A stretch of 64,000 nucleotides of DNA from an uncultured bacterium. GTDB taxonomy: Bacteria; Desulfobacterota_D; UBA1144; Nemesobacterales; UBA2774. The notes below the pieces were generated by a model. That model did no database searches and had not been told where the DNA came from. It was given only the letters and a program-made list of their open reading frames with translations. The stretch is from the NCBI GenBank assembly GCA_963705505.1, contig CAVPJU010000005.1, forward strand, positions 1 to 64,000, in the 5' to 3' direction. Shown here in pieces: positions 1-64,000 of the stretch (its first letter is position 1; every line of letters begins with the position of its first letter). The position numbers were made by a program, and so were the translations under genes.

Positions 1-147
1 AAAGTTTGGAAGAAGGTTTTTCGCCTATTGTAATTTTAATCTAACGGCATTAATTTTAGTGTCAAGCTTATATTATTTAGAATCAAGATTACATTATAAG
101 ATTTAAAAATATTTGTTCCTATCTCTGATTCGAGGGATTGTGAAATC

Positions 148-3100
148 TTGAGATATACCATTAAAATTGTTGTATCTATACTCGTCGCGATACTCTCAAT
201 CGGCGGCTGCGACGAAAGTAACACGACGAACGAAGGCCCTCTGCCTAAAGACCCCAGTCGGTGGGTGTGTAAGAGCTCGCTTGTACCCCCTACTCAGGAG
301 CAAATTGATGAATTTTGCAGTACGCATTCCGGTGCGGGGCGGGAAGCTCCGCTAAATCTCCAGGACCCTCCTCCGTTGTCTGGCCTCGACGCGAAGAATG
401 AATACGACCTGGCATTCCAGGATTTTCTCGTAGCCAGGGACTATGTGAACGAGCTTGAGTGGTCAGGCGATATGAACTGGAGGTTGACGGGTCCTTATGT
501 CGGAGAAATAGGAAAGGGTCAGAACTACGGCGTGCATCCCGCTGTCAGAATCTACTACTCTCCCGAGGTACTGGAGTGGCTCTGTAACGGCAGAGAGGGC
601 AGCATCCCCGACGGAGCTATGATTATAAAGGAGATGCACTCAATTAACGATAAGCTCGGAATCACCCTCAATAGCGAGGGTTGTATGGTAATTAACAACG
701 ATGTCGAGCCACAGTCCTGGACTGTAATGGTCAAGCAAAGCGGAGCATCATACGACGGCTGGTACTGGGCTTCCTATGCCGTCGTCCCCGATCCTCCCGA
801 TTCCGCATGGGAAATAGGAAACCCTCCGGTATTCGACGCGTCGGGCGTTACGGGAATGGATTTCTTCGAGGATGGTTTAATACCGACAAAACCGAACCCG
901 CTCTGGTATCCGACGGGCTATGTTTACTCGAGCACGAATAAAATTCCGGACGTGGTGTATCCCTACAGCGAATACGGGAATAACTGCATAAACTGCCACG
1001 CTTCGGCAGCGACCGAATCGACATTTACATCGCTCGACAATTTATTGACTCCGGGTATCGAGTATAAACAGTTTCCTTCTAAAGGGACTACCCGGTCTTT
1101 CCACGCTGAGTTTCTCGCCGGCCCGCAGCCGGGGTTAATATCCCTGATTGCGCGAGACTCCGAATCTATAGGCGCTACGGACGTTCCCAGCGGAGCACGG
1201 GACGAGGTCAACGGCTACGTATCGCCCTTTACGACCGCGCTCGAGGAGCCGGAAGCGGAGTACCTGAATTTCTATAATCAGCTCGACGAGGTTTCCTTTA
1301 CTGACGCGTGGTTTCTGCGTCTCCCCGCCGAGACCTACGATCATATAGTGTCGGCTTCGACAAGCCCGGGGCAGTTTATCACGTCGGACCAATGTATCGG
1401 GTGCCATGACGCCACTTACCTGAACGCTGCACAACCCAATATGATACTCGAGCAGGATGTGAGCGGCGGGACGCAGCTTGTTAATCTTTCCCAGTACAGC
1501 GAATGGAGGGCGTCGCCAATGGGGCTTGCGGGCCGCGACCCTATCTTTTTCTCGCAGCTCCAGAGTGAAACGAACAACCTGCCTCAATACACGACGTGCG
1601 TGGAGAGCACGTGCCTTCATTGCCACGGCGTCATGGGACAGCGCCAGTTAGCTATAGATACTCCCGGCCAGGATACGGAGGACTGCAACAGCTTGTTCGC
1701 TGTAGCCCCGCCGGCCGGAGTACCGTCCGGAAAGCCGTTTAGTCTCGATATGGTAACGCAGTGGCCCGATTCCGAGCAGAACGAGTTTCAGGAATACGGG
1801 GCGCTTGCCAGGGACGGTATCTCCTGTACGGTCTGCCATCATATGTCGGATACCGATCTGGGTAATGAAGAAACTTTCACCGGGAATTTTGTCACGGGTC
1901 CTCCCGACGAAGTCTACGGACCCTATCAGGACGACACTATAGTTCCGAAACCGATGCAGCACGCTCTGGGTATAACGCCCGCGTTCAAGGATTATTTTGT
2001 AAGCGGCGACGCGTCCAGCTCGGATACTTGCGGAAGCTGTCACAACATACTGCTCCCGGTTATCACAAATCAGGGCGAGATAATCGGCGCTAGTTACGAG
2101 CAGACCACAAATCTCGAATGGGTAAACAGCGACTTCGCTCCCGGCAAGCCCGGTTTCCTCTCATGCGCGGATTGCCATATGCCTACGACGTTCGACGGAC
2201 AGCATCTGTCGTTTAAAATAGCCAATATCGAATCAAACGGGCTCCCGCCAACTACCGGGCGTCTGCCCGATCAGGATATAACGCTTACCGAGCGTGACGT
2301 ATTCCCCAGACACGCCCTCCACGGCCTTAACCTTTTTATAAACCAGATGTTCCAGCAGTTCCCGATCATCCTGGGCGCGCGTCAGATCGACTACATGACC
2401 GGAACGTCGACCGTTCCCGCTCTGATTACCGGAGCGAATTCCATGATCGATATGGCGCAGAATGAAACGGCCGCTATCGACGTTCAAACGCTCGAAGTCA
2501 CCCCCGAGGGACAACTGAGAGCGGTGGTGAAGGTAACCAATAAAGCCGGTCATTTCCTGCCCTCGGGCGTAAGCTTCAGACGGGTATTTATCGAGTTCCT
2601 GGTGCGTGACGCGGAAGGGAACGTGCTCTGGGCCTCGGGACGGACGAACGAGCTGGGCGCCATAGTTAAAGGTACAACGGAAGAAGTCCTTCCGAGCGAA
2701 GAGCCGGTCGAGAACCCGGACGCTCCGTTCCAGCCTCACTATCAGACAATCACCCGGGACGATGAGGTGCAGATATACCAGGAGCTTATAGAAGATTCGG
2801 AAGGCCATCTCACCACGAGCTTCCTGAGGCGCTTCGACACGGTTAAGGATAACCGCATCAGACCCAGGGGTTATAATCCGGCTTTCTTTCTGACATTCGA
2901 CTCTCCTTACATTCAGGCCCTCGCCGAGACACACGGAGAGGCCGCGCTCGACCCTTATTACACCGACCCCGCACTTACGGGAGCGGACGTGATCGAATAC
3001 CTGGTGCCGCTCGATGAGGCGACGCTCGGCAAGGTCCACGACGTGAAGGTCACTCTTTATAACCAGTCTATACCGCCGTTTTATCTCCAGGAGCGTTTCA

Positions 3101-3258
3101 GTGATGCGAACCGCGGCGCGGGAGAGAAAGATGAGATAGAGCGTCTTCAATACCTGACGAGCCACCTGAACGTTGACCAGGTAGCGGACAGCGATGGGAA
3201 TAAGGTTATGAAGGACTGGAAGCTGTTTATAACCAGTGCTACCGCCGCGCTCGAGTAG
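148..3258 (+). CDS. Large multiheme cytochrome c lipoprotein with N-terminal cytochrome P460-like domain
   Basis: Lipobox LSIGGC; six CxxCH motifs (CINCH, CIGCH, CLHCH, CTVCH, CGSCH, CADCH); P460-like segment PDGAMIIKEM..WTVMVK..GWYW. Confidence 0.8.
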   Translation: MRYTIKIVVSILVAILSIGGCDESNTTNEGPLPKDPSRWVCKSSLVPPTQEQIDEFCSTHSGAGREAPLNLQDPPPLSGLDAKNEYDLAFQDFLVARDYVNELEWSGDMNWRLTGPYVGEIGKGQNYGVHPAVRIYYSPEVLEWLCNGREGSIPDGAMIIKEMHSINDKLGITLNSEGCMVINNDVEPQSWTVMVKQSGASYDGWYWASYAVVPDPPDSAWEIGNPPVFDASGVTGMDFFEDGLIPTKPNPLWYPTGYVYSSTNKIPDVVYPYSEYGNNCINCHASAATESTFTSLDNLLTPGIEYKQFPSKGTTRSFHAEFLAGPQPGLISLIARDSESIGATDVPSGARDEVNGYVSPFTTALEEPEAEYLNFYNQLDEVSFTDAWFLRLPAETYDHIVSASTSPGQFITSDQCIGCHDATYLNAAQPNMILEQDVSGGTQLVNLSQYSEWRASPMGLAGRDPIFFSQLQSETNNLPQYTTCVESTCLHCHGVMGQRQLAIDTPGQDTEDCNSLFAVAPPAGVPSGKPFSLDMVTQWPDSEQNEFQEYGALARDGISCTVCHHMSDTDLGNEETFTGNFVTGPPDEVYGPYQDDTIVPKPMQHALGITPAFKDYFVSGDASSSDTCGSCHNILLPVITNQGEIIGASYEQTTNLEWVNSDFAPGKPGFLSCADCHMPTTFDGQHLSFKIANIESNGLPPTTGRLPDQDITLTERDVFPRHALHGLNLFINQMFQQFPIILGARQIDYMTGTSTVPALITGANSMIDMAQNETAAIDVQTLEVTPEGQLRAVVKVTNKAGHFLPSGVSFRRVFIEFLVRDAEGNVLWASGRTNELGAIVKGTTEEVLPSEEPVENPDAPFQPHYQTITRDDEVQIYQELIEDSEGHLTTSFLRRFDTVKDNRIRPRGYNPAFFLTFDSPYIQALAETHGEAALDPYYTDPALTGADVIEYLVPLDEATLGKVHDVKVTLYNQSIPPFYLQERFSDANRGAGEKDEIERLQYLTSHLNVDQVADSDGNKVMKDWKLFITSATAALE

Positions 3259-3261
3259 AGC

Positions 3262-3637
3262 TTTTCTACTTTTCCCTGATACAAAGAAGCACACACGCAG
3301 TGTGTTTCATGAAAAGACGAATAAACAGAAAGGCAAATATATTTCTCTTCTTTTCCTTGATGAAAAGAAGCAAAAATCACTCGACAGCACAGAATTAGCT
3401 AAAAATATCTCGTTAATGCTAAAATGTTTTAATTCCCCCAAGCCCTGAAAGAAAAAGACAAGGCGAAGATGATTTCTTCTTTGTCTTGATACAAAGAAGC
3501 AAAAATCAAGACTACACAGAATGTGGCTAAAAACAGGCTATCTCGACTAAAATCTTTTAATTCAGCCCGCACCCCTAAAAGATTTTTACGTCTCGATAGT
3601 CTGTTTTCTTAACGCCAATTCTGTGAATGTCGGGGAA
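3262..3637 (+). repeat. Composite intergenic element, copy 1 (partial unit plus full unit, empty apex loop)
   Basis: TTCTTTTCCTTGATGAAAAGAAGCAAAAATCA..CACAGAAT..CTAAAAA..TTTTCTTAACGCCAATTCTGTGAATGTCGGGG. Confidence 0.9.
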
Positions 3638-3685
3638 AGGCATTCGGGATTGATTGGGGTATGGAGGTAAACCCCCCACCCGAAC

Positions 3686-3777
3686 TATATTGGCTCAGGT
3701 AACCTAGAGCCAGGAGTTAAGGTGTGATGTACTCCTTGTTGGGGGTGCAACCGATTCCTTACTTGTTCGGAATCGTT
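3686..3777 (+). mobile_element. 92-nt structured cassette inside a CCCCACCC..CCCTCCCC..GGGGAGGG hairpin
   Basis: Empty version of the host hairpin at ~57200-57243; near-identical filled copy at 15646-15737. Confidence 0.7.
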
Positions 3778-4186
3778 CCCCACTTTAGAAAGGGGGGAGG
3801 GAAATTTATATGCTGGCGCTTGCCCGGCGCCGATTCTGTGATGTCGGGGAAAAAAGACTGGATTCCCGATTTCTCGGGAATTACAAGTATATTAAGGCAT
3901 ATACTCACCCGCTCGTGATCGTTCCATCCGGGGAGAGGGAAATAGTTTCAAAGTTTAGATGGCCACCCCTTTTACATGCGCATATCTTGCTCCGCGGCCT
4001 ACCCGCAGGGACCGGCATATTTCAGCTTATATATTTTCCCCATTACCGCGATATTATAGGGTAGACTTAAATGATTCGTGCTGTCACCATGGCAATACTT
4101 ATTCTAAAATCTTAATTCTGAAGAAATATCGGAACAGAAACGGCGAAGGAAATGGGCGTGTGAATACGTATCAATGATTCAGGGCC

Positions 4187-5392
4187 ATGGATAAAAATAG
4201 TATCTCGAAGAAGATAAGGTACCTCCCGGGTAAGCTGCGTATGCCTCGCCTGCCGAACCCAGGCATCCTGAGGATCGCATACAAACTTCTGGTGAACGAC
4301 AAGGGGAAATTCGCGGCGCTCATTATGGGCATGACGTTCGCCGTCTTCCTGATGAACATGATGACGTCGCTTTTCTCGGGCGTCCTGCACAGGTCGTCCT
4401 CGACAATGATCAACATAGGAGCCGAGATATGGGTAATGGACCCTTCGGTTAATAACCCGTTAAACAGCATCCCGCTCCCCGATTACGTGCTCGACGCGGT
4501 GAGGAGCATAAACGGGGTTAAATACGCCGTACCGTTGTATACGGGCGGTGCTTTGGTGAAGCTCCAGGACGGCACATATCAGTCGGTTACCGTCATGGGC
4601 CTCGACGATACGAGTCTATTCGGGAGGCCCGAGCTGATAGAGGGCAACATCGACGACATATACGCTGAAAACGCATTCATCGTCGTCAAGGACGCGGAAT
4701 ACGCCAAGCTCGATTACCCGAAGCTCGGGACCGTGTTCGAGGTGAACGACCACAGGGGAGTCGTCGTCGGCCTCGCCAAGGCGACCACGGGCGGACTGTT
4801 CGGGAGCCCGACCCTGTATACGACGTACAAGAGGGCCGTCCAGTATTTGCCTAACACGAGATACACGACTTCGTACATACTCGTCGAGCCGAAGGACGAA
4901 GCCTCGGTAAAGCAGATTAAAGAAGAGGTTGCGAAGCTCGGATACCGCGCGGAGACGAAGGACGAGCTTATCCAGAGGATCGCCACTTACTACAAATACA
5001 AAACGGGGATCGGCACGAATATACTGATAATGACCGTGATAAGCTTCATCGTCGGACTCTCCATCTCGGGGCAGACATTTTATACGTTCGTGCTTGAGAA
5101 TATGGAGAAGTTCGGGGCGCTCAAGGCCATAGGGGCGAAAGGCTCCGAGCTCATATACATGATCCTCTTCCAGGCGTCGCTCACGAGCCTGACGGGCTAC
5201 GGGATAGGCATCGGCTCGAGCACTCTCCTCATCATGATCGCGAAGATGAGGCTGCCTTCGTACGCGTCGATCATAACGTACTCGAACCTCGGACGCGCCT
5301 TCGTGATGATGCTCATAATCGCCGGCATCTCGAGCTACATAGGCGTGAGGAAAGTAATAAAGATAGAACCGTTCGATATATTCAGGGGTTAA
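4187..5392 (+). CDS. ABC transporter permease (DevC/FtsX-like)
   Basis: N-terminal TM, periplasmic domain, FGALKAIGA motif, three C-terminal TMs. Confidence 0.9.
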   Translation: MDKNSISKKIRYLPGKLRMPRLPNPGILRIAYKLLVNDKGKFAALIMGMTFAVFLMNMMTSLFSGVLHRSSSTMINIGAEIWVMDPSVNNPLNSIPLPDYVLDAVRSINGVKYAVPLYTGGALVKLQDGTYQSVTVMGLDDTSLFGRPELIEGNIDDIYAENAFIVVKDAEYAKLDYPKLGTVFEVNDHRGVVVGLAKATTGGLFGSPTLYTTYKRAVQYLPNTRYTTSYILVEPKDEASVKQIKEEVAKLGYRAETKDELIQRIATYYKYKTGIGTNILIMTVISFIVGLSISGQTFYTFVLENMEKFGALKAIGAKGSELIYMILFQASLTSLTGYGIGIGSSTLLIMIAKMRLPSYASIITYSNLGRAFVMMLIIAGISSYIGVRKVIKIEPFDIFRG

Positions 5393-5393
5393 C

Positions 5394-6098
5394 ATGGCGA
5401 ATCTGGCTATTGCTGCCGACGGGCTTATCAAATGGTTTGGGGAAGGAGACGCACAGACCTACGCAGTGAGAGGCGTGAGCTTCGAGGCGCACTTCGGGGA
5501 AATGCTCTATATAGAAGGGCCTTCCGGGAGCGGAAAGACTACGCTGCTGAGCATCATCTCGGGTATCCTCCGGCCTAACTCGGGCTCGGTCAAGGTCAGG
5601 GGCACGGATATCTGGAATCTCACGAGCGACGAGCTCGCGGATTTCAGGCTGAACACAATCGGGTTCGTCTTTCAGGACTATCACCTCTTTCCGCGGCTGA
5701 CCACGGTTGAGAACGTGGCCATTCCGCTCATACTGAAAAAACGCGACTGGAACGAATCCATGAAGCTGTCCATGGAATACCTTGAAATAGTGGGGCTTAA
5801 AGACAGGGCGAGCCTGCCCCCGTTCAAGCTGAGCGGCGGAGAGCAGCAGCGCGTCGCCATAGCGAGAGCGATCGTCGGGCATCCGGATATCCTGATATTC
5901 GACGAGCCGACGGCTTCGCTCGACGGAGACACGGGGAGAAAGATCGTGGATTTCGTGAAGAAAAATATACTGGATGAAAGCAGGTGCATCGTGATCGTTA
6001 CACACGACAGCAGGATATCCGAGTATGCGGACAGGATAATCAGGATCGAGGACGGACATATTATCGGAATCGAAAACGGAGGTCAGAGTGAGGAATAG
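5394..6098 (+). CDS. ABC transporter ATP-binding protein
   Basis: Walker A GPSGSGKT, LSGGEQQRVAIARA, DEPT, VTHD. Confidence 0.95.
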   Translation: MANLAIAADGLIKWFGEGDAQTYAVRGVSFEAHFGEMLYIEGPSGSGKTTLLSIISGILRPNSGSVKVRGTDIWNLTSDELADFRLNTIGFVFQDYHLFPRLTTVENVAIPLILKKRDWNESMKLSMEYLEIVGLKDRASLPPFKLSGGEQQRVAIARAIVGHPDILIFDEPTASLDGDTGRKIVDFVKKNILDESRCIVIVTHDSRISEYADRIIRIEDGHIIGIENGGQSEE

Positions 6099-7192
6099 GG
6101 TTATATTCGCGATCGCGATCGTAGGCATACTAGCCGGACTCGTGACCGCGTACATTCAAGGGAGAGAGAAAAAGGCGCTCCCGCCCGTATATGCGCCGGC
6201 GTCGAATCCGTACGGGAAAGGCATTTACGCTAACGGCATCGTCGAGAGCTACCAGACGAGCGGTGAAAACATAAATATATACCCCGAGGTTTCAGGTACG
6301 GTCGTGAAAATCCCCGTCACCGAAGGAGAGCACGTGCCCAAAGGGACTCCGCTTCTGATCATGGACGACTCCGTTCAGAGGGCTGTCGCGCTCCAGCAGA
6401 AAGCCCAGGCGGAATCCGCGAAGGCGATCCTCGAAGAGCTTAAAGCGCAGCCGAGGAAAGAGAACCTCGATGTAGCGAAGGCGCAGGTAGATTATGCGAG
6501 CGCCAACGTCAAGAACACGGAAGACCAGCTCGACAAACAGAAGCAATCGTTTCAGCTGAACCCGAAATCCGTCAGCAAGTATGCTCTAGACAACGCGGAG
6601 AACGCAGTGAAAGTAGCGAAGGCGAACCTCGAGGTCGCTCAGAAGCAGTATGAGCTCACCAAGGCAGGCGCATGGGTTTACGACATAAAAAACCAGGAGA
6701 ACCAGTACGAGGCCCTCTCGAAAGGCATACGAGGCCTCGAGCGCGCTGCTCGACAAGTACACGCTGAAAGCTCCCGTCGATGGTGTGGTCTTATCCGTCA
6801 GCGCCACTCCCGGAAGCTATATTTCGGCGCAGGGGACTTACGACTCGTACACCAGGGGATTTAACCCGGTGATTATGCTAGGCTCAGACCATCCGTACCT
6901 GAGCGTGCGCTGTTACATAGACGAAATACTTATCCACAGGCTCCCTGATCCGCAGGACATCAAGGCGAAGATGTTTATACGGGGGACGGACATAAGCGTC
7001 CCGCTCGAATTCGTGCGCGTACAGCCTTACGTATCTCCAAAGATAGAATTGTCCGACCAGAGGACGGAAAGGGTCGACGTGAGAGTGCTGCCTGTCATAT
7101 TCAGCTTCGAGAAACCTAAAGATACGGAAATTTATCCGGGACAGCTTGTTGACGTTTATATCGAGGAGCCTCAGGCGGAAAACAATAAATAA
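6088..7192 (+). pseudogene. HlyD-family membrane fusion protein, split by a +1 frameshift near 6721 (pseudogene or sequencing error)
   Basis: Lipoyl-like segment EVSGTVVKIPVTEGEHVPKGTPLL; removing one A from TCGAAAGGCA gives ALSKAYEASSALLDKYTLKAPVDGVV and joins ORF 6785-7192. Confidence 0.85.
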
Positions 7193-7228
7193 CGCCCGGC
7201 CCCGTCCGGAGGCCTGATCGGACAGACT

Positions 7229-8773
7229 ATGTTCAATGTAAAGAAAAACCGCGATGAAGGAATTATAGAAGATGACGAGAGCCGCAGGACATCAATGTTT
7301 ATAAGGCGTGTATCGGTGCTGCTATGCCTGATTTATCCGTTATACATGGCGGGCTGCGCGGTCGGGCCGAATTTCAAAGAGCCCGAACCGCCTCCCGTGG
7401 ACCGCTATACGAGCGGCGAGCAGCCGTCGTCGACTATCACGGCCGAGGGCCAAACGCAGCGTTTCGATGAGGCGGTCAAGCTCAATGCGGATTGGTGGCG
7501 TCTCTTTAATTCCTCGAAACTGGACGGAGTGATGAAAGACGCCTTCGCGGGCAATCAAACGCTCAAGTCGGCCGAGGCGAGCCTCCGTCAGAGCCAGGAT
7601 AACCTCCGCGCGGGCTACGGTGTTTTCCTTCCCCAGGTGGACGCGGGCGCGAGTGCATCGAGGCAGAAGTCTTCACCCCTTAGTTTCAGCGGCAATACCT
7701 CGAGCAGCATATTCAATCTCTATTCGCTCGCGGGGACGGTCAGTTACGCGCTCGACGTCTTCGGCGGCGAGCGCCGGGCGGTCGAGAGCCTGCAGGCGCA
7801 GGTCGATGTCGAGCGCTATACGGTCGTGGGCGCATACCTCACGCTCTCGGGGAATATAGTCAACACGATTATAGCCCAGGCCGCTTACCGGGAGCAGATT
7901 AAGGCGACGGAGGAGACGGTGAAGCTCGAGCAGGAGCAGGTCGATATCGGTAAAGCGCAGGCCGAGGCGGGCATTATTCCCTATTCTAACGTGCTCAGCC
8001 TGGAGAGCCAGCTATCGGCGACCGAGGCGAACCTACCAATACTAAAGCAGCAGCTGAGCCAGGCCGATCACCTGCTCGCCACGCTGTCCGGACGCACGCC
8101 GGCCGAGTGGAACCCGCCCGATGTGGAATTAGCCGACCTCAAGCTGCCTTCGGACCTGCCGCTGTCGCTGCCGTCGGACCTCGTCCGCCAGCGCCCCGAT
8201 ATACTCGCATCGGAATCTCAGCTGCACAGCGCGAGCGCGGGGATAGGGGTCGCCACTGCGGCTCTCTTTCCCAACTTCACTCTGAACGGGAATTACGGTT
8301 TTAACAGCACCAAGCTCGAGAACCTCTCTAAAAACGCGGTCAGCCTCTGGAGCATCGGGGCGGATATCGTAGCTCCGATATTTCACGGCGGGACATTATG
8401 GTACCAGCGGCGGGCCGCGATAGAAGCCTATAACCAGTCCCTGGCTGATTACCGTGAGACCGTGCTGAGCTCTTTTGAGCAGGTCGCCGATACTCTCCGC
8501 GCGCTCGAGCACGACGCCGAGACGCTGAAGGCTCAATCGGATGCGATGCAGCAGGCGGACGAAGCCCTCAGGCTCATTCAGGCGAATTACCAGGCCGGGA
8601 TCGTCGATTATCTGCAGGTCCTGATAGCGAACTACCAGTACTATCAGGCCAGGATCAGCTATATACAGGCGGTTGCACAGCGGCTCCAGGACACGGTCGC
8701 TTTCTATGTCGCGCTTGGAGGCGGCTGGTGGAATGCGGATCAGAGCTCCCCTGTGGCGCAGGTGCCGAAGTAG
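7229..8773 (+). CDS. NodT/OprM-family outer membrane efflux lipoprotein
   Basis: AGCAVGP lipobox, WW..F motif, RPDI, C-terminal ALGGGW; true start may be ~7295. Confidence 0.92.
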   Translation: MFNVKKNRDEGIIEDDESRRTSMFIRRVSVLLCLIYPLYMAGCAVGPNFKEPEPPPVDRYTSGEQPSSTITAEGQTQRFDEAVKLNADWWRLFNSSKLDGVMKDAFAGNQTLKSAEASLRQSQDNLRAGYGVFLPQVDAGASASRQKSSPLSFSGNTSSSIFNLYSLAGTVSYALDVFGGERRAVESLQAQVDVERYTVVGAYLTLSGNIVNTIIAQAAYREQIKATEETVKLEQEQVDIGKAQAEAGIIPYSNVLSLESQLSATEANLPILKQQLSQADHLLATLSGRTPAEWNPPDVELADLKLPSDLPLSLPSDLVRQRPDILASESQLHSASAGIGVATAALFPNFTLNGNYGFNSTKLENLSKNAVSLWSIGADIVAPIFHGGTLWYQRRAAIEAYNQSLADYRETVLSSFEQVADTLRALEHDAETLKAQSDAMQQADEALRLIQANYQAGIVDYLQVLIANYQYYQARISYIQAVAQRLQDTVAFYVALGGGWWNADQSSPVAQVPK

Positions 8774-8811
8774 GACATCCGTGCTTACGTTCGTTCGCTA
8801 CGCTTGAGACG

Positions 8812-9023
8812 CGGATAAAAGAGAAGGCAAAACGTATTTTCTTCTTTTCCTTGATGAAAAGAAGCAAAAATCGCGCACATAGTGTACTCTATGAAAGACA
8901 GCACAGAATGTAGCTAAAAATATCTTCTTAAGGCTAAAATGTTTTAATTCCACCCACATCCCTAAAACATTTTTACGCCTTAGTAATCTATTTTTTTAAC
9001 GCCAATTCTGTGAATGTCGGGGA
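8812..9023 (+). repeat. Composite intergenic element, copy 2 (empty apex)
   Basis: Same modules as copy 1; REP-like hairpins continue to ~9252. Confidence 0.9.
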
Positions 9024-9266
9024 AAGGAAAGGCAAAAGATACGATTTCTCGTGGGCACTCGAAATGACAGATAAAAAACGAGGACTGTATAAATCCTCCC
9101 CGGCCCTCCTTTTTCTAAGGAGGGGAATGATGGGAGAATCAAAGTAACACCCCCATCCTTCACCTTCCCCCTTGTTAAGGGGAAGGAAATAAATCGGCCC
9201 TTCGATCATTCGATTTCGCTCAGGACAGGCTCACTGCTCAGGGCGAACGGGTCTAAAGACGCCTAT

Positions 9267-10112
9267 TTACGCCGCATGTGTGAGTTTAACGTATTTATCC
9301 AGAACGGGCAGTACGGCGTCCTTCTCGCCGGGCGGAACGGCGAACACCATTCGTCCGACTCCGGCGTTCGTCAAATCGTCCACCATTTCCCGGTTCGGAC
9401 TTCCGTAGATAACGAATGTGACGGATATTTCTTCAGGGTCGCGGCCTGCCGCTTGAGCCTTCGCGCGGAGCTCCCGGATTTTCCCGGGCATCGTTTTGGG
9501 ATCGACTCCTGCGGGCAGCCATCCGTCGCAGAACTCCACGACGCGGTCGAATGTCGTAGGCCCCGCGCCGCCCATAAGGACCGGGGGGTGCGGTTTCTGG
9601 AGCGGTTTCGGATAAGACCATATCTTGTCGAAATCCACGAACTCCCCGTGAAATTCGGCCTCCTCTTTGGTCCATATCTCCTTCATTGCGAGGACGCGCT
9701 CGCGCAGCACCCGCCACCTTTTTTTGAAATCCGTGCCGTGGTTCCCCATCTCCTCAGCATTCCACCCTCCGCCTATACCGAATATAAAGCGCCCGCCCGA
9801 CAGCGTGTCGAGGCTCGCGACTTCTTTCGCGGTGATAATGGGGTCGCGCTCTATTATCAAGCAGATTCCGCTCGCAATACGTAAACGGCTCGTGGCCGTC
9901 GCGGCCGCGGTGAGGGCGACGAAAAGGTCATATGTGTGCCAGTAATGTTTCGGCAGCTCGCCGCCTCCGGGAGCGGGGCTCCGTCTGCTTACCGGGATGT
10001 GGGTATGCTCGGGCATCCACAGAGATTCGAAACCGCGGTCTTCGACCTCGCGGGCCAAATCCGCCGGGGGAATGGCGTAATCCGTGGGGAACATGGAGAT
10101 TCCGAATTTCAT
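9267..10112 (-). CDS. LLM-class F420-dependent oxidoreductase
   Basis: GFESLWMPEHTHIP, SLDTLSGGRFIFGIGGGW, PKPLQKPHPP. Confidence 0.9.
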   Translation of the reverse strand: MKFGISMFPTDYAIPPADLAREVEDRGFESLWMPEHTHIPVSRRSPAPGGGELPKHYWHTYDLFVALTAAATATSRLRIASGICLIIERDPIITAKEVASLDTLSGGRFIFGIGGGWNAEEMGNHGTDFKKRWRVLRERVLAMKEIWTKEEAEFHGEFVDFDKIWSYPKPLQKPHPPVLMGGAGPTTFDRVVEFCDGWLPAGVDPKTMPGKIRELRAKAQAAGRDPEEISVTFVIYGSPNREMVDDLTNAGVGRMVFAVPPGEKDAVLPVLDKYVKLTHAA

Positions 10113-10274
10113 ATGATCGCTCCTCGAATAATCGTTCTTTTAAATAATAGTATGTATTGTACGGTGTTAAAGCGCCAGAGCAGTGAAGGGTTGATGAGGG
10201 ATTTACGGCGGACGGGCTCTGCTGCGTGAATGGAGAGAAGCGGGATGCAGGGTGACCTTCGACCCTTCGACTGC

Positions 10275-10495
10275 ACAGACACATAGTATGGTCTTTCGAA
10301 AAGACGGATAAAAGAGAAGGCAAAAGTATTTTCTTCTTTTCCTTGATGAAAAGAAGCAAAAATCATCCGACAGCACAGAATTGGGCTAAAAACAGATTAT
10401 CTCGGCTAAAATCTTTTAATTCAGCCCGCACCCCTAAAAGATTTTTACGTCTCGATACTCTGTTTTCTTAACGCCAATTCTGTGAATGTCGGGGG
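10275..10495 (+). repeat. Composite intergenic element, copy 3 (empty apex)
   Basis: Same modules. Confidence 0.9.
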
Positions 10496-10698
10496 AAGAA
10501 ACGACTTTCTGGATTGATATCGGTACTAGGGTAAACCCCCACCCAAACCCTCCCCCGTTAGGGGGAAGGAAGTTCATATGAAGGGGAGCGGGGATTGTAG
10601 AAGCCGCTGCCTGTGCCGGGGTGACGAAAAGGAAAAAAACGACTCGCAAATTCCACGGAATCCGGCATAATTATCAAGAGATTTTTGGAGGGTGATAA

Positions 10699-11334
10699 AT
10701 GAAACTTATGAATCCGAAGTTTGCTGTTTGTTTCGTAATAGCTTTACTGATGTCGGCGGCTCTGGCTGCCGGGTGCAAGAAGAACGCAACCCAGCAGGCG
10801 AGCGCCCCCGCTCCAGCTCCTGTCTATACCCCCGCTCAGGTGACGAGGGGGGCCGAGCTCGTGAACGAATGGAAGTGCAACTACTGCCATACGCCCGAGC
10901 TGAAGGGGCCCGACGGGAAACCGATCCCCAATCCGCAGAGGCTGCTATCGGGACACCCGCAGGACGAGAAAATCCCCGACATCTCCGACATGGTGATCAC
11001 GTCGCCCGAGTTCATGGAGTTCCTCGACAACCTCGAGAACACGGTATGGGCGACTAACGACAAGCTCGTATTCGCCTCGAACCTGACGCCGGATATCGCG
11101 ACGGGTATAGGGTCGTGGAACGAAACCCAGTTCCTCGAGACGCTGAGATCGGGGATACACATGGGACTCGGCAGGAGGATACTCTATCCGATGCCGTGGC
11201 AGGAGTTGGCGCAGCTTCCCGACGGCGACCTCATATCGATCTTCGCGTATCTGCGGACGATAGACCCGGTGAGCAACAAGGTCCCGCCCGCGATCGTGCT
11301 GATGAGATGGAGAGGGATGCGAAGTGCGGCATGA
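10699..11334 (+). CDS. c-type cytochrome lipoprotein
   Basis: LAAGC lipobox, CNYCHTP, ASNLTPD..TGIGSW, MPW. Confidence 0.85.
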   Translation: MKLMNPKFAVCFVIALLMSAALAAGCKKNATQQASAPAPAPVYTPAQVTRGAELVNEWKCNYCHTPELKGPDGKPIPNPQRLLSGHPQDEKIPDISDMVITSPEFMEFLDNLENTVWATNDKLVFASNLTPDIATGIGSWNETQFLETLRSGIHMGLGRRILYPMPWQELAQLPDGDLISIFAYLRTIDPVSNKVPPAIVLMRWRGMRSAA

Positions 11335-11524
11335 TGCACTTCGCGACCCTTCGACTGCACACTTCGTAAGCGCTCAGGGTGAACGGGTTTACAAGGTTGA
11401 TTGTCTCACCTCATTTCAATGCGCTTGCAATGACAAAGAAAAGGCAAAGCACACATGCTGAAGCAGATTCAGCGCAACACAATTGAGATTGCTGCTGTTG
11501 ATTTGCTGCCTCATAAAGAAAAAG

Positions 11525-11810
11525 CAAAGGCAAAGATAGTTTCTTCTTTTCCTTGATGAAAAGAAGCAAAAATCACACACATAGTGTGGTCTCTCGAAAA
11601 GACAGCACAGAATTGGCTAAAAATCCCTCGTTAACGCTAAAATGTTTTAATTCCACCCCAATTAGTATTAAGGCTTAGCGAAGCAAGACTCATGACATTA
11701 TTGCATTTAGCGAATGGCGTCCGATTCCTTGCTTGCTCGGGATCGTCCCCTAAAACATTTTTCGTGCGTTAACGAGTGATTTTCTTAACGCAAATTCTGT
11801 AATGTCGGGG
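11525..11810 (+). repeat. Composite element, copy 4, with a single cassette (11659-11747) in the apex loop
   Basis: Arms TTAACGC/GCGTTAA and TGTTTTA/TAAAACA flank CAATTAGTATTAAGG..GGCGTCCGATTCCTTGCTTGCTCGGGATCGTC. Confidence 0.9.
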
Positions 11811-12051
11811 GAAAAGGCTTTCTGAATTGATAGGACTAAGGTAACCCCCCACCCAAACCCTCCCCCCTTGATAATTGGGGAGGGAATTTTATGTGCGGGC
11901 GCTTGCCCGCCGCCAATTCTGTGATGTCGGGGAAAAGAAAAGGCGGGATTGCCGCGCTTACTGCACGCAATGACGAATGTGAGTGGTTCGATGGGGATTG
12001 TCGTTTGACGGGATTAGGGGGCTCGGAACTCCAGCGGAATTTGAGGGTGCG

Positions 12052-12694
12052 TTACTGCGCGGGGGAGCAGCGGAACTGGCGGAGGGAGGATTCCTTTCCG
12101 GTCCTGAGGTCAAGACGACATCTTCTCCTCGTAGATTATGTTGAGGCCCTGCTTCTTCCATTCGGACGCGGCGGGGCACGGTATCTTTTCGAGCGCGCCC
12201 GTCACCTCGTCCCTCGTCTCGTAATATGTCAGGACTCCGTGCTCGATCCTGGCGCCGGAGTACCTTAGCGCGAGGAGCGGGAACTTTTTCTCCATAATGT
12301 CGAATACCGAGAGCGTCCGGTATGAAGGGCCCGTACCCTGGTCTATGAACAGGTAGTTCCCGGAAATGCCGCCGAAGAAGTTCTCTCCGCCGGACTCGCC
12401 GGAAGGGATCGAGAAATATTTCTCGCCCTTGCCGGCTCCGCAGGGGTCTCCGGGAGGGGAGGGCGGCTTGTAAATATGGATGTCCTGGCCCGGAAAGTCC
12501 GCGTTCTGTATCACATATATCGTATATTCCTTATAGACATAAGCCGCGCCGTCGGGGCAGTTCGTTACCGCGGGCTTGTCAGTCCCCGGCAGGAGGGAAA
12601 CCGACGGGTGCGCGGGGGGTTCTTGCCCTATGGCAGCGGTGACGGCGGCCATGATGATGACGACGAGGGTAGCCGTGAATAGTGCGTTTCGCAT
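12052..12694 (-). CDS. Hypothetical secreted protein; apparent +1 frameshift near 12115
   Basis: Signal peptide MRNALFTATLVVIIMAAVTAA; an adjacent frame continues LDLRTGKESSLRQFRCSPAQ to a stop at 12052. Confidence 0.65.
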
Positions 12695-12829
12695 GGGGGA
12701 ATTATACACGCGTGGTGCGGAAGGGGAAAAGAGCGCAGGTTTTGAGTCTTACTCTCTGTTCATATTTGGTTGCAAAAATTCATCAAAAATCGTATAATGA
12801 ATTTAATTAATTCTTTGAGGAGGATGAAT

Positions 12830-13368
12830 ATGACTAACCGTGTATTACCGAATTTATACTTTTCTTTATTGCATGGTTTCCGGTTTTCTGGCTTTATCGG
12901 CACGGGCGGGTTTTTTAGATATCCCCGACGGTGATTGTGCATTTGGCATTATAAAATCTGCACCTCAGACTGATTCCTCTCTACCTTTTGAGTTCACCCA
13001 GGCGGTGAACGGGGTCGAATCCGAAATCACCGTGTTCTCGAATACGTTGACGCCGCCCGATTTCGTATTCGTGAGCGACGGAGGCACCGTAAGCTACACG
13101 GAATTGCCTCAGGAAGGGTGGACGCTCGAGGACATTCGAGTGCGTCGAGGGAGCAGGCGTTGATATTACGAAGACCGAGGACAGCGTGACTTTCGAATGC
13201 GTCCAACCAAGCGGACAATTTTCTGCTGCGTTCTGCTTCTTCGAGAATAGAGTATCAGCCGACAAGATACCCACGCTTTCCGAGTGGGGGATGATAACTG
13301 CGGCGGCAGGGTTGGGCTTGATCGGAGTGTTCTTCGCGGTGAGAAGGCGGAAATCGCTTAGCGCCTAG
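12830..13368 (+). pseudogene. IPTL-CTERM sorting-domain protein, frameshifted near 12848 and 13137
   Basis: RBS AGGAGG before ATG 12830; C-terminal IPTLSEWGMITAAAGLGLIGVFFAVRRRK; frames join as WTLEDI/ECVEGAGVDITK. Confidence 0.75.
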
Positions 13369-13425
13369 GCAGGAATAAATTTAAGGACGAGACCCTGAAG
13401 CTAGTTCAGGGTGACTAAATATAAC

Positions 13426-13498
13426 AGGCCTCTTCCCTCTGAGCGGGGGGAAGAGGCTTTTTTGTTTGGGGGAGCGGGGGAAGAGGCTTTTTTGTTTT
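13426..13498 (+). terminator. Intrinsic terminator with a tandemly duplicated 3' half
   Basis: GGCCTCTTCCCTCT/GGGGGGAAGAGGCT plus T-run; GAGCGGGGGAAGAGGCTTTTTTGTTT occurs twice. Confidence 0.65.
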
Positions 13499-13622
13499 CG
13501 GGGACAATAATCGGCGGAGGAGCTGGAAAACCTGTACTTACACACTTCCTGTGTGTTGCGTTGGGGCAGGGCGTTACATATAATTTCGTTGGTTTCTATT
13601 TATTTATAAGCGGAGGCAGGAC

Positions 13623-14069
13623 ATGGGATTTATTTCGAGAACTGTATTTTGCGTGTGCGGGGTGATTGTACTGGGTCTCGCGCTCCCGGGCGCATTTGCC
13701 GCGGAGGGCGAGCTATCGATAACGCCGGGGATGTACCGCGTCACGAGCAGTACGAGGTCGAACTACGACACGCAGCCGAGGGAGACGACTATCGACAGGT
13801 GCATTACGTCAAAGAGCCTCGACCCGGATACGATACTCCAGGGGAAGGAGAACTGCGAGATAGACAACGTCGTGAAGTCGGGCGCGAGTGCGAGCTTCGA
13901 TTTCATGTGCAAGGACCCCCAGAGCGGGAGGAAGCTCGTCGGGCATGCGGAGTACTCGAGCCTGGGGACTTCATTCAGCTTTAAGTTCAAGATCGACAGC
14001 CCTTACGGGGATAAGCATCTCGAGCTTACCTCTCAGGGCACCGCGAGCCGCACCGGGGACTGCAGCTGA
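13623..14069 (+). CDS. DUF3617-like secreted protein
   Basis: Signal peptide, ITPGMY, paired Cys, C-terminal RTGDC. Confidence 0.75.
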   Translation: MGFISRTVFCVCGVIVLGLALPGAFAAEGELSITPGMYRVTSSTRSNYDTQPRETTIDRCITSKSLDPDTILQGKENCEIDNVVKSGASASFDFMCKDPQSGRKLVGHAEYSSLGTSFSFKFKIDSPYGDKHLELTSQGTASRTGDCS

Positions 14070-14303
14070 GGGGCGGTTAAGGGGTCCGATAGCATCCATC
14101 GGCAGCGGTTGCGGGCGAAGCGGTTATAAGATATCGCGGATATATGTTCAATATGTACTATCGGGGTGTATAATTACTCTGCCCGCGCTGCGGAAGGTTC
14201 CGCCCGTGTATGCCAGCGGGGCGGGTTGATTCCGAAAAGAGAATGTAGTAAAATCGACTGTGAGCAAGGGGAGTTAGAAAATCCCGTCAAAGGAGGGTAA
14301 ATC

Positions 14304-14834
14304 ATGGAGAGTAACAAATCAGTGAGGAAGTTCGTTGTCGGCGCTATTTCCTGCGTGTTATTTATAGCTGTGTCGGCTGTCGGCGTTTATGCGCAGACCC
14401 CCGGCAGCAGCGTTTATCCGCAGCCCCCGCCTGCTCCTGCACCGCCAGCTTCGCCGTGCTCATCGCAGGAGGGCATCTCGTGCTCCGAGACGTGCGTGCC
14501 CACCGTCATAGACGTGGAGACGGTCAAGTCGAGCGGAGTCGCGGTATCGGAAGTTTCCGAGAGCCAGCAGGTCAGCATGCTTGCCGGAAGGGCGCTCGAT
14601 TTCAGGGCGCACTGCCCCGCAGGGTCATTCGCGATAGGCGGCGGATATACGATTGTCCCCGAAGGATCGACGATCGATCTCAGGGAGGTCAGGGTTTCTT
14701 CGAGCGTGGCCGACAACACGAACCCGAACGGATGGAACGGATGGAAGGTGTCGGTGTTCAGGAAAGAAGGCGCAGGCTCGCCTGACAATTGTCTGAAGGT
14801 CGAAGTGCGCGCATACTGCGTCCAGGGTCAGTAA
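14304..14834 (+). CDS. Hypothetical secreted Cys-rich protein
   Basis: RBS AGGAGG, signal peptide, Pro-rich linker, CPAGSFAIGGG..AYC. Confidence 0.75.
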   Translation: MESNKSVRKFVVGAISCVLFIAVSAVGVYAQTPGSSVYPQPPPAPAPPASPCSSQEGISCSETCVPTVIDVETVKSSGVAVSEVSESQQVSMLAGRALDFRAHCPAGSFAIGGGYTIVPEGSTIDLREVRVSSSVADNTNPNGWNGWKVSVFRKEGAGSPDNCLKVEVRAYCVQGQ

Positions 14835-14902
14835 AAGACGCGCGGATTGAAGCGGGCGTACCAGCCCGTGTTATTCGAGATACTGTGATATGGAAATGAT
14901 CG

Positions 14903-14945
14903 CTCCCCGCTCCGCCGGAAACGGCGGGACGGGGAGTTTTTTTAT
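14903..14945 (+). terminator. Intrinsic terminator
   Basis: CTCCCCG.TCCGCCG-GAAA-CGGCGGGACGGGGAG followed by a T-run. Confidence 0.75.
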
Positions 14946-15061
14946 TTGGAGGGGAGGGATTGAAGACTAAGATGAAATTGCCGCGGTCGCTTCCGGCTTC
15001 GCCAGTAGGCTACTCCGGGACAAGCCGCTCTCTCGCAAAGACGAAGAAAAAGAAAAGATAA

Positions 15062-15431
15062 TATCTTCTTTTCCTTGATACAAAGAACCAAAAATCACAC
15101 ACATAGTGTGGTCTCTCGAAAAGACGGATAAGAGAGAAGGCAAAAGTATTTTCTTCTTTTCCTTGATGACTCGTCAGGGCGGAGCCTGCCGTAGCCTGGA
15201 AAGAAGCAAAAATCATCCGACAGCACAGAATTTGCTAAAAATCTCTTGTTAACGCTAAAATGTTTCAATTCTACCCCAATTTGTATTAAGGCTTAGCGAA
15301 GCAAGACTCATGACATAATTGCATTTAGCGAATGGCGTCCGATTCCTTGCTTGCTCGGAATCGTCCCATGAAAGATTTATCGACGCCTTAATAATCTATT
15401 TTCTTCACGCCAATTCTGTGAATGTCGGGGA
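15062..15431 (+). repeat. Composite element, copy 5, single cassette (~15277-15365)
   Basis: Same modules; extra insert ACTCGTCAGGGCGGAGCCTGCCGTAGCCTGG after TTGATG. Confidence 0.9.
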
Positions 15432-15645
15432 AAAGACAAAGGCTGGATTCCCGATCGTAGTCGGGAATGACAGGAATATTAATGTACACCCCCACCCGGA
15501 CCCTCCCCCTTTTCTTAAGGGGGAGGGAAATTTATATGTGGGCGCTTGCCCGCCGCTAATTCCGTGAATGTCGGGGAAAAAGACAAGATTCCCGATTAAG
15601 CCATTCGGGATTGATTGGTGTATTGAGGTAAACCCCCACCCGAAC

Positions 15646-15737
15646 TATATTAGCTCAGGCAACCTAGAGCCAGGAGTTAAGGTGTGACGTACTCCTTGTT
15701 GGGGGTGCAACCGATTCCTTACTTGTTCGGAATCGTT
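15646..15737 (+). mobile_element. 92-nt structured cassette, near-identical to 3686-3777
   Basis: Same ends and same host hairpin. Confidence 0.7.
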
Positions 15738-15830
15738 CCCCACTTTAGAAAGGGGGGAGGAAATTAAATTTGATTGTGCAGGTCATGCGGAGGAGCGTCG
15801 CGGCTATCGTAGATGAACGCGATTCGGCGC

Positions 15831-17186
15831 TCAGGATTTGTTATTGCCGAGGTATTTTCCGGCGCGGTATATGAGCTGGTATATGACCGGGACTACCATC
15901 AGCCCGCCGATGAACCAGAGGTCTTTTCTGTTCTCGGGGCTCCGGGCCGTCTGCACAAGCATCACGGCGAGCGCGAAAAAACACACGGCCGCGGCTATTG
16001 CCGGGACGGAGCGCTTGCTGCCTGTCTCCCCGGCGAGCTTCGCGTTCGCTACGTTGACGGTGAGGAATATGACGATGAACCCCGCGCTCGCGGCGGCGGA
16101 TAGGGAGTGGAGGTCGAGGAAATTGGCGATTACGAGCACGAGGAGAGAGATGACGATGAGCCCCGCCGGGTGGCGCCCGCGGTACTGACGCTCGTATATG
16201 GTGGGCGCTTCTTCGACCTTCGCGAGCATGATCGGGAGCTTGGACGCGCCGAAGAGGCCTGCGTTGATGGCTGAGGCAGTGGCGAGTATTGCGCCCACGG
16301 CGAGCAGCACGAAACCCGCCTTGCCCATGAATAATTCAGCAGCGGCGGAGAGCGTGTAGTCGCGCGAGCCCGAGACGGCGTCGAAGCTCATGTGCCCGAG
16401 GACGACGACGATTATCAGCACGTAGAAAACGAGCGCCGTCGCGACGGAGCCGTAGTAGGCGAGGGGGAGGTTCCTCTCTCGGTCTTTCACCTGGTCCGAG
16501 ACGTTTGCGATGAGCTCGAACCCTTCATAGCTCAGGAAGACGAGCATGCCAGCGGCGATTATGCCCGGGGCCGGGACCCATTCGGAGGGGGCCATGCGCG
16601 CGAACGTGAGGCCGCTGCCCGACAGGCCTAGTACGACGAAGACAAAGAGTATGAGCAGCTTGCTAAGGTTGAAGAACCCTTCGGAGCGCTCGACGAGCGC
16701 CGGGCCCGCGAAATTCACAAGCGCGAGGAGGACGATGACGCCCGAGACGAGGACCCTGTGCCAGCGGGCGTATTCAGCGTGCGGGAAGAACGTGGCCGCG
16801 GCGTAATTGGCGAATGCGTACGCGTAAACGGAGAGCAGCACGACGTAGCTCATCACGAGCAGCGTGTTGAGAGAGCCTGTGAAGAAACCGGGGCCGAAAG
16901 CTTTGTTGAGGAACGTCACGGTGCCGCCCTTGCTCGGATACGTGACGGAGAGCCTGACGTATGAGTAGGCTGTGAGGAGCGCGACTACGCCGCCTATGAG
17001 GAACGAGAGGAATGTCGCGCCGCGGGACTCGACTGTAGCGAGCCCGAGCGTGGCGAATATTCCGCCGCCGACTATACCGCCGATGCCGATCGAGAATGCG
17101 CCCAGGAACCCGAGCGCGCTGCTTCCGCCTGAGATATTTTCGTCAGGATTGTCGAGCCGCCGGCGGATGCTCGATAAGAGCGCCAT
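15831..17186 (-). CDS. APC-family amino acid permease
   Basis: IGGIVGGGIF, YPSKGG, FLSYEGFE; about 12 TMs. Confidence 0.9.
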   Translation of the reverse strand: MALLSSIRRRLDNPDENISGGSSALGFLGAFSIGIGGIVGGGIFATLGLATVESRGATFLSFLIGGVVALLTAYSYVRLSVTYPSKGGTVTFLNKAFGPGFFTGSLNTLLVMSYVVLLSVYAYAFANYAAATFFPHAEYARWHRVLVSGVIVLLALVNFAGPALVERSEGFFNLSKLLILFVFVVLGLSGSGLTFARMAPSEWVPAPGIIAAGMLVFLSYEGFELIANVSDQVKDRERNLPLAYYGSVATALVFYVLIIVVVLGHMSFDAVSGSRDYTLSAAAELFMGKAGFVLLAVGAILATASAINAGLFGASKLPIMLAKVEEAPTIYERQYRGRHPAGLIVISLLVLVIANFLDLHSLSAAASAGFIVIFLTVNVANAKLAGETGSKRSVPAIAAAVCFFALAVMLVQTARSPENRKDLWFIGGLMVVPVIYQLIYRAGKYLGNNKS

Positions 17187-17377
17187 AGGAACCTCCGGAA
17201 AACAGTGTCGTGTGATGAGTACTTGAGCGTTCGGTGAACATGGTTCGAATGATTAAATGTATATAACACAGGATTCGGAAAAAGATAGCGGAGGGGAGGG
17301 ATTGAATTACTGGACCCTGAAACGGGTTCAGGGTGACGGATATGAAAAGACAAAGAAAATGAAAAGTTAAAAATGTT

Positions 17378-17675
17378 TTTCTTCTTTTCCTTGATGACTC
17401 GTCAGGGCGGAGCCTGCCGTAGCCTGGAAAGAAGCAAAAATCACACACGTAGTGTGTTTCATGAAAAGACAGCACAGAATTGGCTAAAAAGTGATTATTC
17501 CGGCTAAAATATTTCAATTCCACCTCAATTAGTATTAAGGCTTAGCGAAGCAAGACTCATGACATAATTGCATATAGCGAATGGCGTCCGATTCCTTGCT
17601 TGCTCGGAATCGTCCCGTAAAACATTTTCACGCCATAATAATCACTTTTCTTAACGCCAATTCTGTGAATGTCGG
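17378..17675 (+). repeat. Composite element, copy 6, single cassette (~17526-17614)
   Basis: Same modules. Confidence 0.9.
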
Positions 17676-17850
17676 AAGGGAAAGACTTTCTTGATCGAGC
17701 AATAAAGTAAACCCCCCGCCCAAACCCTCCCCCCTTATAATGGGGGAGGGAATTTTATGCGCGGGCGCTTGCCCGCCGCCGATTCTGTGATGTCGGGGAA
17801 GGAAAAGACCAGGTTGCCGCGACTGCGGCTCGTAAGGCCGCGCTTTTAAT

Positions 17851-17896
17851 TACAATAATACATTGTATGGACAAATGAAGGACAATATATTAAAAT
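17851..17896 (+). promoter_or_regulatory. Sigma70-like promoter with adjacent inverted repeat (candidate antitoxin operator)
   Basis: TACAAT-N5-ATTGTA at 17851-17867; TGGACA-17 nt-TAAAAT. Confidence 0.5.
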
Positions 17897-17923
17897 GTGT
17901 GAATTGCGATTCAGGAGGATGAA

Positions 17924-18145
17924 ATGGGAAAGGATTCGACCATATACATAAGGATAGAGGAGGGGGAGAAGAGGGAGTTCGAGAGGCTCGTCTCGGGTCT
18001 CGGCATGACCCCCTCTCAGGCGGTGAGGATGTTCATAAAGAAGGCGCTTGCGCTCAGGGCCATCCCGTTTAAGGTGGGACTGCCTGAGGAAGGGAAGGGC
18101 GATCCCACCGATGAGAATGAGGACTACGAGAGCCTGTTTACGTAA
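17924..18145 (+). CDS. RelB/DinJ-family antitoxin (orphan)
   Basis: RHH pattern IYIRIEEGEK..LGMTPSQAVRMFI..IPF; RBS AGGAGG. Confidence 0.85.
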   Translation: MGKDSTIYIRIEEGEKREFERLVSGLGMTPSQAVRMFIKKALALRAIPFKVGLPEEGKGDPTDENEDYESLFT

Positions 18146-18309
18146 GGGGCTTTGTTTGCGGCACATCGCTTGACGAGTTTTCGTGCGCAATTCGACCCTT
18201 CGATCCTTCAACGGACACAGGACAGGAAGTTCGATCCTTCGATAGTTCGGCAAGCTCACTGCTCAGTATGAACGGATTAGTATACTGAGGTGCCCCCTCA
18301 TCCTTCACC

Positions 18310-18401
18310 TATTTTGGTTTAGGCGGCATTGAGCCGAGAGTTGAAGTCCTTCGGCGCCTTTGTTGGAAGGGCGTCCAATTGTGCGCTTGCTTGCAATCGT
18401 T
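18310..18401 (+). mobile_element. 92-nt structured cassette in a CCTTCACCT..GGGGAGAAGG hairpin
   Basis: TATTTTGG..GGGCGTCC-AATTG..CAATC-GTT. Confidence 0.7.
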
Positions 18402-18730
18402 CCTCGAAGGGGAGAAGGAATTCTCAAGCAAAGACAAAACGAAAGATTTATAAATTCTCCCTGACACTCTCGTCAGGGAGGAGCCAGCCGGAGCACGGCC
18501 TTTTTCTAAGGAGGGAATGAAAAGATAAAAGATGAGATTTCTCGCCTGCACCTCAAAATGACAAACTTCGGCAGGCTCAGGGCGAACGGGTTAAATGAAA
18601 AATTCACCTTAACCTTTTTTCAGAGCGGGAATCTAGGCAATTAAGAGCGAGTTAATCTCGTTGAAATCGAGGGGCATCTAAACTATACTTTTGAAGGACG
18701 AATATAATTTATGACGGAGGAAGTTTCGAT

Positions 18731-19177
18731 ATGAAATTCACACGGACGCTGACACTTGTTATGATTCTCATTGCCGGGGCGGCTGCGGGCGCGCGGGCGC
18801 AGGACGCGACACTCAATGTGACTCCGGGGAAGTATATGATCAAAAAGGAGACGAGCTCCAACGTGAAGCCCGAGCCCGTAGTAAAGACCGAGGAGAAATG
18901 TATTTCAGAACCGGTGTTTAAACCCGAAGACGCCCTCCCGGACAAGGAGAGCTGCTCGGTAAGCAACGTGAAGAAGAACGGCAATACTCTTACATTCGAT
19001 ATTGATTGCAAGGGGGGTTCTCAGACGCTCCCCATGAAAGGGACCGCCGAGTATAGCACGACAAGCTCCACAATAAGCTGGAGCATAACTCTGAAGGGCG
19101 AGATGCAGGGCAATGAGGTAACGATCAACAGCAAGGCCTCAGGGAAGCGCATGGGGGACTGTCACGAGGCTACTTAA
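18731..19177 (+). CDS. DUF3617-like secreted protein (paralog of 13623-14069)
   Basis: Signal peptide, VTPGKY, C-terminal KRMGDC. Confidence 0.75.
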   Translation: MKFTRTLTLVMILIAGAAAGARAQDATLNVTPGKYMIKKETSSNVKPEPVVKTEEKCISEPVFKPEDALPDKESCSVSNVKKNGNTLTFDIDCKGGSQTLPMKGTAEYSTTSSTISWSITLKGEMQGNEVTINSKASGKRMGDCHEAT

Positions 19178-19245
19178 TCCGGGCGGAGCCGTGTTGTTGT
19201 GATGGGGCCCGGTACGGAGCCGGCTGCGGGCGCGGGGTGGAGCTG

Positions 19246-20262
19246 TCAAGGGGTAGGAGACGGCGCGTAACTGATGTCGAGGGGCTTTGCGACTTCAGGA
19301 CTTCTTACCTTCCAAATCCATCCGTCGTAAATAAAGTGCAGGAACGAAGAGCCCGTGATATATATCGCGAACGCGTTTTCGTTGTATTTAATCCCCAGAT
19401 AGCAGATACCCGCGAGAGCGACCGAGAACGCTCCGCTGTAAATCCATTGTTTCCTCGATACCCTTGAGAAAAGGCTCGTAGTTTCGGGTTTTCTGGTATA
19501 TTTCGAGCTCACGAATACGTTTACGAACGCTATGTATTCGAGCGCGTGTGAAAATCCGAACACTACGTATCCTATCACGAGGTCATAGAGGAAGATCGAG
19601 TATAACAAAAGCACTGATAATACGAAAAGGTTTTTGGGCAGGCTGATCTTATCGCGGTTTTTAAACTCCTCGGCGATATAGGCTACGGTAAAGTATATGG
19701 CGACAGCGAGAGCCGCGTAGGAGACGAGCGTGAATATGGGGAAATATTTCCCGACAGCGTCTATGAGGAACTGGCCGGCCTGGTATTGATCGAGAACCCC
19801 CGCGTTCTTTTCCCCGAGGGCGAAGAAAAGGTATATGAGCCAGGAGTATATTATCCCTTTATCGATCCACGCCTTCCCGTAGCCCGCTTTCCGGGAATAG
19901 ATCCTCGTAAACCCGTACTTCTGCGCAATCGTGTGGTATATGGTCCAGACGACGGATATGACCAGCAGGAGCTTGAATACCCCGGCTACAATGGATATCA
20001 GGGTTATGAGGGCGAACGCCGCGGGCATGAGGATATAACTCCTCTTCCTTTTTTCGAATTCCTCTTTCTGCCCGTAAACGAGGGCGAAAGTATAATGCCG
20101 GTGTACGAAATTGAACAGCAGGACCACTATAATGAGCGCATCGGTATATTGCCGGAATGTCAGGAACGCGAGGAAAACTATTATCCAGCCGTATGAGAAA
20201 TACGTGAGGTCGAAACGCGGGCTCTGAATCCAGTATTTAATAGGCGGTGCCAATGTACTCAT
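19246..20262 (-). CDS. Uncharacterised polytopic membrane protein with His motifs
   Basis: Many TMs; HRHYT, HTIAQKYG, HALEY, HFIYDGWIWK. Confidence 0.7.
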   Translation of the reverse strand: MSTLAPPIKYWIQSPRFDLTYFSYGWIIVFLAFLTFRQYTDALIIVVLLFNFVHRHYTFALVYGQKEEFEKRKRSYILMPAAFALITLISIVAGVFKLLLVISVVWTIYHTIAQKYGFTRIYSRKAGYGKAWIDKGIIYSWLIYLFFALGEKNAGVLDQYQAGQFLIDAVGKYFPIFTLVSYAALAVAIYFTVAYIAEEFKNRDKISLPKNLFVLSVLLLYSIFLYDLVIGYVVFGFSHALEYIAFVNVFVSSKYTRKPETTSLFSRVSRKQWIYSGAFSVALAGICYLGIKYNENAFAIYITGSSFLHFIYDGWIWKVRSPEVAKPLDISYAPSPTP

Positions 20263-20473
20263 ATCAGGGTTTGTTCAAGCACTCCTATCGAGTCCGGGGA
20301 AAGGACTCAACTACCTTATATATAACATAAAAATTTTCACCCTGCAAAGAAAATTAACGGAGAGAACGTAGGGGGCGGCGGCGGATTATAAGAGGCTCAG
20401 ATTTCTCGCGCGGCGAGACGAGCAAGAGACTCAGGGTGTGCGGGCCGGGGTTCGTAGAAACACACAATGTGTG

Positions 20474-20746
20474 TTAATTACAGATGGTGTATTTCGTGCA
20501 GAGGATGTTTCTGTAATAGCGGCTGACAAAGCTCTGGTCGGTGAAAACCGGGGGCTTGAGGTATGCGACTGTGGTCCGTGCGGACGAGGCCGGTTCCTTG
20601 CCGTCTGCGGGTATGACGTATATGTACGAGATGCTGTTGTTCGGGTAGGCGGTATAGACTATGACCTGATCGGCCGTTTCCATTGCCTGTGCCAGGACCG
20701 GAACCGACAACAATCCAATTATCAATATTAATATTAATTTCTTCAT
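20474..20746 (-). CDS. Small hypothetical secreted protein
   Basis: Signal peptide MKKLILILIIGLLSVPVLA. Confidence 0.6.
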   Translation of the reverse strand: MKKLILILIIGLLSVPVLAQAMETADQVIVYTAYPNNSISYIYVIPADGKEPASSARTTVAYLKPPVFTDQSFVSRYYRNILCTKYTICN

Positions 20747-20962
20747 AACCCTATCCCTAAACAAATACCCCTTTTCAATTATTGTCAATATCTCACTAAA
20801 TATTACGGCGCAAAATTGTAAACGGATTCAAAATAATTGTTACCTGGGGGGTATATTCGCCCGCATCCCGGACTTCCCCGCTCCCAATGGGAATGAAATA
20901 CTATCAGTCGGAGGAGAAGCGCGGAAACCGTATATGACCGCAGATTCTATGTTTTTTAGGTT

Positions 20963-21694
20963 TTACTCGTACTTAAAGACCGTGTAGAGATCGGTGGGGT
21001 CGGTATAGACTTCTTCGGCTGTGCCGAAGCCCGCTTCCCTGCCGAGGCGTATCCATTCGGAGGGCTGCTCCGGAATGTCCGATTTCTTAACGTGGTCAAA
21101 GACGATGCCGAGCTCTTCGGGCGTGAGGTCGATCCACGTACGCTTTACGATTCCGCTGAACCTGTCGAAGTACGTGGTCCTGTCCTCGCCTTCCGTGAGC
21201 GTGGGCTCGAATATGAGGAAGACTCCGTCTTTGGGGAGTGTTTTTCTCACCTTCGCCATGAACCTCCCCTTTTCTTCAGTCTCCAGGTGGTGGACTGACA
21301 ACCCGACCCAGACGACGTCGGGCTGCGTTTCCATGTACGTGTCGAACTGCTCGAAGTCGCCGGTGATGAGGCTGTGTTTCGCCGGGAGTCTTTCGAGCTC
21401 CTTCTCGGCGAGCTCGAGCGCCCATTCGGAAAGGTCGATGCCCGTGTATTCGCGGACTTTGGTATCGCGGAGACAGCGAGAGGAGAAATAGGCGTCCCCG
21501 CACGCGAGGTCGGCGAAAGAGAAGGGGCGGTCGATTTCGGAGTTCAGTATATCGCGGAGCCTCCCGTATGCGGCTTTGTGGGACATGTAGTCGTGCTCGA
21601 GCACCTTCCTGTATATGTCCCAGTGGCGGCGGAATATTTCCGTTACCTCTTCCTGCGAGTGTCCGTTCTTGAGCGGGTGATGGAATCCCGGCAT
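20963..21694 (-). CDS. Class I SAM-dependent methyltransferase
   Basis: DLACGD, YTGIDLS, LSVHHL. Confidence 0.9.
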   Translation of the reverse strand: MPGFHHPLKNGHSQEEVTEIFRRHWDIYRKVLEHDYMSHKAAYGRLRDILNSEIDRPFSFADLACGDAYFSSRCLRDTKVREYTGIDLSEWALELAEKELERLPAKHSLITGDFEQFDTYMETQPDVVWVGLSVHHLETEEKGRFMAKVRKTLPKDGVFLIFEPTLTEGEDRTTYFDRFSGIVKRTWIDLTPEELGIVFDHVKKSDIPEQPSEWIRLGREAGFGTAEEVYTDPTDLYTVFKYE

Positions 21695-21900
21695 TTGTGA
21701 GTCCTCCGTGTGAATTTCACGTAATAATACTGCCGGTCGGTGAGGAGGGGAAGGGGATTGATAATGTTCGGGGTTTATTCGTCCTTCGATCCTTCGACTT
21801 CGCTCAGGACAGGCTCATTGCTCAGGACGAACGGGTTAAAGACGAGATTGCCGCGCGTCGTTTCACTGCGCTCGCAAGGACGAAAAAAAATGGAAAAATA

Positions 21901-22760
21901 ATTTCTTCTTTGTCTTGATACAAAGAAGCAAAAATCACACACATAGTGTGGTCTTTCGAAAAGATGGATAAGAGAGAAGGCAAAAGTATTTTCTTCTTTT
22001 CCTTGATGACTCGTCAGGGCGGAGCCTGCCGTAGCCTGGAAAGAAGCAAAAATCACACACGTAGTGTGGTCTTTCGAAAGACAGCACATAATTGGCTGAA
22101 AATATCTGATTCTGGATTGGGATGTTCTCACAGATGAAAATCCTAATGAGCAAAGGTCTAATACACAACAAAATATATTCAATGAGAAATTAAAAGAGCA
22201 GACAAATAAATATATCAAAGACAGTTTCTTCTCGATTTTGAATGATGCAATCAATCCCATTTGTAAGGCGGTGATTGATCAAAAGTGTGGTCATACTATT
22301 AACATAATACATCCTAAGGCATTTGGTGATGAGCACTTGAGACCAGAAATAAAACTCGAAATCGGAGCACGGGCTTCAATGATGCCTTCCGCTGAATTTA
22401 CTGTCAAACGTTATGCAGCTGAAGCTTTTCCTAGCGTGTTCGAGCAATTGGAAGTAAATGTTAATGCAATTAAAGCAGAGAGATCATTTTGGGAAAAGGT
22501 TACAATACTGCACGTTGAAGCTCATAGACCTAAAGATAAGGACGTCCGGATCGTTATTCGAGACATTATTATGATGTTTATAAGATGCTAGGGACTCAAG
22601 CAGCAACTAATGCTTTATTGACATCTACCACTGGCGTCCAGTTGTTACGCTTGCTCAGAACCGTTGCTTACAATCGTTACTTGCTCGGAATCGTCCCCTA
22701 AAACATTTTTCATGCGTTAACAAGCGATTTTCTTAACGCCAATTCTGTGAATGTCGGGGG
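21901..22760 (+). repeat. Composite element, copy 7, with its interior replaced by a foreign gene fragment
   Basis: Left arm to ~22115; 3' part of a triple cassette and the right arm from ~22611. Confidence 0.85.
22106..22620 (+). pseudogene. Internal fragment of an AbiEii/AbiGii-type nucleotidyltransferase toxin
   Basis: LILDW..RSNTQ, LRPEIKLEIGAR, ERSFWEKVTILH, then after a frameshift at ~22547 RYSRHYYDVY; no native start or stop; AT-rich. Confidence 0.8.
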
Positions 22761-22815
22761 AAACAGGAAGCGGATTCGAGTTCTTGAATCAACTTCAGGA
22801 CAGGCTGGGACGGGG

Positions 22816-23586
22816 TCAGGAGAGTGAAGCGGTTTTGCGGCGGATTACGAATAGCCCGGTTGCGGCGAGTATGATTGCCATTACCGCTATGCCCCATTGC
22901 GAGAGCGCCGGGACCCGCTGAATGTTCGCGTTCGTGAAATACACCTTCTCGACGGCGTTGAAGCTAAGCTGCGTAATGAGGTCTGCGTCTATGAAGGTTA
23001 TCCTTTCGATAAGCGAATCGGAGGTGATCCCGACAAACGTGTCGAAGAGGCTGTCAACCGGCACTGTGGTCTCGCCGAGCAGAACATTGCCCGCTCCGAA
23101 GACCTGCACAAGCATGGTCTGTCCGGTGCACGGCAGTCCGAAGCCCTGATCGAAGAGGCACCCCAGCTCGAGACCCACCGCATTTACATTATTTCCGGGA
23201 AACGTGATCACGCTCTTCTGGAGGGAGCCGTCGGGTAAGAGGACTTTCTCGGGATTCAGGTTCGAGAAAAGGAACGGCCCGGAAAGGATGGTATCCCCGA
23301 AGTCGGGGTCGGTGCTGAACGCTATGCCGGGCAGTATGTCGCCGGGCGAGAAACAATCGTCGTTTGAATTGCTGTCCACCGGAGTTGCACATCCTTTGAT
23401 CTCTCCCGTGGCCACGTTGCCGCTTGCGAATGTCTGCAGAAGGAGTCCGGGGTTGTCCTGGATGAACTGTCCGCGGTTCGACGTGAATGTGACCTCGGCC
23501 TGAGATGTATCGGCGCTTATATAAAGCGCGACGGCCGATGAGGCCAGCAGCGTTATAAAGAAGATCGCACCACGTATATCCAGCAT
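22816..23586 (-). CDS. IPTL-CTERM sorting-domain surface protein
   Basis: Signal peptide; C-terminal VPALSQWG + TM + RRK. Confidence 0.85.
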   Translation of the reverse strand: MLDIRGAIFFITLLASSAVALYISADTSQAEVTFTSNRGQFIQDNPGLLLQTFASGNVATGEIKGCATPVDSNSNDDCFSPGDILPGIAFSTDPDFGDTILSGPFLFSNLNPEKVLLPDGSLQKSVITFPGNNVNAVGLELGCLFDQGFGLPCTGQTMLVQVFGAGNVLLGETTVPVDSLFDTFVGITSDSLIERITFIDADLITQLSFNAVEKVYFTNANIQRVPALSQWGIAVMAIILAATGLFVIRRKTASLS

Positions 23587-23675
23587 TCCACTCCTCCTCT
23601 AAGATCTTACAATGCCACGATTATACCGAATATGAGGCGTTAATTCAATCCTGCCGGAGCCGGTTACGAGCTGGA

Positions 23676-23909
23676 TCACTGCTTGATTTCGACGGGGAGG
23701 GAGTTGTAAACGGAGCTGCCGTTTACTTCCTCTATGTTGACGTCGAGTACCTTATTTATGCTGCTGCCGTCGATCTGTTTGAGGTTCACGTCGATGATCC
23801 CGGTCGATGCGTCTACGTCCTTCGCTTGAAAAAACGGGTTAAGGAATATGCCCCAGAGCGCGAGCGCAATGAGGGTCAGGATTATTTTCGTGTAGGTGTC
23901 TATTTTCAT
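23676..23909 (-). CDS. Small membrane-anchored hypothetical protein
   Basis: RBS AGGAGG; DTYTKIILTLIALAL TM segment. Confidence 0.7.
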   Translation of the reverse strand: MKIDTYTKIILTLIALALWGIFLNPFFQAKDVDASTGIIDVNLKQIDGSSINKVLDVNIEEVNGSSVYNSLPVEIKQ

Positions 23910-23994
23910 GTGATGCCTCCTGTGAATATTTTAACCCGGATCGGGGTGGGTTTGTTGCCGCCTGATGGTGGGAGGATTTAAAAATGGGAAAAGA

Positions 23995-24425
23995 AAGGCA
24001 AATATATTTCTCTTCTTTTCCTTGATGAAAAGAAGCAAAAATCACAGACTGCACAGAATTGTGCTGAAAATATCTTAATTAACGCTAAAATGTTTTAATT
24101 CCTCCCCAATTAGTATTAAGGCTTAGCGAAGCAAGACTCATGACATAATTGCATTTAGCGAATGGCGTCCGATTTGTTTTGTTTTCTGCCGCTGCTGAAC
24201 CAAACATTTGCATTGATGCACTCAGCGTAGGGCGTCCGGTTGTTCGGTTTTTGATTTTTTTACTTGGTGCCCAATACATTTGCTTTATTGAAATCTACCA
24301 CTGGCGTCCAGTTCTTACGCTTGCTCAGAACTGTTGCTCACAACCGTTGCTTGCTCGGAATCGTCCCCTAAAACATTTTTACGCCTTAATAATCTATTTT
24401 CTTCACGCAAATTCTGTGAATGTCC
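23995..24425 (+). repeat. Composite element, copy 8, triple-nested cassettes (24107-24365)
   Basis: Three GGCGTCC left arms closed in reverse order by AGAACT, ACAACC, GGAATC. Confidence 0.9.
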
Positions 24426-24648
24426 TCAAAAAGATGGAGGCTGGGATAGTTGTTCGAAATTGTATGTCCGCGGGTGCTCACCCGCCGCCAATTCTGTGTA
24501 TGTCGGGGAAACAAAATATTTTCGAGTATAACGCGTTCCTGCGCCCTGCGATCCTTCGACAAGCTGAGGACAGGAATATAGCGGATAAATGTAAAGAAGA
24601 ATTTATTCCGGGTTGAAAATGGGGGCGGAAACAAGAATACTTGCTCAG

Positions 24649-25392
24649 ATGAGGACTTTAGTCGTAGGGGACATTCACGGGAACCTGAGAGCGTTGAGGC
24701 AGGCGTTCGAGCGCTCGGGGTTCGACCCCAAGGCGGACAGGCTCATATCGCTCGGCGACGTATTCGACGGCCACCCGTATTCCGCGGAGTGCGTCGAGGA
24801 GCTGATGAAGGTGAAGGACCTCGTCTGGTGCCTCGGGAACCACGACGCGCTTGCGCTCTCGTGGCTCCGGGGGGAATGGAAGGGTAAAAAGACGCTCGGC
24901 GAGTGGAAGTACGAGGAGCTTGTCATGATCATGTTTTCGTACGGCGGGGGGGAGAAAGAGGCCGACCGTGTGCGGATGAAGAGGCACGCTGAATTCGCGG
25001 GGCGTAAGTGTGTCCGTTACCACATCGATGAAGCGGACAGGTTCTATGTCCACGCGGGCATAGACTGGGATTATCCTGTCGGCGAGCAGCCCGACCCCGG
25101 CGTTTATTACTACGACAGGAGGACGTACGCGCTGTTCGCGCCGCTTTACGAGATAGGCGGGATGAAGTTCCCCTACAGGGACGTGTTCGTCGGGCACACG
25201 AAGACCATACGCGAGTACCCGGACGGAAAGCCGGTGAGGAAGGCGAACCTCTGGAACCTCGACACGGGCGCGGGGACGTACGGGAAGCTCACGATAATGG
25301 ATGCGGATACCTATGAATACTGGCAGAGCGATTGGGGGGAGGGGACGGAAGATGACTATAATTTTATGCTGAGAAAGAAAAATCTGTCGTGA
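24649..25392 (+). CDS. Metallophosphoesterase (Ser/Thr phosphatase-like)
   Basis: GDIHG, GDVFDG, GNHD, VHAG, VGHT, LDTG. Confidence 0.9.
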   Translation: MRTLVVGDIHGNLRALRQAFERSGFDPKADRLISLGDVFDGHPYSAECVEELMKVKDLVWCLGNHDALALSWLRGEWKGKKTLGEWKYEELVMIMFSYGGGEKEADRVRMKRHAEFAGRKCVRYHIDEADRFYVHAGIDWDYPVGEQPDPGVYYYDRRTYALFAPLYEIGGMKFPYRDVFVGHTKTIREYPDGKPVRKANLWNLDTGAGTYGKLTIMDADTYEYWQSDWGEGTEDDYNFMLRKKNLS

Positions 25393-25484
25393 TGTTTATT
25401 TTGTAATGACGGAATAAAAAGACAAAGACGAGATTTCCACACTTCGTTTCAATTCGCTTACTACGACAAAGAAAAGGCAAATAT

Positions 25485-25688
25485 AATTTCTTCTTTGTCT
25501 TGATACAAAGAAGCAAAAATCACACACAAAGCGTGGTCTTTCGAAAAGATGGATAAGAGAGAAGGCAAAAGTATTTCTCTTCTTTTACTTGTCAGGGCGG
25601 AGCCTCGACTGAAAGAAGCAAAAATCACACACGTAGTGTGTTTCATGAAAAGACAGCACAGAATTCGCTAAAAATATCTTATTCCGGC
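25485..25688 (+). repeat. Composite element, copy 9, truncated in its left arm
   Basis: Ends at AAAATATCTTATTCCGGC and joins coding sequence. Confidence 0.85.
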
Positions 25689-25952
25689 CCGACCGACGAT
25701 AACGGCGCGCCCTCGCTGGGGGACCTCGCGAGGGGAGTGGATTTCATAGGCGAGATAGACGGCGGAGGCAGGGTGTTTATACATTGCTGGGAAGGGATAG
25801 GGAGGAGCGCCACAACGGCTGCCGCCTATTTCGTGAGCAGGGGGAGCACGCCTGTAGAGGCATGGAAGAGGATTAAAAAAATCAGACCTTTCATCCGCCC
25901 GACGAAAACGCAGGTCGAGCGGCTAAACGAATATTCTGAAATACACCTGTGA
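25689..25952 (+). pseudogene. 5'-truncated dual-specificity protein phosphatase
   Basis: VFIHCWEGIGRS (HCxxGxxRS), IKKIRPFIRP; N-terminus replaced by repeat DNA. Confidence 0.8.
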
Positions 25953-26052
25953 GAATGTCACCCGGGCCCGTTCGGGGACGTTTAAATCCAAGCTGTTTTT
26001 GTCTTTGGAAAAATAAAGGGGCATGTAGGAACACGCCCCTTTTGTTGAATGC

Positions 26053-26310
26053 TTATTTCTTTTTAGCGGCTGCTTTCTTCTTAGGAGCAGCTTTCTTCGC
26101 GGCTGCTTTCTTCTTAGGAGCAGCCTTTTTCGGTGCCGCTTTCTTAGCCGTCGGCTTTTTCTTCGGCGCCGCTTTCTTCTTTGGAGCCGCTTTCTTAGCC
26201 GTCGCCATAAAAGCTACCGAGTGACGAGCCATCTTCGACTTTGAAGCCTTCTTCGCCGGCTTCTTCGCCGTTTTCTTTGCTGCCTTCTTAGCTGGTTTCT
26301 TTGTTGCCAT
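26053..26310 (-). CDS. Lys/Ala-rich histone H1-like protein
   Basis: PAKKAA/AAPKKK repeats, RBS AGGAG, terminator-like hairpin ~26015-26044. Confidence 0.85.
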   Translation of the reverse strand: MATKKPAKKAAKKTAKKPAKKASKSKMARHSVAFMATAKKAAPKKKAAPKKKPTAKKAAPKKAAPKKKAAAKKAAPKKKAAAKKK

Positions 26311-26329
26311 TTACTGATCTCCTGTTTTA

Positions 26330-26515
26330 AGTGGATTTTTACAGATAAAAGATAATAGACTGACTACTAACACGGTTGTCTCTCAGCAGGCTTGTTATAT
26401 CGGGCCGACTATAACTTCTGCTGGTACAAATTGCCCGTCATGCAACGACAACCTTATTGCACTTGTATGACGGGGGTCTATTTTCTCATCTATTCAATCC
26501 TCCCTTTCAGTGAAA
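26330..26515 (-). ncRNA. Candidate structured 5' leader or sRNA with a pseudoknot
   Basis: Closing stem AATAGAC/GTCTATT, two hairpins, loop GGTTGTC complementary to downstream GACAACC. Confidence 0.45.
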
Positions 26516-26523
26516 TTACTGAC

Positions 26524-26552
26524 ATAATACAATACTAGCAGATATTTGTCAA
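26524..26552 (-). promoter_or_regulatory. Sigma70 promoter
   Basis: TTGACA-17 nt-TATTAT on the minus strand. Confidence 0.75.
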
Positions 26553-26652
26553 ATGTTTTTACCTGTTAATTTATCTGTCAGCTCTGCTTGATTTCCTTTG
26601 ACAGAATGTTTATATTTATCGGAGCACTTTTTTAAACCGGAGAACCGGTGTT

Positions 26653-27438
26653 ATGACCGAGAAAAATCCCGAACCAAAATATAAAGCGCCGTCCGAAGGA
26701 ATAGCCGGCGGGAAGAGCAAAAAGCGCAGCCCTAATTTTCCATGCATAGATCTTGAAAAGGCGCTGGAGCTGACAGAGAAGATTTACTCCATCGACAAGA
26801 GGGCGCCCATACCGGTCAATCTCCTCATAGCCAGGTGGGGGCTGCCGAAATATAATAGTTATGTCAGGCAGCTCATTGCGGCCCTTACCTACTACGGATT
26901 ATTAGAGTCCATGGGGAAGGGGGAGAGCAGGAGGGTGGGCGTTTCGGACAGGGGGTACAGGATACTGGAGAAGGCCCCCGATAAGGCAAAGCTTCTGAGA
27001 TCGGCCGCGCTCGAGCCGAAGCTCTTCAATGAGGTATGGCAGCATTACAAAACGAGGGGGCTTCCGAACAACGACGTGCTCGAGAGGGACCTAGTCTGGC
27101 AGAACAGCTTCGCCAACACGAGATTCACGAAAAACGGGGCTAGGACGTTTATCAACAACCTGAAATCTACCGTCAATTTCGCTAAAATTTTACCGGACAA
27201 TATCATGTACGGTGAAGATACGGGGTCGGAAGTCATAGACGTGATGATCCACGAGCAGAGCGGGACGGCCGCGACCGGGTCGTTCAGGCGGCTCGACCTT
27301 ACCCTCGGGAGCGGGGAGGTGGCTACGATCCAGATCCCCACATCCATAACCATGAAGGAGATAAGGTACCTTCAGGACGGCATAAATCTTATAAAAGGGG
27401 ACCTCTTCCCCGAAACCAAGGACGACGGAAGCAAGTAA
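26653..27438 (+). CDS. Hypothetical protein
   Basis: 261-aa ORF with RSPNFPCIDLEKAL; no confident family assignment. Confidence 0.7.
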   Translation: MTEKNPEPKYKAPSEGIAGGKSKKRSPNFPCIDLEKALELTEKIYSIDKRAPIPVNLLIARWGLPKYNSYVRQLIAALTYYGLLESMGKGESRRVGVSDRGYRILEKAPDKAKLLRSAALEPKLFNEVWQHYKTRGLPNNDVLERDLVWQNSFANTRFTKNGARTFINNLKSTVNFAKILPDNIMYGEDTGSEVIDVMIHEQSGTAATGSFRRLDLTLGSGEVATIQIPTSITMKEIRYLQDGINLIKGDLFPETKDDGSK

Positions 27439-27845
27439 AAACGGGCTTCCCGCGCCTTTTTGCCCCGATAACGGGCTCCTCGGTAAAATACCTGTAAAAG
27501 CTAAGAGAGCAGAATCTGACAGAAACATCCCTTTCTGACGGACAGGGGCGGCATTAAAAATTCAATGACAAGGATATGTGAGAGTTGAGCCTCAAAGTTA
27601 AAGTAGGACGGGCCGGATTGCGCCTTTTTACAGGGGCTTCAGACAGGTGAGCCCGCCGGGACAGGGGCGGAAGCCGGATTTGGCGGGGGATTGACCGGGG
27701 TAGGGTGACCCCCCATCCTGGCCTCCCCCTACCAGGGGGAAGGAAAAAGCATCATTCCTCGACAGGCGCAGGGCAAACGAGTTTTAAAGATGAGATTGCC
27801 GCGCTGCTTTGCTACATAATAAAGACAAAGAAAAGGCAAAGATAT

Positions 27846-28363
27846 TTATCTTCTTTGTCTTGATACAAAGAAAATCAGACACAAAGCTGGTCTTTCGAAA
27901 AGACGGATAAGAGAGAAGGCAAAGATTTCTCTTCTTTTCCTGATGAAGCAAAAATCACACACGTAGTGTGTTTCATGAAAAGACAGCACAGAATTTGCTA
28001 AAAATATATTATTAAGGCTAAAATCTTTCAATTCCGCCCTAATTAGCATCGTGGTTTACAGTGAAGCAAGACTCATGACATTGTTGCATTTGGGCAAGGG
28101 CGTCCGATTCGTTTTGTTTTCTGCCGCTGCTGAACCAAACATTTGCATTGATGCACTCAGCGTAGGGCGTCCGGTTGTTCGGTTTTTGATTTTTTTACTT
28201 GGTGCCCAATACATTTGCTTTATTGAAATCTACCACTGGCGTCCAGTTCTTACGCTTGCTCAGAACTGTTGCTCACAACCGTTCCTACTCGGAATCGTCC
28301 CATGAAAGATTTTCACGCCTTAACAATCTATTTTCTTAACGCCAATTCTGTGAATGTCGGGGA
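27846..28363 (+). repeat. Composite element, copy 10, triple-nested cassettes (~28040-28300)
   Basis: Same inner cassettes as copy 8 with a variant outer cassette. Confidence 0.9.
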
Positions 28364-28517
28364 AGAGAAAAAACGAGATCCTGAAACGAGCCTGTCCTGA
28401 ACTTGATTCAGGGTTCTGGATGACGTCCTTCGACAAGCTCAGGACGAACGGGTTGACTTCGAATGATGGTTTTGGAGAAGGAGTATAGAAGGAATCATAG
28501 AACACACTATGTGTGCG

Positions 28518-29462
28518 TCAAAGGGGGATGCCGAGGTTGATGAGGGCGTCGCCTTTGCGGACGGCGGGCGCTGACCTGACGCAGAGCACGTAGCCGCTTC
28601 TCCTCGCCTTTAAACTCACCTCTTCCCCGCCTTCGTTTCCGGATATGCTCGCAAGGAGGTCGCCTTTCCTCACCCGGGAGCCGCAGCCGATGTGAAGCGA
28701 GTAATCGCCTCCGCATTTAGCCCTGACCCAGATTGCCCTGCCTATCACCTTCGTTTCGTTCCTTTCGGGAGCGCCCGTCCTCGTCATTCCCATGTAATCC
28801 ATGAGCCTGAGTATTCCGTTCACGCACTCGGAGACAGCGAATTCAGAAAGGCGGCGGGACTCTCCCCCTTCGTAAACCAGCACGTTCTTGCCAGTGAGCC
28901 ACGCGGCTTTTCTGAACGTGCCTTCCATGAGCGGGGAGTTCAGTATGAAAGGCGGGGAGAACGCGCGCGCGAGCTCCATGTTCTCGGGTACGGAGGTATC
29001 GCACCGGATGTGGGGGTAGTTCAGACTCGCGCCCCCGGAGTGGAGGTCGATGCCGCAGTCGGCGGCCGGAAGTATGTTCTGCATGATCGTCCGCGCCATT
29101 TTCACGGCTAGCGATCCCGAGGCCGAGCCGGGGAAACCCCTGTTGAGGTCTCTGCCGTCGGGCAGAAAGCGCGAGGAGTTGAGAAAGCCCCAGACGTTCG
29201 CAATCGGAAGGGCGATTACAGTGCCCGCGTCGGGCGCGATCGAGCCGTCGGAGATCATGCGCCTTAACGCTTCCACTCCGTTGAGCTCGTCCCCGTGGAC
29301 GCCGGCGGTTATGAGCAGCACGGGGCCCGCTTCTTCACCCCTGAAAACGAAGACCGGCAGGCTGACCGCTCCGGCCCTCCTGTGGGTCGCGATCTCTATT
29401 CCCAGGAACTCCCTCCCGCCCCGCGGGATGAGCTTTCCGTTTATTTTTATATCGCTGCGCAT
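28518..29462 (-). CDS. Succinylglutamate desuccinylase/aspartoacylase (M14) family protein
   Basis: AGVHGDELNG, RDLNRGFPG, IDLHSG; directly follows rimK. Confidence 0.9.
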   Translation of the reverse strand: MRSDIKINGKLIPRGGREFLGIEIATHRRAGAVSLPVFVFRGEEAGPVLLITAGVHGDELNGVEALRRMISDGSIAPDAGTVIALPIANVWGFLNSSRFLPDGRDLNRGFPGSASGSLAVKMARTIMQNILPAADCGIDLHSGGASLNYPHIRCDTSVPENMELARAFSPPFILNSPLMEGTFRKAAWLTGKNVLVYEGGESRRLSEFAVSECVNGILRLMDYMGMTRTGAPERNETKVIGRAIWVRAKCGGDYSLHIGCGSRVRKGDLLASISGNEGGEEVSLKARRSGYVLCVRSAPAVRKGDALINLGIPL

Positions 29463-30371
29463 CTATACCTTTATCCGGTCCCTTCTCAGACTGCGGACGT
29501 GGGCGTTATCCTCTATGAATTTAATAATCCTGGACGCTACGTCAACGCCCGTCGCGGTCTCTATGCCTTCGAGGCCCGGAGACGAGTTGACCTCGAGCAC
29601 CATCGGGCCTTTCTCAGATTGTAACATGTCCACTCCGGCGACGTTGAGCCCCAGCAGGTTAGCGGCGTTCACGGCGGTCTGCCACTCCTGCTTCGTGAGC
29701 TTTATCATCTTGGCGCTCCCGCCCCTGTGGAGGTTCGAGCGGAACTCGCCTTCCGAGCCCTGACGCCTCATCGCGCCTATGACCTTTCCGCCTACGACGA
29801 ACGCCCTCACGTCCGAGCCTTTGGATTCCTTAATGAATTCCTGAATCAGCATGTTCGCCTTCACGCCGTAAAACGCCTCCATGACGGATTTCGCCGCCTT
29901 CTTCGTCTCGGCTAGCACGACCCCTATGCCCTGCGTGCCGTGGAGGAGCTTTATGACGACGGGCGCTCCGCCGACGAGCTCGATAAGGTGGTTGATGTCC
30001 GTCGGGTCGGATGCGAACGCCGTGACGGGCATGCCTATCCCGGCGCGCGAGAGTATCTGCATGCTGCGGAGCTTGTCGCGGGACCTCGCTATGGCCTGCG
30101 ACTCGTTCACCGAGAAGACGTGCATCATCTCGAACTGCCGGACTACTGCCGTGCCGTAGAACGTGCGCGATGCGCCGATGCGGGGGATGACGGCGTCGAC
30201 GCCCTTTATTTTTTTACCGTAGTGGTATATCTCGGGGTTGCCCCTTTTAATTACCATGTAGCACTTGAGGAAATCCACTACCTCGACCTCGTGTCCCATC
30301 TTCTCCGCAGCCTCGACGAGACGGCGCGTGGAGTAAAGCTTCTTGTTTCTCGAAAGCACGACTATTTTCAT
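29463..30371 (-). CDS. rimK: RimK-family ATP-grasp glutamate ligase
   Basis: [50 protein letters not shown]. Confidence 0.93.
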
Positions 30372-30589
30372 AAAAACACTCCTGTGTGTTTTGTACAACG
30401 ATACGGTTTCTTGAACACCTGTCGATCCGGCAGAGCGCCGGATGATATCTGCGGATGATTGCCTGTCGGGGACTTCTCTCGCAATTAGTATGACATAAAA
30501 AAGGGGAAGCGGAAACGGGAATTTTTTTGCGGCAGTGGGATGCAGGATGCCATTGCTTCACGTTGCTCGCAATGATAAAGAAAAGGCGA

Positions 30590-30968
30590 AGATGATTTCT
30601 TCTTTTCCTTGATGACAACGACAGGGCAGGATCCACACGTAGCCTGTGTATTCAAGAAGCAAAAATCATCCGACTGCACAGAATTGGCTAAAAATATACT
30701 ATCTTAAGGCTAAAATCTTTCAATTCCACCCTAATTAGCATCGTGGTTTACAGTGAAGCAAGACTCATGACATTGTTGCATTTGGGCAAGGGCGTCCGAT
30801 TCGTTTTGTTTTCTGCCGCTGCTGAACCAAACATTTGCATTGATGCACTCAGCGTAGGGCGTCCGGTTGTTCACTTGCTCACAACCGTTACTTACTCGGA
30901 ATCGTCCCCTAAAAGATTTTTACGTCTCGATAATCTGTTTTCTTAACGCCAATTCTGTGATGTCGGGG
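30590..30968 (+). repeat. Composite element, copy 11, double-nested cassettes (30732-30906)
   Basis: Inner cassette 30802-30889 keeps an intact hairpin GGTTGT-TCACTTGCTC-ACAACC. Confidence 0.9.
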
Positions 30969-31234
30969 AAAAGAAAGACTTTTTGGTTGATATGGATATT
31001 AATGTAAACCCCCACCTTATCCCTCCCCCTTGGAAATGGGGAGGGAATCAAAATGGAAGAATGAGAATGAAAGAGAAAAGATGAGATTGCCGCGCGCGGA
31101 GTTTATCCTGAGTTTATCGAAGGGCTCGCAATAACAGTAACGGATAGGACCCCGATGAAGTCGTTCAGTCTCTGTAAATGGTAAAAATTGTCATTTGAAA
31201 ATTTTTGTTGTAACCCTAATGTTATATGCTATAG

Positions 31235-31252
31235 TAAGTAAGCACTTACTTA
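31235..31252. promoter_or_regulatory. Palindromic candidate operator upstream of the PKS cluster
   Basis: TAAGTAAG-CA-CTTACTTA. Confidence 0.35.
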
Positions 31253-31597
31253 TGAATGAGGATCTCACATTTGGTTTTACCGCAGTTCCGATGAGGTCAT
31301 TACCTCCGAAAAACCTTTGCCCCGGCAGTATTTCCTCAATAATCACAGTTATTATCACCGCATTCCTGGCGAAGTCTCATTCACGGCTTTGCTCTTACGA
31401 TCATTGCGCGGCTCTCGTTTAAACAAGCCCTAAAAATTATCCCTAGACAAATTAAGCATCTTACTTTATATTGTTATCAATTCTTAAGTAGGGAGCTTAA
31501 ATTGAGACAGCCCGATACCACACAGTCAACAGTCTTCGAAAGCGAAATCCCGTATCTCAACCATAAAATCACGAGTAATAACCCGAGGGACATCTCT

Positions 31598-32677
31598 ATG
31601 AACAATCGTACGATACAGCCGAGAATCGCGGGCATTTCGACCGTCGTTCCGCCGAACAGCTTCAGCCAGGACCTTGCGATAGAAACAGCGAAGAAGTGGC
31701 TGTCCTCGGGCGGAGCGCCCGAGCTTTCAGTCGCGAGAACGGTTCAGGTCTTTCAGAACGCGGGAGTCGAGACCCGCTACAGCATCACCCCTCTGGATGA
31801 GATGCTGAGGGAGAAAGACTTCCCGGAGAGAAACGCTCTCTATAGCAAGTACGCGCGGATACTCGGAGAAAAGGCTTTGAAGAATGTATTCGAGAAAACC
31901 GGGATCAAGCCCTACGAGATCGACCTCTTTATCACCGTCTCGTGCACGGGCTTCATGATACCGGCTCTCGACGCTTACATGCTGAACCGCTTTCCGTTCA
32001 GGAACAACGTGAGGCGCCTTCCCGTAACGGAGCTCGGATGCGCGGCCGGAGTCAGCTCGCTTATATTGGCAGGCGATTATATACGCGCACATCCCGATTC
32101 GAACGCCCTCATACTCTCTCTCGAGCTCTGCACGCTCAATATGCAGCCTACGGACAAGAGCGCGGACCACTTAATTTCAACGGCGATATTCGGGGACGGG
32201 GCCGCGGCCGCGATAGTCACGGGGAGGAAAGCCGAGAGCGGTCTACATATCGTCAAAACTGAAAACAGGTTTTTCCCCGGGACGCTCGACTTCATGGGAT
32301 ACGACGTGGAGAAGACGGGGTTCCACATATTCCTCTCTCCCGGTATCTCCAAGTTCATAGAGAAAAACATATCGGAGCAGATGGGTTCGATACTCCGCGA
32401 CGCGGGGCTGGGAATAGAGGATATCGACTCCTGGTTATTCCACCCGGGCGGTTCCCGCATTCTGAGGTCGATTGAAAAGGGGCTCGGCATAGACAACGGT
32501 AAACTGCGGGACAGCGCGCAAGTGCTGAGGGACTACGGGAACCTTTCGTCGGCGACCATATTTTTTATCATCGATTCCTATCTTCAGAACGAGCAAAAAA
32601 AGAGCGGTTCCTATCAGGTAGTGGGCGCAGTGGGTCCGGGGTTCGGTTTGGACACCATTCTCACGCAATGGAAATAA
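31598..32677 (+). CDS. Type III polyketide synthase
   Basis: Catalytic triad contexts LGCAAG, HPGG, YGNLSS; FGDGAAA; GPGF. Confidence 0.93.
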   Translation: MNNRTIQPRIAGISTVVPPNSFSQDLAIETAKKWLSSGGAPELSVARTVQVFQNAGVETRYSITPLDEMLREKDFPERNALYSKYARILGEKALKNVFEKTGIKPYEIDLFITVSCTGFMIPALDAYMLNRFPFRNNVRRLPVTELGCAAGVSSLILAGDYIRAHPDSNALILSLELCTLNMQPTDKSADHLISTAIFGDGAAAAIVTGRKAESGLHIVKTENRFFPGTLDFMGYDVEKTGFHIFLSPGISKFIEKNISEQMGSILRDAGLGIEDIDSWLFHPGGSRILRSIEKGLGIDNGKLRDSAQVLRDYGNLSSATIFFIIDSYLQNEQKKSGSYQVVGAVGPGFGLDTILTQWK

Positions 32678-32696
32678 ACGAAAAGGAGAATCCATC

Positions 32697-34100
32697 ATGA
32701 GCATCAACAGCGTTGGTCTAAAAGCTGATGGGGAGGGCTTCAACGAAACGAGTTCGAAGGAATCCCATGACGTACTTTACTCAAGGCACGTGAACCCGCA
32801 GTGGGTGAAGCTGTTCAACACGCTCGGGATGAACGCGAGGTACGAGTCCTGCCTCGGGGCGGAGGTACGCACGGAGGATAAGCGCAGGCTGCTCGACTAC
32901 CTCTCGGGCTACTGCGTTTATAACGCGGGGCATAACCATCCCCGGATCGTAGCCGCGCTCGCGGACGAGCTTTACAGGGGAGGGCCGACGATGCTCCAGA
33001 GCCATGTGCCCGAGCTTGCGGCTGAGCTCGCCGCGCGACTCTGCGCGCTCGCCGGAGGGCGTCTGAACAAGGTCTTTTTCACGAGCTCCGGGAGCGAGGG
33101 GGTCGAGACGGTGATAAAGTTTTCCCGCGCCCATACGAACAGGCCGGGGATCCTCTACTGCCACAGGGCGTTTCACGGGCTTACATGCGGCGCTCTATCG
33201 CTGATGGACGACCCCTACTGGCGTAAAGGGTTCGGACCTCTCCTGCCTTATACGGAGGGGGTGCCGTTCCTCGATCTCGAAGCGCTCGAAGAAAAGCTGA
33301 AGAGCAGACGTTTCGCCGCGTTTATCGTCGAGCCGATCCAGTCCGAAGCCGGCGTGCGCGTGCCCCATGACGGTTATCTGAAGCAAGCCGAGAGCCTGTG
33401 CCGGAGATACGGGACGCTCTTCGTCCTCGACGAGGTGCAGACCGGCATTTACAGAACGGGGCCTTTCCTCGCAGCGCACCACTGGGGGCTCGATCCGGAC
33501 ATGGTCATCCTCGCAAAGGCGCTCAGCGGAGGGTTCGTCCCCTGCGGGGCAGTGCTTATGACCGACGAGATAAACCGCTCGGTTTACAGCTCCGTCTTCC
33601 GCGCATTCGTCCACACCTCGACCTTCGGCGAGAATAACCTCGCCATGCGCGCGGGGCTCGCCACGCTCGACGTGATGCAGGAGGAAGGCCTGGGCGAGCG
33701 CGCAATAGTGCTCGGGGAGCGTCTGAGAAACGGGCTCAAAGAGGTCTCCGGGAATTACGAAATGGTCCACGGGATAAACGGCATGGGACTCCTGAACGGG
33801 ATAGAGTTCGGAGAGCCTAAAATGCTCAGGCTTAAAATACCCTACGAGACTTTCAAGAGAATCCATCCGGCAATGTTCGGTATGATCGTCGTGATGCGGC
33901 TATTCAGGGAGAAGAACATCCTGACGCAGATATGCGGCAATAACCACATGGTGGTGAAGGCATCTCCCCCGCTCGTCGTGACGGAGGCCGGTATAGACAA
34001 GTTCGTGTCCTCGATGGGGGAGATACTGGAGACGATCCACACGAAGGCGTCGTTCTGGTCGGAGGCGCTCCTTATGGCAAGGCGCGCGGTGAATATATGA
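32697..34100 (+). CDS. Class III PLP aminotransferase (HpnO-like)
   Basis: SGSEGVE, AFHGLT, EPIQSEAG, DEVQTG, AKALSGG, STFGEN. Confidence 0.9.
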   Translation: MSINSVGLKADGEGFNETSSKESHDVLYSRHVNPQWVKLFNTLGMNARYESCLGAEVRTEDKRRLLDYLSGYCVYNAGHNHPRIVAALADELYRGGPTMLQSHVPELAAELAARLCALAGGRLNKVFFTSSGSEGVETVIKFSRAHTNRPGILYCHRAFHGLTCGALSLMDDPYWRKGFGPLLPYTEGVPFLDLEALEEKLKSRRFAAFIVEPIQSEAGVRVPHDGYLKQAESLCRRYGTLFVLDEVQTGIYRTGPFLAAHHWGLDPDMVILAKALSGGFVPCGAVLMTDEINRSVYSSVFRAFVHTSTFGENNLAMRAGLATLDVMQEEGLGERAIVLGERLRNGLKEVSGNYEMVHGINGMGLLNGIEFGEPKMLRLKIPYETFKRIHPAMFGMIVVMRLFREKNILTQICGNNHMVVKASPPLVVTEAGIDKFVSSMGEILETIHTKASFWSEALLMARRAVNI

Positions 34101-34176
34101 GGGCCGGGGCCGCGGAATCGTAACCGGCATGTCTTTCCGAATGTTAAGAATAAAGAATCTGAAAAGAGAGGGAATC

Positions 34177-34869
34177 ATGATAAGGAAAATATCAGCAGCA
34201 GCAATTGTATCGGCAGCTTTACTCATATCTTTTATACCGCTCGCCGCGTTCTCGACGCAGGGCGAAGCAACGACCGCAAAGGGCAGCCTGACGCCCGATA
34301 TATTCGGGAGCAGCGAAGTAATGGAATTCGACATCGTAAAGGACATTAGCTCGGTCGAGTTTATCGGTATCTCCATGATGCACCACTTCACCGGGATTTC
34401 CCACGGCGTCACGGGCTTTACCAGGGTCAACTTCGCGGCGCCCGAAACGAGCACTGCAACCGAGATCACGGTGCCCGTCGATACGCTTAAAGGTATCGCG
34501 CTCGGGTCCGAGAAAGAAGACATGTCCAAGAACATACACATGAACCTCGAATCCGATAAGTACCCGGACATTAAATTCAAAGTGACTCAGATACTGCCGG
34601 AAAAGACGGAGAGCGCCGATCCCGCGGCAAGGAGTTACCTGCTAAAGGGGGACCTTACGATCCATAACGTGACAAAGCCCATCGTGCTTACGGCCAATAC
34701 GGATATAAAGGACGGGTTCCTGCACATTACCGGGGAATACGACAACCTCAACATGACGGATTACGGCGTCGTGGCCAAACCCCTTATGGCCATTATCAGG
34801 GTGGACGATATAATCGATATAAAATTCGATATTTACGAAGACCTCAAGAAGAGCGCTCCCGTTCAATAA
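34177..34869 (+). CDS. YceI-family polyisoprenoid-binding protein
   Basis: Signal peptide; LESDKYPDIKF, GDLTIHNVTKP, DYGV. Confidence 0.85.
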   Translation: MIRKISAAAIVSAALLISFIPLAAFSTQGEATTAKGSLTPDIFGSSEVMEFDIVKDISSVEFIGISMMHHFTGISHGVTGFTRVNFAAPETSTATEITVPVDTLKGIALGSEKEDMSKNIHMNLESDKYPDIKFKVTQILPEKTESADPAARSYLLKGDLTIHNVTKPIVLTANTDIKDGFLHITGEYDNLNMTDYGVVAKPLMAIIRVDDIIDIKFDIYEDLKKSAPVQ

Positions 34870-34926
34870 TCATTCCGGGACTCCGGCAAAAACAATCGAA
34901 AAAAACAATCTCAGACGAGGGTAAAT

Positions 34927-36021
34927 ATGGAAAGCGACGTGATCGTTATAGGGGCAGGGCCCGGCGGCTCGGCGAGCGCGATTTCATTCAGGAGGCGCGG
35001 CTTCGGTGTGGCAGTGCTGGAAAAGAGGTTCATGCCGAGGGACAAGGTTTGCGGGGAGATGGTCGCTCCGCTCGGGGTGAAGGAGCTGAGGAAGTTAGGC
35101 GTGCTCGGCAAGATAGAGGACGCCGGAGCCAATAAGGTGAAAAAGGTCATCTTCTATTCCTCCCGCGGGGCCAGGGCCGAGCTCGGATTCCCCGGAGATG
35201 AATACGGAGTCGCGATGAGCAGGGAGAGGTTCGACACGATCCTGTTCGAGGAAGCGCGCCGTGAAGGGGCCCTGGGGATAGAGGGGTTCCGCGTGGATAA
35301 CGTGGAGAGGGAGCGGGGCACGCGGCTCTTCAGGGTGGAAGGGGCTTACAACAAAACGGGCAGGAGAGAGACGTACCGCTCGAAAGCCGTGATAAACGCC
35401 TCGGGACTCAAAGGGGTCGGATACAAGGATAAAAAGTGCAGAGAATTTCTTTACGCCTTTAAAGTGCACCTGCGAGGCGTTTCCTGCGGGGACGCTGCGG
35501 AGCTCTTTTTTTACGACGGCGGGTACGGTGGCCTGGTCGATATCGAGGACGGGATCGTCAACCTCTCGTTTCAGATAAGGAAAGACCAGGTGTCTTTAAT
35601 GACCGGGCACCCGCTCGATATACTGAAGCATATACTCCCGGCGTCTCATCCGGTCTATGAGAAATTATCCGGGGCCGAGCCCGTGGGGGAATGGGAGGCT
35701 ATGGGGAGCGTCTTCGCACGAAGGATGGGATCGTTTCCAGGGGTGTGGAACATAGGGGACGCCTCCGGGATAATCGACCCGTTCACGGGCCTCGGAATCA
35801 GCCTCGCCCTGCAGGGCGGTAGGCACATCGGGGAGAACCTCGAAATCGGCAAGGAGCGCCGCACTTACGATCTCAAGAGAAACCTCAACAGGACGCGTTT
35901 TTTAACCGTGGATATGTTAAGGAAGGTACTTTTCCGTCCGCGTCTTTCTCACATGATAATGAAGCACGCGTCATTCTCCCCCATGCTGGGGATGATGATT
36001 CTGGGGCTGCTGCATACGTGA
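34927..36021 (+). CDS. FAD-dependent oxidoreductase (geranylgeranyl reductase-like)
   Basis: IGAGPGG, PRDKVCGE, GDASGIIDPFTGLGI. Confidence 0.88.
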   Translation: MESDVIVIGAGPGGSASAISFRRRGFGVAVLEKRFMPRDKVCGEMVAPLGVKELRKLGVLGKIEDAGANKVKKVIFYSSRGARAELGFPGDEYGVAMSRERFDTILFEEARREGALGIEGFRVDNVERERGTRLFRVEGAYNKTGRRETYRSKAVINASGLKGVGYKDKKCREFLYAFKVHLRGVSCGDAAELFFYDGGYGGLVDIEDGIVNLSFQIRKDQVSLMTGHPLDILKHILPASHPVYEKLSGAEPVGEWEAMGSVFARRMGSFPGVWNIGDASGIIDPFTGLGISLALQGGRHIGENLEIGKERRTYDLKRNLNRTRFLTVDMLRKVLFRPRLSHMIMKHASFSPMLGMMILGLLHT

Positions 36022-36247
36022 GGATCAGCAGTGATTCCTGGAATGATCTGAATTATTTTTATTTACATACTTCCCCTACTCTCCCCTATCCCCTCCCCTC
36101 CAATTGGAGGGGAGGGGAATTAAAAGAGACCCTTCGATCCTTCGACAGGCTCAGGACAGGCTCACTGCTCAGCGGGAACGAGTTTAATATGAGATTTCCG
36201 CGCTTCATTTCAGTGCGCTTACGATGATAAAGAAAAGGCAAAGATAT

Positions 36248-36600
36248 GTTTCTTCTTTGTCTTGATACAAAGAAGCAAAAATCACACACATAGTGTGGTC
36301 TTTCGAAAATACGAAGAAAAAAGAAAGGCAAATATATTTCTCTTCTTTTCCGTTTGAGCCTGCCGTAGCCTGAAAAGAAGCAAAAATCACCGACTGCACA
36401 GAATTGTGCTAAAAATATCTTATTCCGGCTAAAATGTTTCAATTCCTCCCAAATTAGCTTCGTAGCTTATTGATATTCGAGGCTCATTACCTATCACTGA
36501 TAGGAAAGGGCGTCCGATTCCTTGCTTGCTCGGAATCGTCCCCTGAAAGATTTTCACGCCTTAATAATCTATTTTCTTAACGCAAATTCTGTGATGTCCT
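36248..36600 (+). repeat. Composite element, copy 12, single divergent cassette (~36450-36540)
   Basis: Same ends, different cassette interior. Confidence 0.88.
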
Positions 36601-37094
36601 CAAAAAGATGGAGGGTGGGATGGTTGTTCGATATTATAAGTCTGCGGGTGCTTGCCCGCCGTCAATTCTGTGAATGTCATCAAAAGATTAAATTCCCGGT
36701 AAAGGCGTTTTGGAATCACAGGAATATTGAGGTAAACCCCCACCCTATCCCTCCCCCTTGGAAATGGGGAGGGAATTAATAAGAGAGGCTAAAGTAGATT
36801 TCTCGCGATGCTCGAAATGACAAATTTCGATCCTTCGACTGCACACTACGTGTGCGCTCAGGGCGAATGGGTTATTGAAATTAATGTACACCCCCATCCT
36901 CACCTTCCCCCTTGATATGGGGAAGGGAAAACTGCTCAAAGATGGGAATGAAAGGGGCGGATCTGTGTTGCCGGAAGCAGCGTATCAATATCGATGAGCG
37001 CTCCGGGAGGGGCTTGTCCTGGGGCAGGTCTATGAATTAGAATAGTCCGGAGGAGCGGCCACGGTTCAGGGTCAATACGGGGGCCGGATTTGAT

Positions 37095-38180
37095 ATGACG
37101 GGAAAAGCGAAGAAAACATCTGTAACGGGAAAGAAGGCCTACAAAACGAGCGGGCTTCATCCGGGCGCCCTCATACACATCGGGGAGAAGAAGGCGGAGA
37201 AGGTCAGGTTTACGGTGCTCGACTACGACCAGGACAATGTCACGGAGAGGGAATACGAGGGCGTGGACGAATGCCTGGTGTATGCGGATAAAGAGACCGT
37301 TACGTGGGTCAACGTGAACGGTCTCCACGATACGGAGGTAATACATAAGATCGGCGAGCACTTCGGTATCCATTCGCTCGCGCTCGAAGACATACTCGAC
37401 ACGGACAAGCGGCCGGAGCTCGACGATTACGTGGATTTTATTTTTATAATACTCAAGATGGTCCTCGTCGATCGGGAAAGCGGACGGATAGACGCCGAGC
37501 AGGTGAGCCTGCTCCTGTGTAAAAATACCGTTATTTCATTCCAGGAAGGGGAAGAGGACGTGTTCGAGCCTATTCGGCAGAGGATAAGGACCGGCAAGGG
37601 GAAAATAAGAAAAGCCGGCGCCGATTATCTTATGTACACACTTGCCGACGCGATAGTCGATAATTATTACGTAGTGCTCGAAACGCTTGGTGAATTGATC
37701 GAGGAGATCGAAGACGAGCTGCTCGAGGAGCCGGACGCTGAAACCCTGAAGGACATTTACGGGCTCAGAAGGGAGGTGGTGCTGCTGAGGAAATATACAT
37801 TTCCGCTGAGAGAGCTCGTTCATAAATTCCAGATATCCGAATCGCCCCTGATAGAACACGACACCAAGCTCTATATCAGGGACCTATACGACCATTCGAT
37901 GCAGATAATGGATACGACCGAATCATACAGGGACATGATCGCGGGGATGCTGGAAACGTATCTCTCGCTTTCGAGTAACCGGATGAACGAGGTGATGAAG
38001 CTCCTCACCGTGATGGCGTCCATATTCATCCCGCTCACTTTCATCGCGGGCATTTACGGGATGAACTTCGATTATATGCCCGAGATCCACCAGCATCTGG
38101 GGTACCCGGGCGCAATCCTGTTCATGTTCATTATTGCCATGGGGATGGTCTATTACTTCAGGAGGAAGAAATGGATATGA
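37095..38180 (+). CDS. corA: Magnesium/cobalt transporter CorA
   Basis: LEDIL, IAGIYGMNF..MPE, YFRRKKW. Confidence 0.95.
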   Translation: MTGKAKKTSVTGKKAYKTSGLHPGALIHIGEKKAEKVRFTVLDYDQDNVTEREYEGVDECLVYADKETVTWVNVNGLHDTEVIHKIGEHFGIHSLALEDILDTDKRPELDDYVDFIFIILKMVLVDRESGRIDAEQVSLLLCKNTVISFQEGEEDVFEPIRQRIRTGKGKIRKAGADYLMYTLADAIVDNYYVVLETLGELIEEIEDELLEEPDAETLKDIYGLRREVVLLRKYTFPLRELVHKFQISESPLIEHDTKLYIRDLYDHSMQIMDTTESYRDMIAGMLETYLSLSSNRMNEVMKLLTVMASIFIPLTFIAGIYGMNFDYMPEIHQHLGYPGAILFMFIIAMGMVYYFRRKKWI

Positions 38181-38234
38181 GGATCGTGTTCGGCATTGCG
38201 CCTTTTGAAAAAACAAAGGAAAGAAAAAGCAAAG

Positions 38235-38407
38235 GCAAAGATAGTTTCTTCTTTTCCTTGATGAAAAGAAGCAAAAATCATCCGACACACAGAATTGTGC
38301 TAAAAATCCCTCGTTAACGCTAAAATGTTTTAATTCCGCCGCAGCCCTAAAAGATTTTCATGCCTTAATAATCGATTTTCTTAACGCCAATTCTGTGAAT
38401 GTCGGGG
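38235..38407 (+). repeat. Composite element, copy 13 (empty apex)
   Basis: Same modules. Confidence 0.9.
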
Positions 38408-38648
38408 AAAAGAAAAAGACGAAAGACCGGATTGCCGCGCCGCTCAGCAGCTCGCAATAACATCCCTCGACAGGCTCAGGACGAACGGGCTGAGGTATGT
38501 CGGAATTATTAAGGTGCTCCCCTATCCTCCCCCTTGTCTGCATACGAATAGAAAATAAAGGATTAACGGAAAGGCTGCATGTTCGCACCTGCCTGAAACC
38601 GTTGTATAATGTTCCCTATATTAAAACAGCAGGAGCAGGGAGAAGGGC

Positions 38649-39188
38649 ATGGCCAAGGATACCGACACGGTAAGCGTGATGGTGGAGATCACAAAGGGGT
38701 CGAGGAATAAGTACGAGTACGATAAGGTAAAGAAGCGGATAAAGTTTGACCGCCTTCTTTACGCTTCGGTCCATTATCCGAGCGATTACGGGTTCATAGA
38801 GGACACGCTCGGGGGGGACGGCGACCCGCTCGACGCGCTCGTGCTGCTCTGGGAGCCCACGTTCCCGGGGTGCATTATATTGTCGAAGCCCATAGGGATG
38901 TTCATGATGGGGGACGAGAAGGGGCCCGACGAGAAGATACTCTGCGTCCCTGTGGACGACCCGCACTGGAACCACATCGAGAAGCTGACCGAGATACCGC
39001 CCCATCTGCTGAGGGAGATAGAGCACTTCTTCGCATCCTACAAGACGCTCGAGAAAAAGAACGTGCACGTCGAGGGGTGGAGGAACAAGGAGGCCGCGCT
39101 CCAGACGATTGAGGAAGCGCGGGAGAGGTATAAGGACAAGGGGAAGAAAAAGAAAAAGAAGGTGAACCGCGCGGCGGATTGGCTGTGA
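38649..39188 (+). CDS. ppa: Inorganic pyrophosphatase, family I
   Basis: EITKGSRNKYE, YGFI, DGDPLDAL, DEKILCVP. Confidence 0.95.
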   Translation: MAKDTDTVSVMVEITKGSRNKYEYDKVKKRIKFDRLLYASVHYPSDYGFIEDTLGGDGDPLDALVLLWEPTFPGCIILSKPIGMFMMGDEKGPDEKILCVPVDDPHWNHIEKLTEIPPHLLREIEHFFASYKTLEKKNVHVEGWRNKEAALQTIEEARERYKDKGKKKKKKVNRAADWL

Positions 39189-39289
39189 GGGTTTTCTTAC
39201 ACGTCCGGTGACTGAAAGAAAGAGATGAGATTGCCGCGCTTCTTCGCAGCTCGAAATGACAAAGAAATAGCAAAGGAATGAAAAATAAA

Positions 39290-39467
39290 AGGCAAAAATA
39301 GTTTTCTTCTTTTCCTTGATGAAAAGAAGCAAAAATCATCCGACACACAGAATTGTGCTAAAAATCCATCGTTAACGCTAAAATCTTTCAATTCCACCCA
39401 CACACCTGAAACGATTTTCACGCGTTAACAAGCGGTTTTCTTAACGCAAATTCTGTGAATGTCGGGG
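39290..39467 (+). repeat. Composite element, copy 14 (empty apex)
   Basis: Same modules. Confidence 0.9.
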
Positions 39468-39983
39468 AAGGAAAAGGCAAGATTGCTGCGCTTCGTTTCA
39501 CTGCGCTCGCAATGACAAAGAAAAAAGATGAGATTCCCGATGAAAGCGGTCGGGAATGACGGAAAGATTAAGGTAAACCCCCCACCCCCACCCTCCCCCA
39601 CTTTGAAAAGGGGGGAGGGAATTAAATCTAAAAAAGAAGTGATTGCTGCGCTTACATTTTCGTTCCGCTTGCAATGACAATTAATACGTCCTTCGATCCT
39701 TCGATAAACTCAGGACAGGCTCCTGCTCAGGACAAACGGGAAATATCACCCCATCCTCACCTTCTCCCTTTCTAGGGGGAAATAATAATGCGTCCTTCGA
39801 CAAGCTAAGAACAGGCTGGATTTTATCCGGGTGGTCCCCGACCCGCACCCTCCCCCTATCGAGGGGGGAAATTAAATATAAGCGGGATTTCATCCCGGCG
39901 ATTACTCGTGGCTCCGGTGAATCGAATCTTTAAAATCTTCATATATAATGACATGTGATTCTCACTGACTTCCGGACGGGAAG

Positions 39984-41132
39984 ATGAGCGACGAGGGAAA
40001 ACGGGATTCGGGAAGATTGAAGGAGCTGGCGCTGCTGTTCCTGAGACTCGGGGCGACCGCGTTCGGGGGGCCTGCCGCGCAGATAGCCATAATGCACGAC
40101 GAGGCGGTGCGCAGGAAGAAGTGGCTCGACGACGAGAGCTACCTCGACCTCATCGGGGCCGTGAACCTGATACCGGGACCGAACTCGACCGAGATGGCGA
40201 TACACCTGGGATACCTCCGCGCAGGGTGGAGGGGGCTGATCGTCGCGGGGGCGTGCTTCATACTTCCGGCGGCGGTCATCGTGACGGCGCTCGCCTGGGT
40301 CTATGTCCGCTACGGCTCAACACCCGAAGGCAGCTACATCTTCTACGGCATAAAGCCCGTCATCATCGCGATCGTGCTACAGGCGCTTATCTTTCTCGGG
40401 CGTAAGGCGGTGAGGGAGCCTGTCGCTATACTGACGGGGATAGCAGTCGCGGTCTCTTACCTCTTAGGTGTGAACGAGATCGCGCTCCTCTTCGGCGGGG
40501 GGCTTTTCGTGATGCTATGGAAGAACCTCCGCAGACTGAGGGGGCAGAGCCTCACGGCGCTCCTCGTCCCCGTTTTGGGGATAGACGTAACCACGGCATA
40601 CGAGAAGGGAGTGTCCCTGACCTCGATATTTCTCGTATTCCTCAAGATTGGCTCTGTGCTCTACGGGAGCGGATACGTACTGCTCGCATTTCTCAACTCC
40701 GATTTCGTCGTGCACCGCGGATGGCTCACACACCAGCAGCTACTGGACGTGGTGGCGATAGGGCAGGTAACGCCCGGGCCGTGGTTTACCACGGCGACGG
40801 CGATAGGGTACGTGCTCGGAGGAGTGCCGGGAGCGGCACTCGCGACGCTCGGGATATTCCTCCCTTCGTTCATATTCGTAGCCGCGAGCAACCCGCTGAT
40901 ACCGAAGCTGAGGAGGTCGCCCTGGGCGGGGGCCGCGCTCGACGGCGTGAATGCATCATCGCTTGGGCTTATGGCTGCTGTTACGATCGATCTGGCCAAG
41001 GCTTCGTTCCCGGACCCCCTTACGATAGCTATAGGCGTAGCCGCGGCGGGGGCGCTATTCTTCCTGCGCGTGAATTCGACGTGGCTCGTGCTCGCCGGAG
41101 GGATTATAGGGCTGCTGACGGGCGTGCTGTGA
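39984..41132 (+). CDS. chrA: Chromate efflux transporter
   Basis: LGATAFGGPAA, LIPGPNSTE, YGSGYVL, QVTPGP. Confidence 0.93.
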   Translation: MSDEGKRDSGRLKELALLFLRLGATAFGGPAAQIAIMHDEAVRRKKWLDDESYLDLIGAVNLIPGPNSTEMAIHLGYLRAGWRGLIVAGACFILPAAVIVTALAWVYVRYGSTPEGSYIFYGIKPVIIAIVLQALIFLGRKAVREPVAILTGIAVAVSYLLGVNEIALLFGGGLFVMLWKNLRRLRGQSLTALLVPVLGIDVTTAYEKGVSLTSIFLVFLKIGSVLYGSGYVLLAFLNSDFVVHRGWLTHQQLLDVVAIGQVTPGPWFTTATAIGYVLGGVPGAALATLGIFLPSFIFVAASNPLIPKLRRSPWAGAALDGVNASSLGLMAAVTIDLAKASFPDPLTIAIGVAAAGALFFLRVNSTWLVLAGGIIGLLTGVL

Positions 41133-41298
41133 GGGGAGAGGGAAATAAAAGATGGAAAGACTATTCCTGAAATAAATTCAGGATGACAGGTAAGTAATGG
41201 TTGCGGCTGCAATTCTGTACAACTGCGAGATCTATTCTGTGAAATATTTATTAACCCGTCTTGATTAAATACGAAAAAGGGTATTTAATTTTCCTCTG

Positions 41299-42174
41299 AT
41301 GAAGTGCCGCAGACCGCTGGTTTTTCTTATGCTCGTTACCCTGACCGCAGCCGTGCCGCTCGCGAACGTATCGTCCGCTAAAGACAAGAAAGGGGAAGTA
41401 GAGGTCAATTTCATATACGCCTTCCAGCTCGGGTTCGGCTCGTATAACATAGGCGGGCTCGACGTACAGGTGTACAGCCTCCCACTATCATTTACCCTTA
41501 ACGATTTCCTCGGAAGCGAGAAGCTCAAGCTCGTGCTCAATACGCCGGTATTCTACGGGCGGTTCAGGTTCAGGGAAACAGAACCCGACGGGACGAGGAT
41601 AAAGGTGGACCAGGACATGATGAGCGCGATCCCGGGTGTGGAGCTCCAGTGGGAGCCGGTGAGGCACTGGCATATAAAGCCTTTCATAAACGCCGGGTTC
41701 GCATGGCAGGTCTACGACAGCTCGACTCCGAACGGGCTGAGCGTGGACGATTCATTTGTTTTTGTGTACGCGCTCGGAGTGGGGAGTCTCTACCAGATGT
41801 TCTGGAAGGATTTCACGTTTAGCCTCGGAAACAGGCTATCGTGGGCGGGGAATACGAACTTCAAGCAAAGCGTCGAGCAATCCTTCGCTTTGCTCGAAAA
41901 CGGTATAGACGTGAAACACCCGCTCGGGTTTACGGTTAAGGGTTACGAGCCGGATATGAGCGTTTACTTCAACTGGTATTACTTCATTCCCGACACGACT
42001 TTTGACAGGGCTTTCAAACCTCCGCTCAGGGTCGACAACCAGTTCGAGATTGCTACGACCTTGGGTTTTGCGACACCGAAGAAGCTCTGGGTTCTGAATG
42101 ATCCCAGGATAGGCGTCGGGTACCTGTTCGGGGACATGAAGGCTTTCTCCGTGAACTTCGGGTTTCCGTTTTAG
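41299..42174 (+). CDS. Probable outer-membrane beta-barrel protein
   Basis: Signal peptide, alternating aromatic strands, C-terminal Phe. Confidence 0.7.
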   Translation: MKCRRPLVFLMLVTLTAAVPLANVSSAKDKKGEVEVNFIYAFQLGFGSYNIGGLDVQVYSLPLSFTLNDFLGSEKLKLVLNTPVFYGRFRFRETEPDGTRIKVDQDMMSAIPGVELQWEPVRHWHIKPFINAGFAWQVYDSSTPNGLSVDDSFVFVYALGVGSLYQMFWKDFTFSLGNRLSWAGNTNFKQSVEQSFALLENGIDVKHPLGFTVKGYEPDMSVYFNWYYFIPDTTFDRAFKPPLRVDNQFEIATTLGFATPKKLWVLNDPRIGVGYLFGDMKAFSVNFGFPF

Positions 42175-42248
42175 ATTCGGCTATCTCCATTTTGAAATGA
42201 TAAAGATTTGATTCCAGGTTTCCGCATAAGGTAAACCCCCACCCGAAC

Positions 42249-42340
42249 TATTTTGGTTAAGGAAGCATTTAGCCTGAAGTTAAGTGGCTTTGTTGCTTTT
42301 GTTGGGAAAGCGTCCTACTGCTCGCTTACTCGCAGCAGTT
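42249..42340 (+). mobile_element. 92-nt structured cassette
   Basis: TATTTTGG..AGCGTCC-TACTGC-TCGCTTACTC-GCAGCA-GTT inside a CCCCACCC..GGGGAGGG hairpin. Confidence 0.7.
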
Positions 42341-42557
42341 CCCCTTAAGAAAAGGGGGAGGGAAATTTATATGCGGCGCTTGCCCGCCGCCAATTCTGTG
42401 ATGTCGGGAATGGAAAGGCAAAAGATAGATTTCTCGAGTGCGCTCGAAATGACAGATAAAAAACGAGGGCTGTATAAATTCTCCCTGGCCCTCCTTTTCC
42501 TAAGGAAGGGATTGAAAAAGATCGCGGCAGGATGCCACCCATACCGATTTATTTGAA

Positions 42558-43754
42558 TTAAAGTTTAAAACGGAGAATCGCGCCCGCGCCGTGGACGGGT
42601 TTCTTGTAGGGCTCGTCCTGGATTATCTCGACCTCGGCGCCCTGGTTGAACGCTTCCTCGATCGCGCGGTCCACAAGATCGGTCACGGGTATGGGCTCGC
42701 CGCCGCCGTTACATTTTTCACTCCCGTCCGTGAGGTAAACGCCCGAATCGGGGCATACGAATCCCGGCTGACTGAAACCTTCTTCGACGAGGAGCACCCT
42801 CACCTGGCCGTTCCTGAGCGCGTCGAGTGTGGACTTGAGCCCGTCAACGGCGTAGCCCACGGCGAGCTTGTCCGCGAATTCCTGAAGCAGCATCTTCTGC
42901 CTTTCGGCTCTGGTTCTTTCGATTATGTCGAGAGAAGCTTCCGTGACGAGAGAAGGTTTCACGCGCTCGAGGTCGATGGTTACGGTCCCCGCCAGCTTCT
43001 CCCTGATGGCGGTCGGGAGGTGGTGCGAGAATTCCGTTATGTTCTCTTCCGTCCCGCCGAGGACGAGCCAGTGAACATTCTCACTACGGCAGTAGTCCTT
43101 GAGCTTCTGAGTGATGTATTTGAAGTGCTGATGTATCTCGTTCTCTATCATCCTGTTGAAATTGAACTCGCCGAAGCCCTGGGAGAAATTCCTAGAGCCG
43201 GCCAGTGATGTCCCTTTCTTGTTGTACTTTCCCTGGGGGTTATGGAACTTCGTCGAGCGCTCCGCCGCAGGGTAGAAGTAATCGAGTACTTCCGTGGCGC
43301 CGTCGAGGCCTATGCTGAATATGCGCGCCTTTTTCCGGTCGATGAGCACGGTGACGATTCCCTTGTTCTCGTCGTCCATCTTGAAGAGCTGGCCCATTAC
43401 GGGGGAGCGGTCTATCAGTAGCTGGTTCCGGGAGAGGGAGGGGAGCTTGAGTGTCTCCCAGAGCCCGCCGCCGGAGCATGAGAAAATTGCTATGCCCCTG
43501 CATTCGGTGAGGCCGTTCGAGCTATCTACGAAGCTCTGAATCTTCGCGAGGTCCGCTTCGACCGATTCGAGGGCGTCCTTCGATAACCCCCTTTTTCCTA
43601 TTTCGTCCCTGAGCCCTTTGGCGAGGTTCTTGAGCGTAATCTTGTAGCCGAAGTTTTCCCTTTCTTTCGGGCCGAGCTTGAGATAGAGCGTCGTGACGGG
43701 ATGTTTGTCGTTAGAATATCCGCTCAGCTTATTGACCGATTCTTCGAAACCCAT
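42558..43754 (-). CDS. Bacterial aeRF1/eRF1-like (baeRF1) protein
   Basis: GIAIFS, VLIDRKKARIF, C-terminal L7Ae-like domain GQVRVLLV..GAGAILRF. Confidence 0.8.
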   Translation of the reverse strand: MGFEESVNKLSGYSNDKHPVTTLYLKLGPKERENFGYKITLKNLAKGLRDEIGKRGLSKDALESVEADLAKIQSFVDSSNGLTECRGIAIFSCSGGGLWETLKLPSLSRNQLLIDRSPVMGQLFKMDDENKGIVTVLIDRKKARIFSIGLDGATEVLDYFYPAAERSTKFHNPQGKYNKKGTSLAGSRNFSQGFGEFNFNRMIENEIHQHFKYITQKLKDYCRSENVHWLVLGGTEENITEFSHHLPTAIREKLAGTVTIDLERVKPSLVTEASLDIIERTRAERQKMLLQEFADKLAVGYAVDGLKSTLDALRNGQVRVLLVEEGFSQPGFVCPDSGVYLTDGSEKCNGGGEPIPVTDLVDRAIEEAFNQGAEVEIIQDEPYKKPVHGAGAILRFKL

Positions 43755-44509
43755 TTCTTACTCCTGTGATGATTGAATTTTACCGGCTGAGGCAGCGCGG
43801 CCCCCCTGCCGTTTTTTTAGAGTATAAGAGCATACCAGAAAGCGGGGCGATTTCGAGGGGCTAAATTTCGCGACAGGTCGGGGTAGGGTGGGTGGGATGC
43901 ACGATGCAGGATAAAAATGAGACTCTGGAACAAAGTACATGGTGATGGGCTTAAAAAAATGATATTGCCGACGTTACTCCGCGGTCTCGCAATGGCAGCG
44001 ATATACCCTAATCCTGTCCCGGACTATAAATAAATTTCTGTTATCAGCGGATTAGATATACAAATTTAAAGCGGTTTCATTTTCTTGAGCCGGAGAAGTA
44101 ATGCGGTACGTGAATTAAAGGGAACTAAATGAAATTGATATGCTAAACATCATAGTTCATGTATTACTTTAGCACTATATTTGAAGGCAGGACGGATTAT
44201 TAACGTCCAGCCGATCGCCATATACATAATTTTGGAGGTATGGGCAACCCTAATATATACGCCCGGTCGGACGAGCCTTGGATTTCTGCTATAACCAAAT
44301 AATACATTAAAACAGATATGTGTCAATTAATATATATTAATTCTGAGCATCAGTGAATACACGAAAATCGTACGCAGAGCGAATAAACCGGGGAATCCGG
44401 GAGGTCTGAAAGGAGGTGAGGGTGGATTTTGAATGAAATTTCCCGCTTCTATCGTCGGGATCGGCGGTTATACTTTTTCCTCATCCGGGCCCGAAAAGGA
44501 GCTTATCCA

Positions 44510-45145
44510 ATGGGAGCAAAAGTGAGCGCATCCGCAATGTTGCTGATTCTGGGGTCATTGTTACTGGCGCTATCGGGGCCGGGGGAGGCGCGTGCGTCGG
44601 AACCCGCTATAAACAAGCCCGCCCCCGAGTTCACGTTTACGGACATTGAAGGGACTTCGGCGAAGCTCTCCGATTTCAAGGGGAAGTTCGTGGTGCTGGA
44701 GTGGTTCAACCACGGATGCCCGTTCACGGAGAAGCACTATAAGAGCGACAAGATGCAGGACCTCCAGAGGAAGTACACGGAGGAGGGGGTAGTGTGGATC
44801 TCGATAAACTCGACCAGCGACGGTCACGCCAACTACAGGGACGCCGCGATGTCGAGGAAGGAGGCGGAGGCGTACGGAGCGTCCTCAACGTACATCGTGC
44901 TCGATCCGTCGGGGGAGATCGGGAAGCTCTACGGGGCCAAGACCACGCCCGATATTTTTATCATAAACCCCGAGGGGAAGCTCGTCTACATGGGAGCAGC
45001 CGACAGCATCGCTTCGACGGAAGTGGAGGATATACCTAAGGCGACAAACTACATCGACCTCGCCCTCACAGAAGCGCTCGCGGGGAAGCCGGTCAGTATG
45101 CCGGAGACGAAGCCCTACGGGTGCAGCGTGAAGTATAAGGAGTGA
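44510..45145 (+). CDS. Secreted thioredoxin-fold redoxin (AhpC/TSA-like)
   Basis: VVLEWFNHGCPF, YGAKTTP, PYGCSVKY. Confidence 0.9.
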   Translation: MGAKVSASAMLLILGSLLLALSGPGEARASEPAINKPAPEFTFTDIEGTSAKLSDFKGKFVVLEWFNHGCPFTEKHYKSDKMQDLQRKYTEEGVVWISINSTSDGHANYRDAAMSRKEAEAYGASSTYIVLDPSGEIGKLYGAKTTPDIFIINPEGKLVYMGAADSIASTEVEDIPKATNYIDLALTEALAGKPVSMPETKPYGCSVKYKE

Positions 45146-45235
45146 GGGAGGAATTGCGTTACAGCAATTATGGAAATGCGGTGTAAGTTAGTGCGTGCAA
45201 AGTTTCAGCAGCCCACATTCGGCGGATTATCGTTT

Positions 45236-45503
45236 TTTTCTTTTTCTTGAACAAGAAGCAAAAATCACACACGTAGTGTGGTCTTTCGAAAAGACAGCAC
45301 AGAATGAGGCTAAAAACACTATTAACGACTAAAATCTTTTAATTCCGCCCCAATTAGTATTAAGGCTTAGCGAAGCAAGACTCAATGACATAATTGCATT
45401 TAGCGAATGGCGTCCGATTCCTTGCTTGCTCGGAATCGTCCCCTAAAAGATTTTTACGTCTCGATAATCTATTTTCTTAACGCCAATTCTGTGAATGTCG
45501 GGG
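45236..45503 (+). repeat. Composite element, copy 15, single cassette (~45351-45440)
   Basis: Same modules. Confidence 0.9.
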
Positions 45504-45575
45504 AATAGACAAGGCGAGATTCCCGTTCGTGGCCGGGAATGACAGGCATGTTAAGGTACCCCTTCACCTTCATCC

Positions 45576-45666
45576 TGATTTGGTTTAGGCAACGTTGAGA
45601 CGGAAGCTAAGGAACTCCTGCGCTTTTTTGGAAAAGCGTCCGATTGCTTACCCGTGCGTAATGGTT
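45576..45666 (+). mobile_element. 91-nt structured cassette
   Basis: TGATTTGG..AGCGTCC..GTT inside a CCTTCACCTT..GGGGAGAGG hairpin. Confidence 0.65.
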
Positions 45667-45847
45667 CCACGCCGGGGAGAGGAAAATTCACGGAAAAGAC
45701 AAAGGTGAGATCCTGAATAAATTTCAGGATGACGGAAACGAATAAGACCTTTGAAAATGGTTAGCCACGGAGAATAATTTGTGTAAAATAAACTGTACTA
45801 TCCCGAACGGACGAACGAGAGGGCTCATCCGGGCAGGCGCAGGGTTT

Positions 45848-46306
45848 ATGAGGAAAATGGACGCTACGGAATATTTCGACAGGCACATTAAAGAGCATAC
45901 GGCGAACGGCAACATCCATCCCGGCGATAACTGGTACGAGCAGGATTTCCATGAGGGCAGGGATATTATCACGGGTTTTTCGGACCTCGACTGGCACGCG
46001 CTGAAAAAGATGTTCGGGAGCAGGACGCACATCTGGCAGGAGGCATGCGTCTACGTGCTCGGGGAGTCGGATGCGGAGGGTTCGGCGAGGATGCTCGCCG
46101 ACGTATTCATACGGGGGCAGGACAACATCTCGTGCTATTCGGCGGTGTTCCTTTCCGAGCGGAACCTGGACACGTTTCCCGAAGAAATGAAGCGTCAGAT
46201 CAGGTTGAGGGCGCACGAGCTCTTCAAGGACGGCGCGTACAGGCAGTACGGGGAGCATTACCGTGTGTCCCTCGAGAAGATACGCGAGAAGCTGAGGCCG
46301 GTGTAG
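45848..46306 (+). CDS. Hypothetical protein
   Basis: ORF with codon usage like neighbouring genes. Confidence 0.65.
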   Translation: MRKMDATEYFDRHIKEHTANGNIHPGDNWYEQDFHEGRDIITGFSDLDWHALKKMFGSRTHIWQEACVYVLGESDAEGSARMLADVFIRGQDNISCYSAVFLSERNLDTFPEEMKRQIRLRAHELFKDGAYRQYGEHYRVSLEKIREKLRPV

Positions 46307-46538
46307 CCGGACTCCCGCCGGAATTTCTATAAAACTTTTATTCCCCGAGACACAATCAGAGAATAACATTGAGGTGAGAGCTGATTAATTTGCAATTCGG
46401 CAATTAGCCGGGGTACATCGACTGCGGGATTGCTTGCGGCTGTTGTTCAGCAAGACAAATCTTAAATACAAAAAAGTGGATTCCCGATAGAGACATTCGG
46501 GAATGACAGAAAAATTAAGGTAATCCCCCCACCCAAAC

Positions 46539-46713
46539 TATTTTGGCTCAGGCATTGTTGAGCCGGAGATAAGCACCTTCGTTGCCTTTGTTGTAAGTGT
46601 GACCTACTTATTTTGGCTTCAATAGAGTATCCCAAGAACATTAGCATTTCAGTATTCAACCAGAGGCGACCGGATTCTCGCTTATTCGAATCCGTTGCTT
46701 GCTCGAAGCAGTT
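46539..46713 (+). mobile_element. Double-nested cassette (inner 46609-46696)
   Basis: Inner ATTTTGG..GCGACC-GGATTC-TCGCTTATTC-GAATCC-GTT inside the outer terminal hairpin. Confidence 0.7.
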
Positions 46714-47296
46714 CCCCTTAATAAGGGGAGGGAAATTAAAGGAATGGATTCCCGGCTCGTCAGGGCGTCGCCGTGGCAAGCCCGGTCGTGGTCGGGAATG
46801 ACGTCTTTCGACACGCTCAGGACGAACGGACAAGAAATTGAATCCTCTCTGACCCTCTTTATCGCACTCGGATGATGGCGGATTCAGGACAGCTGAAAAA
46901 AAGAGTGGTATACGAGGAGGGTATTGGGTACTATTTTATCCGGAAAATTAAATTTCCTCGCAAACCGCGTTAAACAAACCGAATAAGGAAGATTTCCTAC
47001 ATTCCTATCCCGGGTCCGTTCCCTCCACCTACCGCCATCTTGGATACCGGGATAGAATGTAGGACGATCTCTCCCTGTCTTAAATAATCAGGACGCTCCC
47101 CAGTTATTGCACACTCAATACAAATTTGGATCGAATCGATGACAAATTTCGTATATATATATTCATTGCGGGGAATATTCAGGAGACAAAAAGTGTTATA
47201 TTATATGAAGAGTAGGTAAATCGTGATTTCGACAAGAATGATTTTTGCCGCAGGCAAATAAAAAAAGGGTATGGGCAACCCTAATTGCGGCATTAG

Positions 47297-47333
47297 AGTG
47301 CTGCCGGGCTTAAAGCTCTGGCAGCACTTTTTT
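47297..47333 (+). terminator. Intrinsic terminator with no upstream CDS
   Basis: AGTGCTGCCGGG/CTCTGGCAGCACT plus T-run. Confidence 0.65.
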
Positions 47334-47560
47334 ATTCCTTCCCTAAAATAGAGCGGGCCCGGGTTTATAGCCTCTTTACGATAAAATAATGTAGTGATCG
47401 GTGGGAGTTGCTCAACTTCTACCCTGCTCGATATCCTCTACTTTCACTTATTTCCAACGAAGCGTATTTTCTCCAGTATAGTATTACTGGACAGAACATC
47501 ATTCAGTTTTATAATAACTAGGCTTGGTCTGACATGCTTGACAAGACTAGGAGGGGATAT

Positions 47561-47884
47561 ATGAAATATCTTGTTATGGGGACCGAGGGTCCCGGGTATT
47601 TTTCGCCCGAGGAAGAAGTCGAGGTCCTCGAAAGTGTTGTGATTCCGGCTTTCGACGAGCTCAAAGAGCTTGAGGACGAAGGGACGATCGTAGGGGGTCT
47701 TCCGGTTGGTGACCGAGCCTTCGTGTTCGTCGCGGAGGCCGATTCACACGACGATCTCGATCGGATGCTCAGGTCTCTCCCTGTATGGGGAGTGCTGGAG
47801 TGGGAAGTTACTCCGCTTCAGGATTTCGAAGCGAGGGCGAGACAGGAGCGGGGAATACTCAAGAGTTTAAAAGCAGAAGGCTGA
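47561..47884 (+). CDS. Muconolactone isomerase-like small protein
   Basis: RBS GGAGG; FVAEADSHDDLDRMLRSLPVW..EVTPL. Confidence 0.7.
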   Translation: MKYLVMGTEGPGYFSPEEEVEVLESVVIPAFDELKELEDEGTIVGGLPVGDRAFVFVAEADSHDDLDRMLRSLPVWGVLEWEVTPLQDFEARARQERGILKSLKAEG

Positions 47885-48204
47885 TATTCAAATTAGTTTG
47901 TCATACAATCTCGACCAGTACTGATCAGTAATTATTACAGCGGCGCGCGACATACATCTCGAACTGAACCTCATAAAGGCAAGTTAACTCACACAGCGGA
48001 CACGACGAACTCTCCGGAAAGACACTATCTGCCGTTCTCTATTTGTTTGTTTTGACAAGCTTGATTTCATGCCTCTGATACCGGAGTCCATGACTCCCGG
48101 TATCCGGACTAGAAAGCGTATCTCGGATTAGTGCCCATAATCCGTGCGGGGGATGTTTTCGCGTTTTAAATGCCTGTCATGTCGTGACAGGGCTCTTCGG
48201 CGAT

Positions 48205-48402
48205 TCAGGTGGACTTTTTGCTGTTTTCTATGAAGCGCTTCCAGTGATGGGGCAGCTCGTCTTCATCGAGATGCGCCCCGTCCGAGCAGTGCACACACGC
48301 CCCGCATTCGGCACATTCCTCGAGGCCGATCATGCATTCTTCGGTGCAGTGAAGCTGCTCCTTATCTCCGGATGCTCCGGGGTCTTCTTTTTTCTCGCCC
48401 AT
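48205..48402 (-). CDS. Small acidic Cys/His-rich protein
   Basis: CTEEC..CAECGACVHC. Confidence 0.55.
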   Translation of the reverse strand: MGEKKEDPGASGDKEQLHCTEECMIGLEECAECGACVHCSDGAHLDEDELPHHWKRFIENSKKST

Positions 48403-48930
48403 GATCGTTTACAGTGATAGATTAGCACATTCCGGGGCGCTTGTCTTAATTCCGCTATTGCATATATGTAAATATAGTTCATGAAAAAAAATCATGGATA
48501 TAAAAATAAAACACAGAAATATTAAGGTACACCCCCACCTGAACCCTCCCCCATCGAGGGGGAGGGAAATAAATCTGGAAGGCATGATTGCTACGGTTGC
48601 ATTAACTTTCGCTGGCTCTGCTCGCAATGCTGGATAAAAGAATGGATTCCCGATAAAGTTCTTCGGGAATGACAAGAAAGACAAATCCTCCCTAACCCTC
48701 CTTTTTCTAAGGAGGGAATTAAAGCAAAAGATGAGATTCCCGCGGTCGGCTACAACGCCCCCTCGCAATAACTGATCTATCACCCCCTATCCTTCACCTT
48801 CCCCCTTGTTAAGGGGAAGGAAATAAAAAAAAGCTCAGGACGAACGGGATGGGTTTCAAATATTGGCCGGTGCCGAGGAGTGATCGGGAGATCGTAGAAA
48901 CACACTACGTGTGTGAGTTCACAATGCGTG

Positions 48931-50361
48931 CTAGGCGCCGGTGATTTTTTCGACGAGGGATTTGCGCTCTTCTATGTCGTATCTGCGCATGACCTCGAGG
49001 CGCGTGGCTTCGGGGGAGCCGCCGCCGGATATGCTTATTACCGAGTACCATCCGCCCTGATAAGACGCCGTGATGTCCTCCAGCAGCCTCGCGATCGAAA
49101 CCCTGTAGTCGGCGGGGATGTCTTCCCTGCCCTGGAGGTAACGCGTGAGCCTTTCGCCCACAGCCGGGGATTCCATGTCCTCGGGGTAGGGGGACGAGAC
49201 GAGTATACCGCCCGCGGTGTCGTGGACGATCCTGAACATATCGTATATGTGGACGCCCTGGAGGAGCTTCCCGATGTTGGAGTAAACGGCGTCGGGGATG
49301 AAGCTGCCCGCGCGGGTTTCCTTTCCGAAAACTGCGGACGTGACGCCGCACGCGTAGGAAGATTCCACGTACTTTATGAGGTCCGAAATCTTGTCCCTGA
49401 TGTGTCCTGTTTTTTGCGGGTCGAGACCGTTCGCCTCGGCGAGAGAAACGGATGCGCCGATGAGCATGTCGCCCAGGCCCGCCCTCGCTCCGATGCAGGA
49501 GAGCCTGTGATGCGTGGCGAAGCTCTCGGTGAGAGACCCTGCCAGCTCCCATTCGCCCGCGAGGAAGACCCTGTCCCAGGGGATGAAGACGTTATCGAAA
49601 AGTATCTGCGCCGTCGCCTGGCCGTAGCGGGAAGTGAGCGGCGCGCCCGTCTCCCCGGGCCTTCCGGCCTGGCGCGAGACGAGCTCGACTCCCGCCGTAT
49701 CTATGGGGATTGCGAACGATACCGCGTAGTCTTCGTCCTCCGCCGTCATGCTGCGTGTGGGCAGTACTATTATTTCGTGCGTGTACGGGGCGCCCGTGAC
49801 TATTGCCTTGATGCCGCGGACGACAATGCCGCGGTCGTTCCTGTCGACTATGCGGAGGTAGAGGTCGGGGTCGTGCTGCTCGTGCGGTCGCTTCGAGCGG
49901 TCGCCCTTGGCGTCCGTCATGGCGACGCACGTGGTGAGGTCCGCGTCCTGCAAGTATTCGAGGTATGTGAGGAATTTTACGTGATAGTCCGTGCCGAACT
50001 GGAGGTCCAGGTTGTGAGTCGTTTCGTAGAGCGCGTTGAGCGCGTCGTGGCAGAGGTAGCGCTGGGCGCACCCTGTCTCGCGGCATAGGAGCCGCACCAT
50101 CTCGAGCTTCTTTAATAAGTCATTCTGGTTCGTGTTTATGTGGAGGAGGCGGTTTATCTTTCTGCCCGTGACGTGGGATACGGCCGTCATGGTCTCCGAG
50201 TATTCGGGCAGTAGCGCGAGCTCGTAAGTGACCGAGACCGCGTTTATGCCGGGCTTGAGCAGGGGCTCATCGGGTACGTTTTTCAGCCGTTTGCCCTTAA
50301 TGTAAACGACGGGGTTGAGCTCTCTCAGGCTTTCGACGTATTCTTCGGGGGTCTTGAGCAC
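48931..50361 (-). CDS. 4-hydroxyphenylacetate 3-hydroxylase / 4-hydroxybutyryl-CoA dehydratase family flavoprotein
   Basis: EEYVESLR, MTDAKGDRS, GIVVRGIKA, FDNVFIPWDRVF, GGGSP. Confidence 0.88.
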   Translation of the reverse strand: MLKTPEEYVESLRELNPVVYIKGKRLKNVPDEPLLKPGINAVSVTYELALLPEYSETMTAVSHVTGRKINRLLHINTNQNDLLKKLEMVRLLCRETGCAQRYLCHDALNALYETTHNLDLQFGTDYHVKFLTYLEYLQDADLTTCVAMTDAKGDRSKRPHEQHDPDLYLRIVDRNDRGIVVRGIKAIVTGAPYTHEIIVLPTRSMTAEDEDYAVSFAIPIDTAGVELVSRQAGRPGETGAPLTSRYGQATAQILFDNVFIPWDRVFLAGEWELAGSLTESFATHHRLSCIGARAGLGDMLIGASVSLAEANGLDPQKTGHIRDKISDLIKYVESSYACGVTSAVFGKETRAGSFIPDAVYSNIGKLLQGVHIYDMFRIVHDTAGGILVSSPYPEDMESPAVGERLTRYLQGREDIPADYRVSIARLLEDITASYQGGWYSVISISGGGSPEATRLEVMRRYDIEERKSLVEKITGA

Positions 50362-50494
50362 GGGCGTTTCTCCCTCGGTTTATAAAGGCACAAAACGTGA
50401 TGTGCGCCTAATTAGAGATAGTCTCATAAAGGCGGGGCTGTGTCAATCCGGGGGGGAGGGCCGGATTTACCTGCCGGGTAAAGGCGAAGGTAAT

Positions 50495-50960
50495 TTCTTC
50501 GTTGTCTTTCCTGAAATGAATTCAGGACAGGGATGCAAAGAAGCAAAAATCACACACGTAGTGTGTTTCATGAAAAGACAGCACAGAATTTGGCTAAAAA
50601 TATCTTATTCAGGCTAAAATCTTTCAATTCCTCCCTAATTAGCATCGTGGCTTACAATGAAGTAAGAGTAATGACGTTATTGCATTTAGGAAAGGGCGTC
50701 CGATTCATTTTGTTTTCTGCCGCTGCTGAACCAAACATTTGCATTGATGCACTCAGCGTAGGGCGTCCGGTTGTTCGGTTTTTGATTTTTTTACTTGGTG
50801 CCCAATACATTTGCTTTATTGAAATCTACCACTGGCGTCCAGTTCTTACGCTTGCTCAGAACGTCGCTCACAACCGTTACTTGCTCGGAATCGTCCCCTG
50901 AAACATTTTTTTCGTGCGTTAACATCCGATTTCTTAACGCCAATTCTGTGAATGTCGGGA
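50495..50960 (+). repeat. Composite element, copy 16, triple-nested cassettes (~50636-50895)
   Basis: Same inner cassettes as copies 8 and 10. Confidence 0.9.
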
Positions 50961-51046
50961 AGAAAAAGGCGAAAGACGAGATTGCCGCGGTTGCTTTGCA
51001 ACCTCGCAATGACAGATGAGAAACGAGATCCAGAATAGATCCCGGA

Positions 51047-51136
51047 TTTTTTGGATTGATAGACGAATGACCGTGGAACAGGTTCGCTGTCACATTTAGC
51101 CAAAGGCGCCCCATTCCTCGCTCATCCGAAATTGTA
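51047..51136 (+). mobile_element. Degenerate structured cassette within CCCGGA..TCCGGG
   Basis: TTTTTTGG..GGCGCCC..TCGCTCATCC..GT. Confidence 0.45.
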
Positions 51137-51220
51137 GTCCGGGACATAGTTCAGGATGACTGTAAATGGATTCCCGATCGTAGTCGGGAATGACAGGAAT
51201 TTTAAGGTACTCCCTCACCT

Positions 51221-51312
51221 TAATTTGGATTAAGGAACAATTAGCCGGAGGTCCAGTAGCTTAAGTGCGGTTACGGTAAGATGTCCTATTTCTCCTATTT
51301 GTCGAAATAGTT
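51221..51312 (+). mobile_element. 92-nt structured cassette
   Basis: TAATTTGG..ATGTCC-TATTTC..GAAATA-GTT. Confidence 0.65.
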
Positions 51313-51360
51313 CCCTCCCTCGTGGGGGAGAGGAAATCAAACAAGGAAAGGAATTAATAA

Positions 51361-51789
51361 TCACAAGCGCGGGCGTTCGCTCTCGATTATTTCGGCGACG
51401 TCCGACATTTCCTTCCCGAGGAGAAAGATGACGTCGTCGAGCGTTATTATGCCCTTGATCGCGCCGTGATTGTCCACGATCGGAAAGCGCCTCACGCTGC
51501 TGCCGCTCTCCTTTATCTGCTCGAGGGCTTCGTATAAGCCCGTCCCCTGGTTAAGGGTTACAAGCTCGAGGGACATTATATCGGCTACCAAACATTTCGC
51601 CGGGTCAAGACCCTTGTTGACTACCCGTATCACGACGTCCCTGTCTGTGACGATGCCGACCGGCCTGTCGTTCTGAATGACGACTACGCTCCCTACGTTC
51701 TTTTCTTCCATAAGCTGTGTCGCTTCTATTACTTTTGTTTTGATGTCTACACAGGCTATCTCTCTGCGGCATAAAGTTTCAAGACTCAT
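51361..51789 (-). CDS. CBS-domain protein
   Basis: VGSVVV, GIVTDRD, GIITLDD. Confidence 0.92.
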   Translation of the reverse strand: MSLETLCRREIACVDIKTKVIEATQLMEEKNVGSVVVIQNDRPVGIVTDRDVVIRVVNKGLDPAKCLVADIMSLELVTLNQGTGLYEALEQIKESGSSVRRFPIVDNHGAIKGIITLDDVIFLLGKEMSDVAEIIESERPRL

Positions 51790-52043
51790 GTGAATGTCCC
51801 TCCTTCTTATATTTTAACACGCGGCTGCGCGCCGGTCTCGTATTATTGTGCAATGTGTGTGCCGCGGGCGAGGGAATTCCATAACCTGCTGTGGAGAAAG
51901 GAATATTCCGCTTTCTTCATGCTCATACCCCGTAATGTGTCAGCTTTCGAGTGTCAGTATTCAGGACATACGACGAAGGATGCGGCGGGGGAGGGGCACA
52001 AATAGGGTTATGCATCGGGGGAAAACTCGGTCAAACTATTAAC

Positions 52044-52553
52044 GTGACGGTCAGGGTAAGGCGGGAGAAGCCTGTGGATATATGGGATATATATAATATC
52101 AACCTCCTCGCGTTCGGCAGGGCGGACGAGGGGAGGCTAGTCGACAGGCTGAGAGGGGAGGCTAGTCCCTTCATATCGCTCGTCGCCGAGGACGGGGACA
52201 GAGCTGCCGTGGGACATATTCTATTCACTCCCGTCACAGTGGGGGACTCTCCGCTGAGGGCCGCAGGTCTCGGGCCGATGTCGGTGCTGCCGGAGCGTCA
52301 GGGGATGGGCACGGGGTCCGTGCTCATAAAGGAGGGGCTCGTAGCCTGCGCCGGAGAGGGGATAGAGGCCGTGTTCGTCCTGGGGCACCCGGAGTACTAC
52401 TCGAAGTTCGGGTTCCGGCACGCGTCCGGGAAGGGGATTTACTGGAAGAGCGAAGAGTTCGCCCCTTATTTCTTCGTCATCGAGCTTGCAGACGGGGCGC
52501 TCGACGGTGTAACCGGGGAGGCGAAGTATCACCCGGCATTCGATGAAGTGTGA
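52044..52553 (+). CDS. GNAT N-acetyltransferase (YhbS-like)
   Basis: VGHILFT, LGPMSVLPERQGMGTG, VLGHPEYYSKFGF; start uncertain. Confidence 0.88.
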   Translation: MTVRVRREKPVDIWDIYNINLLAFGRADEGRLVDRLRGEASPFISLVAEDGDRAAVGHILFTPVTVGDSPLRAAGLGPMSVLPERQGMGTGSVLIKEGLVACAGEGIEAVFVLGHPEYYSKFGFRHASGKGIYWKSEEFAPYFFVIELADGALDGVTGEAKYHPAFDEV

Positions 52554-52614
52554 GGCGGGGAGATGGCGGGGCGGAGGAGTGGGGGTCGTTGAGCAGCGCA
52601 CATTCGGCGGATTA

Positions 52615-53137
52615 TTTTTTTCTTTGTCCTGATAACAAAAAAAATCAGCACACACAGTGTGTGGATTATGAAAAAGACAAAGAAAGGCAAATATTATTTC
52701 TTCTTTTCCTTGATGAAAAGAAGCAAAAATCACACACGTAGTGTGTTTCATGAAAAGACAGCACAGAATTAGCTAAAAATATCTTATTAAGGCGAAAATC
52801 TTTCAATTCCGCCCCAATTAGTATCAAGGCTTAGCGAAGCAAGACTCATGACATAATTGCATTTAGCGAATGGCGTCCGATTGTTTTGGCTTGAGTAGAT
52901 TATCCGAAGAACATCAGCATAGTGCATTCAGCTAAAGTCGTCCGATTGTGCGGTTTTTGATTTTTTTACTTGGTGCCCAATACATTTGCTTTATTGAAAT
53001 CTACCACTGGCGTCCAGTTCTTACGCTTGCTCAGAACTGTTGCTTACAATCGTTACTTGCTCGGAATCGTCCCATGAAAGATTTATTGACGCCTTAATAA
53101 TCTATTTTCTTAACGCCAATTCTGTGAATGTCGGGGG
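52615..53137 (+). repeat. Composite element, copy 17, triple-nested with an alternative middle cassette (~52815-53071)
   Basis: Middle stem GATTGT/ACAATC. Confidence 0.9.
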
Positions 53138-53189
53138 AGAAAAAGGCGTTCGGGAATGGCAGGAATATTGAGGTAAACCCCCACCAGAC

Positions 53190-53281
53190 TATTTTGGTTT
53201 AGGAAACGTTTAGCCTGAAGTGAAGTGGCTATGTTGCTATTGTTGGGAAAACGTCCTGACTGCTCGCTTGCTCGCAGCATG
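53190..53281 (+). mobile_element. Structured cassette related to 42249-42340
   Basis: TATTTTGG..ACGTCC..TCGCTTGCTC. Confidence 0.65.
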
Positions 53282-53369
53282 CCCTTAAGAAAAGGGGAGG
53301 GAAATTATTGAAAAATGTTTGATATGCGGGATCACCGCAGAAATCGTAGAATCGCGCTGTTTGCGTGTG

Positions 53370-54233
53370 CTAATACGAGTCTTCGATCCGGCGGGGGAAG
53401 CTGAAGACAGCGTCATCCAGCTTGGCGTTAATTTCAACCGTCGATACCTTTATTACTTCACTGCCCTCTCCGCTCTCTACGTCGAACTTGAAGTAGTAGG
53501 GGATGACCACACCGCCCGTTTCGATGTATTGATCGATTGTCGTGGTGGACGGAACTTCCTTGTCCTTAACTTTAGTAGTCCCTTTCACCAAGAACGGAAG
53601 GTATGTTTTGGCGTCGAGGTAGTAATAATCGACGTTCCCGCTTTTGAATCCGACCTTTATCTTGTAGGCGTCGTGGCCGTCGACTTTTTCCATTCCCATC
53701 AGCTCGATTTTATGACCTTTGTGCTTGTAGTCGATGAGCGGGCCGTCGAAGTCACACGTCTCCTTAAGGTCTTCCGCCTCGTCGCCCTTAAGCAATTCGG
53801 GCGCGCTGCCTTGGGTCGTGGGGTTGAATTTCCATGCGTCTTTACCGTCGTAAGACTGAATGAAATAGATGTGGCCGAGACTGAAGTCTATCCTGCACTT
53901 ATCGGGGCGCTTGTACACAATCGCCATCTGGAAGAGCTTACCCATCGAATCCATCTTGCCGGTGTATTTGAGCGAATGGACGTCGTTCCATTTCGCGGGG
54001 CCGCCGATCGCGTCGAAGTATTTGGTCAATATAGTGTCGAGGTCTTTGTCTGCTGGTACGGGAGCGGGTTCTTCCACCTGACCGGGCTGTTCCCGGGCTG
54101 CTTTATCAGGGGCAGCCGGCTTCTGCTCGGCCGTCTTCGGCTTCTCCTTTTCATCCGCGCGTCTGCACGAAACCATTCCCAGTAATCCGGTTACGGCTAT
54201 AGCAATCAAAATGACGTATAAATTCCTTCGCAT
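53370..54233 (-). CDS. Lipoprotein, probable LolA-like / lipoprotein-sorting fold
   Basis: GMVSC lipobox; YFDAIGG, YDGKDAW, YYLDAKTYLP. Confidence 0.75.
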   Translation of the reverse strand: MRRNLYVILIAIAVTGLLGMVSCRRADEKEKPKTAEQKPAAPDKAAREQPGQVEEPAPVPADKDLDTILTKYFDAIGGPAKWNDVHSLKYTGKMDSMGKLFQMAIVYKRPDKCRIDFSLGHIYFIQSYDGKDAWKFNPTTQGSAPELLKGDEAEDLKETCDFDGPLIDYKHKGHKIELMGMEKVDGHDAYKIKVGFKSGNVDYYYLDAKTYLPFLVKGTTKVKDKEVPSTTTIDQYIETGGVVIPYYFKFDVESGEGSEVIKVSTVEINAKLDDAVFSFPRRIEDSY

Positions 54234-54396
54234 CGGGCTACTCCTGAGTTTGTGTAGATACGATAATGAAGATTATAGGAAAAAGCTGGAATTACAATAG
54301 GAATTTAAAGGAACACCTTGATACGGGATAATCCGGGCGTAACAATGAGCCGCGCCATCGGTCAAGATGCGCCGATAATAAATATGAGGCAGGTAT

Positions 54397-55140
54397 TTAA
54401 CCGCCATATTTAAAGACGATTATACGGCAGGGCTCGCACCTGTACGCGTGGAGCTTGGGGCGCTTCACCCAGAAGGCCGTGCCCGGGAGTCCCGTCAGCA
54501 TGGTGGGGATTCCTATGGGGTCCTCCCTGTCCCTCCACGAGACGCCGCCGACTGTGGGCATGTAGCCTTCCGTCATCGGCGCGCCGCATTTCGGGCAGGC
54601 GAGTCCGCCTACGGGCATGCCGAGATCAGTCGTGAGGGGGACGAGTTTATCGCGTGGCGGTTTCCTGAATGACTTGTATATATAGTAGGTGAATCCGGCA
54701 GCGAGAAGGAGCAGGAATAGGGCGACCGCGACGAGGGACATAAGGAGATAAAGGTTAAGCTCGACGCTGTCGGGGAGAGTGCATTTCGACGGGTCTTCAG
54801 GGAGGTAGACCACGTTCAATATATCGTGCCTGGCTATGACGTCGTATGTGTATTTCGTCACGCGGAGAGTGCAGGCGGAGGTGATCCCCCGCGGCATGCG
54901 CAGGGAAACCACGATGCGGTGGTCGTCGGAAGGGGAAGTGATGCTTGCCCTGACGAGGCGTCCGTCCTCCATTATCCCCTTCATCGCGACTACAGCTGTC
55001 GTTTCGACGCCTCTGTCGCTGAGGGTTTCGTAGAACAGTAAGTCTCCGGCGTATTTGTAGAGTATCCAGGCGGGCACTGCAGCGAGCAGGACGAGGACGA
55101 GGATGGGGACGATTAGTTCGCTCTTGTTCTTCATTATCAT
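54397..55140 (-). CDS. Membrane protein with C-terminal zinc ribbon
   Basis: Two TMs; CPKCGAPMTEG..AYRCEPC. Confidence 0.75.
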   Translation of the reverse strand: MIMKNKSELIVPILVLVLLAAVPAWILYKYAGDLLFYETLSDRGVETTAVVAMKGIMEDGRLVRASITSPSDDHRIVVSLRMPRGITSACTLRVTKYTYDVIARHDILNVVYLPEDPSKCTLPDSVELNLYLLMSLVAVALFLLLLAAGFTYYIYKSFRKPPRDKLVPLTTDLGMPVGGLACPKCGAPMTEGYMPTVGGVSWRDREDPIGIPTMLTGLPGTAFWVKRPKLHAYRCEPCRIIVFKYGG

Positions 55141-55309
55141 TGGATATTTATGATTTAACAGCGTGCCGGGCCTGGCCGCATGCCCCTGACCGGGTGTTAC
55201 GGGTAATAATACATCTCTTTATGATATTCTGAAAAAGGCTCAGGGCGAACGGGGTTTCGACGCTAGATTGCCGCGTTTCATTTCAATACGCCTGCAATGG
55301 CAAAGAGAA

Positions 55310-55665
55310 GGCAAAGATATCTCTCTTCTTTTCCTTCAGGAAAAGAAGCAAAAATCGCACGTGTGTGCGTTTTATGAAAGACATAGAACAAAGATAAGGC
55401 AAACATATTTTCTTCTTTTCCTTGATGAAAAGAAGCAAAAATCATCCGACAGCACAGAATTGGCTAAAAACAGACTATCTCGACTAAAATCTTTTAATTC
55501 AGCCCCAATTAGTATTAAGGCTTAGCGAAGCAAGACTCATGACATAATTGCATTTAGCGAATGGCGTCCGATTGCTTTGGCTTGAGTTGCTCGGAACCGT
55601 CCCCTAAAAGATTTTTACGTCTCGATAATCTGTTTTCTTAACGCCAATTCTGTGTATGTCGGGGA
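55310..55665 (+). repeat. Composite element, copy 18, internally deleted nested cassette
   Basis: GGCGTCCGATTGCTTTGGCTTGAG joined directly to TTGCTCGGAACCGTCCCC. Confidence 0.88.
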
Positions 55666-55809
55666 AAAGAAAAGATTTTCGGGAATTACATGTCCCTGCG
55701 TTCTTCGATCCTTCAACAGGCTCAGGACGAACGGGGTGGAAAATGAGATTCTGAAACAAGTTCAGAATGACTGATATTTTGTGAATGAGAGGTAGATGCG
55801 ATGTGTGCA

Positions 55810-56667
55810 TCAGGGCATGTTGAAAATGCCGGGGTCGAGTGACGAATTCAGTGTGACCGATTCCACAACGTAATCTTCGTGGGGTCCGCCGCCTTTCTTG
55901 TCGATCGCGAGTCTGAAGGGGACGACGACGTTCCCGGTTTTCCTGTAGTCTTCGAATTTCGTCATCATTACGATCTCGCTGCCTTCGACCGTGTAGAACC
56001 CGATCGTCTTGAGGGGGAGGAACCTGGACGCGTCGAGGAAATAGAACTGGAAATTCCCCGTGGGGTATGTGACCTTTATCTTGTAAGTCTCTTTGCCGTC
56101 GACGGACTCCATGCCCTCGAGCGAGACCTTGTGTTTCTTCTTCGCGTAGTCGATGAGCGGGCTTTCGACACCGCACCTGTCGCTGAGGTAATTCGTACGC
56201 GCGCGGTCGAGGGGCTCCGGGGAGGGCTTGTCCGAGATGGGGTTTTGCTGCCACGCGGTCTCCCCGTTATACGCCTGAATGACGAGCTTGCCGCCTATCG
56301 AGTATTCGACCCTGCATTTATCGGGGCGCATGTACTCCGCGGTCGTGGTGAACTCCCTCTTCTGGGAGAGTATTTTCCCCTTGATTACCAATGTGTTTAC
56401 AGACTGCCAGCTTCCGAGACCGCCTATCGCCCGGTAGTAATTACGGAGGACTTCATCGAGTGTGAGGCTTTTCGCGGCGTCGTTGACTGCCGCCGGCTTA
56501 TCTGCCGGGGGCTCCGCTTTTACGGGCTGTTTAGGCTCACTTTTGGCGATCACGTACGCTCCGCCGTCCTGAGACAGTGCGGGGAGAGGGAAAGATAGCG
56601 CTGCTATAAGCGCCGCTCCGATGAGTAGTCTGGTCAAGCCTTTGCTCCTGTATGGGTTTCGATGCAA
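55810..56667 (-). CDS. Secreted paralog of 53370-54233
   Basis: YYRAIGG, RPDKCR, YNGETAW, PLIDY. Confidence 0.75.
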   Translation of the reverse strand: MHRNPYRSKGLTRLLIGAALIAALSFPLPALSQDGGAYVIAKSEPKQPVKAEPPADKPAAVNDAAKSLTLDEVLRNYYRAIGGLGSWQSVNTLVIKGKILSQKREFTTTAEYMRPDKCRVEYSIGGKLVIQAYNGETAWQQNPISDKPSPEPLDRARTNYLSDRCGVESPLIDYAKKKHKVSLEGMESVDGKETYKIKVTYPTGNFQFYFLDASRFLPLKTIGFYTVEGSEIVMMTKFEDYRKTGNVVVPFRLAIDKKGGGPHEDYVVESVTLNSSLDPGIFNMP

Positions 56668-56807
56668 CGAAAAAGAATAAAGGATGGTGGGGGAATTTCA
56701 AAGGGGGAAAGGAAAGATGAGATTGCTGCGCTTTACTCCCGGATTTGCCAGCAGGCTACATCGGGACAAATCGCTCCCTCACAATGACAAAGAAAAAGTA
56801 TAGATAA

Positions 56808-57160
56808 TATCTTCTTTGTCTTGATACAAAGAAGCAAAAATCACACACATAGTGTGGTCTTTCGAAAAGACGGATAAAAGAGAAGGCAAATATATTTCTC
56901 TTCTTTTCCTTGATGAAAAGAAGCAAAAATCACACACGTAGTGTGACGACTGCACAGAATTGTGCTAAAAATATCTTAGTTAAGGCTATAATCTTTCAAT
57001 CCCACCCTAATTAGTATCAAGGTTTAGTGAAGCAAGACTCGTGAAATAATTGTATTTAGCGAGTGGCGTCCGATTCCTTACTTGCTCGGAATCGTCCCAT
57101 GAAAGATTTTCACGCCTTAATAATCTATTTTCTTAACGCAAATTCTGTGAATGTCGGGGA
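56808..57160 (+). repeat. Composite element, copy 19, single cassette (~57008-57096)
   Basis: Same modules. Confidence 0.9.
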
Positions 57161-57333
57161 AGAAGAAATACCCTCTGGATTGATAGGGGTACTAAGGTAA
57201 ACCCCCCACCCGAACCCTCCCCCACTTTGAAAAGGGGGGAGGGAAAAAATATTAATGCTTCGACAGGCTCTCGAAATGACGCAGATGATATTGCCTTGCT
57301 TCCTTGCAATGACGGATTAGAGATTGTGGTGAT

Positions 57334-57699
57334 CTATTTTTCCTCTTCGCTCAGGCGGTCGTAGGCGCGGTCGATGTGGACCTGCCATGGGGAAAGCTCG
57401 GGATGTGAGGAAACGAGGCGCGCGAGCTCGTCGATTTTGTCCCGTCTGCCCTTATGACTCCATATCTTCGCCCCAAGCTCTATCGCGGGGATGGTAGTGA
57501 TGTCGAACTCTCCCGAGAAGCGTTTCGTGTTTTCGATGAGGGAGGGGATGAGGGGGAGCGAGAGCTCGCAGTATTTCAGCACCATGAGGTTGTAGCCGTT
57601 CCGGACGTTTTCCGTGATCATGTTCAGGTAGTAGAAGTATTTGTCGACGTCGGCGGCGAGGTACTTGTCGCTTCCGGGGTCTGATTTAGTGTCTGACAT
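57334..57699 (-). CDS. Hypothetical protein
   Basis: ORF from MSDTKS with upstream purine-rich RBS. Confidence 0.65.
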   Translation of the reverse strand: MSDTKSDPGSDKYLAADVDKYFYYLNMITENVRNGYNLMVLKYCELSLPLIPSLIENTKRFSGEFDITTIPAIELGAKIWSHKGRRDKIDELARLVSSHPELSPWQVHIDRAYDRLSEEEK

Positions 57700-57990
57700 G
57701 GTGATTTCCTTTTGCTCCTGAAAAATATAATCGGAGGCGGGGGAAAGGCAATGAGGTGTCGGCAGCTTTCCATGATGGAAGGGAGTGGAGGAATGAAAAA
57801 GGATGCCTGAATTGACCCCGTGTCGTAGCACGGGACTGGGTTCAGGATAAGGTACAGAGGTATAATTGCGGGTGGAAGCCGTTCCTCCGGATTTAATACA
57901 CAAAAAATGAGATTATCTTGAACATTTTGAGGGATTTTGGGTGTATAATGAATGGAAATTATGCGGTTAATTCAAATAGGAGGATTCCTG

Positions 57991-58248
57991 ATGACGAGGA
58001 AAATTTTGTATATGGCGCTCGTGATTGGCGCGTTAGCTCTGGGAGCATGCGCCGGGCAGAACGAGAGCGCACAGCAGGACGACCACTTCGACATGAGCAT
58101 ATGCAACAACATCCCGGTAAGTGTCGAGGCGTACGAGGCGATGGATCCCAAAAGCAAGCAGGCCAAGATTAGCTGCGCCGATCTAGAGAGGTGCGCGTCG
58201 TATATGGGTAACGACACGCCGCCGAACGTGCCTTGTGAGGGGCCTTGA
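57991..58248 (+). CDS. Small Cys-containing lipoprotein
   Basis: RBS AGGAGG; lipobox LGAC. Confidence 0.7.
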   Translation: MTRKILYMALVIGALALGACAGQNESAQQDDHFDMSICNNIPVSVEAYEAMDPKSKQAKISCADLERCASYMGNDTPPNVPCEGP

Positions 58249-58381
58249 TTGTAATAGTATGGGAAATGGAGGATTAAGGAAAAACACCCCCATCCACACC
58301 TTCCCCCTTTCTAAGGGGAAGGGAATGAAAGGAATGGATTCCCGATCGTGGTCGGGAATGACAAAAAAATCCATCCTAACC

Positions 58382-58697
58382 TAATTTGGGATATAGCAAC
58401 ATTGAACCCGAAGTTAATCTCCTTCGGCGCTCTTGTAGGGGTAGGGCGTCCGAATGCGCGCTTGCTTGCGTTCGTCCCCCTTTACAAAACCCTCTCCCAT
58501 GCAGGGGAGTGGGAAATAAAAACTTGTATTGCCTGAGTGCCGTGGTAAGGAGACTTATTTGCAATCAGCCAATGGCGTCCGGTTCTTGCTAATTTGGTTT
58601 CTACAACATCAACACGGAGTGATATTCGCGTTCATGGATTCAACCAGTAGAGCGACCGAATTCTTCACTTGCTCGAGAATTGTTGTTCAGAACCGTT
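58382..58697 (+). mobile_element. One cassette (58382-58476) and a double-nested cassette (~58515-58697; inner 58590-58684)
   Basis: TAATTTGG starts; stems GAATGC/GCGTTC, GGTTCT/AGAACC, AATTCT/AGAATT. Confidence 0.65.
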
Positions 58698-58792
58698 ATT
58701 CGGGAATGACAAAAATGAGATTGCAACGCTCGCAGGAACATACGAAAGGGATAGTTTTCTCGCTAGGCTCGAAGATGTACGATTTTTAATAT

Positions 58793-60295
58793 CTAATCCA
58801 TCTTCTTGAACCTGCCGAGGGATTCGTCGTTGAATTCCGTGACGTTGCCCTTCGCGTCGATGACGAAGGTTACCTCGTCAGGGGCGGATATGAAGATGGG
58901 CCAGCTCAGGTAGAAGGTGTCGTAGTTCACGTGCGCAAGGGTGCCCGTGTATTTCGCGGGGCCGGCTTCGATCTTTAAATTGTCGCCGTCCCTGAGCACC
59001 GAGAATTGACCGTAGAGGTCGTTCTCGTAAGTCCCGGTGTAGGCGTCGAGGTCCTTGCTCGGGGGCTTCGGGTTCTCTGGCATCACGGTCTTGTTAATGC
59101 CCAACATCTCTGTCATCTTCTTTGACCTGTCCATTATGGCTTCCTGCATATCGTAGTCGGCTTCGCCCAGGTACTGCTCCAGTATGAATGCGCGGACGGC
59201 TTCGGGGAGGACAGTCAGGTTCATATTTGCCAGCACGACTATCCCGAGCTTCAAGTCGGGCACGAGGACGACTATAGTCCTGTAACCGTCGAGCGCGCCG
59301 CCTTTCTCGAGTATCTTGTGGTTCTGCCAGTAGTAGATACCCCAGGCGAGCCCGTAGCTGAACCCCGTATCGTCCGAGATGGGGGGGAGCTCGGCGAATG
59401 AGGGTTTGTCCACCATAGCCGGCGTGAAAAGCTGCTCGACCGATTCGGGCTTGAGTATTTCCTTGCCCCTGAATTTACCGCCGTCGAGGTGCATGATGAG
59501 ATAACGGGCGAGGTCGGACGCCGACGAAGTCATAGCTCCCGCGGGGGCCAGCACCCTCTGCTCATTGAAAGGTATTACCTTTGTCTCGCCGTTGACTACG
59601 GCGTGGGGATAGGCGACGTTCTTCTCTTTATCGATCTCGTAAGTGAAGCCCGTGTGCTTGAGGCCGAGGGGCTTTATGATGTTCTCCCTCACCACGTCTT
59701 CCCACGACGAGTCGGCGGCATAGGCGGCTGTCTCGCCCGCGAGGAAGTAACCGATGTTGGAGTAATTTGCCTCTTCCCTGAAGCTGCAGGCCGGGGTGAA
59801 ATAGCGGACGCGTCTTATGACTTCCCCCCTCGAATAGCCGAGGTGGTCGAATATGTCGCCCGTGAACGGGGGAAGGCCGGTGCGGTGGGCGAGCAGGTCG
59901 CGCGGGGTCGTGAAACGTGTGGAATAGGGGTCCATGAGGGCGAAGTCGGGGATTATCTTTATGACTTCCTCGTCGAAGCTCATCTTGCCCCTGTCGACCA
60001 TGGAGGCGACCGACGCCGCGGTGAATGTTTTGGTGACTGACGCGAGCTGGAATACGGTATCGCCGTCCACTTTCTCTTTCGTATCGACGTTCCTGACGCC
60101 GAATCCCTTGAGATAAACGACGTCGCCGTCCTTAACGACAGCGACCGCCACCCCGGGGACGTCGTACTGTTCCATGGCAAGCTCGATGAACGCGTCCAGG
60201 CCTTCGAGTTTTTCCTCGGCGATGAGGGTACCGCGAGACCCCGCAGCTATAAAAAGGGCAAGTATTACCGAAGCGATAACCGATTTCCTCGTCAT
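58793..60295 (-). CDS. Serine hydrolase, beta-lactamase class C family, with DUF3471-like C-terminal domain
   Basis: ASVTK (SxxK), LLAHRTG, YSN, YTGTYENDLYG. Confidence 0.9.
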   Translation of the reverse strand: MTRKSVIASVILALFIAAGSRGTLIAEEKLEGLDAFIELAMEQYDVPGVAVAVVKDGDVVYLKGFGVRNVDTKEKVDGDTVFQLASVTKTFTAASVASMVDRGKMSFDEEVIKIIPDFALMDPYSTRFTTPRDLLAHRTGLPPFTGDIFDHLGYSRGEVIRRVRYFTPACSFREEANYSNIGYFLAGETAAYAADSSWEDVVRENIIKPLGLKHTGFTYEIDKEKNVAYPHAVVNGETKVIPFNEQRVLAPAGAMTSSASDLARYLIMHLDGGKFRGKEILKPESVEQLFTPAMVDKPSFAELPPISDDTGFSYGLAWGIYYWQNHKILEKGGALDGYRTIVVLVPDLKLGIVVLANMNLTVLPEAVRAFILEQYLGEADYDMQEAIMDRSKKMTEMLGINKTVMPENPKPPSKDLDAYTGTYENDLYGQFSVLRDGDNLKIEAGPAKYTGTLAHVNYDTFYLSWPIFISAPDEVTFVIDAKGNVTEFNDESLGRFKKMD

Positions 60296-60686
60296 AACTT
60301 ATCCTCCAGTATATTTTTCGGCCGGTACTTTCAACGTAACATGAAACGGGCGGGTTAACAATAAAAAAGAGGGGGGGATGGTTTTTAGATTTAGCTTATC
60401 CTTCGACAAGCTCAGGATGGAGGGGGTTTTTATAAATAATAAGGTAAACCCCCACCCGCGCCCTCCCCCTTGGAAAGGGGGAGGGAATAAAAGAGGAAGG
60501 AGAAGTCCACCCCGGTTCTCTCGTCAGGGCGGAGCCTGCTGGAGGACGGCCTTTTTCTATGGGGGGAAATAAGGAAATGATGGATTAAAACTTTGTGCGG
60601 GGCCGGGCGTATATATTTACAGGCGCGTTTGATATAATTGAGAATACATGGTTTGTTTTATTGGAAATCCATACAGGAGGGGTTTA

Positions 60687-61139
60687 ATGTTCGGACGTGA
60701 CTTTTTTGTTATCATTCTGACAGGCGCGCTCACGGTTATGACGTTCACGGGTGGTGCGGAAAAGGCAAAAGGGCAGGATGCGGACTGCGCCCAGCTCGAG
60801 TCGCAGATACAGCAGGCGGAGCAGGTATATAAGGATGCCCACCACAAGCAGGTGGACGCTTTCAGGGACTGGGACAAGTACTACAAGGCTCTCCATTCAG
60901 ACACCTATGAGGGAACGGAGGAGCCGCTTGCGGACACCGCTCAAAAGTGCGAGTCGGACGAGTCGAAGGGGAATTACTGCAGCGGCGCGATGGAGGACTA
61001 TGAGACTATATCGGCCAGCGAGCAGAAGGCTAAAGCGAAGCTCGACGCGGCGAAGGCCGAAGCGGATCAGGCGGAGGCGAATCTGAGCGAGCTCAAGGCG
61101 AAGGCTGAGGCAAACGCATGCGATGCAGGGGGACAGTGA
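60687..61139 (+). CDS. Secreted coiled-coil hypothetical protein
   Basis: RBS AGGAGG, signal peptide. Confidence 0.7.
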   Translation: MFGRDFFVIILTGALTVMTFTGGAEKAKGQDADCAQLESQIQQAEQVYKDAHHKQVDAFRDWDKYYKALHSDTYEGTEEPLADTAQKCESDESKGNYCSGAMEDYETISASEQKAKAKLDAAKAEADQAEANLSELKAKAEANACDAGGQ

Positions 61140-61295
61140 GTAAGTGGTATTAGGTTAATTGGCGAAGGCGGATGAGTAGAAAAACTTGCATATGAGCATA
61201 CATTGTGTGCCTCAGAGTATGCGGGTTTATCACCCCCACCCGTACCCTACCCCCGGGAAGGGGAGGGAATTGATATGTTGGGAGAGGAGAGGGAG

Positions 61296-61568
61296 ATGAA
61301 TACGCAGGTTTCGGAGACGGGGGAGAAGGCGATTTCGGTCGTGAACTGGCTTGGGACTATTTTAGTCGCATTCGTTCCGCTCATAAATATTATAGTTCTT
61401 TTCTACTGGTCGCTCGGAAGGGATATCGACCCTAACAGGAGGAACTTCAGCAGGGCGGGCCTGATAGTCATCGGTATCTTGACGGTCCTTATACTGTCGG
61501 TCTTTTACTACATGATTATTTCCATTGATCCTCATGAAAGGATTAAGGCTTTTATGATGATGGACTGA
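61296..61568 (+). CDS. Small two-TM membrane protein
   Basis: SVVNWLGTIL..PLINII..NRRNFSRA. Confidence 0.7.
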   Translation: MNTQVSETGEKAISVVNWLGTILVAFVPLINIIVLFYWSLGRDIDPNRRNFSRAGLIVIGILTVLILSVFYYMIISIDPHERIKAFMMMD

Positions 61569-61642
61569 GGGGGAGGAGTAGAGTGTGAGCAAGATTGCTG
61601 CACTTCACGCTTTTAGGAATGACAAAGAAAAAGCAAAGGTAA

Positions 61643-61897
61643 TATCTTCTTTGTCTTGATACAAAGAAGCAAAAATCACACACATAGTGTGGTCTTTCGA
61701 AAAGACGGATAAAAGAGAAGGCAAATATATTTCTCTTCTTTTCCTTGATGAAAAGAAGCAAAAATCATCGACTGCACAGAATTGTGCTGAAAATTTCTTA
61801 TTAAGGCGAAAATCTTTCAATTCCTCCCACACCCCTGAAAGATTTATTGACGCCTTAATAATCTGTTTTCTTAACGCCAATTCTGTGAATGTCGGGA
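61643..61897 (+). repeat. Composite element, copy 20 (empty apex)
   Basis: Same modules. Confidence 0.9.
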
Positions 61898-62052
61898 AAG
61901 ACAAAGAGCGTTAAGGAATAAAGAGCAAGGACACCCCCATCCTTTCCTTCCCCCTTGAATGGGGAAGGAAATACATGGTGTGAAGTTCGATTGATTGATT
62001 TTTACTTTCCGGTATCAGACGGTTAATCTCATGCGACCGGCAGGAGACGACC

Positions 62053-63306
62053 GTGATGACCGACGACCGGAATACCGGCTTTCTTCAAATACTCCCTCTC
62101 TACTTCGTAATATTCATCGGGTTCGTCGGGTACAGCCTGATGATAACCATCCTCACGCCGGTGACACTGGACAACAGCGGCGGTATTCTCGACACGCTGC
62201 CTTTCAAGGCGGACAGAACGATCATACTGGGAGTTCTGCTCGCTCTATACCCGCTCGGGCAATTCGCGGGCTCGCCCGTAATGGGAGCGATGTCCGACAG
62301 GCTCGGGAGAAGGCCGATTCTGCTCGTCTCTCTCTTCGTCATCGCTATCTGCTACGCTCTATTCGCGTACTGTCTTCAGATAAGGAACATGCCGATGCTT
62401 ATGATCATATCGGTCATAATGGGGCTTGCCGACGCGGACATCGTGACGGCTCAGAGCGCAATTGCCGACGTGAGCACGGAGGAGAACAGAAGCAGGCTCT
62501 TCGGGTACGTATATCTGAGCGCGAGCAGCGCGTACGTCGCGGGACCTCTCATCGGGGGGAAGCTCGCCGACCCTCATATTGTCCCGTGGTTCGATTACGC
62601 AACACCGTACTGGGCGGTGTTCATCCTCCTTATTATCTCTATCGTGTTTACATATTTCCTGTTCAGGGAGACGCGCATACCCCAGGAGGGGGCAAAGACG
62701 AGCTATTTCGAAGCGTTCACGAACATGCTGACTATATTCACAGCCGGGCGCATAAGGATCATATACCTCGTGAATTTTCTCATTTACTTTTCCATATTCG
62801 GTTTTTTCCGGGCCTATCCTATGTACCTCGTCGACCGTTATCAGATGGGTGTGGCGGGGGTATCCGACTTCATCGCATGGGTCGCCGTGCCGATAGTGCT
62901 CGCAAACCTTTGGATCACCGGGTACCTGGCGAAGCGGTTCTCCGCGAGGACGGTAACCATATATTCGACCCTGCTCTTCGGGATACTCATGAGCGCCATT
63001 GTCGTGCCCGCGCATGAAGGGGCGCTCTGGGTGACGCTCTTTTTACCGGGACTCGCCCTCGCCGTAGCGCTGCCCGCCTGCGCCTCGATGCTGTCGCTCA
63101 TGGTGAGCGCGGATGAGCAGGGAGGAGTGCTCGGAAATAACCAGTCGCTGCAGGTCGGGGCCGAGGCCCTTTCGGGTCTCGCCGCCGGACTGCTCGCGGC
63201 GATCGCATTCAAGCTGCCGCTTATCGCGCTCGCCGGGGTAGCGATGCTCGCGGCTCTGATTCTCGCGGCGGTGGGGAGGGGGAAGACAGATGAGAACGAG
63301 AGCTGA
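62053..63306 (+). CDS. MFS transporter (TetA-like)
   Basis: GAMSDRLGRRPIL, AIADVS, GPLIGG. Confidence 0.92.
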   Translation: MMTDDRNTGFLQILPLYFVIFIGFVGYSLMITILTPVTLDNSGGILDTLPFKADRTIILGVLLALYPLGQFAGSPVMGAMSDRLGRRPILLVSLFVIAICYALFAYCLQIRNMPMLMIISVIMGLADADIVTAQSAIADVSTEENRSRLFGYVYLSASSAYVAGPLIGGKLADPHIVPWFDYATPYWAVFILLIISIVFTYFLFRETRIPQEGAKTSYFEAFTNMLTIFTAGRIRIIYLVNFLIYFSIFGFFRAYPMYLVDRYQMGVAGVSDFIAWVAVPIVLANLWITGYLAKRFSARTVTIYSTLLFGILMSAIVVPAHEGALWVTLFLPGLALAVALPACASMLSLMVSADEQGGVLGNNQSLQVGAEALSGLAAGLLAAIAFKLPLIALAGVAMLAALILAAVGRGKTDENES

Positions 63307-63596
63307 ATAGGTTTGGTATCATTCACTGAACTGGTTCGGAATGCCTGAATAAATGAATGAAATGTAACACCCCCATCCTCGCCTTCCCCCTTTTTATGGG
63401 GAAGGAATAATAGGGTAACGCGGCTTGAAGCCGCTCCTATAGTGGAAATAGAGATTCCGGGTCGAGCCCGGAGTGACAAATACCTACGTCCTTCGACAGG
63501 CTCGGGACGAACGGGTTTGGTTCCTGCTTTTTTAGTTAACGCCACACCTTCTATAATGCTCATGGAGGGTCAGTGATTAATCGCAATATGTTTCTC

Positions 63597-63631
63597 TTGA
63601 TTATTACGGTATTTCTGCTATAGTAGAAATA
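63597..63631 (+). promoter_or_regulatory. Promoter with overlapping palindromic operator; likely leaderless transcript
   Basis: TTGATT-16 nt-TATAGT; TATTTCTGCTATAGTAGAAATA near-palindrome at 63610-63631. Confidence 0.6.
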
Positions 63632-63978
63632 TGAAACTAAAACGTCAGAGAAAAAGCGTGGCTCACCTCGCGGACATGATTTCGGCGATGGGGAACGAGC
63701 AGAGGCTAATGATAATGAGGCTCCTCCTCGCGTCACACCCGGAGGGGATGGTCGTGGGGGATATACAGTCGGAGCTCGGGATACCGGGCTCGACACTGTC
63801 GCACCATCTTGAGAAGCTCAAGATAGCGGGGCTCGTGAGTGTGAAGAGGGAGAGCCAGTTCCTCCGGTACAGGGCGGAAGCGCATGCTCTCGAAGAGCTG
63901 CTGACATTCCTGTTCTCCGAGTGCTGTACGCGGAGCTCGGTTATCAAACCGGAGACTTTTATTTCTTTTTGCAAATAG
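63631..63978 (+). CDS. ArsR/SmtB-family transcriptional regulator
   Basis: RLMIMRLL, STLSHHLEKL..AGLV, C-terminal ECC. Confidence 0.93.
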   Translation: MKLKRQRKSVAHLADMISAMGNEQRLMIMRLLLASHPEGMVVGDIQSELGIPGSTLSHHLEKLKIAGLVSVKRESQFLRYRAEAHALEELLTFLFSECCTRSSVIKPETFISFCK

Positions 63979-64000
63979 GAGATTGCGTCATGGTAAAACA

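Follow-up and report, generated by a model that had tools for sequence, protein, structure and literature searches.

The window analysed here, a stretch of 64,000 nucleotides from an uncultured bacterium, carries a family of cassettes of ~92 nt whose copies have spread over non-orthologous sites, nest in one another, keep a fixed orientation, covary in their helix H4 and co-occur with genes for Ssn-like GIY-YIG proteins. With confidence close to even, we interpret the cassette as a non-coding, non-autonomous module, specific to its lineage, that propagates in the form of DNA. It is a new form of the mosaic repeats known from bacteria and is not a guide RNA.

Copies of the cassette and their landing sites

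A sequence-only reading of the window had listed nine cassette positions, and when these were searched with a covariance model (R1) all nine were found to hold a cassette on the + strand, of 91-95 nt and with scores of 48.1-96.9 bits. Eight are uninterrupted: 3686..3777 (92 nt, 77.7 bits, inside a host of C-block and G-arm), 15646..15737 (92 nt, 74 bits, 97% identical to the 3686 copy), 18310..18401 (92 nt, 87 bits), 42249..42340 (92 nt, the top R1 score, 96.9 bits), 45576..45666 (91 nt, 74.5 bits), 51221..51312 (92 nt, 59.8 bits, of the subfamily with a TATTTC/GAAATA H4 stem), 53190..53281 (92 nt, 72 bits, with H3 and the 3' end degraded) and 58382..58476 (95 nt, 75.6 bits). The ninth, described as a related cassette, is a full copy (46539..46713, + strand, 48.1 bits) consisting of 46539-46608 plus 46697-46713, its H4 being split by a second cassette at 46609-46696; the R1 matches at this locus run from 46539 to 46629 and from 46609 to 46696.

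Nesting of this kind recurs. The H4 (58574-58589 and 58685-58697) of an outer unit at 58574..58697 (+ strand, 30.2 bits) is split by a cassette at 58590-58684, and at 30790..30906 (+ strand, 38.5 bits) a cassette at 30802-30889 lies within the H4 of an apex-type unit. Reading of the junctions placed further cassettes inside H4 elsewhere in the same genome (G000; C9:42664, C9:37327 and C10:263704) and in G003. The apex-type relatives sit, as at 15277..15365 (+ strand), at the apex of a long palindromic repeat, and others lie at 11643-11747, 17510-17614, 36450-36540, 45358-45440 and 57008-57096 (24.9-34.9 bits across the group). They share with the cassettes a common 3' module, which in the apex type is GGCGTCC-H4-CGTC.

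Genome-wide searches (E<=0.01) gave 52 R1 matches in the 2.9-Mb genome to which the window belongs. The window's 74-kb contig holds 19 of these, all 19 on the + strand, which is the G-rich strand. Related genomes hold ~660 matches, present in 28 of 101 genomes, including 9 of 9 in genus g1 and 26 of 32 in family f1. The frequency of the family is far above chance. Length is nearly constant, 91 of the 97 top copies (from five genomes) measuring 91-93 nt, and copies are found sense to genes, antisense to them and between convergent genes. Two half-copies (C6:394934 and C10:175743) were considered as ends of a longer autonomous element and rejected as such, being copies with an internal deletion.

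The cassettes had been read as interrupting C-rich/G-rich hairpins, and ~96 of the 97 top copies indeed have a C-rich block on one side and a G-rich arm on the other. The empty host expected near 57200 was found at 57203..57246 (+ strand, repeat family D20), where C-block 1, spacer, C-block 2, loop and G-arm follow one another. A three-block mirror test identified this host as a BoxC/TM-type three-block motif; among 53 asymmetric hairpins tested, the upstream (third) block came closer to a mirror image of the second block in 33 and to a direct copy in 7, with 13 ties. In this motif the cassette mostly separates the third block from the hairpin, and relatives of the cassette also occupy dRS3/NTS-type hairpin loops, the apex of the long palindrome and H4 loops.

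The consensus of the BoxC/PIT/TM intrastrand triplex motifs is CCCTCNCCC N3-6 GGGNGAGGG N3 GGGNGAGGG (Holder et al. 2015, PMC4666352). Those motifs and the host repeats, the latter read on the - strand, share the three-block design, and both are intergenic and tied to variable loci. The hosts differ in their longer first loops (7-10 nt) and in a third block that has T opposite A. They also receive a second repeat, a role that the passages of PMC4666352 consulted do not describe. By the BoxC/PIT/TM criterion, the host repeats are putative intrastrand triplex formers.

Where an uninterrupted host relative is comparable, ~4 host bases are replaced at the insertion; both this replacement and the cassette ends come from comparison with empty hosts that are non-orthologous. 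No target duplication was found beside the 97 copies, whose two ends (TATTTTGG and ...CGTT) show no inverted-repeat relationship. A classical MITE was therefore rejected, as the 97 copies have neither terminal inverted repeats nor target-site duplication.

Two species carry copies of 91% identity at loci that are not orthologous, and the similarity is confined to 130 nt. There are 36 copy pairs of at least 93% identity, and where the members of a pair occupy different sites, identity is lost within ~15 nt on the upstream side and 16-30 nt on the downstream side. Between orthologous gene pairs of sister species the repeat content is wholly different, and the spacers of sister species 77-84% identical are unalignable. 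A metagenome scan with a neighbouring gene for empty and filled sites at strain level returned only relatives of 75-81% identity. The nearest relatives, being just 75-84% identical, yielded no presence/absence difference at an orthologous site.

These flank data bear on whether the cassette moves at all. It might be immobile alone, as the inner segment of a long three-block repeat, so that a ~130-nt composite multiplies by array recombination. The shared flank type of ~96 of 97 top copies would follow from this, as would the match of cassette subfamilies to host subtypes and the flanking stretches (~15 nt on the upstream side, 16-30 nt on the downstream side) that near-identical pairs have in common. 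It also counts against a cassette spreading by itself that ~96 of the 97 best copies are confined to a single kind of host and that host flanks are common to recent copies; what is copied may be host plus cassette. We nevertheless consider an immobile cassette unlikely, for relatives with the same 3' module occupy four other host kinds and nest mutually, and in three pairs (G004 C1:615/C70:6915, G004 C43:1595/C105:91951 and G009 C9:35418/C2:83804) the cassettes are 98-100% identical, yet the upstream 15 nt are just 60-87% identical.

Ends, orientation and candidate enzymes

IS200/IS605 elements have no inverted ends, carry subterminal hairpins, insert in a site-linked manner and show strand bias. 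A miniature element of this group (PATE), mobilized as ssDNA in trans by a Y1 HUH transposase that is missing from most draft assemblies, would thus account for the lack of terminal inverted repeats and target duplication, for the subterminal hairpins (H1 starts 7 nt from the 5' end and H4 ends 3 nt from the 3' end), for insertion directly after a C-rich site in a single orientation and for the placement of 19 of 19 contig matches on the G-rich strand. Orientation agrees with local GC skew in only 36 of 52 matches, of which 19 share one contig, and contig C9 has both orientations.

The distribution of Y1 genes makes a PATE quite improbable. Y1 HUH (PF01797) gave no match in the window's own genome, which is 93.6% complete, and was found in just 5 of the family's 33 genomes, two of which lack cassettes (G011 and G026), and in none of the seven cassette-rich genomes of genus g4. 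When the five Y1 loci were searched with R1 with filters off, the only real match was in G003, ~770 nt downstream of the Y1 gene with another gene between, and the Y1 gene is not bracketed. Moreover, shuffled sequences match H1 in stability, and the IS200/IS605 mechanism does not predict the loss of ~4 host bases per insertion.

The other enzymes fared similarly. IS110 recombinase (DEDD, PF01548) was absent from the own genome and present in 6 of 33 family genomes, unlinked to cassette presence. Reverse transcriptase occurs in 8 of the 33, none of them G000, G003, G007 or a member of genus g4, and a search for TnpB found none. The distribution of the cassette family is thus not followed by genes for Y1, IS110 or reverse transcriptase, and among the enzymes searched none is linked to the cassette itself. 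For the co-oriented arrays an integron (attC) origin was likewise rejected, as TIGR02249 gave no match over the cut-off, just Xer-like proteins; by eye, the outer ends of the long palindrome bear no resemblance to attC core sites.

The arrays also contain dRS3/NTS-type tagged hairpins, such as that at 15445..15471 (- strand), which reads GTCATTCCCGA...TCGGGAATCC on the - strand. The window's contig has 15 of these, all 15 on the - strand, and genome-wide there are 97 versus 6 in the control. The same genome encodes single-domain GIY-YIG proteins of 96-99 aa, two of them (97-99 aa, at C8:36501-36794 and C9:25887-26186) Ssn-like, with GTC-tagged ATTCCC-type hairpins alongside the genes; the NTS/SRM feature belongs to these F/J hairpins of the genome and not to H4. 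The gene on contig C8 is followed by TGTCATTCCCGCGAAAGCGGGAATCG, near-identical to the Neisseria NTS consensus given in PMC11893778.

Small GIY-YIG ORFs are present in 23 of 27 cassette-bearing genomes versus 0 of 6 without cassettes, and within genus g2 in 5 of 6 versus 0 of 4, counts that come from related genomes and so are not independent samples, and that exclude two UvrC-like fragments at contig ends (G011 and G019). The published SRM pattern lies within 400 nt of the gene in 43 of the 80 nearest GIY-YIG homologues, across phyla. By this measure, the GIY-YIG genes of the cassette lineage are members of a hairpin-associated family; NCBIfam and PDB sequence searches with the proteins gave weak GIY-YIG matches only. 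Beside these genes, cassettes lie in a single orientation within the loops of GATTSC...GSAATGAC hairpins (L209, L199, L200, L202 and L196), and NTS-type hairpin loops are also occupied at C10:50108 and C10:276498. Cassettes near GIY-YIG genes are insertions in flanking hairpins rather than gene-end remnants. The GIY-YIG link runs via host hairpins and could just reflect one lineage shared by all the repeat families.

H4 itself resembles the NTS/SRM layout in having a short conserved tag, an ATTSC-type palindrome and a conserved base after it, but differs in its conserved 10-nt loop, in having 1-2 additional bases that separate tag from stem, and in a tag that is GAC in many copies. The published degenerate SRM pattern, which has 0 matches in the window, does not fit H4: the base that follows GTC is C in H4 but must be A or T in the pattern, and in a large subfamily the GTC tag is GAC. 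In the genome the pattern occurs 19 times versus 12 in a first-order Markov control.

In the NTS/SRM system, whose hairpins are paired with Ssn GIY-YIG single-strand nucleases (Chenal et al. 2025, PMC11893778), Ssn cuts a site upstream, whereas the cassettes occupy the loops of NTS-type hairpins. That paper leaves the multiplication of NTS-type repeats unexplained. The cassettes might multiply by homing, in which a small Ssn-type single-strand nuclease, or replication stalling at hairpin or triplex repeats, would open the host and repair would copy in a 92-nt module from another repeat, a scenario that we consider quite improbable.

The H4 stem-loop and the RNA reading

The sequence-only reading proposed a covarying four-hairpin fold. 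In an alignment of 107 copies, itself fitted to the model, the share of paired cells is 76.3% versus 40-44% with slid partners, and by helix the values are 70.9% (H1), 67.5% (H2), 72.1% (H3) and 93.1% (H4). The proposal stands strongly for H4 and moderately for H1 and H3, but is weak for H2. In H4, 5 of 7 base pairs show compensatory changes on both sides, and RNAalifold, given the same 107-copy alignment, retained H4 as the sole helix. The 10-nt loop of H4 and the GGCGTCC before its stem are conserved across genera. Selection on a single-stranded hairpin, as had been suggested, is supported for H4, where the stem covaries and the loop and GGCGTCC are conserved, and more weakly for H3 and H1.

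A stable four-hairpin RNA did not hold up. Apart from the weak H2, the H1 segment gained no stability over shuffles (mean z -0.23), and folding energies of the whole element were ordinary (mean z -0.77 for the + strand, -1.33 for the - strand), with only 2 of 14 copies below a z of -2 on either strand. The + strand had been taken as the folding strand. This agrees with H1 and H3, in which G.T exceeds A.C beyond the composition control (4.6 vs 1.8 and 5.9 vs 3.2, respectively), but H4 is reversed (0.32 vs 1.35).

Covarying stems with conserved loops, a cassette length near constant across genera and the + strand G.T excess in H1 and H3, which would suit RNA too, might indicate a structured small RNA, perhaps a bridge/seek guide of the IS110/IS1111 type, or a cis-acting RNA element. 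IS110/IS1111 elements likewise insert into REP-like hairpins; in size the cassette differs, being about half as long as a bridge RNA. An Rfam search gave 0 matches in the window, so the proposed fold is not overturned by assignment to a known RNA family, and 13 copies searched with lax filters gave one chance match (E=0.083) under the gathering score. The lack of Rfam matches also argues against a small RNA, as do the survival of H4 alone in the independent consensus fold, the ordinary folding energies and H4 mismatches that are A.C on the + strand, hence wobble pairs on the opposite strand. Moreover, copies occur sense and antisense to genes as well as between convergent ones, and copies nested within one another's hairpins would break an RNA fold.

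The loops had been proposed as guides, an idea that fails because a cassette is no more complementary to the flanks around it than to those of other copies. With exact Watson-Crick pairs only, the longest complement averaged 4.89 nt to the own 5' flank versus 4.83 nt to those of other copies, and 5.38 versus 5.32 nt at the 3' flank (n=97), and the loops are conserved rather than variable. Unlike a bridge/seek RNA, the cassette comes without a recombinase, IS110 being absent here and limited to 6 of 33 family genomes, and without loop-flank complementarity. We regard an RNA function as very unlikely.

A proposed module of mosaic repeat arrays

The cassette lodges, always in a single orientation, within hairpin-forming intergenic repeats. 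If it is indeed a module that spreads as DNA, its working core would be the 3' module, GGCGTCC - H4 stem-loop - CGTT. Spread would then proceed by copy-in from one structure-prone repeat to another, through gene conversion or template switching, while these repeats are single-stranded at the replication fork. The H4 stem would covary because the copying step needs a single-stranded-DNA hairpin. Nicks by Ssn-type ssDNA nucleases might start the copy-in, a minor but real possibility. By analogy, it is an even call that the cassette behaves like the neisserial RS units, or like a MITE lacking terminal inverted repeats.

REP/BIME, REPIN-RAYT and IS200/IS605 PATE systems are strand-specific hairpin repeats that form mosaic arrays and lack terminal inverted repeats and target duplication. 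The cassette is like them in its arrays, strand and ends, but here no Y1 transposase tracks the repeats.

With neighbouring hairpins that belong to the dRS3/NTS (Ssn-related) type, the arrays resemble neisserial NIMEs, in which dRS3 hairpins flank RS units of 50-150 bp (Bentley et al. 2007, PMC1797815). According to that paper, NIME arrays had not been observed outside Neisseria. Both systems have long intergenic arrays of small units parted by ATTCCC...GGGAAT-type hairpins, many unit families of 50-150 bp, fast turnover in syntenic arrays and no known transposase (PMC1797815). In contrast to RS units, the 92-nt cassette has its own hairpin and nests in other units, and it lies mostly in C/G-rich three-block motifs, not between dRS3 pairs. 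The arrays here have a fixed module order with dRS3-like hairpins, yet in ~96 of 97 cases the cassette has C/G-rich blocks, not dRS3, at its sides. The phylum also differs from that of Neisseria.

For annotation, covariation alone is insufficient to label such 92-nt units as small RNA genes. NIME-like arrays, BoxC-type motifs and NTS-type hairpins coexist in an uncultured phylum, and in the cassette lineage copies nest and Ssn-like nucleases co-occur, while a transposase does not. The cassette is a clean case, in that its length is constant, its copies number in the hundreds and extend over several genera, and all its landing sites are structure-forming repeats; it bears on how NIMEs, BIMEs and other mosaic arrays are built up. 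Were homing true, structured DNA modules would spread from hairpin to hairpin without a transposase, which would explain how NIME-like mosaics are built.

Cassette copies and their landing sites

Each of the nine positions listed in the sequence-only reading was found, on reading the sequence, to carry a + strand copy of one repeat, the cassette, an intergenic module of about 92 nt. It starts with TATTTTGG or TAATTTGG and ends in a conserved GGCGTCC, then a stem-loop with a 10-nt loop (for example, TTGCTTGCTC) that is the last of four proposed helices, H1 to H4, and then CGTT. The organism's own assembly (2.88 Mb, 10 contigs, 93.6% complete, the window being bases 1-64000 of contig C5) gave 39 hits in an nhmmer search whose profile was made from the nine copies; a second round used a profile from 16 full-length copies. 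A covariance model, R1, built on a MAFFT alignment of 17 full copies (A1), gave 52 matches at E<=0.01. C5 is 2.6% of the assembly yet holds 19 of the 52, all 19 on the + strand. R1 matches were present in 28 of 101 genomes searched, including each of the 9 further members of the genus, 26 of 32 family members and a single genome from a neighbouring family, with at least about 660 matches in total when up to 42 candidates per genome were scored.

Lengths were taken from 97 copies, 80 of them among the matches listed for four genomes (with 150-nt flanks) and 17 from the own genome: 88 (1), 90 (1), 91 (17), 92 (61), 93 (13), 94 (1), 95 (2) and 99 (1) nt. The near-constant length claimed earlier was borne out across species, with 91 of the 97 copies at 91-93 nt, although global alignment to a model favours the model's own length. 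Two copies in the own genome (C6:394934-395013 and C10:175695-175743) have an internal deletion that spared the 5' part and the host arm and removed H4.

The 97 copies have highly uniform surroundings: upstream a C-rich block and then 2-4 nt of spacer, downstream a short loop followed by a G-rich arm. On the existence of the family, its length and where it lands, the original observation is largely right. In empty hosts, 57203-57246 among them, the G-rich arm pairs with a second C-rich block, which the first host block mirrors. Among 53 asymmetric hairpins of the own genome, the upstream block fits a mirror better in 33 and a direct copy better in 7, with 13 ties. The BoxC/PIT/TM intrastrand triplex motif has the consensus CCCTCNCCC N3-6 GGGNGAGGG N3 GGGNGAGGG in Holder et al. 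2015 (PMC4666352), and the host repeats, when read on the - strand, share the design given there. From their sequence, the three-block hairpins fit a putative antiparallel purine-type intrastrand triplex on the - strand. In 57 C/G-rich hairpins genome-wide (for example, 57203-57246) the third block mirrors the second and has A on the + strand (T on the - strand) opposite the purine-arm A.

Several observations point to copying and insertion. Over 130 nt, an own-genome copy matches one from a related genome (G009) at 91% identity, and their surrounding 3 kb are without similarity. Identity reached at least 93% in 36 pairs among the 97 copies, some of the pairs being larger duplications; in those at different sites, the high identity extends for some 15 nt upstream and for 16-30 nt downstream, with chance level beyond. 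Sister species have wholly different module sets between conserved flanking genes. Some copies also interrupt the H4 of another copy (window 30802, 46609 and 58590; C9:42664, C9:37327 and C10:263704; also in the related genome G003), and the seemingly truncated copy at 46539 is in fact a full copy with a nested copy splitting its H4. Among relatives sharing the 3' module of the cassette, some occupy the apex of a long palindrome (six cases in the window) and others the loops of NTS-type hairpins. Comparison with uninterrupted host relatives, made by eye on non-orthologous pairs, suggested that insertion removes about four host bases (CCTC, CCTT, GCTT, CTTC or TCTC).

Downstream of each of two tRNA genes, tRNA-Arg (CCT) and tRNA-Arg (TCT), lie cassette-like units that are about 72 nt long and have no H1 (C8:189208-189470; C10:547140-547304, - strand). 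At its end, every unit repeats 14-15 nt of the tRNA 3' end as a direct copy, with a tandem pair at the first tRNA and a tyrosine-recombinase C-terminal fragment directly upstream of the second.

The fold and its strand

When the four proposed helices were laid onto the plain MAFFT alignment A1, 76.2% of cells were paired (H1 72%, H2 67%, H3 78%, H4 85%) versus 38-45% with slid partners. Alignments fitted to the model, and so biased towards structure, gave 69, 62, 75 and 92% for H1 to H4 with 54 copies from several genera and 70.9, 67.5, 72.1 and 93.1% with 107 copies (102 distinct). The covariation score of the 107 copies was 0.291, versus 0.184 in shuffles, and 0 of 500 shuffles reached the observed score. 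Free prediction with RNAalifold on the 107 copies kept six pairs. All belong to H4, and five show compensatory changes.

Folding energies of whole copies were ordinary, with z below -2 in 2 of 14 on either strand; the mean z over 102 copies was -0.77 on the + strand and -1.33 on the - strand. Segments of the 102 copies folded alone on the + strand gave mean z values of -0.23 (H1), -1.24 (H2, median -0.37), -1.27 (H3) and -1.69 (H4); H4 alone on the - strand gave -2.52. Of the four helices, H4 has good support as a conserved hairpin, H3 and H1 are plausible and the case for H2 is weak. The cassette is not an unusually stable four-hairpin fold. The claimed fold is only half borne out, and the view that a single-stranded hairpin is under selection is supported for H4, whose stem covaries.

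The + strand had been proposed to fold because of G.T mismatches. As mismatch cells count copies rather than events, amplified subfamilies weigh heavily in the G.T : A.C ratios, which were 4.6 for H1 (slid control 1.8), 5.9 for H3 (3.2), 2.6 for H2 (1.8) and 0.32 for H4 (1.35), with A.C making up 62% of H4 mismatches. On these ratios, H1 and H3 give the strand argument weak support and H4 reverses it. Mismatches in H4 at columns 86-111, 88-110 and 91-106 of alignment A3 are mostly A.C on the + strand, hence G.T on the - strand, opposite to H1 and H3.

Candidate enzymes and RNA readings

Small single-domain GIY-YIG genes (96-99 aa) track the cassette in presence. One such gene used as query matched in 22 of the 33 family genomes. 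A search with the Pfam profile found ORFs below 220 aa in 23 of 27 cassette-bearing genomes versus 0 of 6 without the cassette, a count that leaves out, by assumption, two UvrC-like hits at contig ends (G011 and G019). Of the four exceptions, two are drafts of 420-500 contigs, and in the other two the cassette matches are weak and number two or three. Hypergeometric probabilities are about 2e-4 overall and 0.024 within one genus, g2 (5 of 6 versus 0 of 4), in both cases for related genomes that are not independent. Among the 80 nearest homologues, from other phyla, the published SRM hairpin motif lies within 400 nt of the gene in 43, and a GTC-tagged perfect hairpin is present at 75 loci versus 27 of 80 shuffled loci. 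On this evidence the small GIY-YIG genes are assigned to a hairpin-associated family. Two in the own genome, at C8:36501-36794 and C9:25887-26186 (97-99 aa, both - strand), resemble the single-strand nuclease Ssn, and the hairpin after the first is nearly identical to the NTS consensus of Neisseria. In relatives, three paralogue types pair with three hairpin stem types (ATTCC, ATTTC and ATTGC). H4 itself is similar to the Ssn-related motif, yet it does not fit the pattern as published and its tag varies.

Of 30 small GIY-YIG genes, 9 have cassette-like matches no more than about 150 nt away. That these matches are remnants of a gene unit was rejected, since on reading they are insertions in the genes' flanking hairpins; the association therefore concerns the repeat system as a whole.

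Searches of the own genome found no Y1 (HUH) transposase, IS110 recombinase, reverse transcriptase or TnpB, and no integron integrase over the cut-off. Y1, IS110 and reverse transcriptase genes occur in 5, 6 and 8 of the 33 family genomes, uncoupled from cassette presence. One of the five Y1-like genes, of 208 aa (L097:1276-1902, contig C8 of G003), has a cassette about 770 nt downstream.

The suggestion that variable loops act as guides proved wrong: the variable parts are the stems and the loops are conserved, and the longest exact complement to a copy's own flanks is no longer than to other copies' flanks (5' 4.89 versus 4.83 nt, 3' 5.38 versus 5.32 nt, n=97). Cassettes lie sense downstream of genes, antisense in minus-strand gene runs and between convergent genes. 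A known RNA family was rejected, as nothing in the window reached Rfam gathering scores; with lax filters, 13 copies gave a single chance match.

Array architecture and a reading of the cassette

Module order is fixed and orientation uniform throughout the arrays, with four module families wholly on the + strand (21/21, 19/19, 17/17 and 20/20), the same architecture as the neisserial intergenic mosaic elements in Bentley et al. 2007 (PMC1797815). Nearly all intergenic gaps of window 1-64000 hold the same ordered chain on the + strand regardless of gene direction, and model matches in related genomes (G007 C10, G003 C2 and G009 C9) are likewise mostly co-oriented across 100-200 kb.

The other array hairpins take three forms, GGATTCCCGA...TCGGGAATGAC, AGATTGCCGCG...CGCAATGAC and AGATTTC...GAAATGAC, and on the - strand are of the same GTC-tagged type as the dRS3/NTS hairpins of Neisseria in Chenal et al. 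2025 (PMC11893778). The own genome has 97 tagged hairpins of these three stem types versus 6 in a Markov control, those on C5 all being on the - strand (15 of 15). The strict SRM pattern as published showed no enrichment (19 in the genome versus 12 in the control). Also present is a long imperfect palindrome of about 130 nt (CACAGAATTGGC...GCCAATTCTGTG; one copy at window 8897-9026 and about 12 more elsewhere; repeat families D6, D9 and D13), whose C-rich apex loop is the landing site of the apex-type cassettes.

The cassette is best read as a non-autonomous DNA module belonging to a NIME/BIME-like system of repeats. It would be copied into structure-forming repeats, with Ssn-type nucleases or replication stalling as the likely, but unproven, trigger of copying. 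The family offers a tractable case for the growth of such repeat mosaics.

Follow-up and report, generated by a model that had tools for sequence, protein, structure and literature searches.

Self-nesting, gene-less units of about 90 nt in intergenic hairpins and at tRNA ends of a Dadabacteria-lineage genome: a probable family of non-autonomous mobile elements

Small hairpin repeats, such as REP, BIME and ERIC, fill the intergenic DNA of bacteria, and the way in which most of them spread is still open. Bertels and Rainey (2011, PMC3116915) describe REPs and REPINs as intergenic repeats that are short, carry no gene, centre on hairpins showing compensatory changes and occur in clusters; a REPIN joins two inverted REPs in a symmetric doublet and is linked to a single-copy RAYT gene, itself flanked by REPs of its own. 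The units described here resemble REP, REPIN and BIME elements in being small, gene-less hairpin repeats that occur in clusters and whose mover is presumed to act in trans on single-stranded hairpins. Other known systems share individual features with them. IS200/IS605 elements are strand-specific, make no true target duplication, carry a subterminal hairpin and are cleaved a few bases 3' of it, with IS608 showing a guide/cleavage-site layout. Insertion sequences aimed at hairpin repeats or recombination sites include IS1397 and ISKpn1, in REP loops, IS621 and other IS110 members, in REPs, and the IS1111-attC group. Integrase-less cis-mobilizable elements accrete in tandem at tRNA genes, and the E. 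coli tyrT distal (tyrT-rtT) repeats each carry the tRNA 3' end. Finally, ERIC with internal insertions, the modular BOX elements and the small dispersed repeats (SDR) of cyanobacteria exist in short and long forms through inserts at fixed places.

The locus analysed here lies in a window, that is, the whole 64-kb stretch of DNA under analysis, of the genome G000, a metagenome-type assembly of 10 contigs that is 93.6% complete. At 24107-24365, the first-pass annotation had described three cassettes inserted into each other at the apex of a hairpin, with arms closing in reverse order, and the sequence reads as claimed. The left arms open as GGCGTCC+GATT (24164-24174), GGCGTCC+GGTT (24231-24241) and GGCGTCC+AGTT (24303-24313), and they are closed by AGAACTG (24327-24333), ACAACCG (24340-24346) and GGAATCG (24357-24363). 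The parts of the composite are the following:

24047-24107, + strand: left arm of the outer hairpin (O) up to its C-rich apex; pairs with 24365-24424, the outer stem being retained in a DNA fold
24108-24174, + strand: 5' part of unit A, with the GGCGTCC box at 24164-24170 and GATT of the left hairpin arm (nhmmer match 24103-24174, E 4e-16)
24175-24245, + strand: 5' part of unit B, with the box at 24231-24237 and the left arm CGGTTGT (nhmmer match 24175-24243, E 5e-11)
24246-24335, + strand: unit C, innermost and complete, with the box at 24303-24309 (nhmmer match 24249-24315)
24336-24348, + strand: 3' part of unit B, namely loop remainder GCTC, right arm ACAACCG and TT (compared with the uninterrupted B at 30832-30890)
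24349-24364, + strand: 3' part of unit A, namely loop remainder GCTTGCTC, right arm GGAATCG and T (compared with uninterrupted A, e.g. 15308-15366)
24365-24424, + strand: right arm of O, with the terminal motif AATTCTGTGAATGTC

With a left-arm profile, nhmmer recovers A, B and C as separate matches. The hairpin of C (24309-24333) consists of CAGTTCT, an 11-nt loop and AGAACTG, followed by TT, and B shares 97-100% identity with its counterparts at 28110, 30802 and 50706. The single-unit state is represented in contigs of other metagenomes by a joint of 24174 to 24347.

The cassettes of the window had been taken for one family, and nhmmer bears this out: they are homologous, gene-less units of ~90 nt (about 88-97 nt). 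Each unit is asymmetric, with an unpaired 5' part of ~60 nt, variable or poorly conserved and frequently starting with YRTTTTGG, and a single 7-bp hairpin at the 3' end. A TTGCA-like box is one component, the GGCGTCC box is invariant among units and the 3' terminus is (C)GTT. The hairpin arms covary in the pattern C-R-R-T-T-N-N / N-N-A-A-Y-Y-G around a C/T-rich loop of 10-11 nt. Genome-wide, the left-arm profile finds 47 arms at E<=1e-3 and 52 at E<=1e-2; all matches of the 5'-end and 3'-arm profiles in G000 correspond to ~90-nt copies, the longest copy having ~97 nt. In an alignment of 100 stems with at most two mismatches, picked from 120 distinct modules (a preselection that biases the paired fraction upward), 93.0% of the stem cells are paired, against 82.9% in shuffles, and 68 are changed on both sides, against 12.7; 0 of 500 shuffles reach the observed paired fraction or the two-sided-change count. 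RNAalifold predicts no consensus pair for these 100 aligned 3' modules, and for 14 diverse full units it returns the 3' hairpin as the sole conserved structure. Judged by its sequence, this hairpin is under selection.

At the insertion point, a unit displaces 2-5 host bases, which are replaced and not duplicated, and the edges of the insert are imperfect 4-nt repeats (YRTT ... YGTT), direct and not inverted. Since these end repeats differ from the replaced host bases, they do not fit a simple target duplication or a simple core crossover. The left flank of the units ends variously in ATT, AAC, ACC, TCC or GCA, and hairpin contexts are free of duplication.

The outer hairpin O, which itself has a symmetric inverted-doublet form, is an imperfect hairpin of ~130 nt present in 19 copies in the window, all on the + strand, and its apex holds zero to three nested units. 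The pattern GGCGTCCNGTT (at most one mismatch) has 25 matches in the window, 23 of them on the + strand; the mean in shuffles is 4.94, and 0 of 100 shuffles reach 25. The occupancy of the individual copies was confirmed at the sites first proposed, and two copies absent from the earlier lists were added, one at 55484 (one unit plus a 13-nt remnant) and one at 22580-22755 (right half only). The states are as follows:

8934-9018, 3547-3631, 10406-10490, 38320-38403, 39378-39463 and 61807-61893, + strand: empty O, core of 84-87 nt
3419, + strand: truncated empty O
11637-11806, 15255-15426, 17504-17673, 36429-36598, 45329-45499 and 56986-57155, + strand: O with one unit (A)
30710-30964, + strand: O with two nested units (A', B), the B hairpin being uninterrupted
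24085 (start), + strand: full O with three units, the composite detailed above
28018-28358, + strand: O with three nested units (A', B, C)
50614-50956, + strand: O with three nested units (A', B, C)
52793-53132, + strand: O with three nested units (A, B', C), B' being 62-64% identical to B with the same C inside
55484-55660, + strand: O with unit A, in whose loop 13 nt from the 5' end of B' survive an internal deletion (remnant-bearing stretch 55537-55592)
22580-22755, + strand: truncated composite, in which a C-like unit is followed by the right parts of B', A and O, the left counterparts missing

Between the copies of O lie accessory gene blocks with no relation to one another (efflux, CorA, chromate transport, GNAT, methyltransferase, HicAB, DUF559), each of one to four genes on either strand. 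Overall, the co-oriented intergenic hairpins make up a mosaic of the REP/BIME kind, a likeness that the first-pass annotation had set aside. Unit orientation matches the sign of the GC skew in 37 of 47 arms, the agreement coming nearly all from contigs C5, C9 and C4; outside these contigs orientation is mixed, and a replication-strand bias of the units was rejected.

O is one of several hosts. In intergenic hairpins, units occupy the 5' side of the loop; this holds for O, for two other hairpin families and, recursively, for the unit's own hairpin, which yields the Russian-doll stacks. The proposal that a unit targets its own loop stands insofar as the next unit enters the previous hairpin loop at its 5' side, and it has to be widened, as other hairpin families and tRNA ends serve too. 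Apart from the unit's own hairpin, at least three other hairpin families, Q-type and P-type among them, have units inside or next to their loops. Flanks of units pair with each other at -8 kcal/mol or better in 32% of 78 flank pairs, compared with 6% of mismatched partners and 6% of shuffles at the same cut-off. Two nestings that had been listed as independent are real, and both lie outside O; the solitary units are listed with them:

46538-46713, + strand: unit in a C-rich/G-rich (Q-type) hairpin context, with a second unit in its own hairpin
58515-58697, + strand: second nesting outside O, with the outer box at 58574 and the inner unit at ~58600-58690
18307-18402, + strand: solitary unit in or beside a Q-type hairpin (similar starts at 3685, 15645, 42248, 45573, 51221, 53189 and 58380)

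Additionally, tandem arrays of 1-8 units lie directly behind the genes for tRNA-Arg(CCU), tRNA-Arg(UCU) and tRNA-Glu(UUC). After every array unit (~72 nt) the last 14-16 nt of the tRNA are repeated, and one array unit bears a nested unit of its own. At the tRNA-Arg(CCU) locus, five species carry 2, 2, 8, 2 and 3 units, with the same 14-16-nt tRNA end after each. In this genome, both tRNAs ending in GGGGACGC and tRNA-Arg(UCU) have units, and the other 41 tRNAs are without. GGCGTCC is the complement of GGACGCC, and the site GGACGCA is constant behind the tRNAs. In the arrays, the box lies directly 5' of the hairpin foot and is complementary to GGACGC located 10 nt 3' of the hairpin, a pairing absent from the nested and O contexts. 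With ARAGORN and RF00005, the sole call is the genuine tRNA that heads the array, and the array units show no tRNA-like cloverleaf. A role of the box in tRNA-primer binding, by pairing with the CCA-tailed tRNA end, was rejected because T precedes the box in only some copies and the array orientation is unsuited to priming.

Within the stacks, similarity increases inwards. Across the five composites compared, identity is 71-94% for the O left arm, 76-100% for A/A', 97-100% for B and 99-100% for C, the last value holding across four composites. Identical C is found inside both B and B', and identical B inside both A and A' (76-80% identical to each other). Inner units are thus the most alike, as the youngest would be, and we infer that the innermost is the most recent arrival. 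Gene conversion centred on the apex could also yield this gradient, at least in part, and the copy with the remnant at 55537-55592 illustrates that deletion can shorten a stack, a route to the shorter states that had been raised as an alternative to insertion. The idea that a stack is an ordered record of successive insertions is, for these two reasons, plausible and not proven.

The family was found only in Dadabacteria-lineage genomes. All nine other genomes of the genus carry elements, and in these relatives the copies are dispersed over many loci. The composite has no match in plasmid and phage collections, and literature searches returned no description of this element family. One intergenic site that holds a unit here is 18-19 nt long in two of seven relatives, the rest having other repeat sets, including different units, which points to insertion there since speciation. 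At the unit site at C10:472.6 kb, eight relatives have an unrelated spacer of 61-91 nt, so that the exact empty site is unreadable there. The genome comparisons revealed no moving intermediate, no excision or circle junction, no excision scar series and no empty and filled alleles of one site. The earlier description of the cassette as a non-autonomous mobile element agrees with the greater likeness of the inner units and with the presence of the same inner unit in different hosts; movement itself we infer from comparisons.

Regarding the enzyme that would move the units, no recombinase or transposase family occurs among the 56 ORFs of the window, in line with the earlier statement that it encodes no candidate. 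Matches to Y1_Tnp (PF01797), to the IS110 DEDD domain (DEDD_Tnp_IS110) and to RVT_1 number zero in G000; the enzyme profiles run on the whole of G000 were these three and the integron integrase model. No ORF of G000 exceeds the 265-bit cut-off of the integron integrase model TIGR02249, whose sub-threshold matches are Xer-like and phage-type integrases only, the best (90.7 bits) lying in Xer-like ORFs. Within the genus, RVT_1 and Y1_Tnp are each present in three of the nine other genomes, whereas the elements are present in all nine. The suggestion that copies might adjoin an enzyme gene found no backing, as no recombinase, transposase or reverse transcriptase recurs within 3-4 kb of units at 97 loci elsewhere (neighbour ORFs clustered up to 3 kb away in 63 genome loci and up to 4 kb away in 50 metagenome loci). 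The largest neighbour cluster (19 loci) consists of spurious ORFs over repeat DNA, and the others are ordinary (MarR, ECF sigma, MFS, NmrA). In two relatives, G003 and G009, the repeat on the flanks of the RAYT-like gene is another one (GGAGCGGCTTCCAGCCGC type); one unit lies ~800 nt away in G003, and no unit adjoins the gene. A consensus search for a dif-like site, made for comparison, gave nothing usable.

Compared with the described systems, the family reads as belonging with REP/REPIN/MITE-like elements, in a variant form new to them. It departs from REPINs in that the unit is asymmetric and not an inverted doublet, in that G000 lacks a Y1/RAYT match and RAYT-like genes of relatives are flanked by another repeat, and in its depth-3 self-nesting and tRNA-end arrays, neither of which is described for REPINs in the parts of PMC3116915 considered. 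From MITEs it is set apart by having no terminal inverted repeats, no fixed-length target-site duplication and no full-length transposase-bearing relative among those found. It shares with IS200/IS605 the strand-specificity, the lack of a true duplication in hairpin contexts and a hairpin with the end a few bases 3' of it, and the placement of GGCGTCC and GGACGC in the arrays resembles the IS608 layout. However, the Y1 transposase is missing from G000 and present in only three of nine other genomes of the genus, the unit has one terminal hairpin only, its left flank ends variously in hairpin contexts and the pairing of box and site is limited to tRNA arrays. Like the hairpin-targeting insertion sequences, units insert at a defined point of an intergenic palindrome, but those are full elements with a transposase, whereas the longest unit copy found measures ~97 nt and G000 has no IS110-type DEDD domain. 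The tRNA 3' end after each unit and the variable unit number recall tRNA accretion and the tyrT repeats; in contrast to these, the units are short (~72 nt plus the 14-16-nt repeat), have a conserved hairpin module and are nested in loops far from tRNAs too, and in one relative the integrase island at the same tRNA uses a different repeat, of 47 nt. With ERIC, BOX and SDR they share the imperfect palindromic intergenic repeat with short forms and forms lengthened by internal inserts, although there is no sequence relation (no Rfam match) and here the insert hosts the next insert. Finally, in contrast to integron attC sites, the only GTTAAG-like word of O is on the opposite strand, in the 5' half, and units are nested in O, not tandem.

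Taken as a whole, the cassettes probably represent a lineage-specific family of non-autonomous, hairpin-targeting mobile DNA elements of about 88-97 nt. The units would travel as single-stranded hairpin DNA, or enter such DNA, with the help of an enzyme that is either encoded elsewhere or supplied by the host. Each new copy would supply a fresh target, in its own loop or in the repeated tRNA end, and stacks and arrays would grow in this way; the innermost unit of a stack would be the newest. Possible chemistries include HUH-type single-strand transposition guided by GGCGTCC, tyrosine-recombinase integration of a small circle, and repair of a cleaved hairpin loop. A bolder reading, which we consider unlikely, is that of a new kind of mobile DNA without a dedicated transposase: a ~90-nt single-stranded hairpin would be cut and joined by a housekeeping enzyme (hairpin nuclease, Xer-type recombinase or replication protein), aimed by structure and by pairing of GGCGTCC with GGACGC-type sequences (the tRNA-Arg and tRNA-Glu 3' ends), with the target recreated each time, and stacks and arrays would then be chronological records. 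The spread of stacks might also owe little to insertion, if hairpins extruded during replication were cut in the loop by a host nuclease and repaired from a paralogous O, apex content being copied by gene conversion and insertion being needed only for rare founding events. SbcCD cleaves hairpins at the 5' side of the loop, which is the insertion point; identity drops symmetrically outward from the apex, as expected from an apex-initiated conversion tract; in many O copies (e.g. 15255, 30710, 45329, 50614) the variable stem segments of the two arms do not match, which suggests exchange within the element; and the families and neighbourhoods searched hold no transposase. We nevertheless judge it improbable that repair explains the spread of the stacks, since it cannot make the first nesting, put the same C into both B and B', or place units in unrelated hairpins or at tRNA ends.

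The remaining explanations fare less well than the mobile element. Units could be modules of a structured non-coding or cis-acting RNA, for instance one co-processed with tRNAs, with stacks and arrays kept for RNA function and bearing no trace of mobility. The strong covariation of the 3' hairpin, the abutment of arrays on tRNA genes with repetition of the tRNA 3' end, and the persistence of pairing in some 5' hairpins through G-T (G-U in RNA) agree with this. Yet Rfam 15 yields no match at the gathering score in the 64-kb window, and at E<=10 only chance-level matches on the composite and the true tRNA on the array. Moreover, nothing beyond the 3' hairpin is conserved among the 14 diverse units, the commonest hairpin mismatch is C-A on the strand as read, which would be unpaired in RNA of this strand, units occur between genes of either orientation, and function would leave the origin of the nested copies unexplained; we give this reading only a slim chance. 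Slimmer still is the prospect that O hairpins are the recombination sites of an integron-like cassette array, with units as tiny cassettes or integrase-made hybrid sites. The single orientation of all 19 O copies in the window, and likewise of those on contigs C9 and C4, the unrelated accessory blocks between them and the G-TT terminus of the units are in its favour. It is opposed by the lack of an integron integrase above the model cut-off, by the absence from O, on inspection, of the RYYYAAC ... GTTRRRY order, by blocks of one to four genes on either strand, by recombination that makes tandem and not nested cassettes, and by copies spread over many loci in relatives. That the nestings are assembly artefacts of collapsed or chimeric repeats, a doubt invited by a metagenome-type assembly and a very repeat-rich region, is hardly credible. 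Logan contigs from three other metagenome runs cross nested junctions (X2 record 13, 24177-24383; X4 record 26, 24128-24332; X3 record 20, 24229-24338), and the nesting is therefore no artefact of the present assembly, even though no Logan contig spans the whole composite, the contigs searched holding at most 0.35 of words. Homologous nestings are present in assemblies of other species, and the four triple stacks of the window have different outer flanks.

As hairpin repeats go, this family is unusually readable: its insertion points can be resolved to the base and, because the element is its own target, the order of arrival may be inferred from nesting depth. The mover, if found, may turn out to be a host enzyme put to a new use or a hitherto undescribed recombinase specific for hairpins or single strands. 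Even an ordinary RAYT-type system with a missing gene would extend RAYT systems to asymmetric, self-nesting elements. The same element also builds variable arrays at particular tRNA genes, the 3' end of which complements its conserved box. Stacks and arrays could, in addition, act as strain markers in this uncultured lineage.

The composite at 24047-24424 belongs to the G000 genome assembly (2.88 Mb in 10 contigs, 93.6% complete), of which the window is the first 64 kb of the 74-kb contig C5. It consists of an imperfect intergenic hairpin of about 130 nt, termed O, whose apex holds three nested copies of a gene-less unit of about 88-97 nt, comprising a variable 5' part, a GGCGTCC box, a 7-bp 3' hairpin and a GTT end. 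The outermost, middle and innermost units are referred to as A, B and C, and diverged versions of the first two as A' and B'. In each of the three, GGCGTCC is followed by a left hairpin arm, and reading of the + strand confirmed the first-pass annotation, according to which the nested arms at 24107..24365 close in the reverse order of their opening.

Parts of the composite, and a further composite nearby
24047-24107, + strand: left arm of O (sequence reading)
24108 (opens) to 24364 (closes), + strand: unit A, in the apex of O
24175 (opens) to 24348 (closes), + strand: unit B, inside A
24246-24335, + strand: unit C, complete, inside B
24365-24424, + strand: right arm of O (sequence reading)
22580-22755: composite represented by its right half only

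The window contains 19 copies of O, all 19 on the + strand: six are empty and one is truncated, seven hold one unit (one of these also keeps a 13-nt remnant of a second), one holds two and four hold three. With at most one mismatch, GGCGTCCNGTT has 25 matches in the window against 4.9 expected, a number reached by none of 100 shuffles. In many O copies (e.g., 15255, 30710, 45329 and 50614) the left and right halves have variable stem segments that are non-complementary, and each such half resembles a half of another copy, which suggests that O copies have exchanged sequence at or near the apex. Most O copies are followed by a fixed chain of other hairpin modules (e.g., 15427-15600, 24425-24510 and 36599-36690), made up of a GATTCCCG...CGGGAATGAC or GATTGCCGCG...GCAATGAC hairpin, one of the C-run/G-run type and a short GC hairpin, behind which a second AATTCTGTGA(A)TGTCGGGGAA motif stands. 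The chain modules in C5 are all on the + strand (8+8 of the first two types, 0 on the - strand), in a mosaic that resembles BIME.

The nesting is not an assembly artefact. When Logan contigs from four other metagenome runs were compared with 22400-25400, contigs of three runs crossed nested junctions: X2 record 13 (24177-24383), X4 record 26 (24128-24332) and X3 record 20 (24229-24338). None of the Logan contigs from the four runs spans the whole composite. Others carry the single-unit state, joining 24174 to 24347 with CC in between, or empty O apices. These contigs most likely represent paralogous copies or related strains, and hence are not alleles of the 24047-24424 site.

A left-arm profile built from 29 arms and searched against the G000 contigs matches A, B and C separately and finds 47 matches at E<=1e-3 (52 at E<=1e-2). 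Of the 47, 28 are in C5, all on the + strand, and the rest are spread over contigs C10, C8, C9, C4, C2 and C6; a 5'-end profile contributes a few more, in which the box has diverged. None of the profile matches in G000 is part of an element longer than about 97 nt. The units form one family, and the 3' hairpin is the only conserved structure predicted among 14 diverse full units. From G000 and the fetched loci of other genomes, 120 distinct 3' modules were gathered, and the covariation alignment comprised the 100 with no more than two mismatches in their best 7-bp stem, a biased choice; most of the 20 left out were truncated or had a nested unit in them. RNAalifold found no consensus in the 100-module alignment. 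With the stem named by hand, 93.0% of the cells are paired versus 82.9% in shuffles, for modules that had been selected for at most two mismatches, and 68 cells are changed on both sides of the stem versus 12.7, neither value being reached in 500 shuffles. Sliding the partner by 1-3 columns leaves only 18-53% pairing, and in 31 of the 100 modules C faces A at one position of the stem.

The composition of the stacks points to insertion rather than to decay of one long ancestor. Where two or three units are stacked, as in five composites, identity between copies rises towards the centre, from 71-94% in the left arm of O through 76-100% in A/A' and 97-100% in B to 99-100% in C. Identical C units are found in both B and B', which share 62-64% identity, and identical B units in both A and A'. 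Moreover, the nine uninterrupted A-type hairpins in G000 have perfect or near-perfect 7-bp stems and the consensus loop, so that an origin of the short states by deletion would need exact restoring of the A-type stem and loop each time. Deletion occurs too, as 55537-55592 retains the first 13 nt of B' in the loop of A.

Comparison of filled and unfilled hosts reveals that the insert replaces a few host bases: CC in A (CCTT counting the shared TT, from the Logan joint and the listing of O copies), AC or ACTT in B, GCTC in B', CCTC in C-rich hairpins and the central 3-5 nt in the O apex. Imperfect 4-nt direct repeats bound the insert (TGTT, CGTT, CATT or GGTT on the left, CGTT or TGTT on the right), and the left junction differs among copies with otherwise identical interiors. 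Units also lie in or directly beside C-run/G-run hairpins (e.g., 3685, 18307, 42248 and 45573) and in or beside a GATTGCCGCG...GCAATGAC hairpin at C10:276.5 kb. For 78 distinct pairs of flanks, 22 nt on each side of the unit, mean pairing is -6.7 kcal/mol versus -4.8 for mismatched partners and shuffles, and 32% reach -8 kcal/mol or better versus 6% in controls. Unit-in-unit nestings are also present in other genomes, and three further assemblies each have a homologue of the inner unit of 46538-46713 nested within a different host.

Units are further found directly 3' of tRNA-Arg(CCU) (C8:189208), tRNA-Glu(UUC) (C8:144394) and tRNA-Arg(UCU) (C10:547230). Behind tRNA-Arg(CCU) in G000 there are two units of about 72 nt, after each of which the final 14-16 nt of the tRNA are repeated, and the array period of 72+16 nt equals the full unit length. 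Other species of the genus have 2, 8, 2 and 3 array units at this locus, one of which holds a nested full unit; the same short palindrome ends all these arrays. Three species instead have an integrase island at this tRNA, with the array in one of them lying behind the 47-nt repeat of the island. The repeat behind tRNA-Arg(UCU) is the end of that tRNA itself, whereas the 18-nt repeat of a tandem array in one relative does not correspond to a tRNA end. Only two G000 tRNAs end in GGGGACGC, and both have units, as does 1 of the 42 other tRNAs; by hand arithmetic, the chance of three occupied loci including both is about 0.003. GGCGTCC is the complement of GGACGCC, and in array units the box lies directly 5' of the hairpin and GGACGC 10 nt 3'. 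Among the fetched loci, a biased sample with some genomes counted twice, a unit follows within 60 nt for 9 of the 12 tRNAs whose last 14 nt include GGACGC, versus 2 of 57 others.

A palindrome, CACACA-A/T-T/A-GTGTG, with a tail of about 15 nt stands behind several tRNA genes (Arg-ACG, Ser-GCU, Arg-CCU and Arg-UCU; G000 C4:132-206, C4:5157-5250, C8:~189456 and C10:~547150, and loci L042, L044 and L052). It closes every tRNA-linked unit array, has about 43 strand-hits in G000 and also adjoins the RAYT-like gene of the relative G003. In G003, an island of about 54 kb with a tyrosine integrase gene lies by tRNA-Arg(CCU) (L047 and L052, its contig C2, about 72.7-126.6 kb). The island has a 47-nt repeat of the tRNA 3' half at its borders, and the older unit array is on the far side of the distal repeat; in G006 and G008, too, the DNA that directly follows this tRNA is foreign.

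BLAST with the composite matched 20 of 61 genomes, G000 included: the genus is represented by all nine of its other genomes and a second genus by its only one, with weaker matches in nine more from the family and order. When 185,579 species genomes were scanned for the exact pattern, 63 loci emerged (55 with a unit by profile), nearly all in MAGs labelled Dadabacteria, Thermodesulfobacteriota or delta proteobacterium. Contigs labelled Spirochaetia are syntenic with G000 at 71-77% protein identity, and their label is considered incorrect. Metagenomes yielded 50 loci, 42 of which have a unit; plasmid and phage collections gave no match. At C10:276.5 kb, the intergenic site that holds a unit inside a hairpin in G000 measures only 18-19 nt in two of seven relatives, and the others have different repeat sets, including a different unit in a hairpin of this kind in one and two units in another, which points to insertion after the species diverged. 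At C10:472.6 kb, eight relatives have an unrelated spacer of 61-91 nt.

These observations fit a tiny non-autonomous element that would come to lie on the 5' side of hairpin loops and downstream of a few tRNA genes, each copy bringing a new target. Regarding the mechanism, HUH-type single-strand transposition guided by the box is possible and agrees with the tRNA arrays, but the nested sites do not fit it and the enzyme is missing. The earlier statement that the window encodes no candidate enzyme held, since none of its 56 ORFs has a recombinase or transposase domain, nor has any of 70 ORFs of the neighbouring repeat-rich contigs. Y1_Tnp, the IS110 DEDD domain and RVT_1 have no match in G000 (93.6% complete), where the integron integrase model gives sub-threshold matches only; RVT_1 and Y1_Tnp each occur in three of the nine other genomes of the genus. 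No recombinase recurs beside units among 97 loci, and in two relatives it is a different repeat, rather than units, that flanks the RAYT-like genes. A small circle integrated by a tyrosine recombinase, which may also be considered, agrees with the long repeats at tRNAs, but not with the bases replaced in loops. Repair from a paralogue after cleavage of the loop could account for the identity gradient, although it leaves the new hosts unexplained.

REP, REPIN and BIME repeats are the nearest described relatives in kind of the unit family, which lacks the symmetric doublet, the RAYT gene and the flanking of that gene by its own repeat that define REPINs. The defining features of integrons, MITEs, Rfam families and tRNA pseudogenes are likewise absent. 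Of those of IS200/IS605 derivatives, the Y1 transposase is missing in G000, and the insertion site has a variable left flank in hairpin contexts and a constant GGACGCA behind tRNAs. The family is therefore placed under small hairpin-bearing intergenic mobile repeats. Searches of the open-access literature, which did not extend to ISfinder, found no description of it. The two RAYT-like genes (L127 in G009 and L128 in G003; Y1_Tnp, 48-52 bits) are single and have a GGAGCGGCTTCCAGCCGC-type palindromic repeat on both sides; about five copies of this repeat are present in G000, whose assembly has no RAYT-like gene.

Contigs C5, C9 and C4 look like one repeat-rich accessory region, in which the hairpin families are all co-oriented. 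It resembles a cassette array, but without an integrase, none having been found on the three contigs. Their GC skew is the highest in the assembly (0.06-0.09). The O copies (19 in the window at 3400-62000, and others on C9 and C4) set apart unrelated accessory blocks of 1-4 genes on either strand, including an ABC/OEP efflux system, a luciferase-like oxidoreductase, an amino-acid permease, RimK+AstE, a type III PKS operon, CorA, a chromate transporter, a beta-lactamase-fold protein, GNAT and an AbiEii fragment. A 1036-aa ORF (148-3258) that borders the array on the left shows a weak match, at 27.7 bits and thus under the cut-off, to outer-membrane multihaem cytochrome MtrC/MtrF domains.
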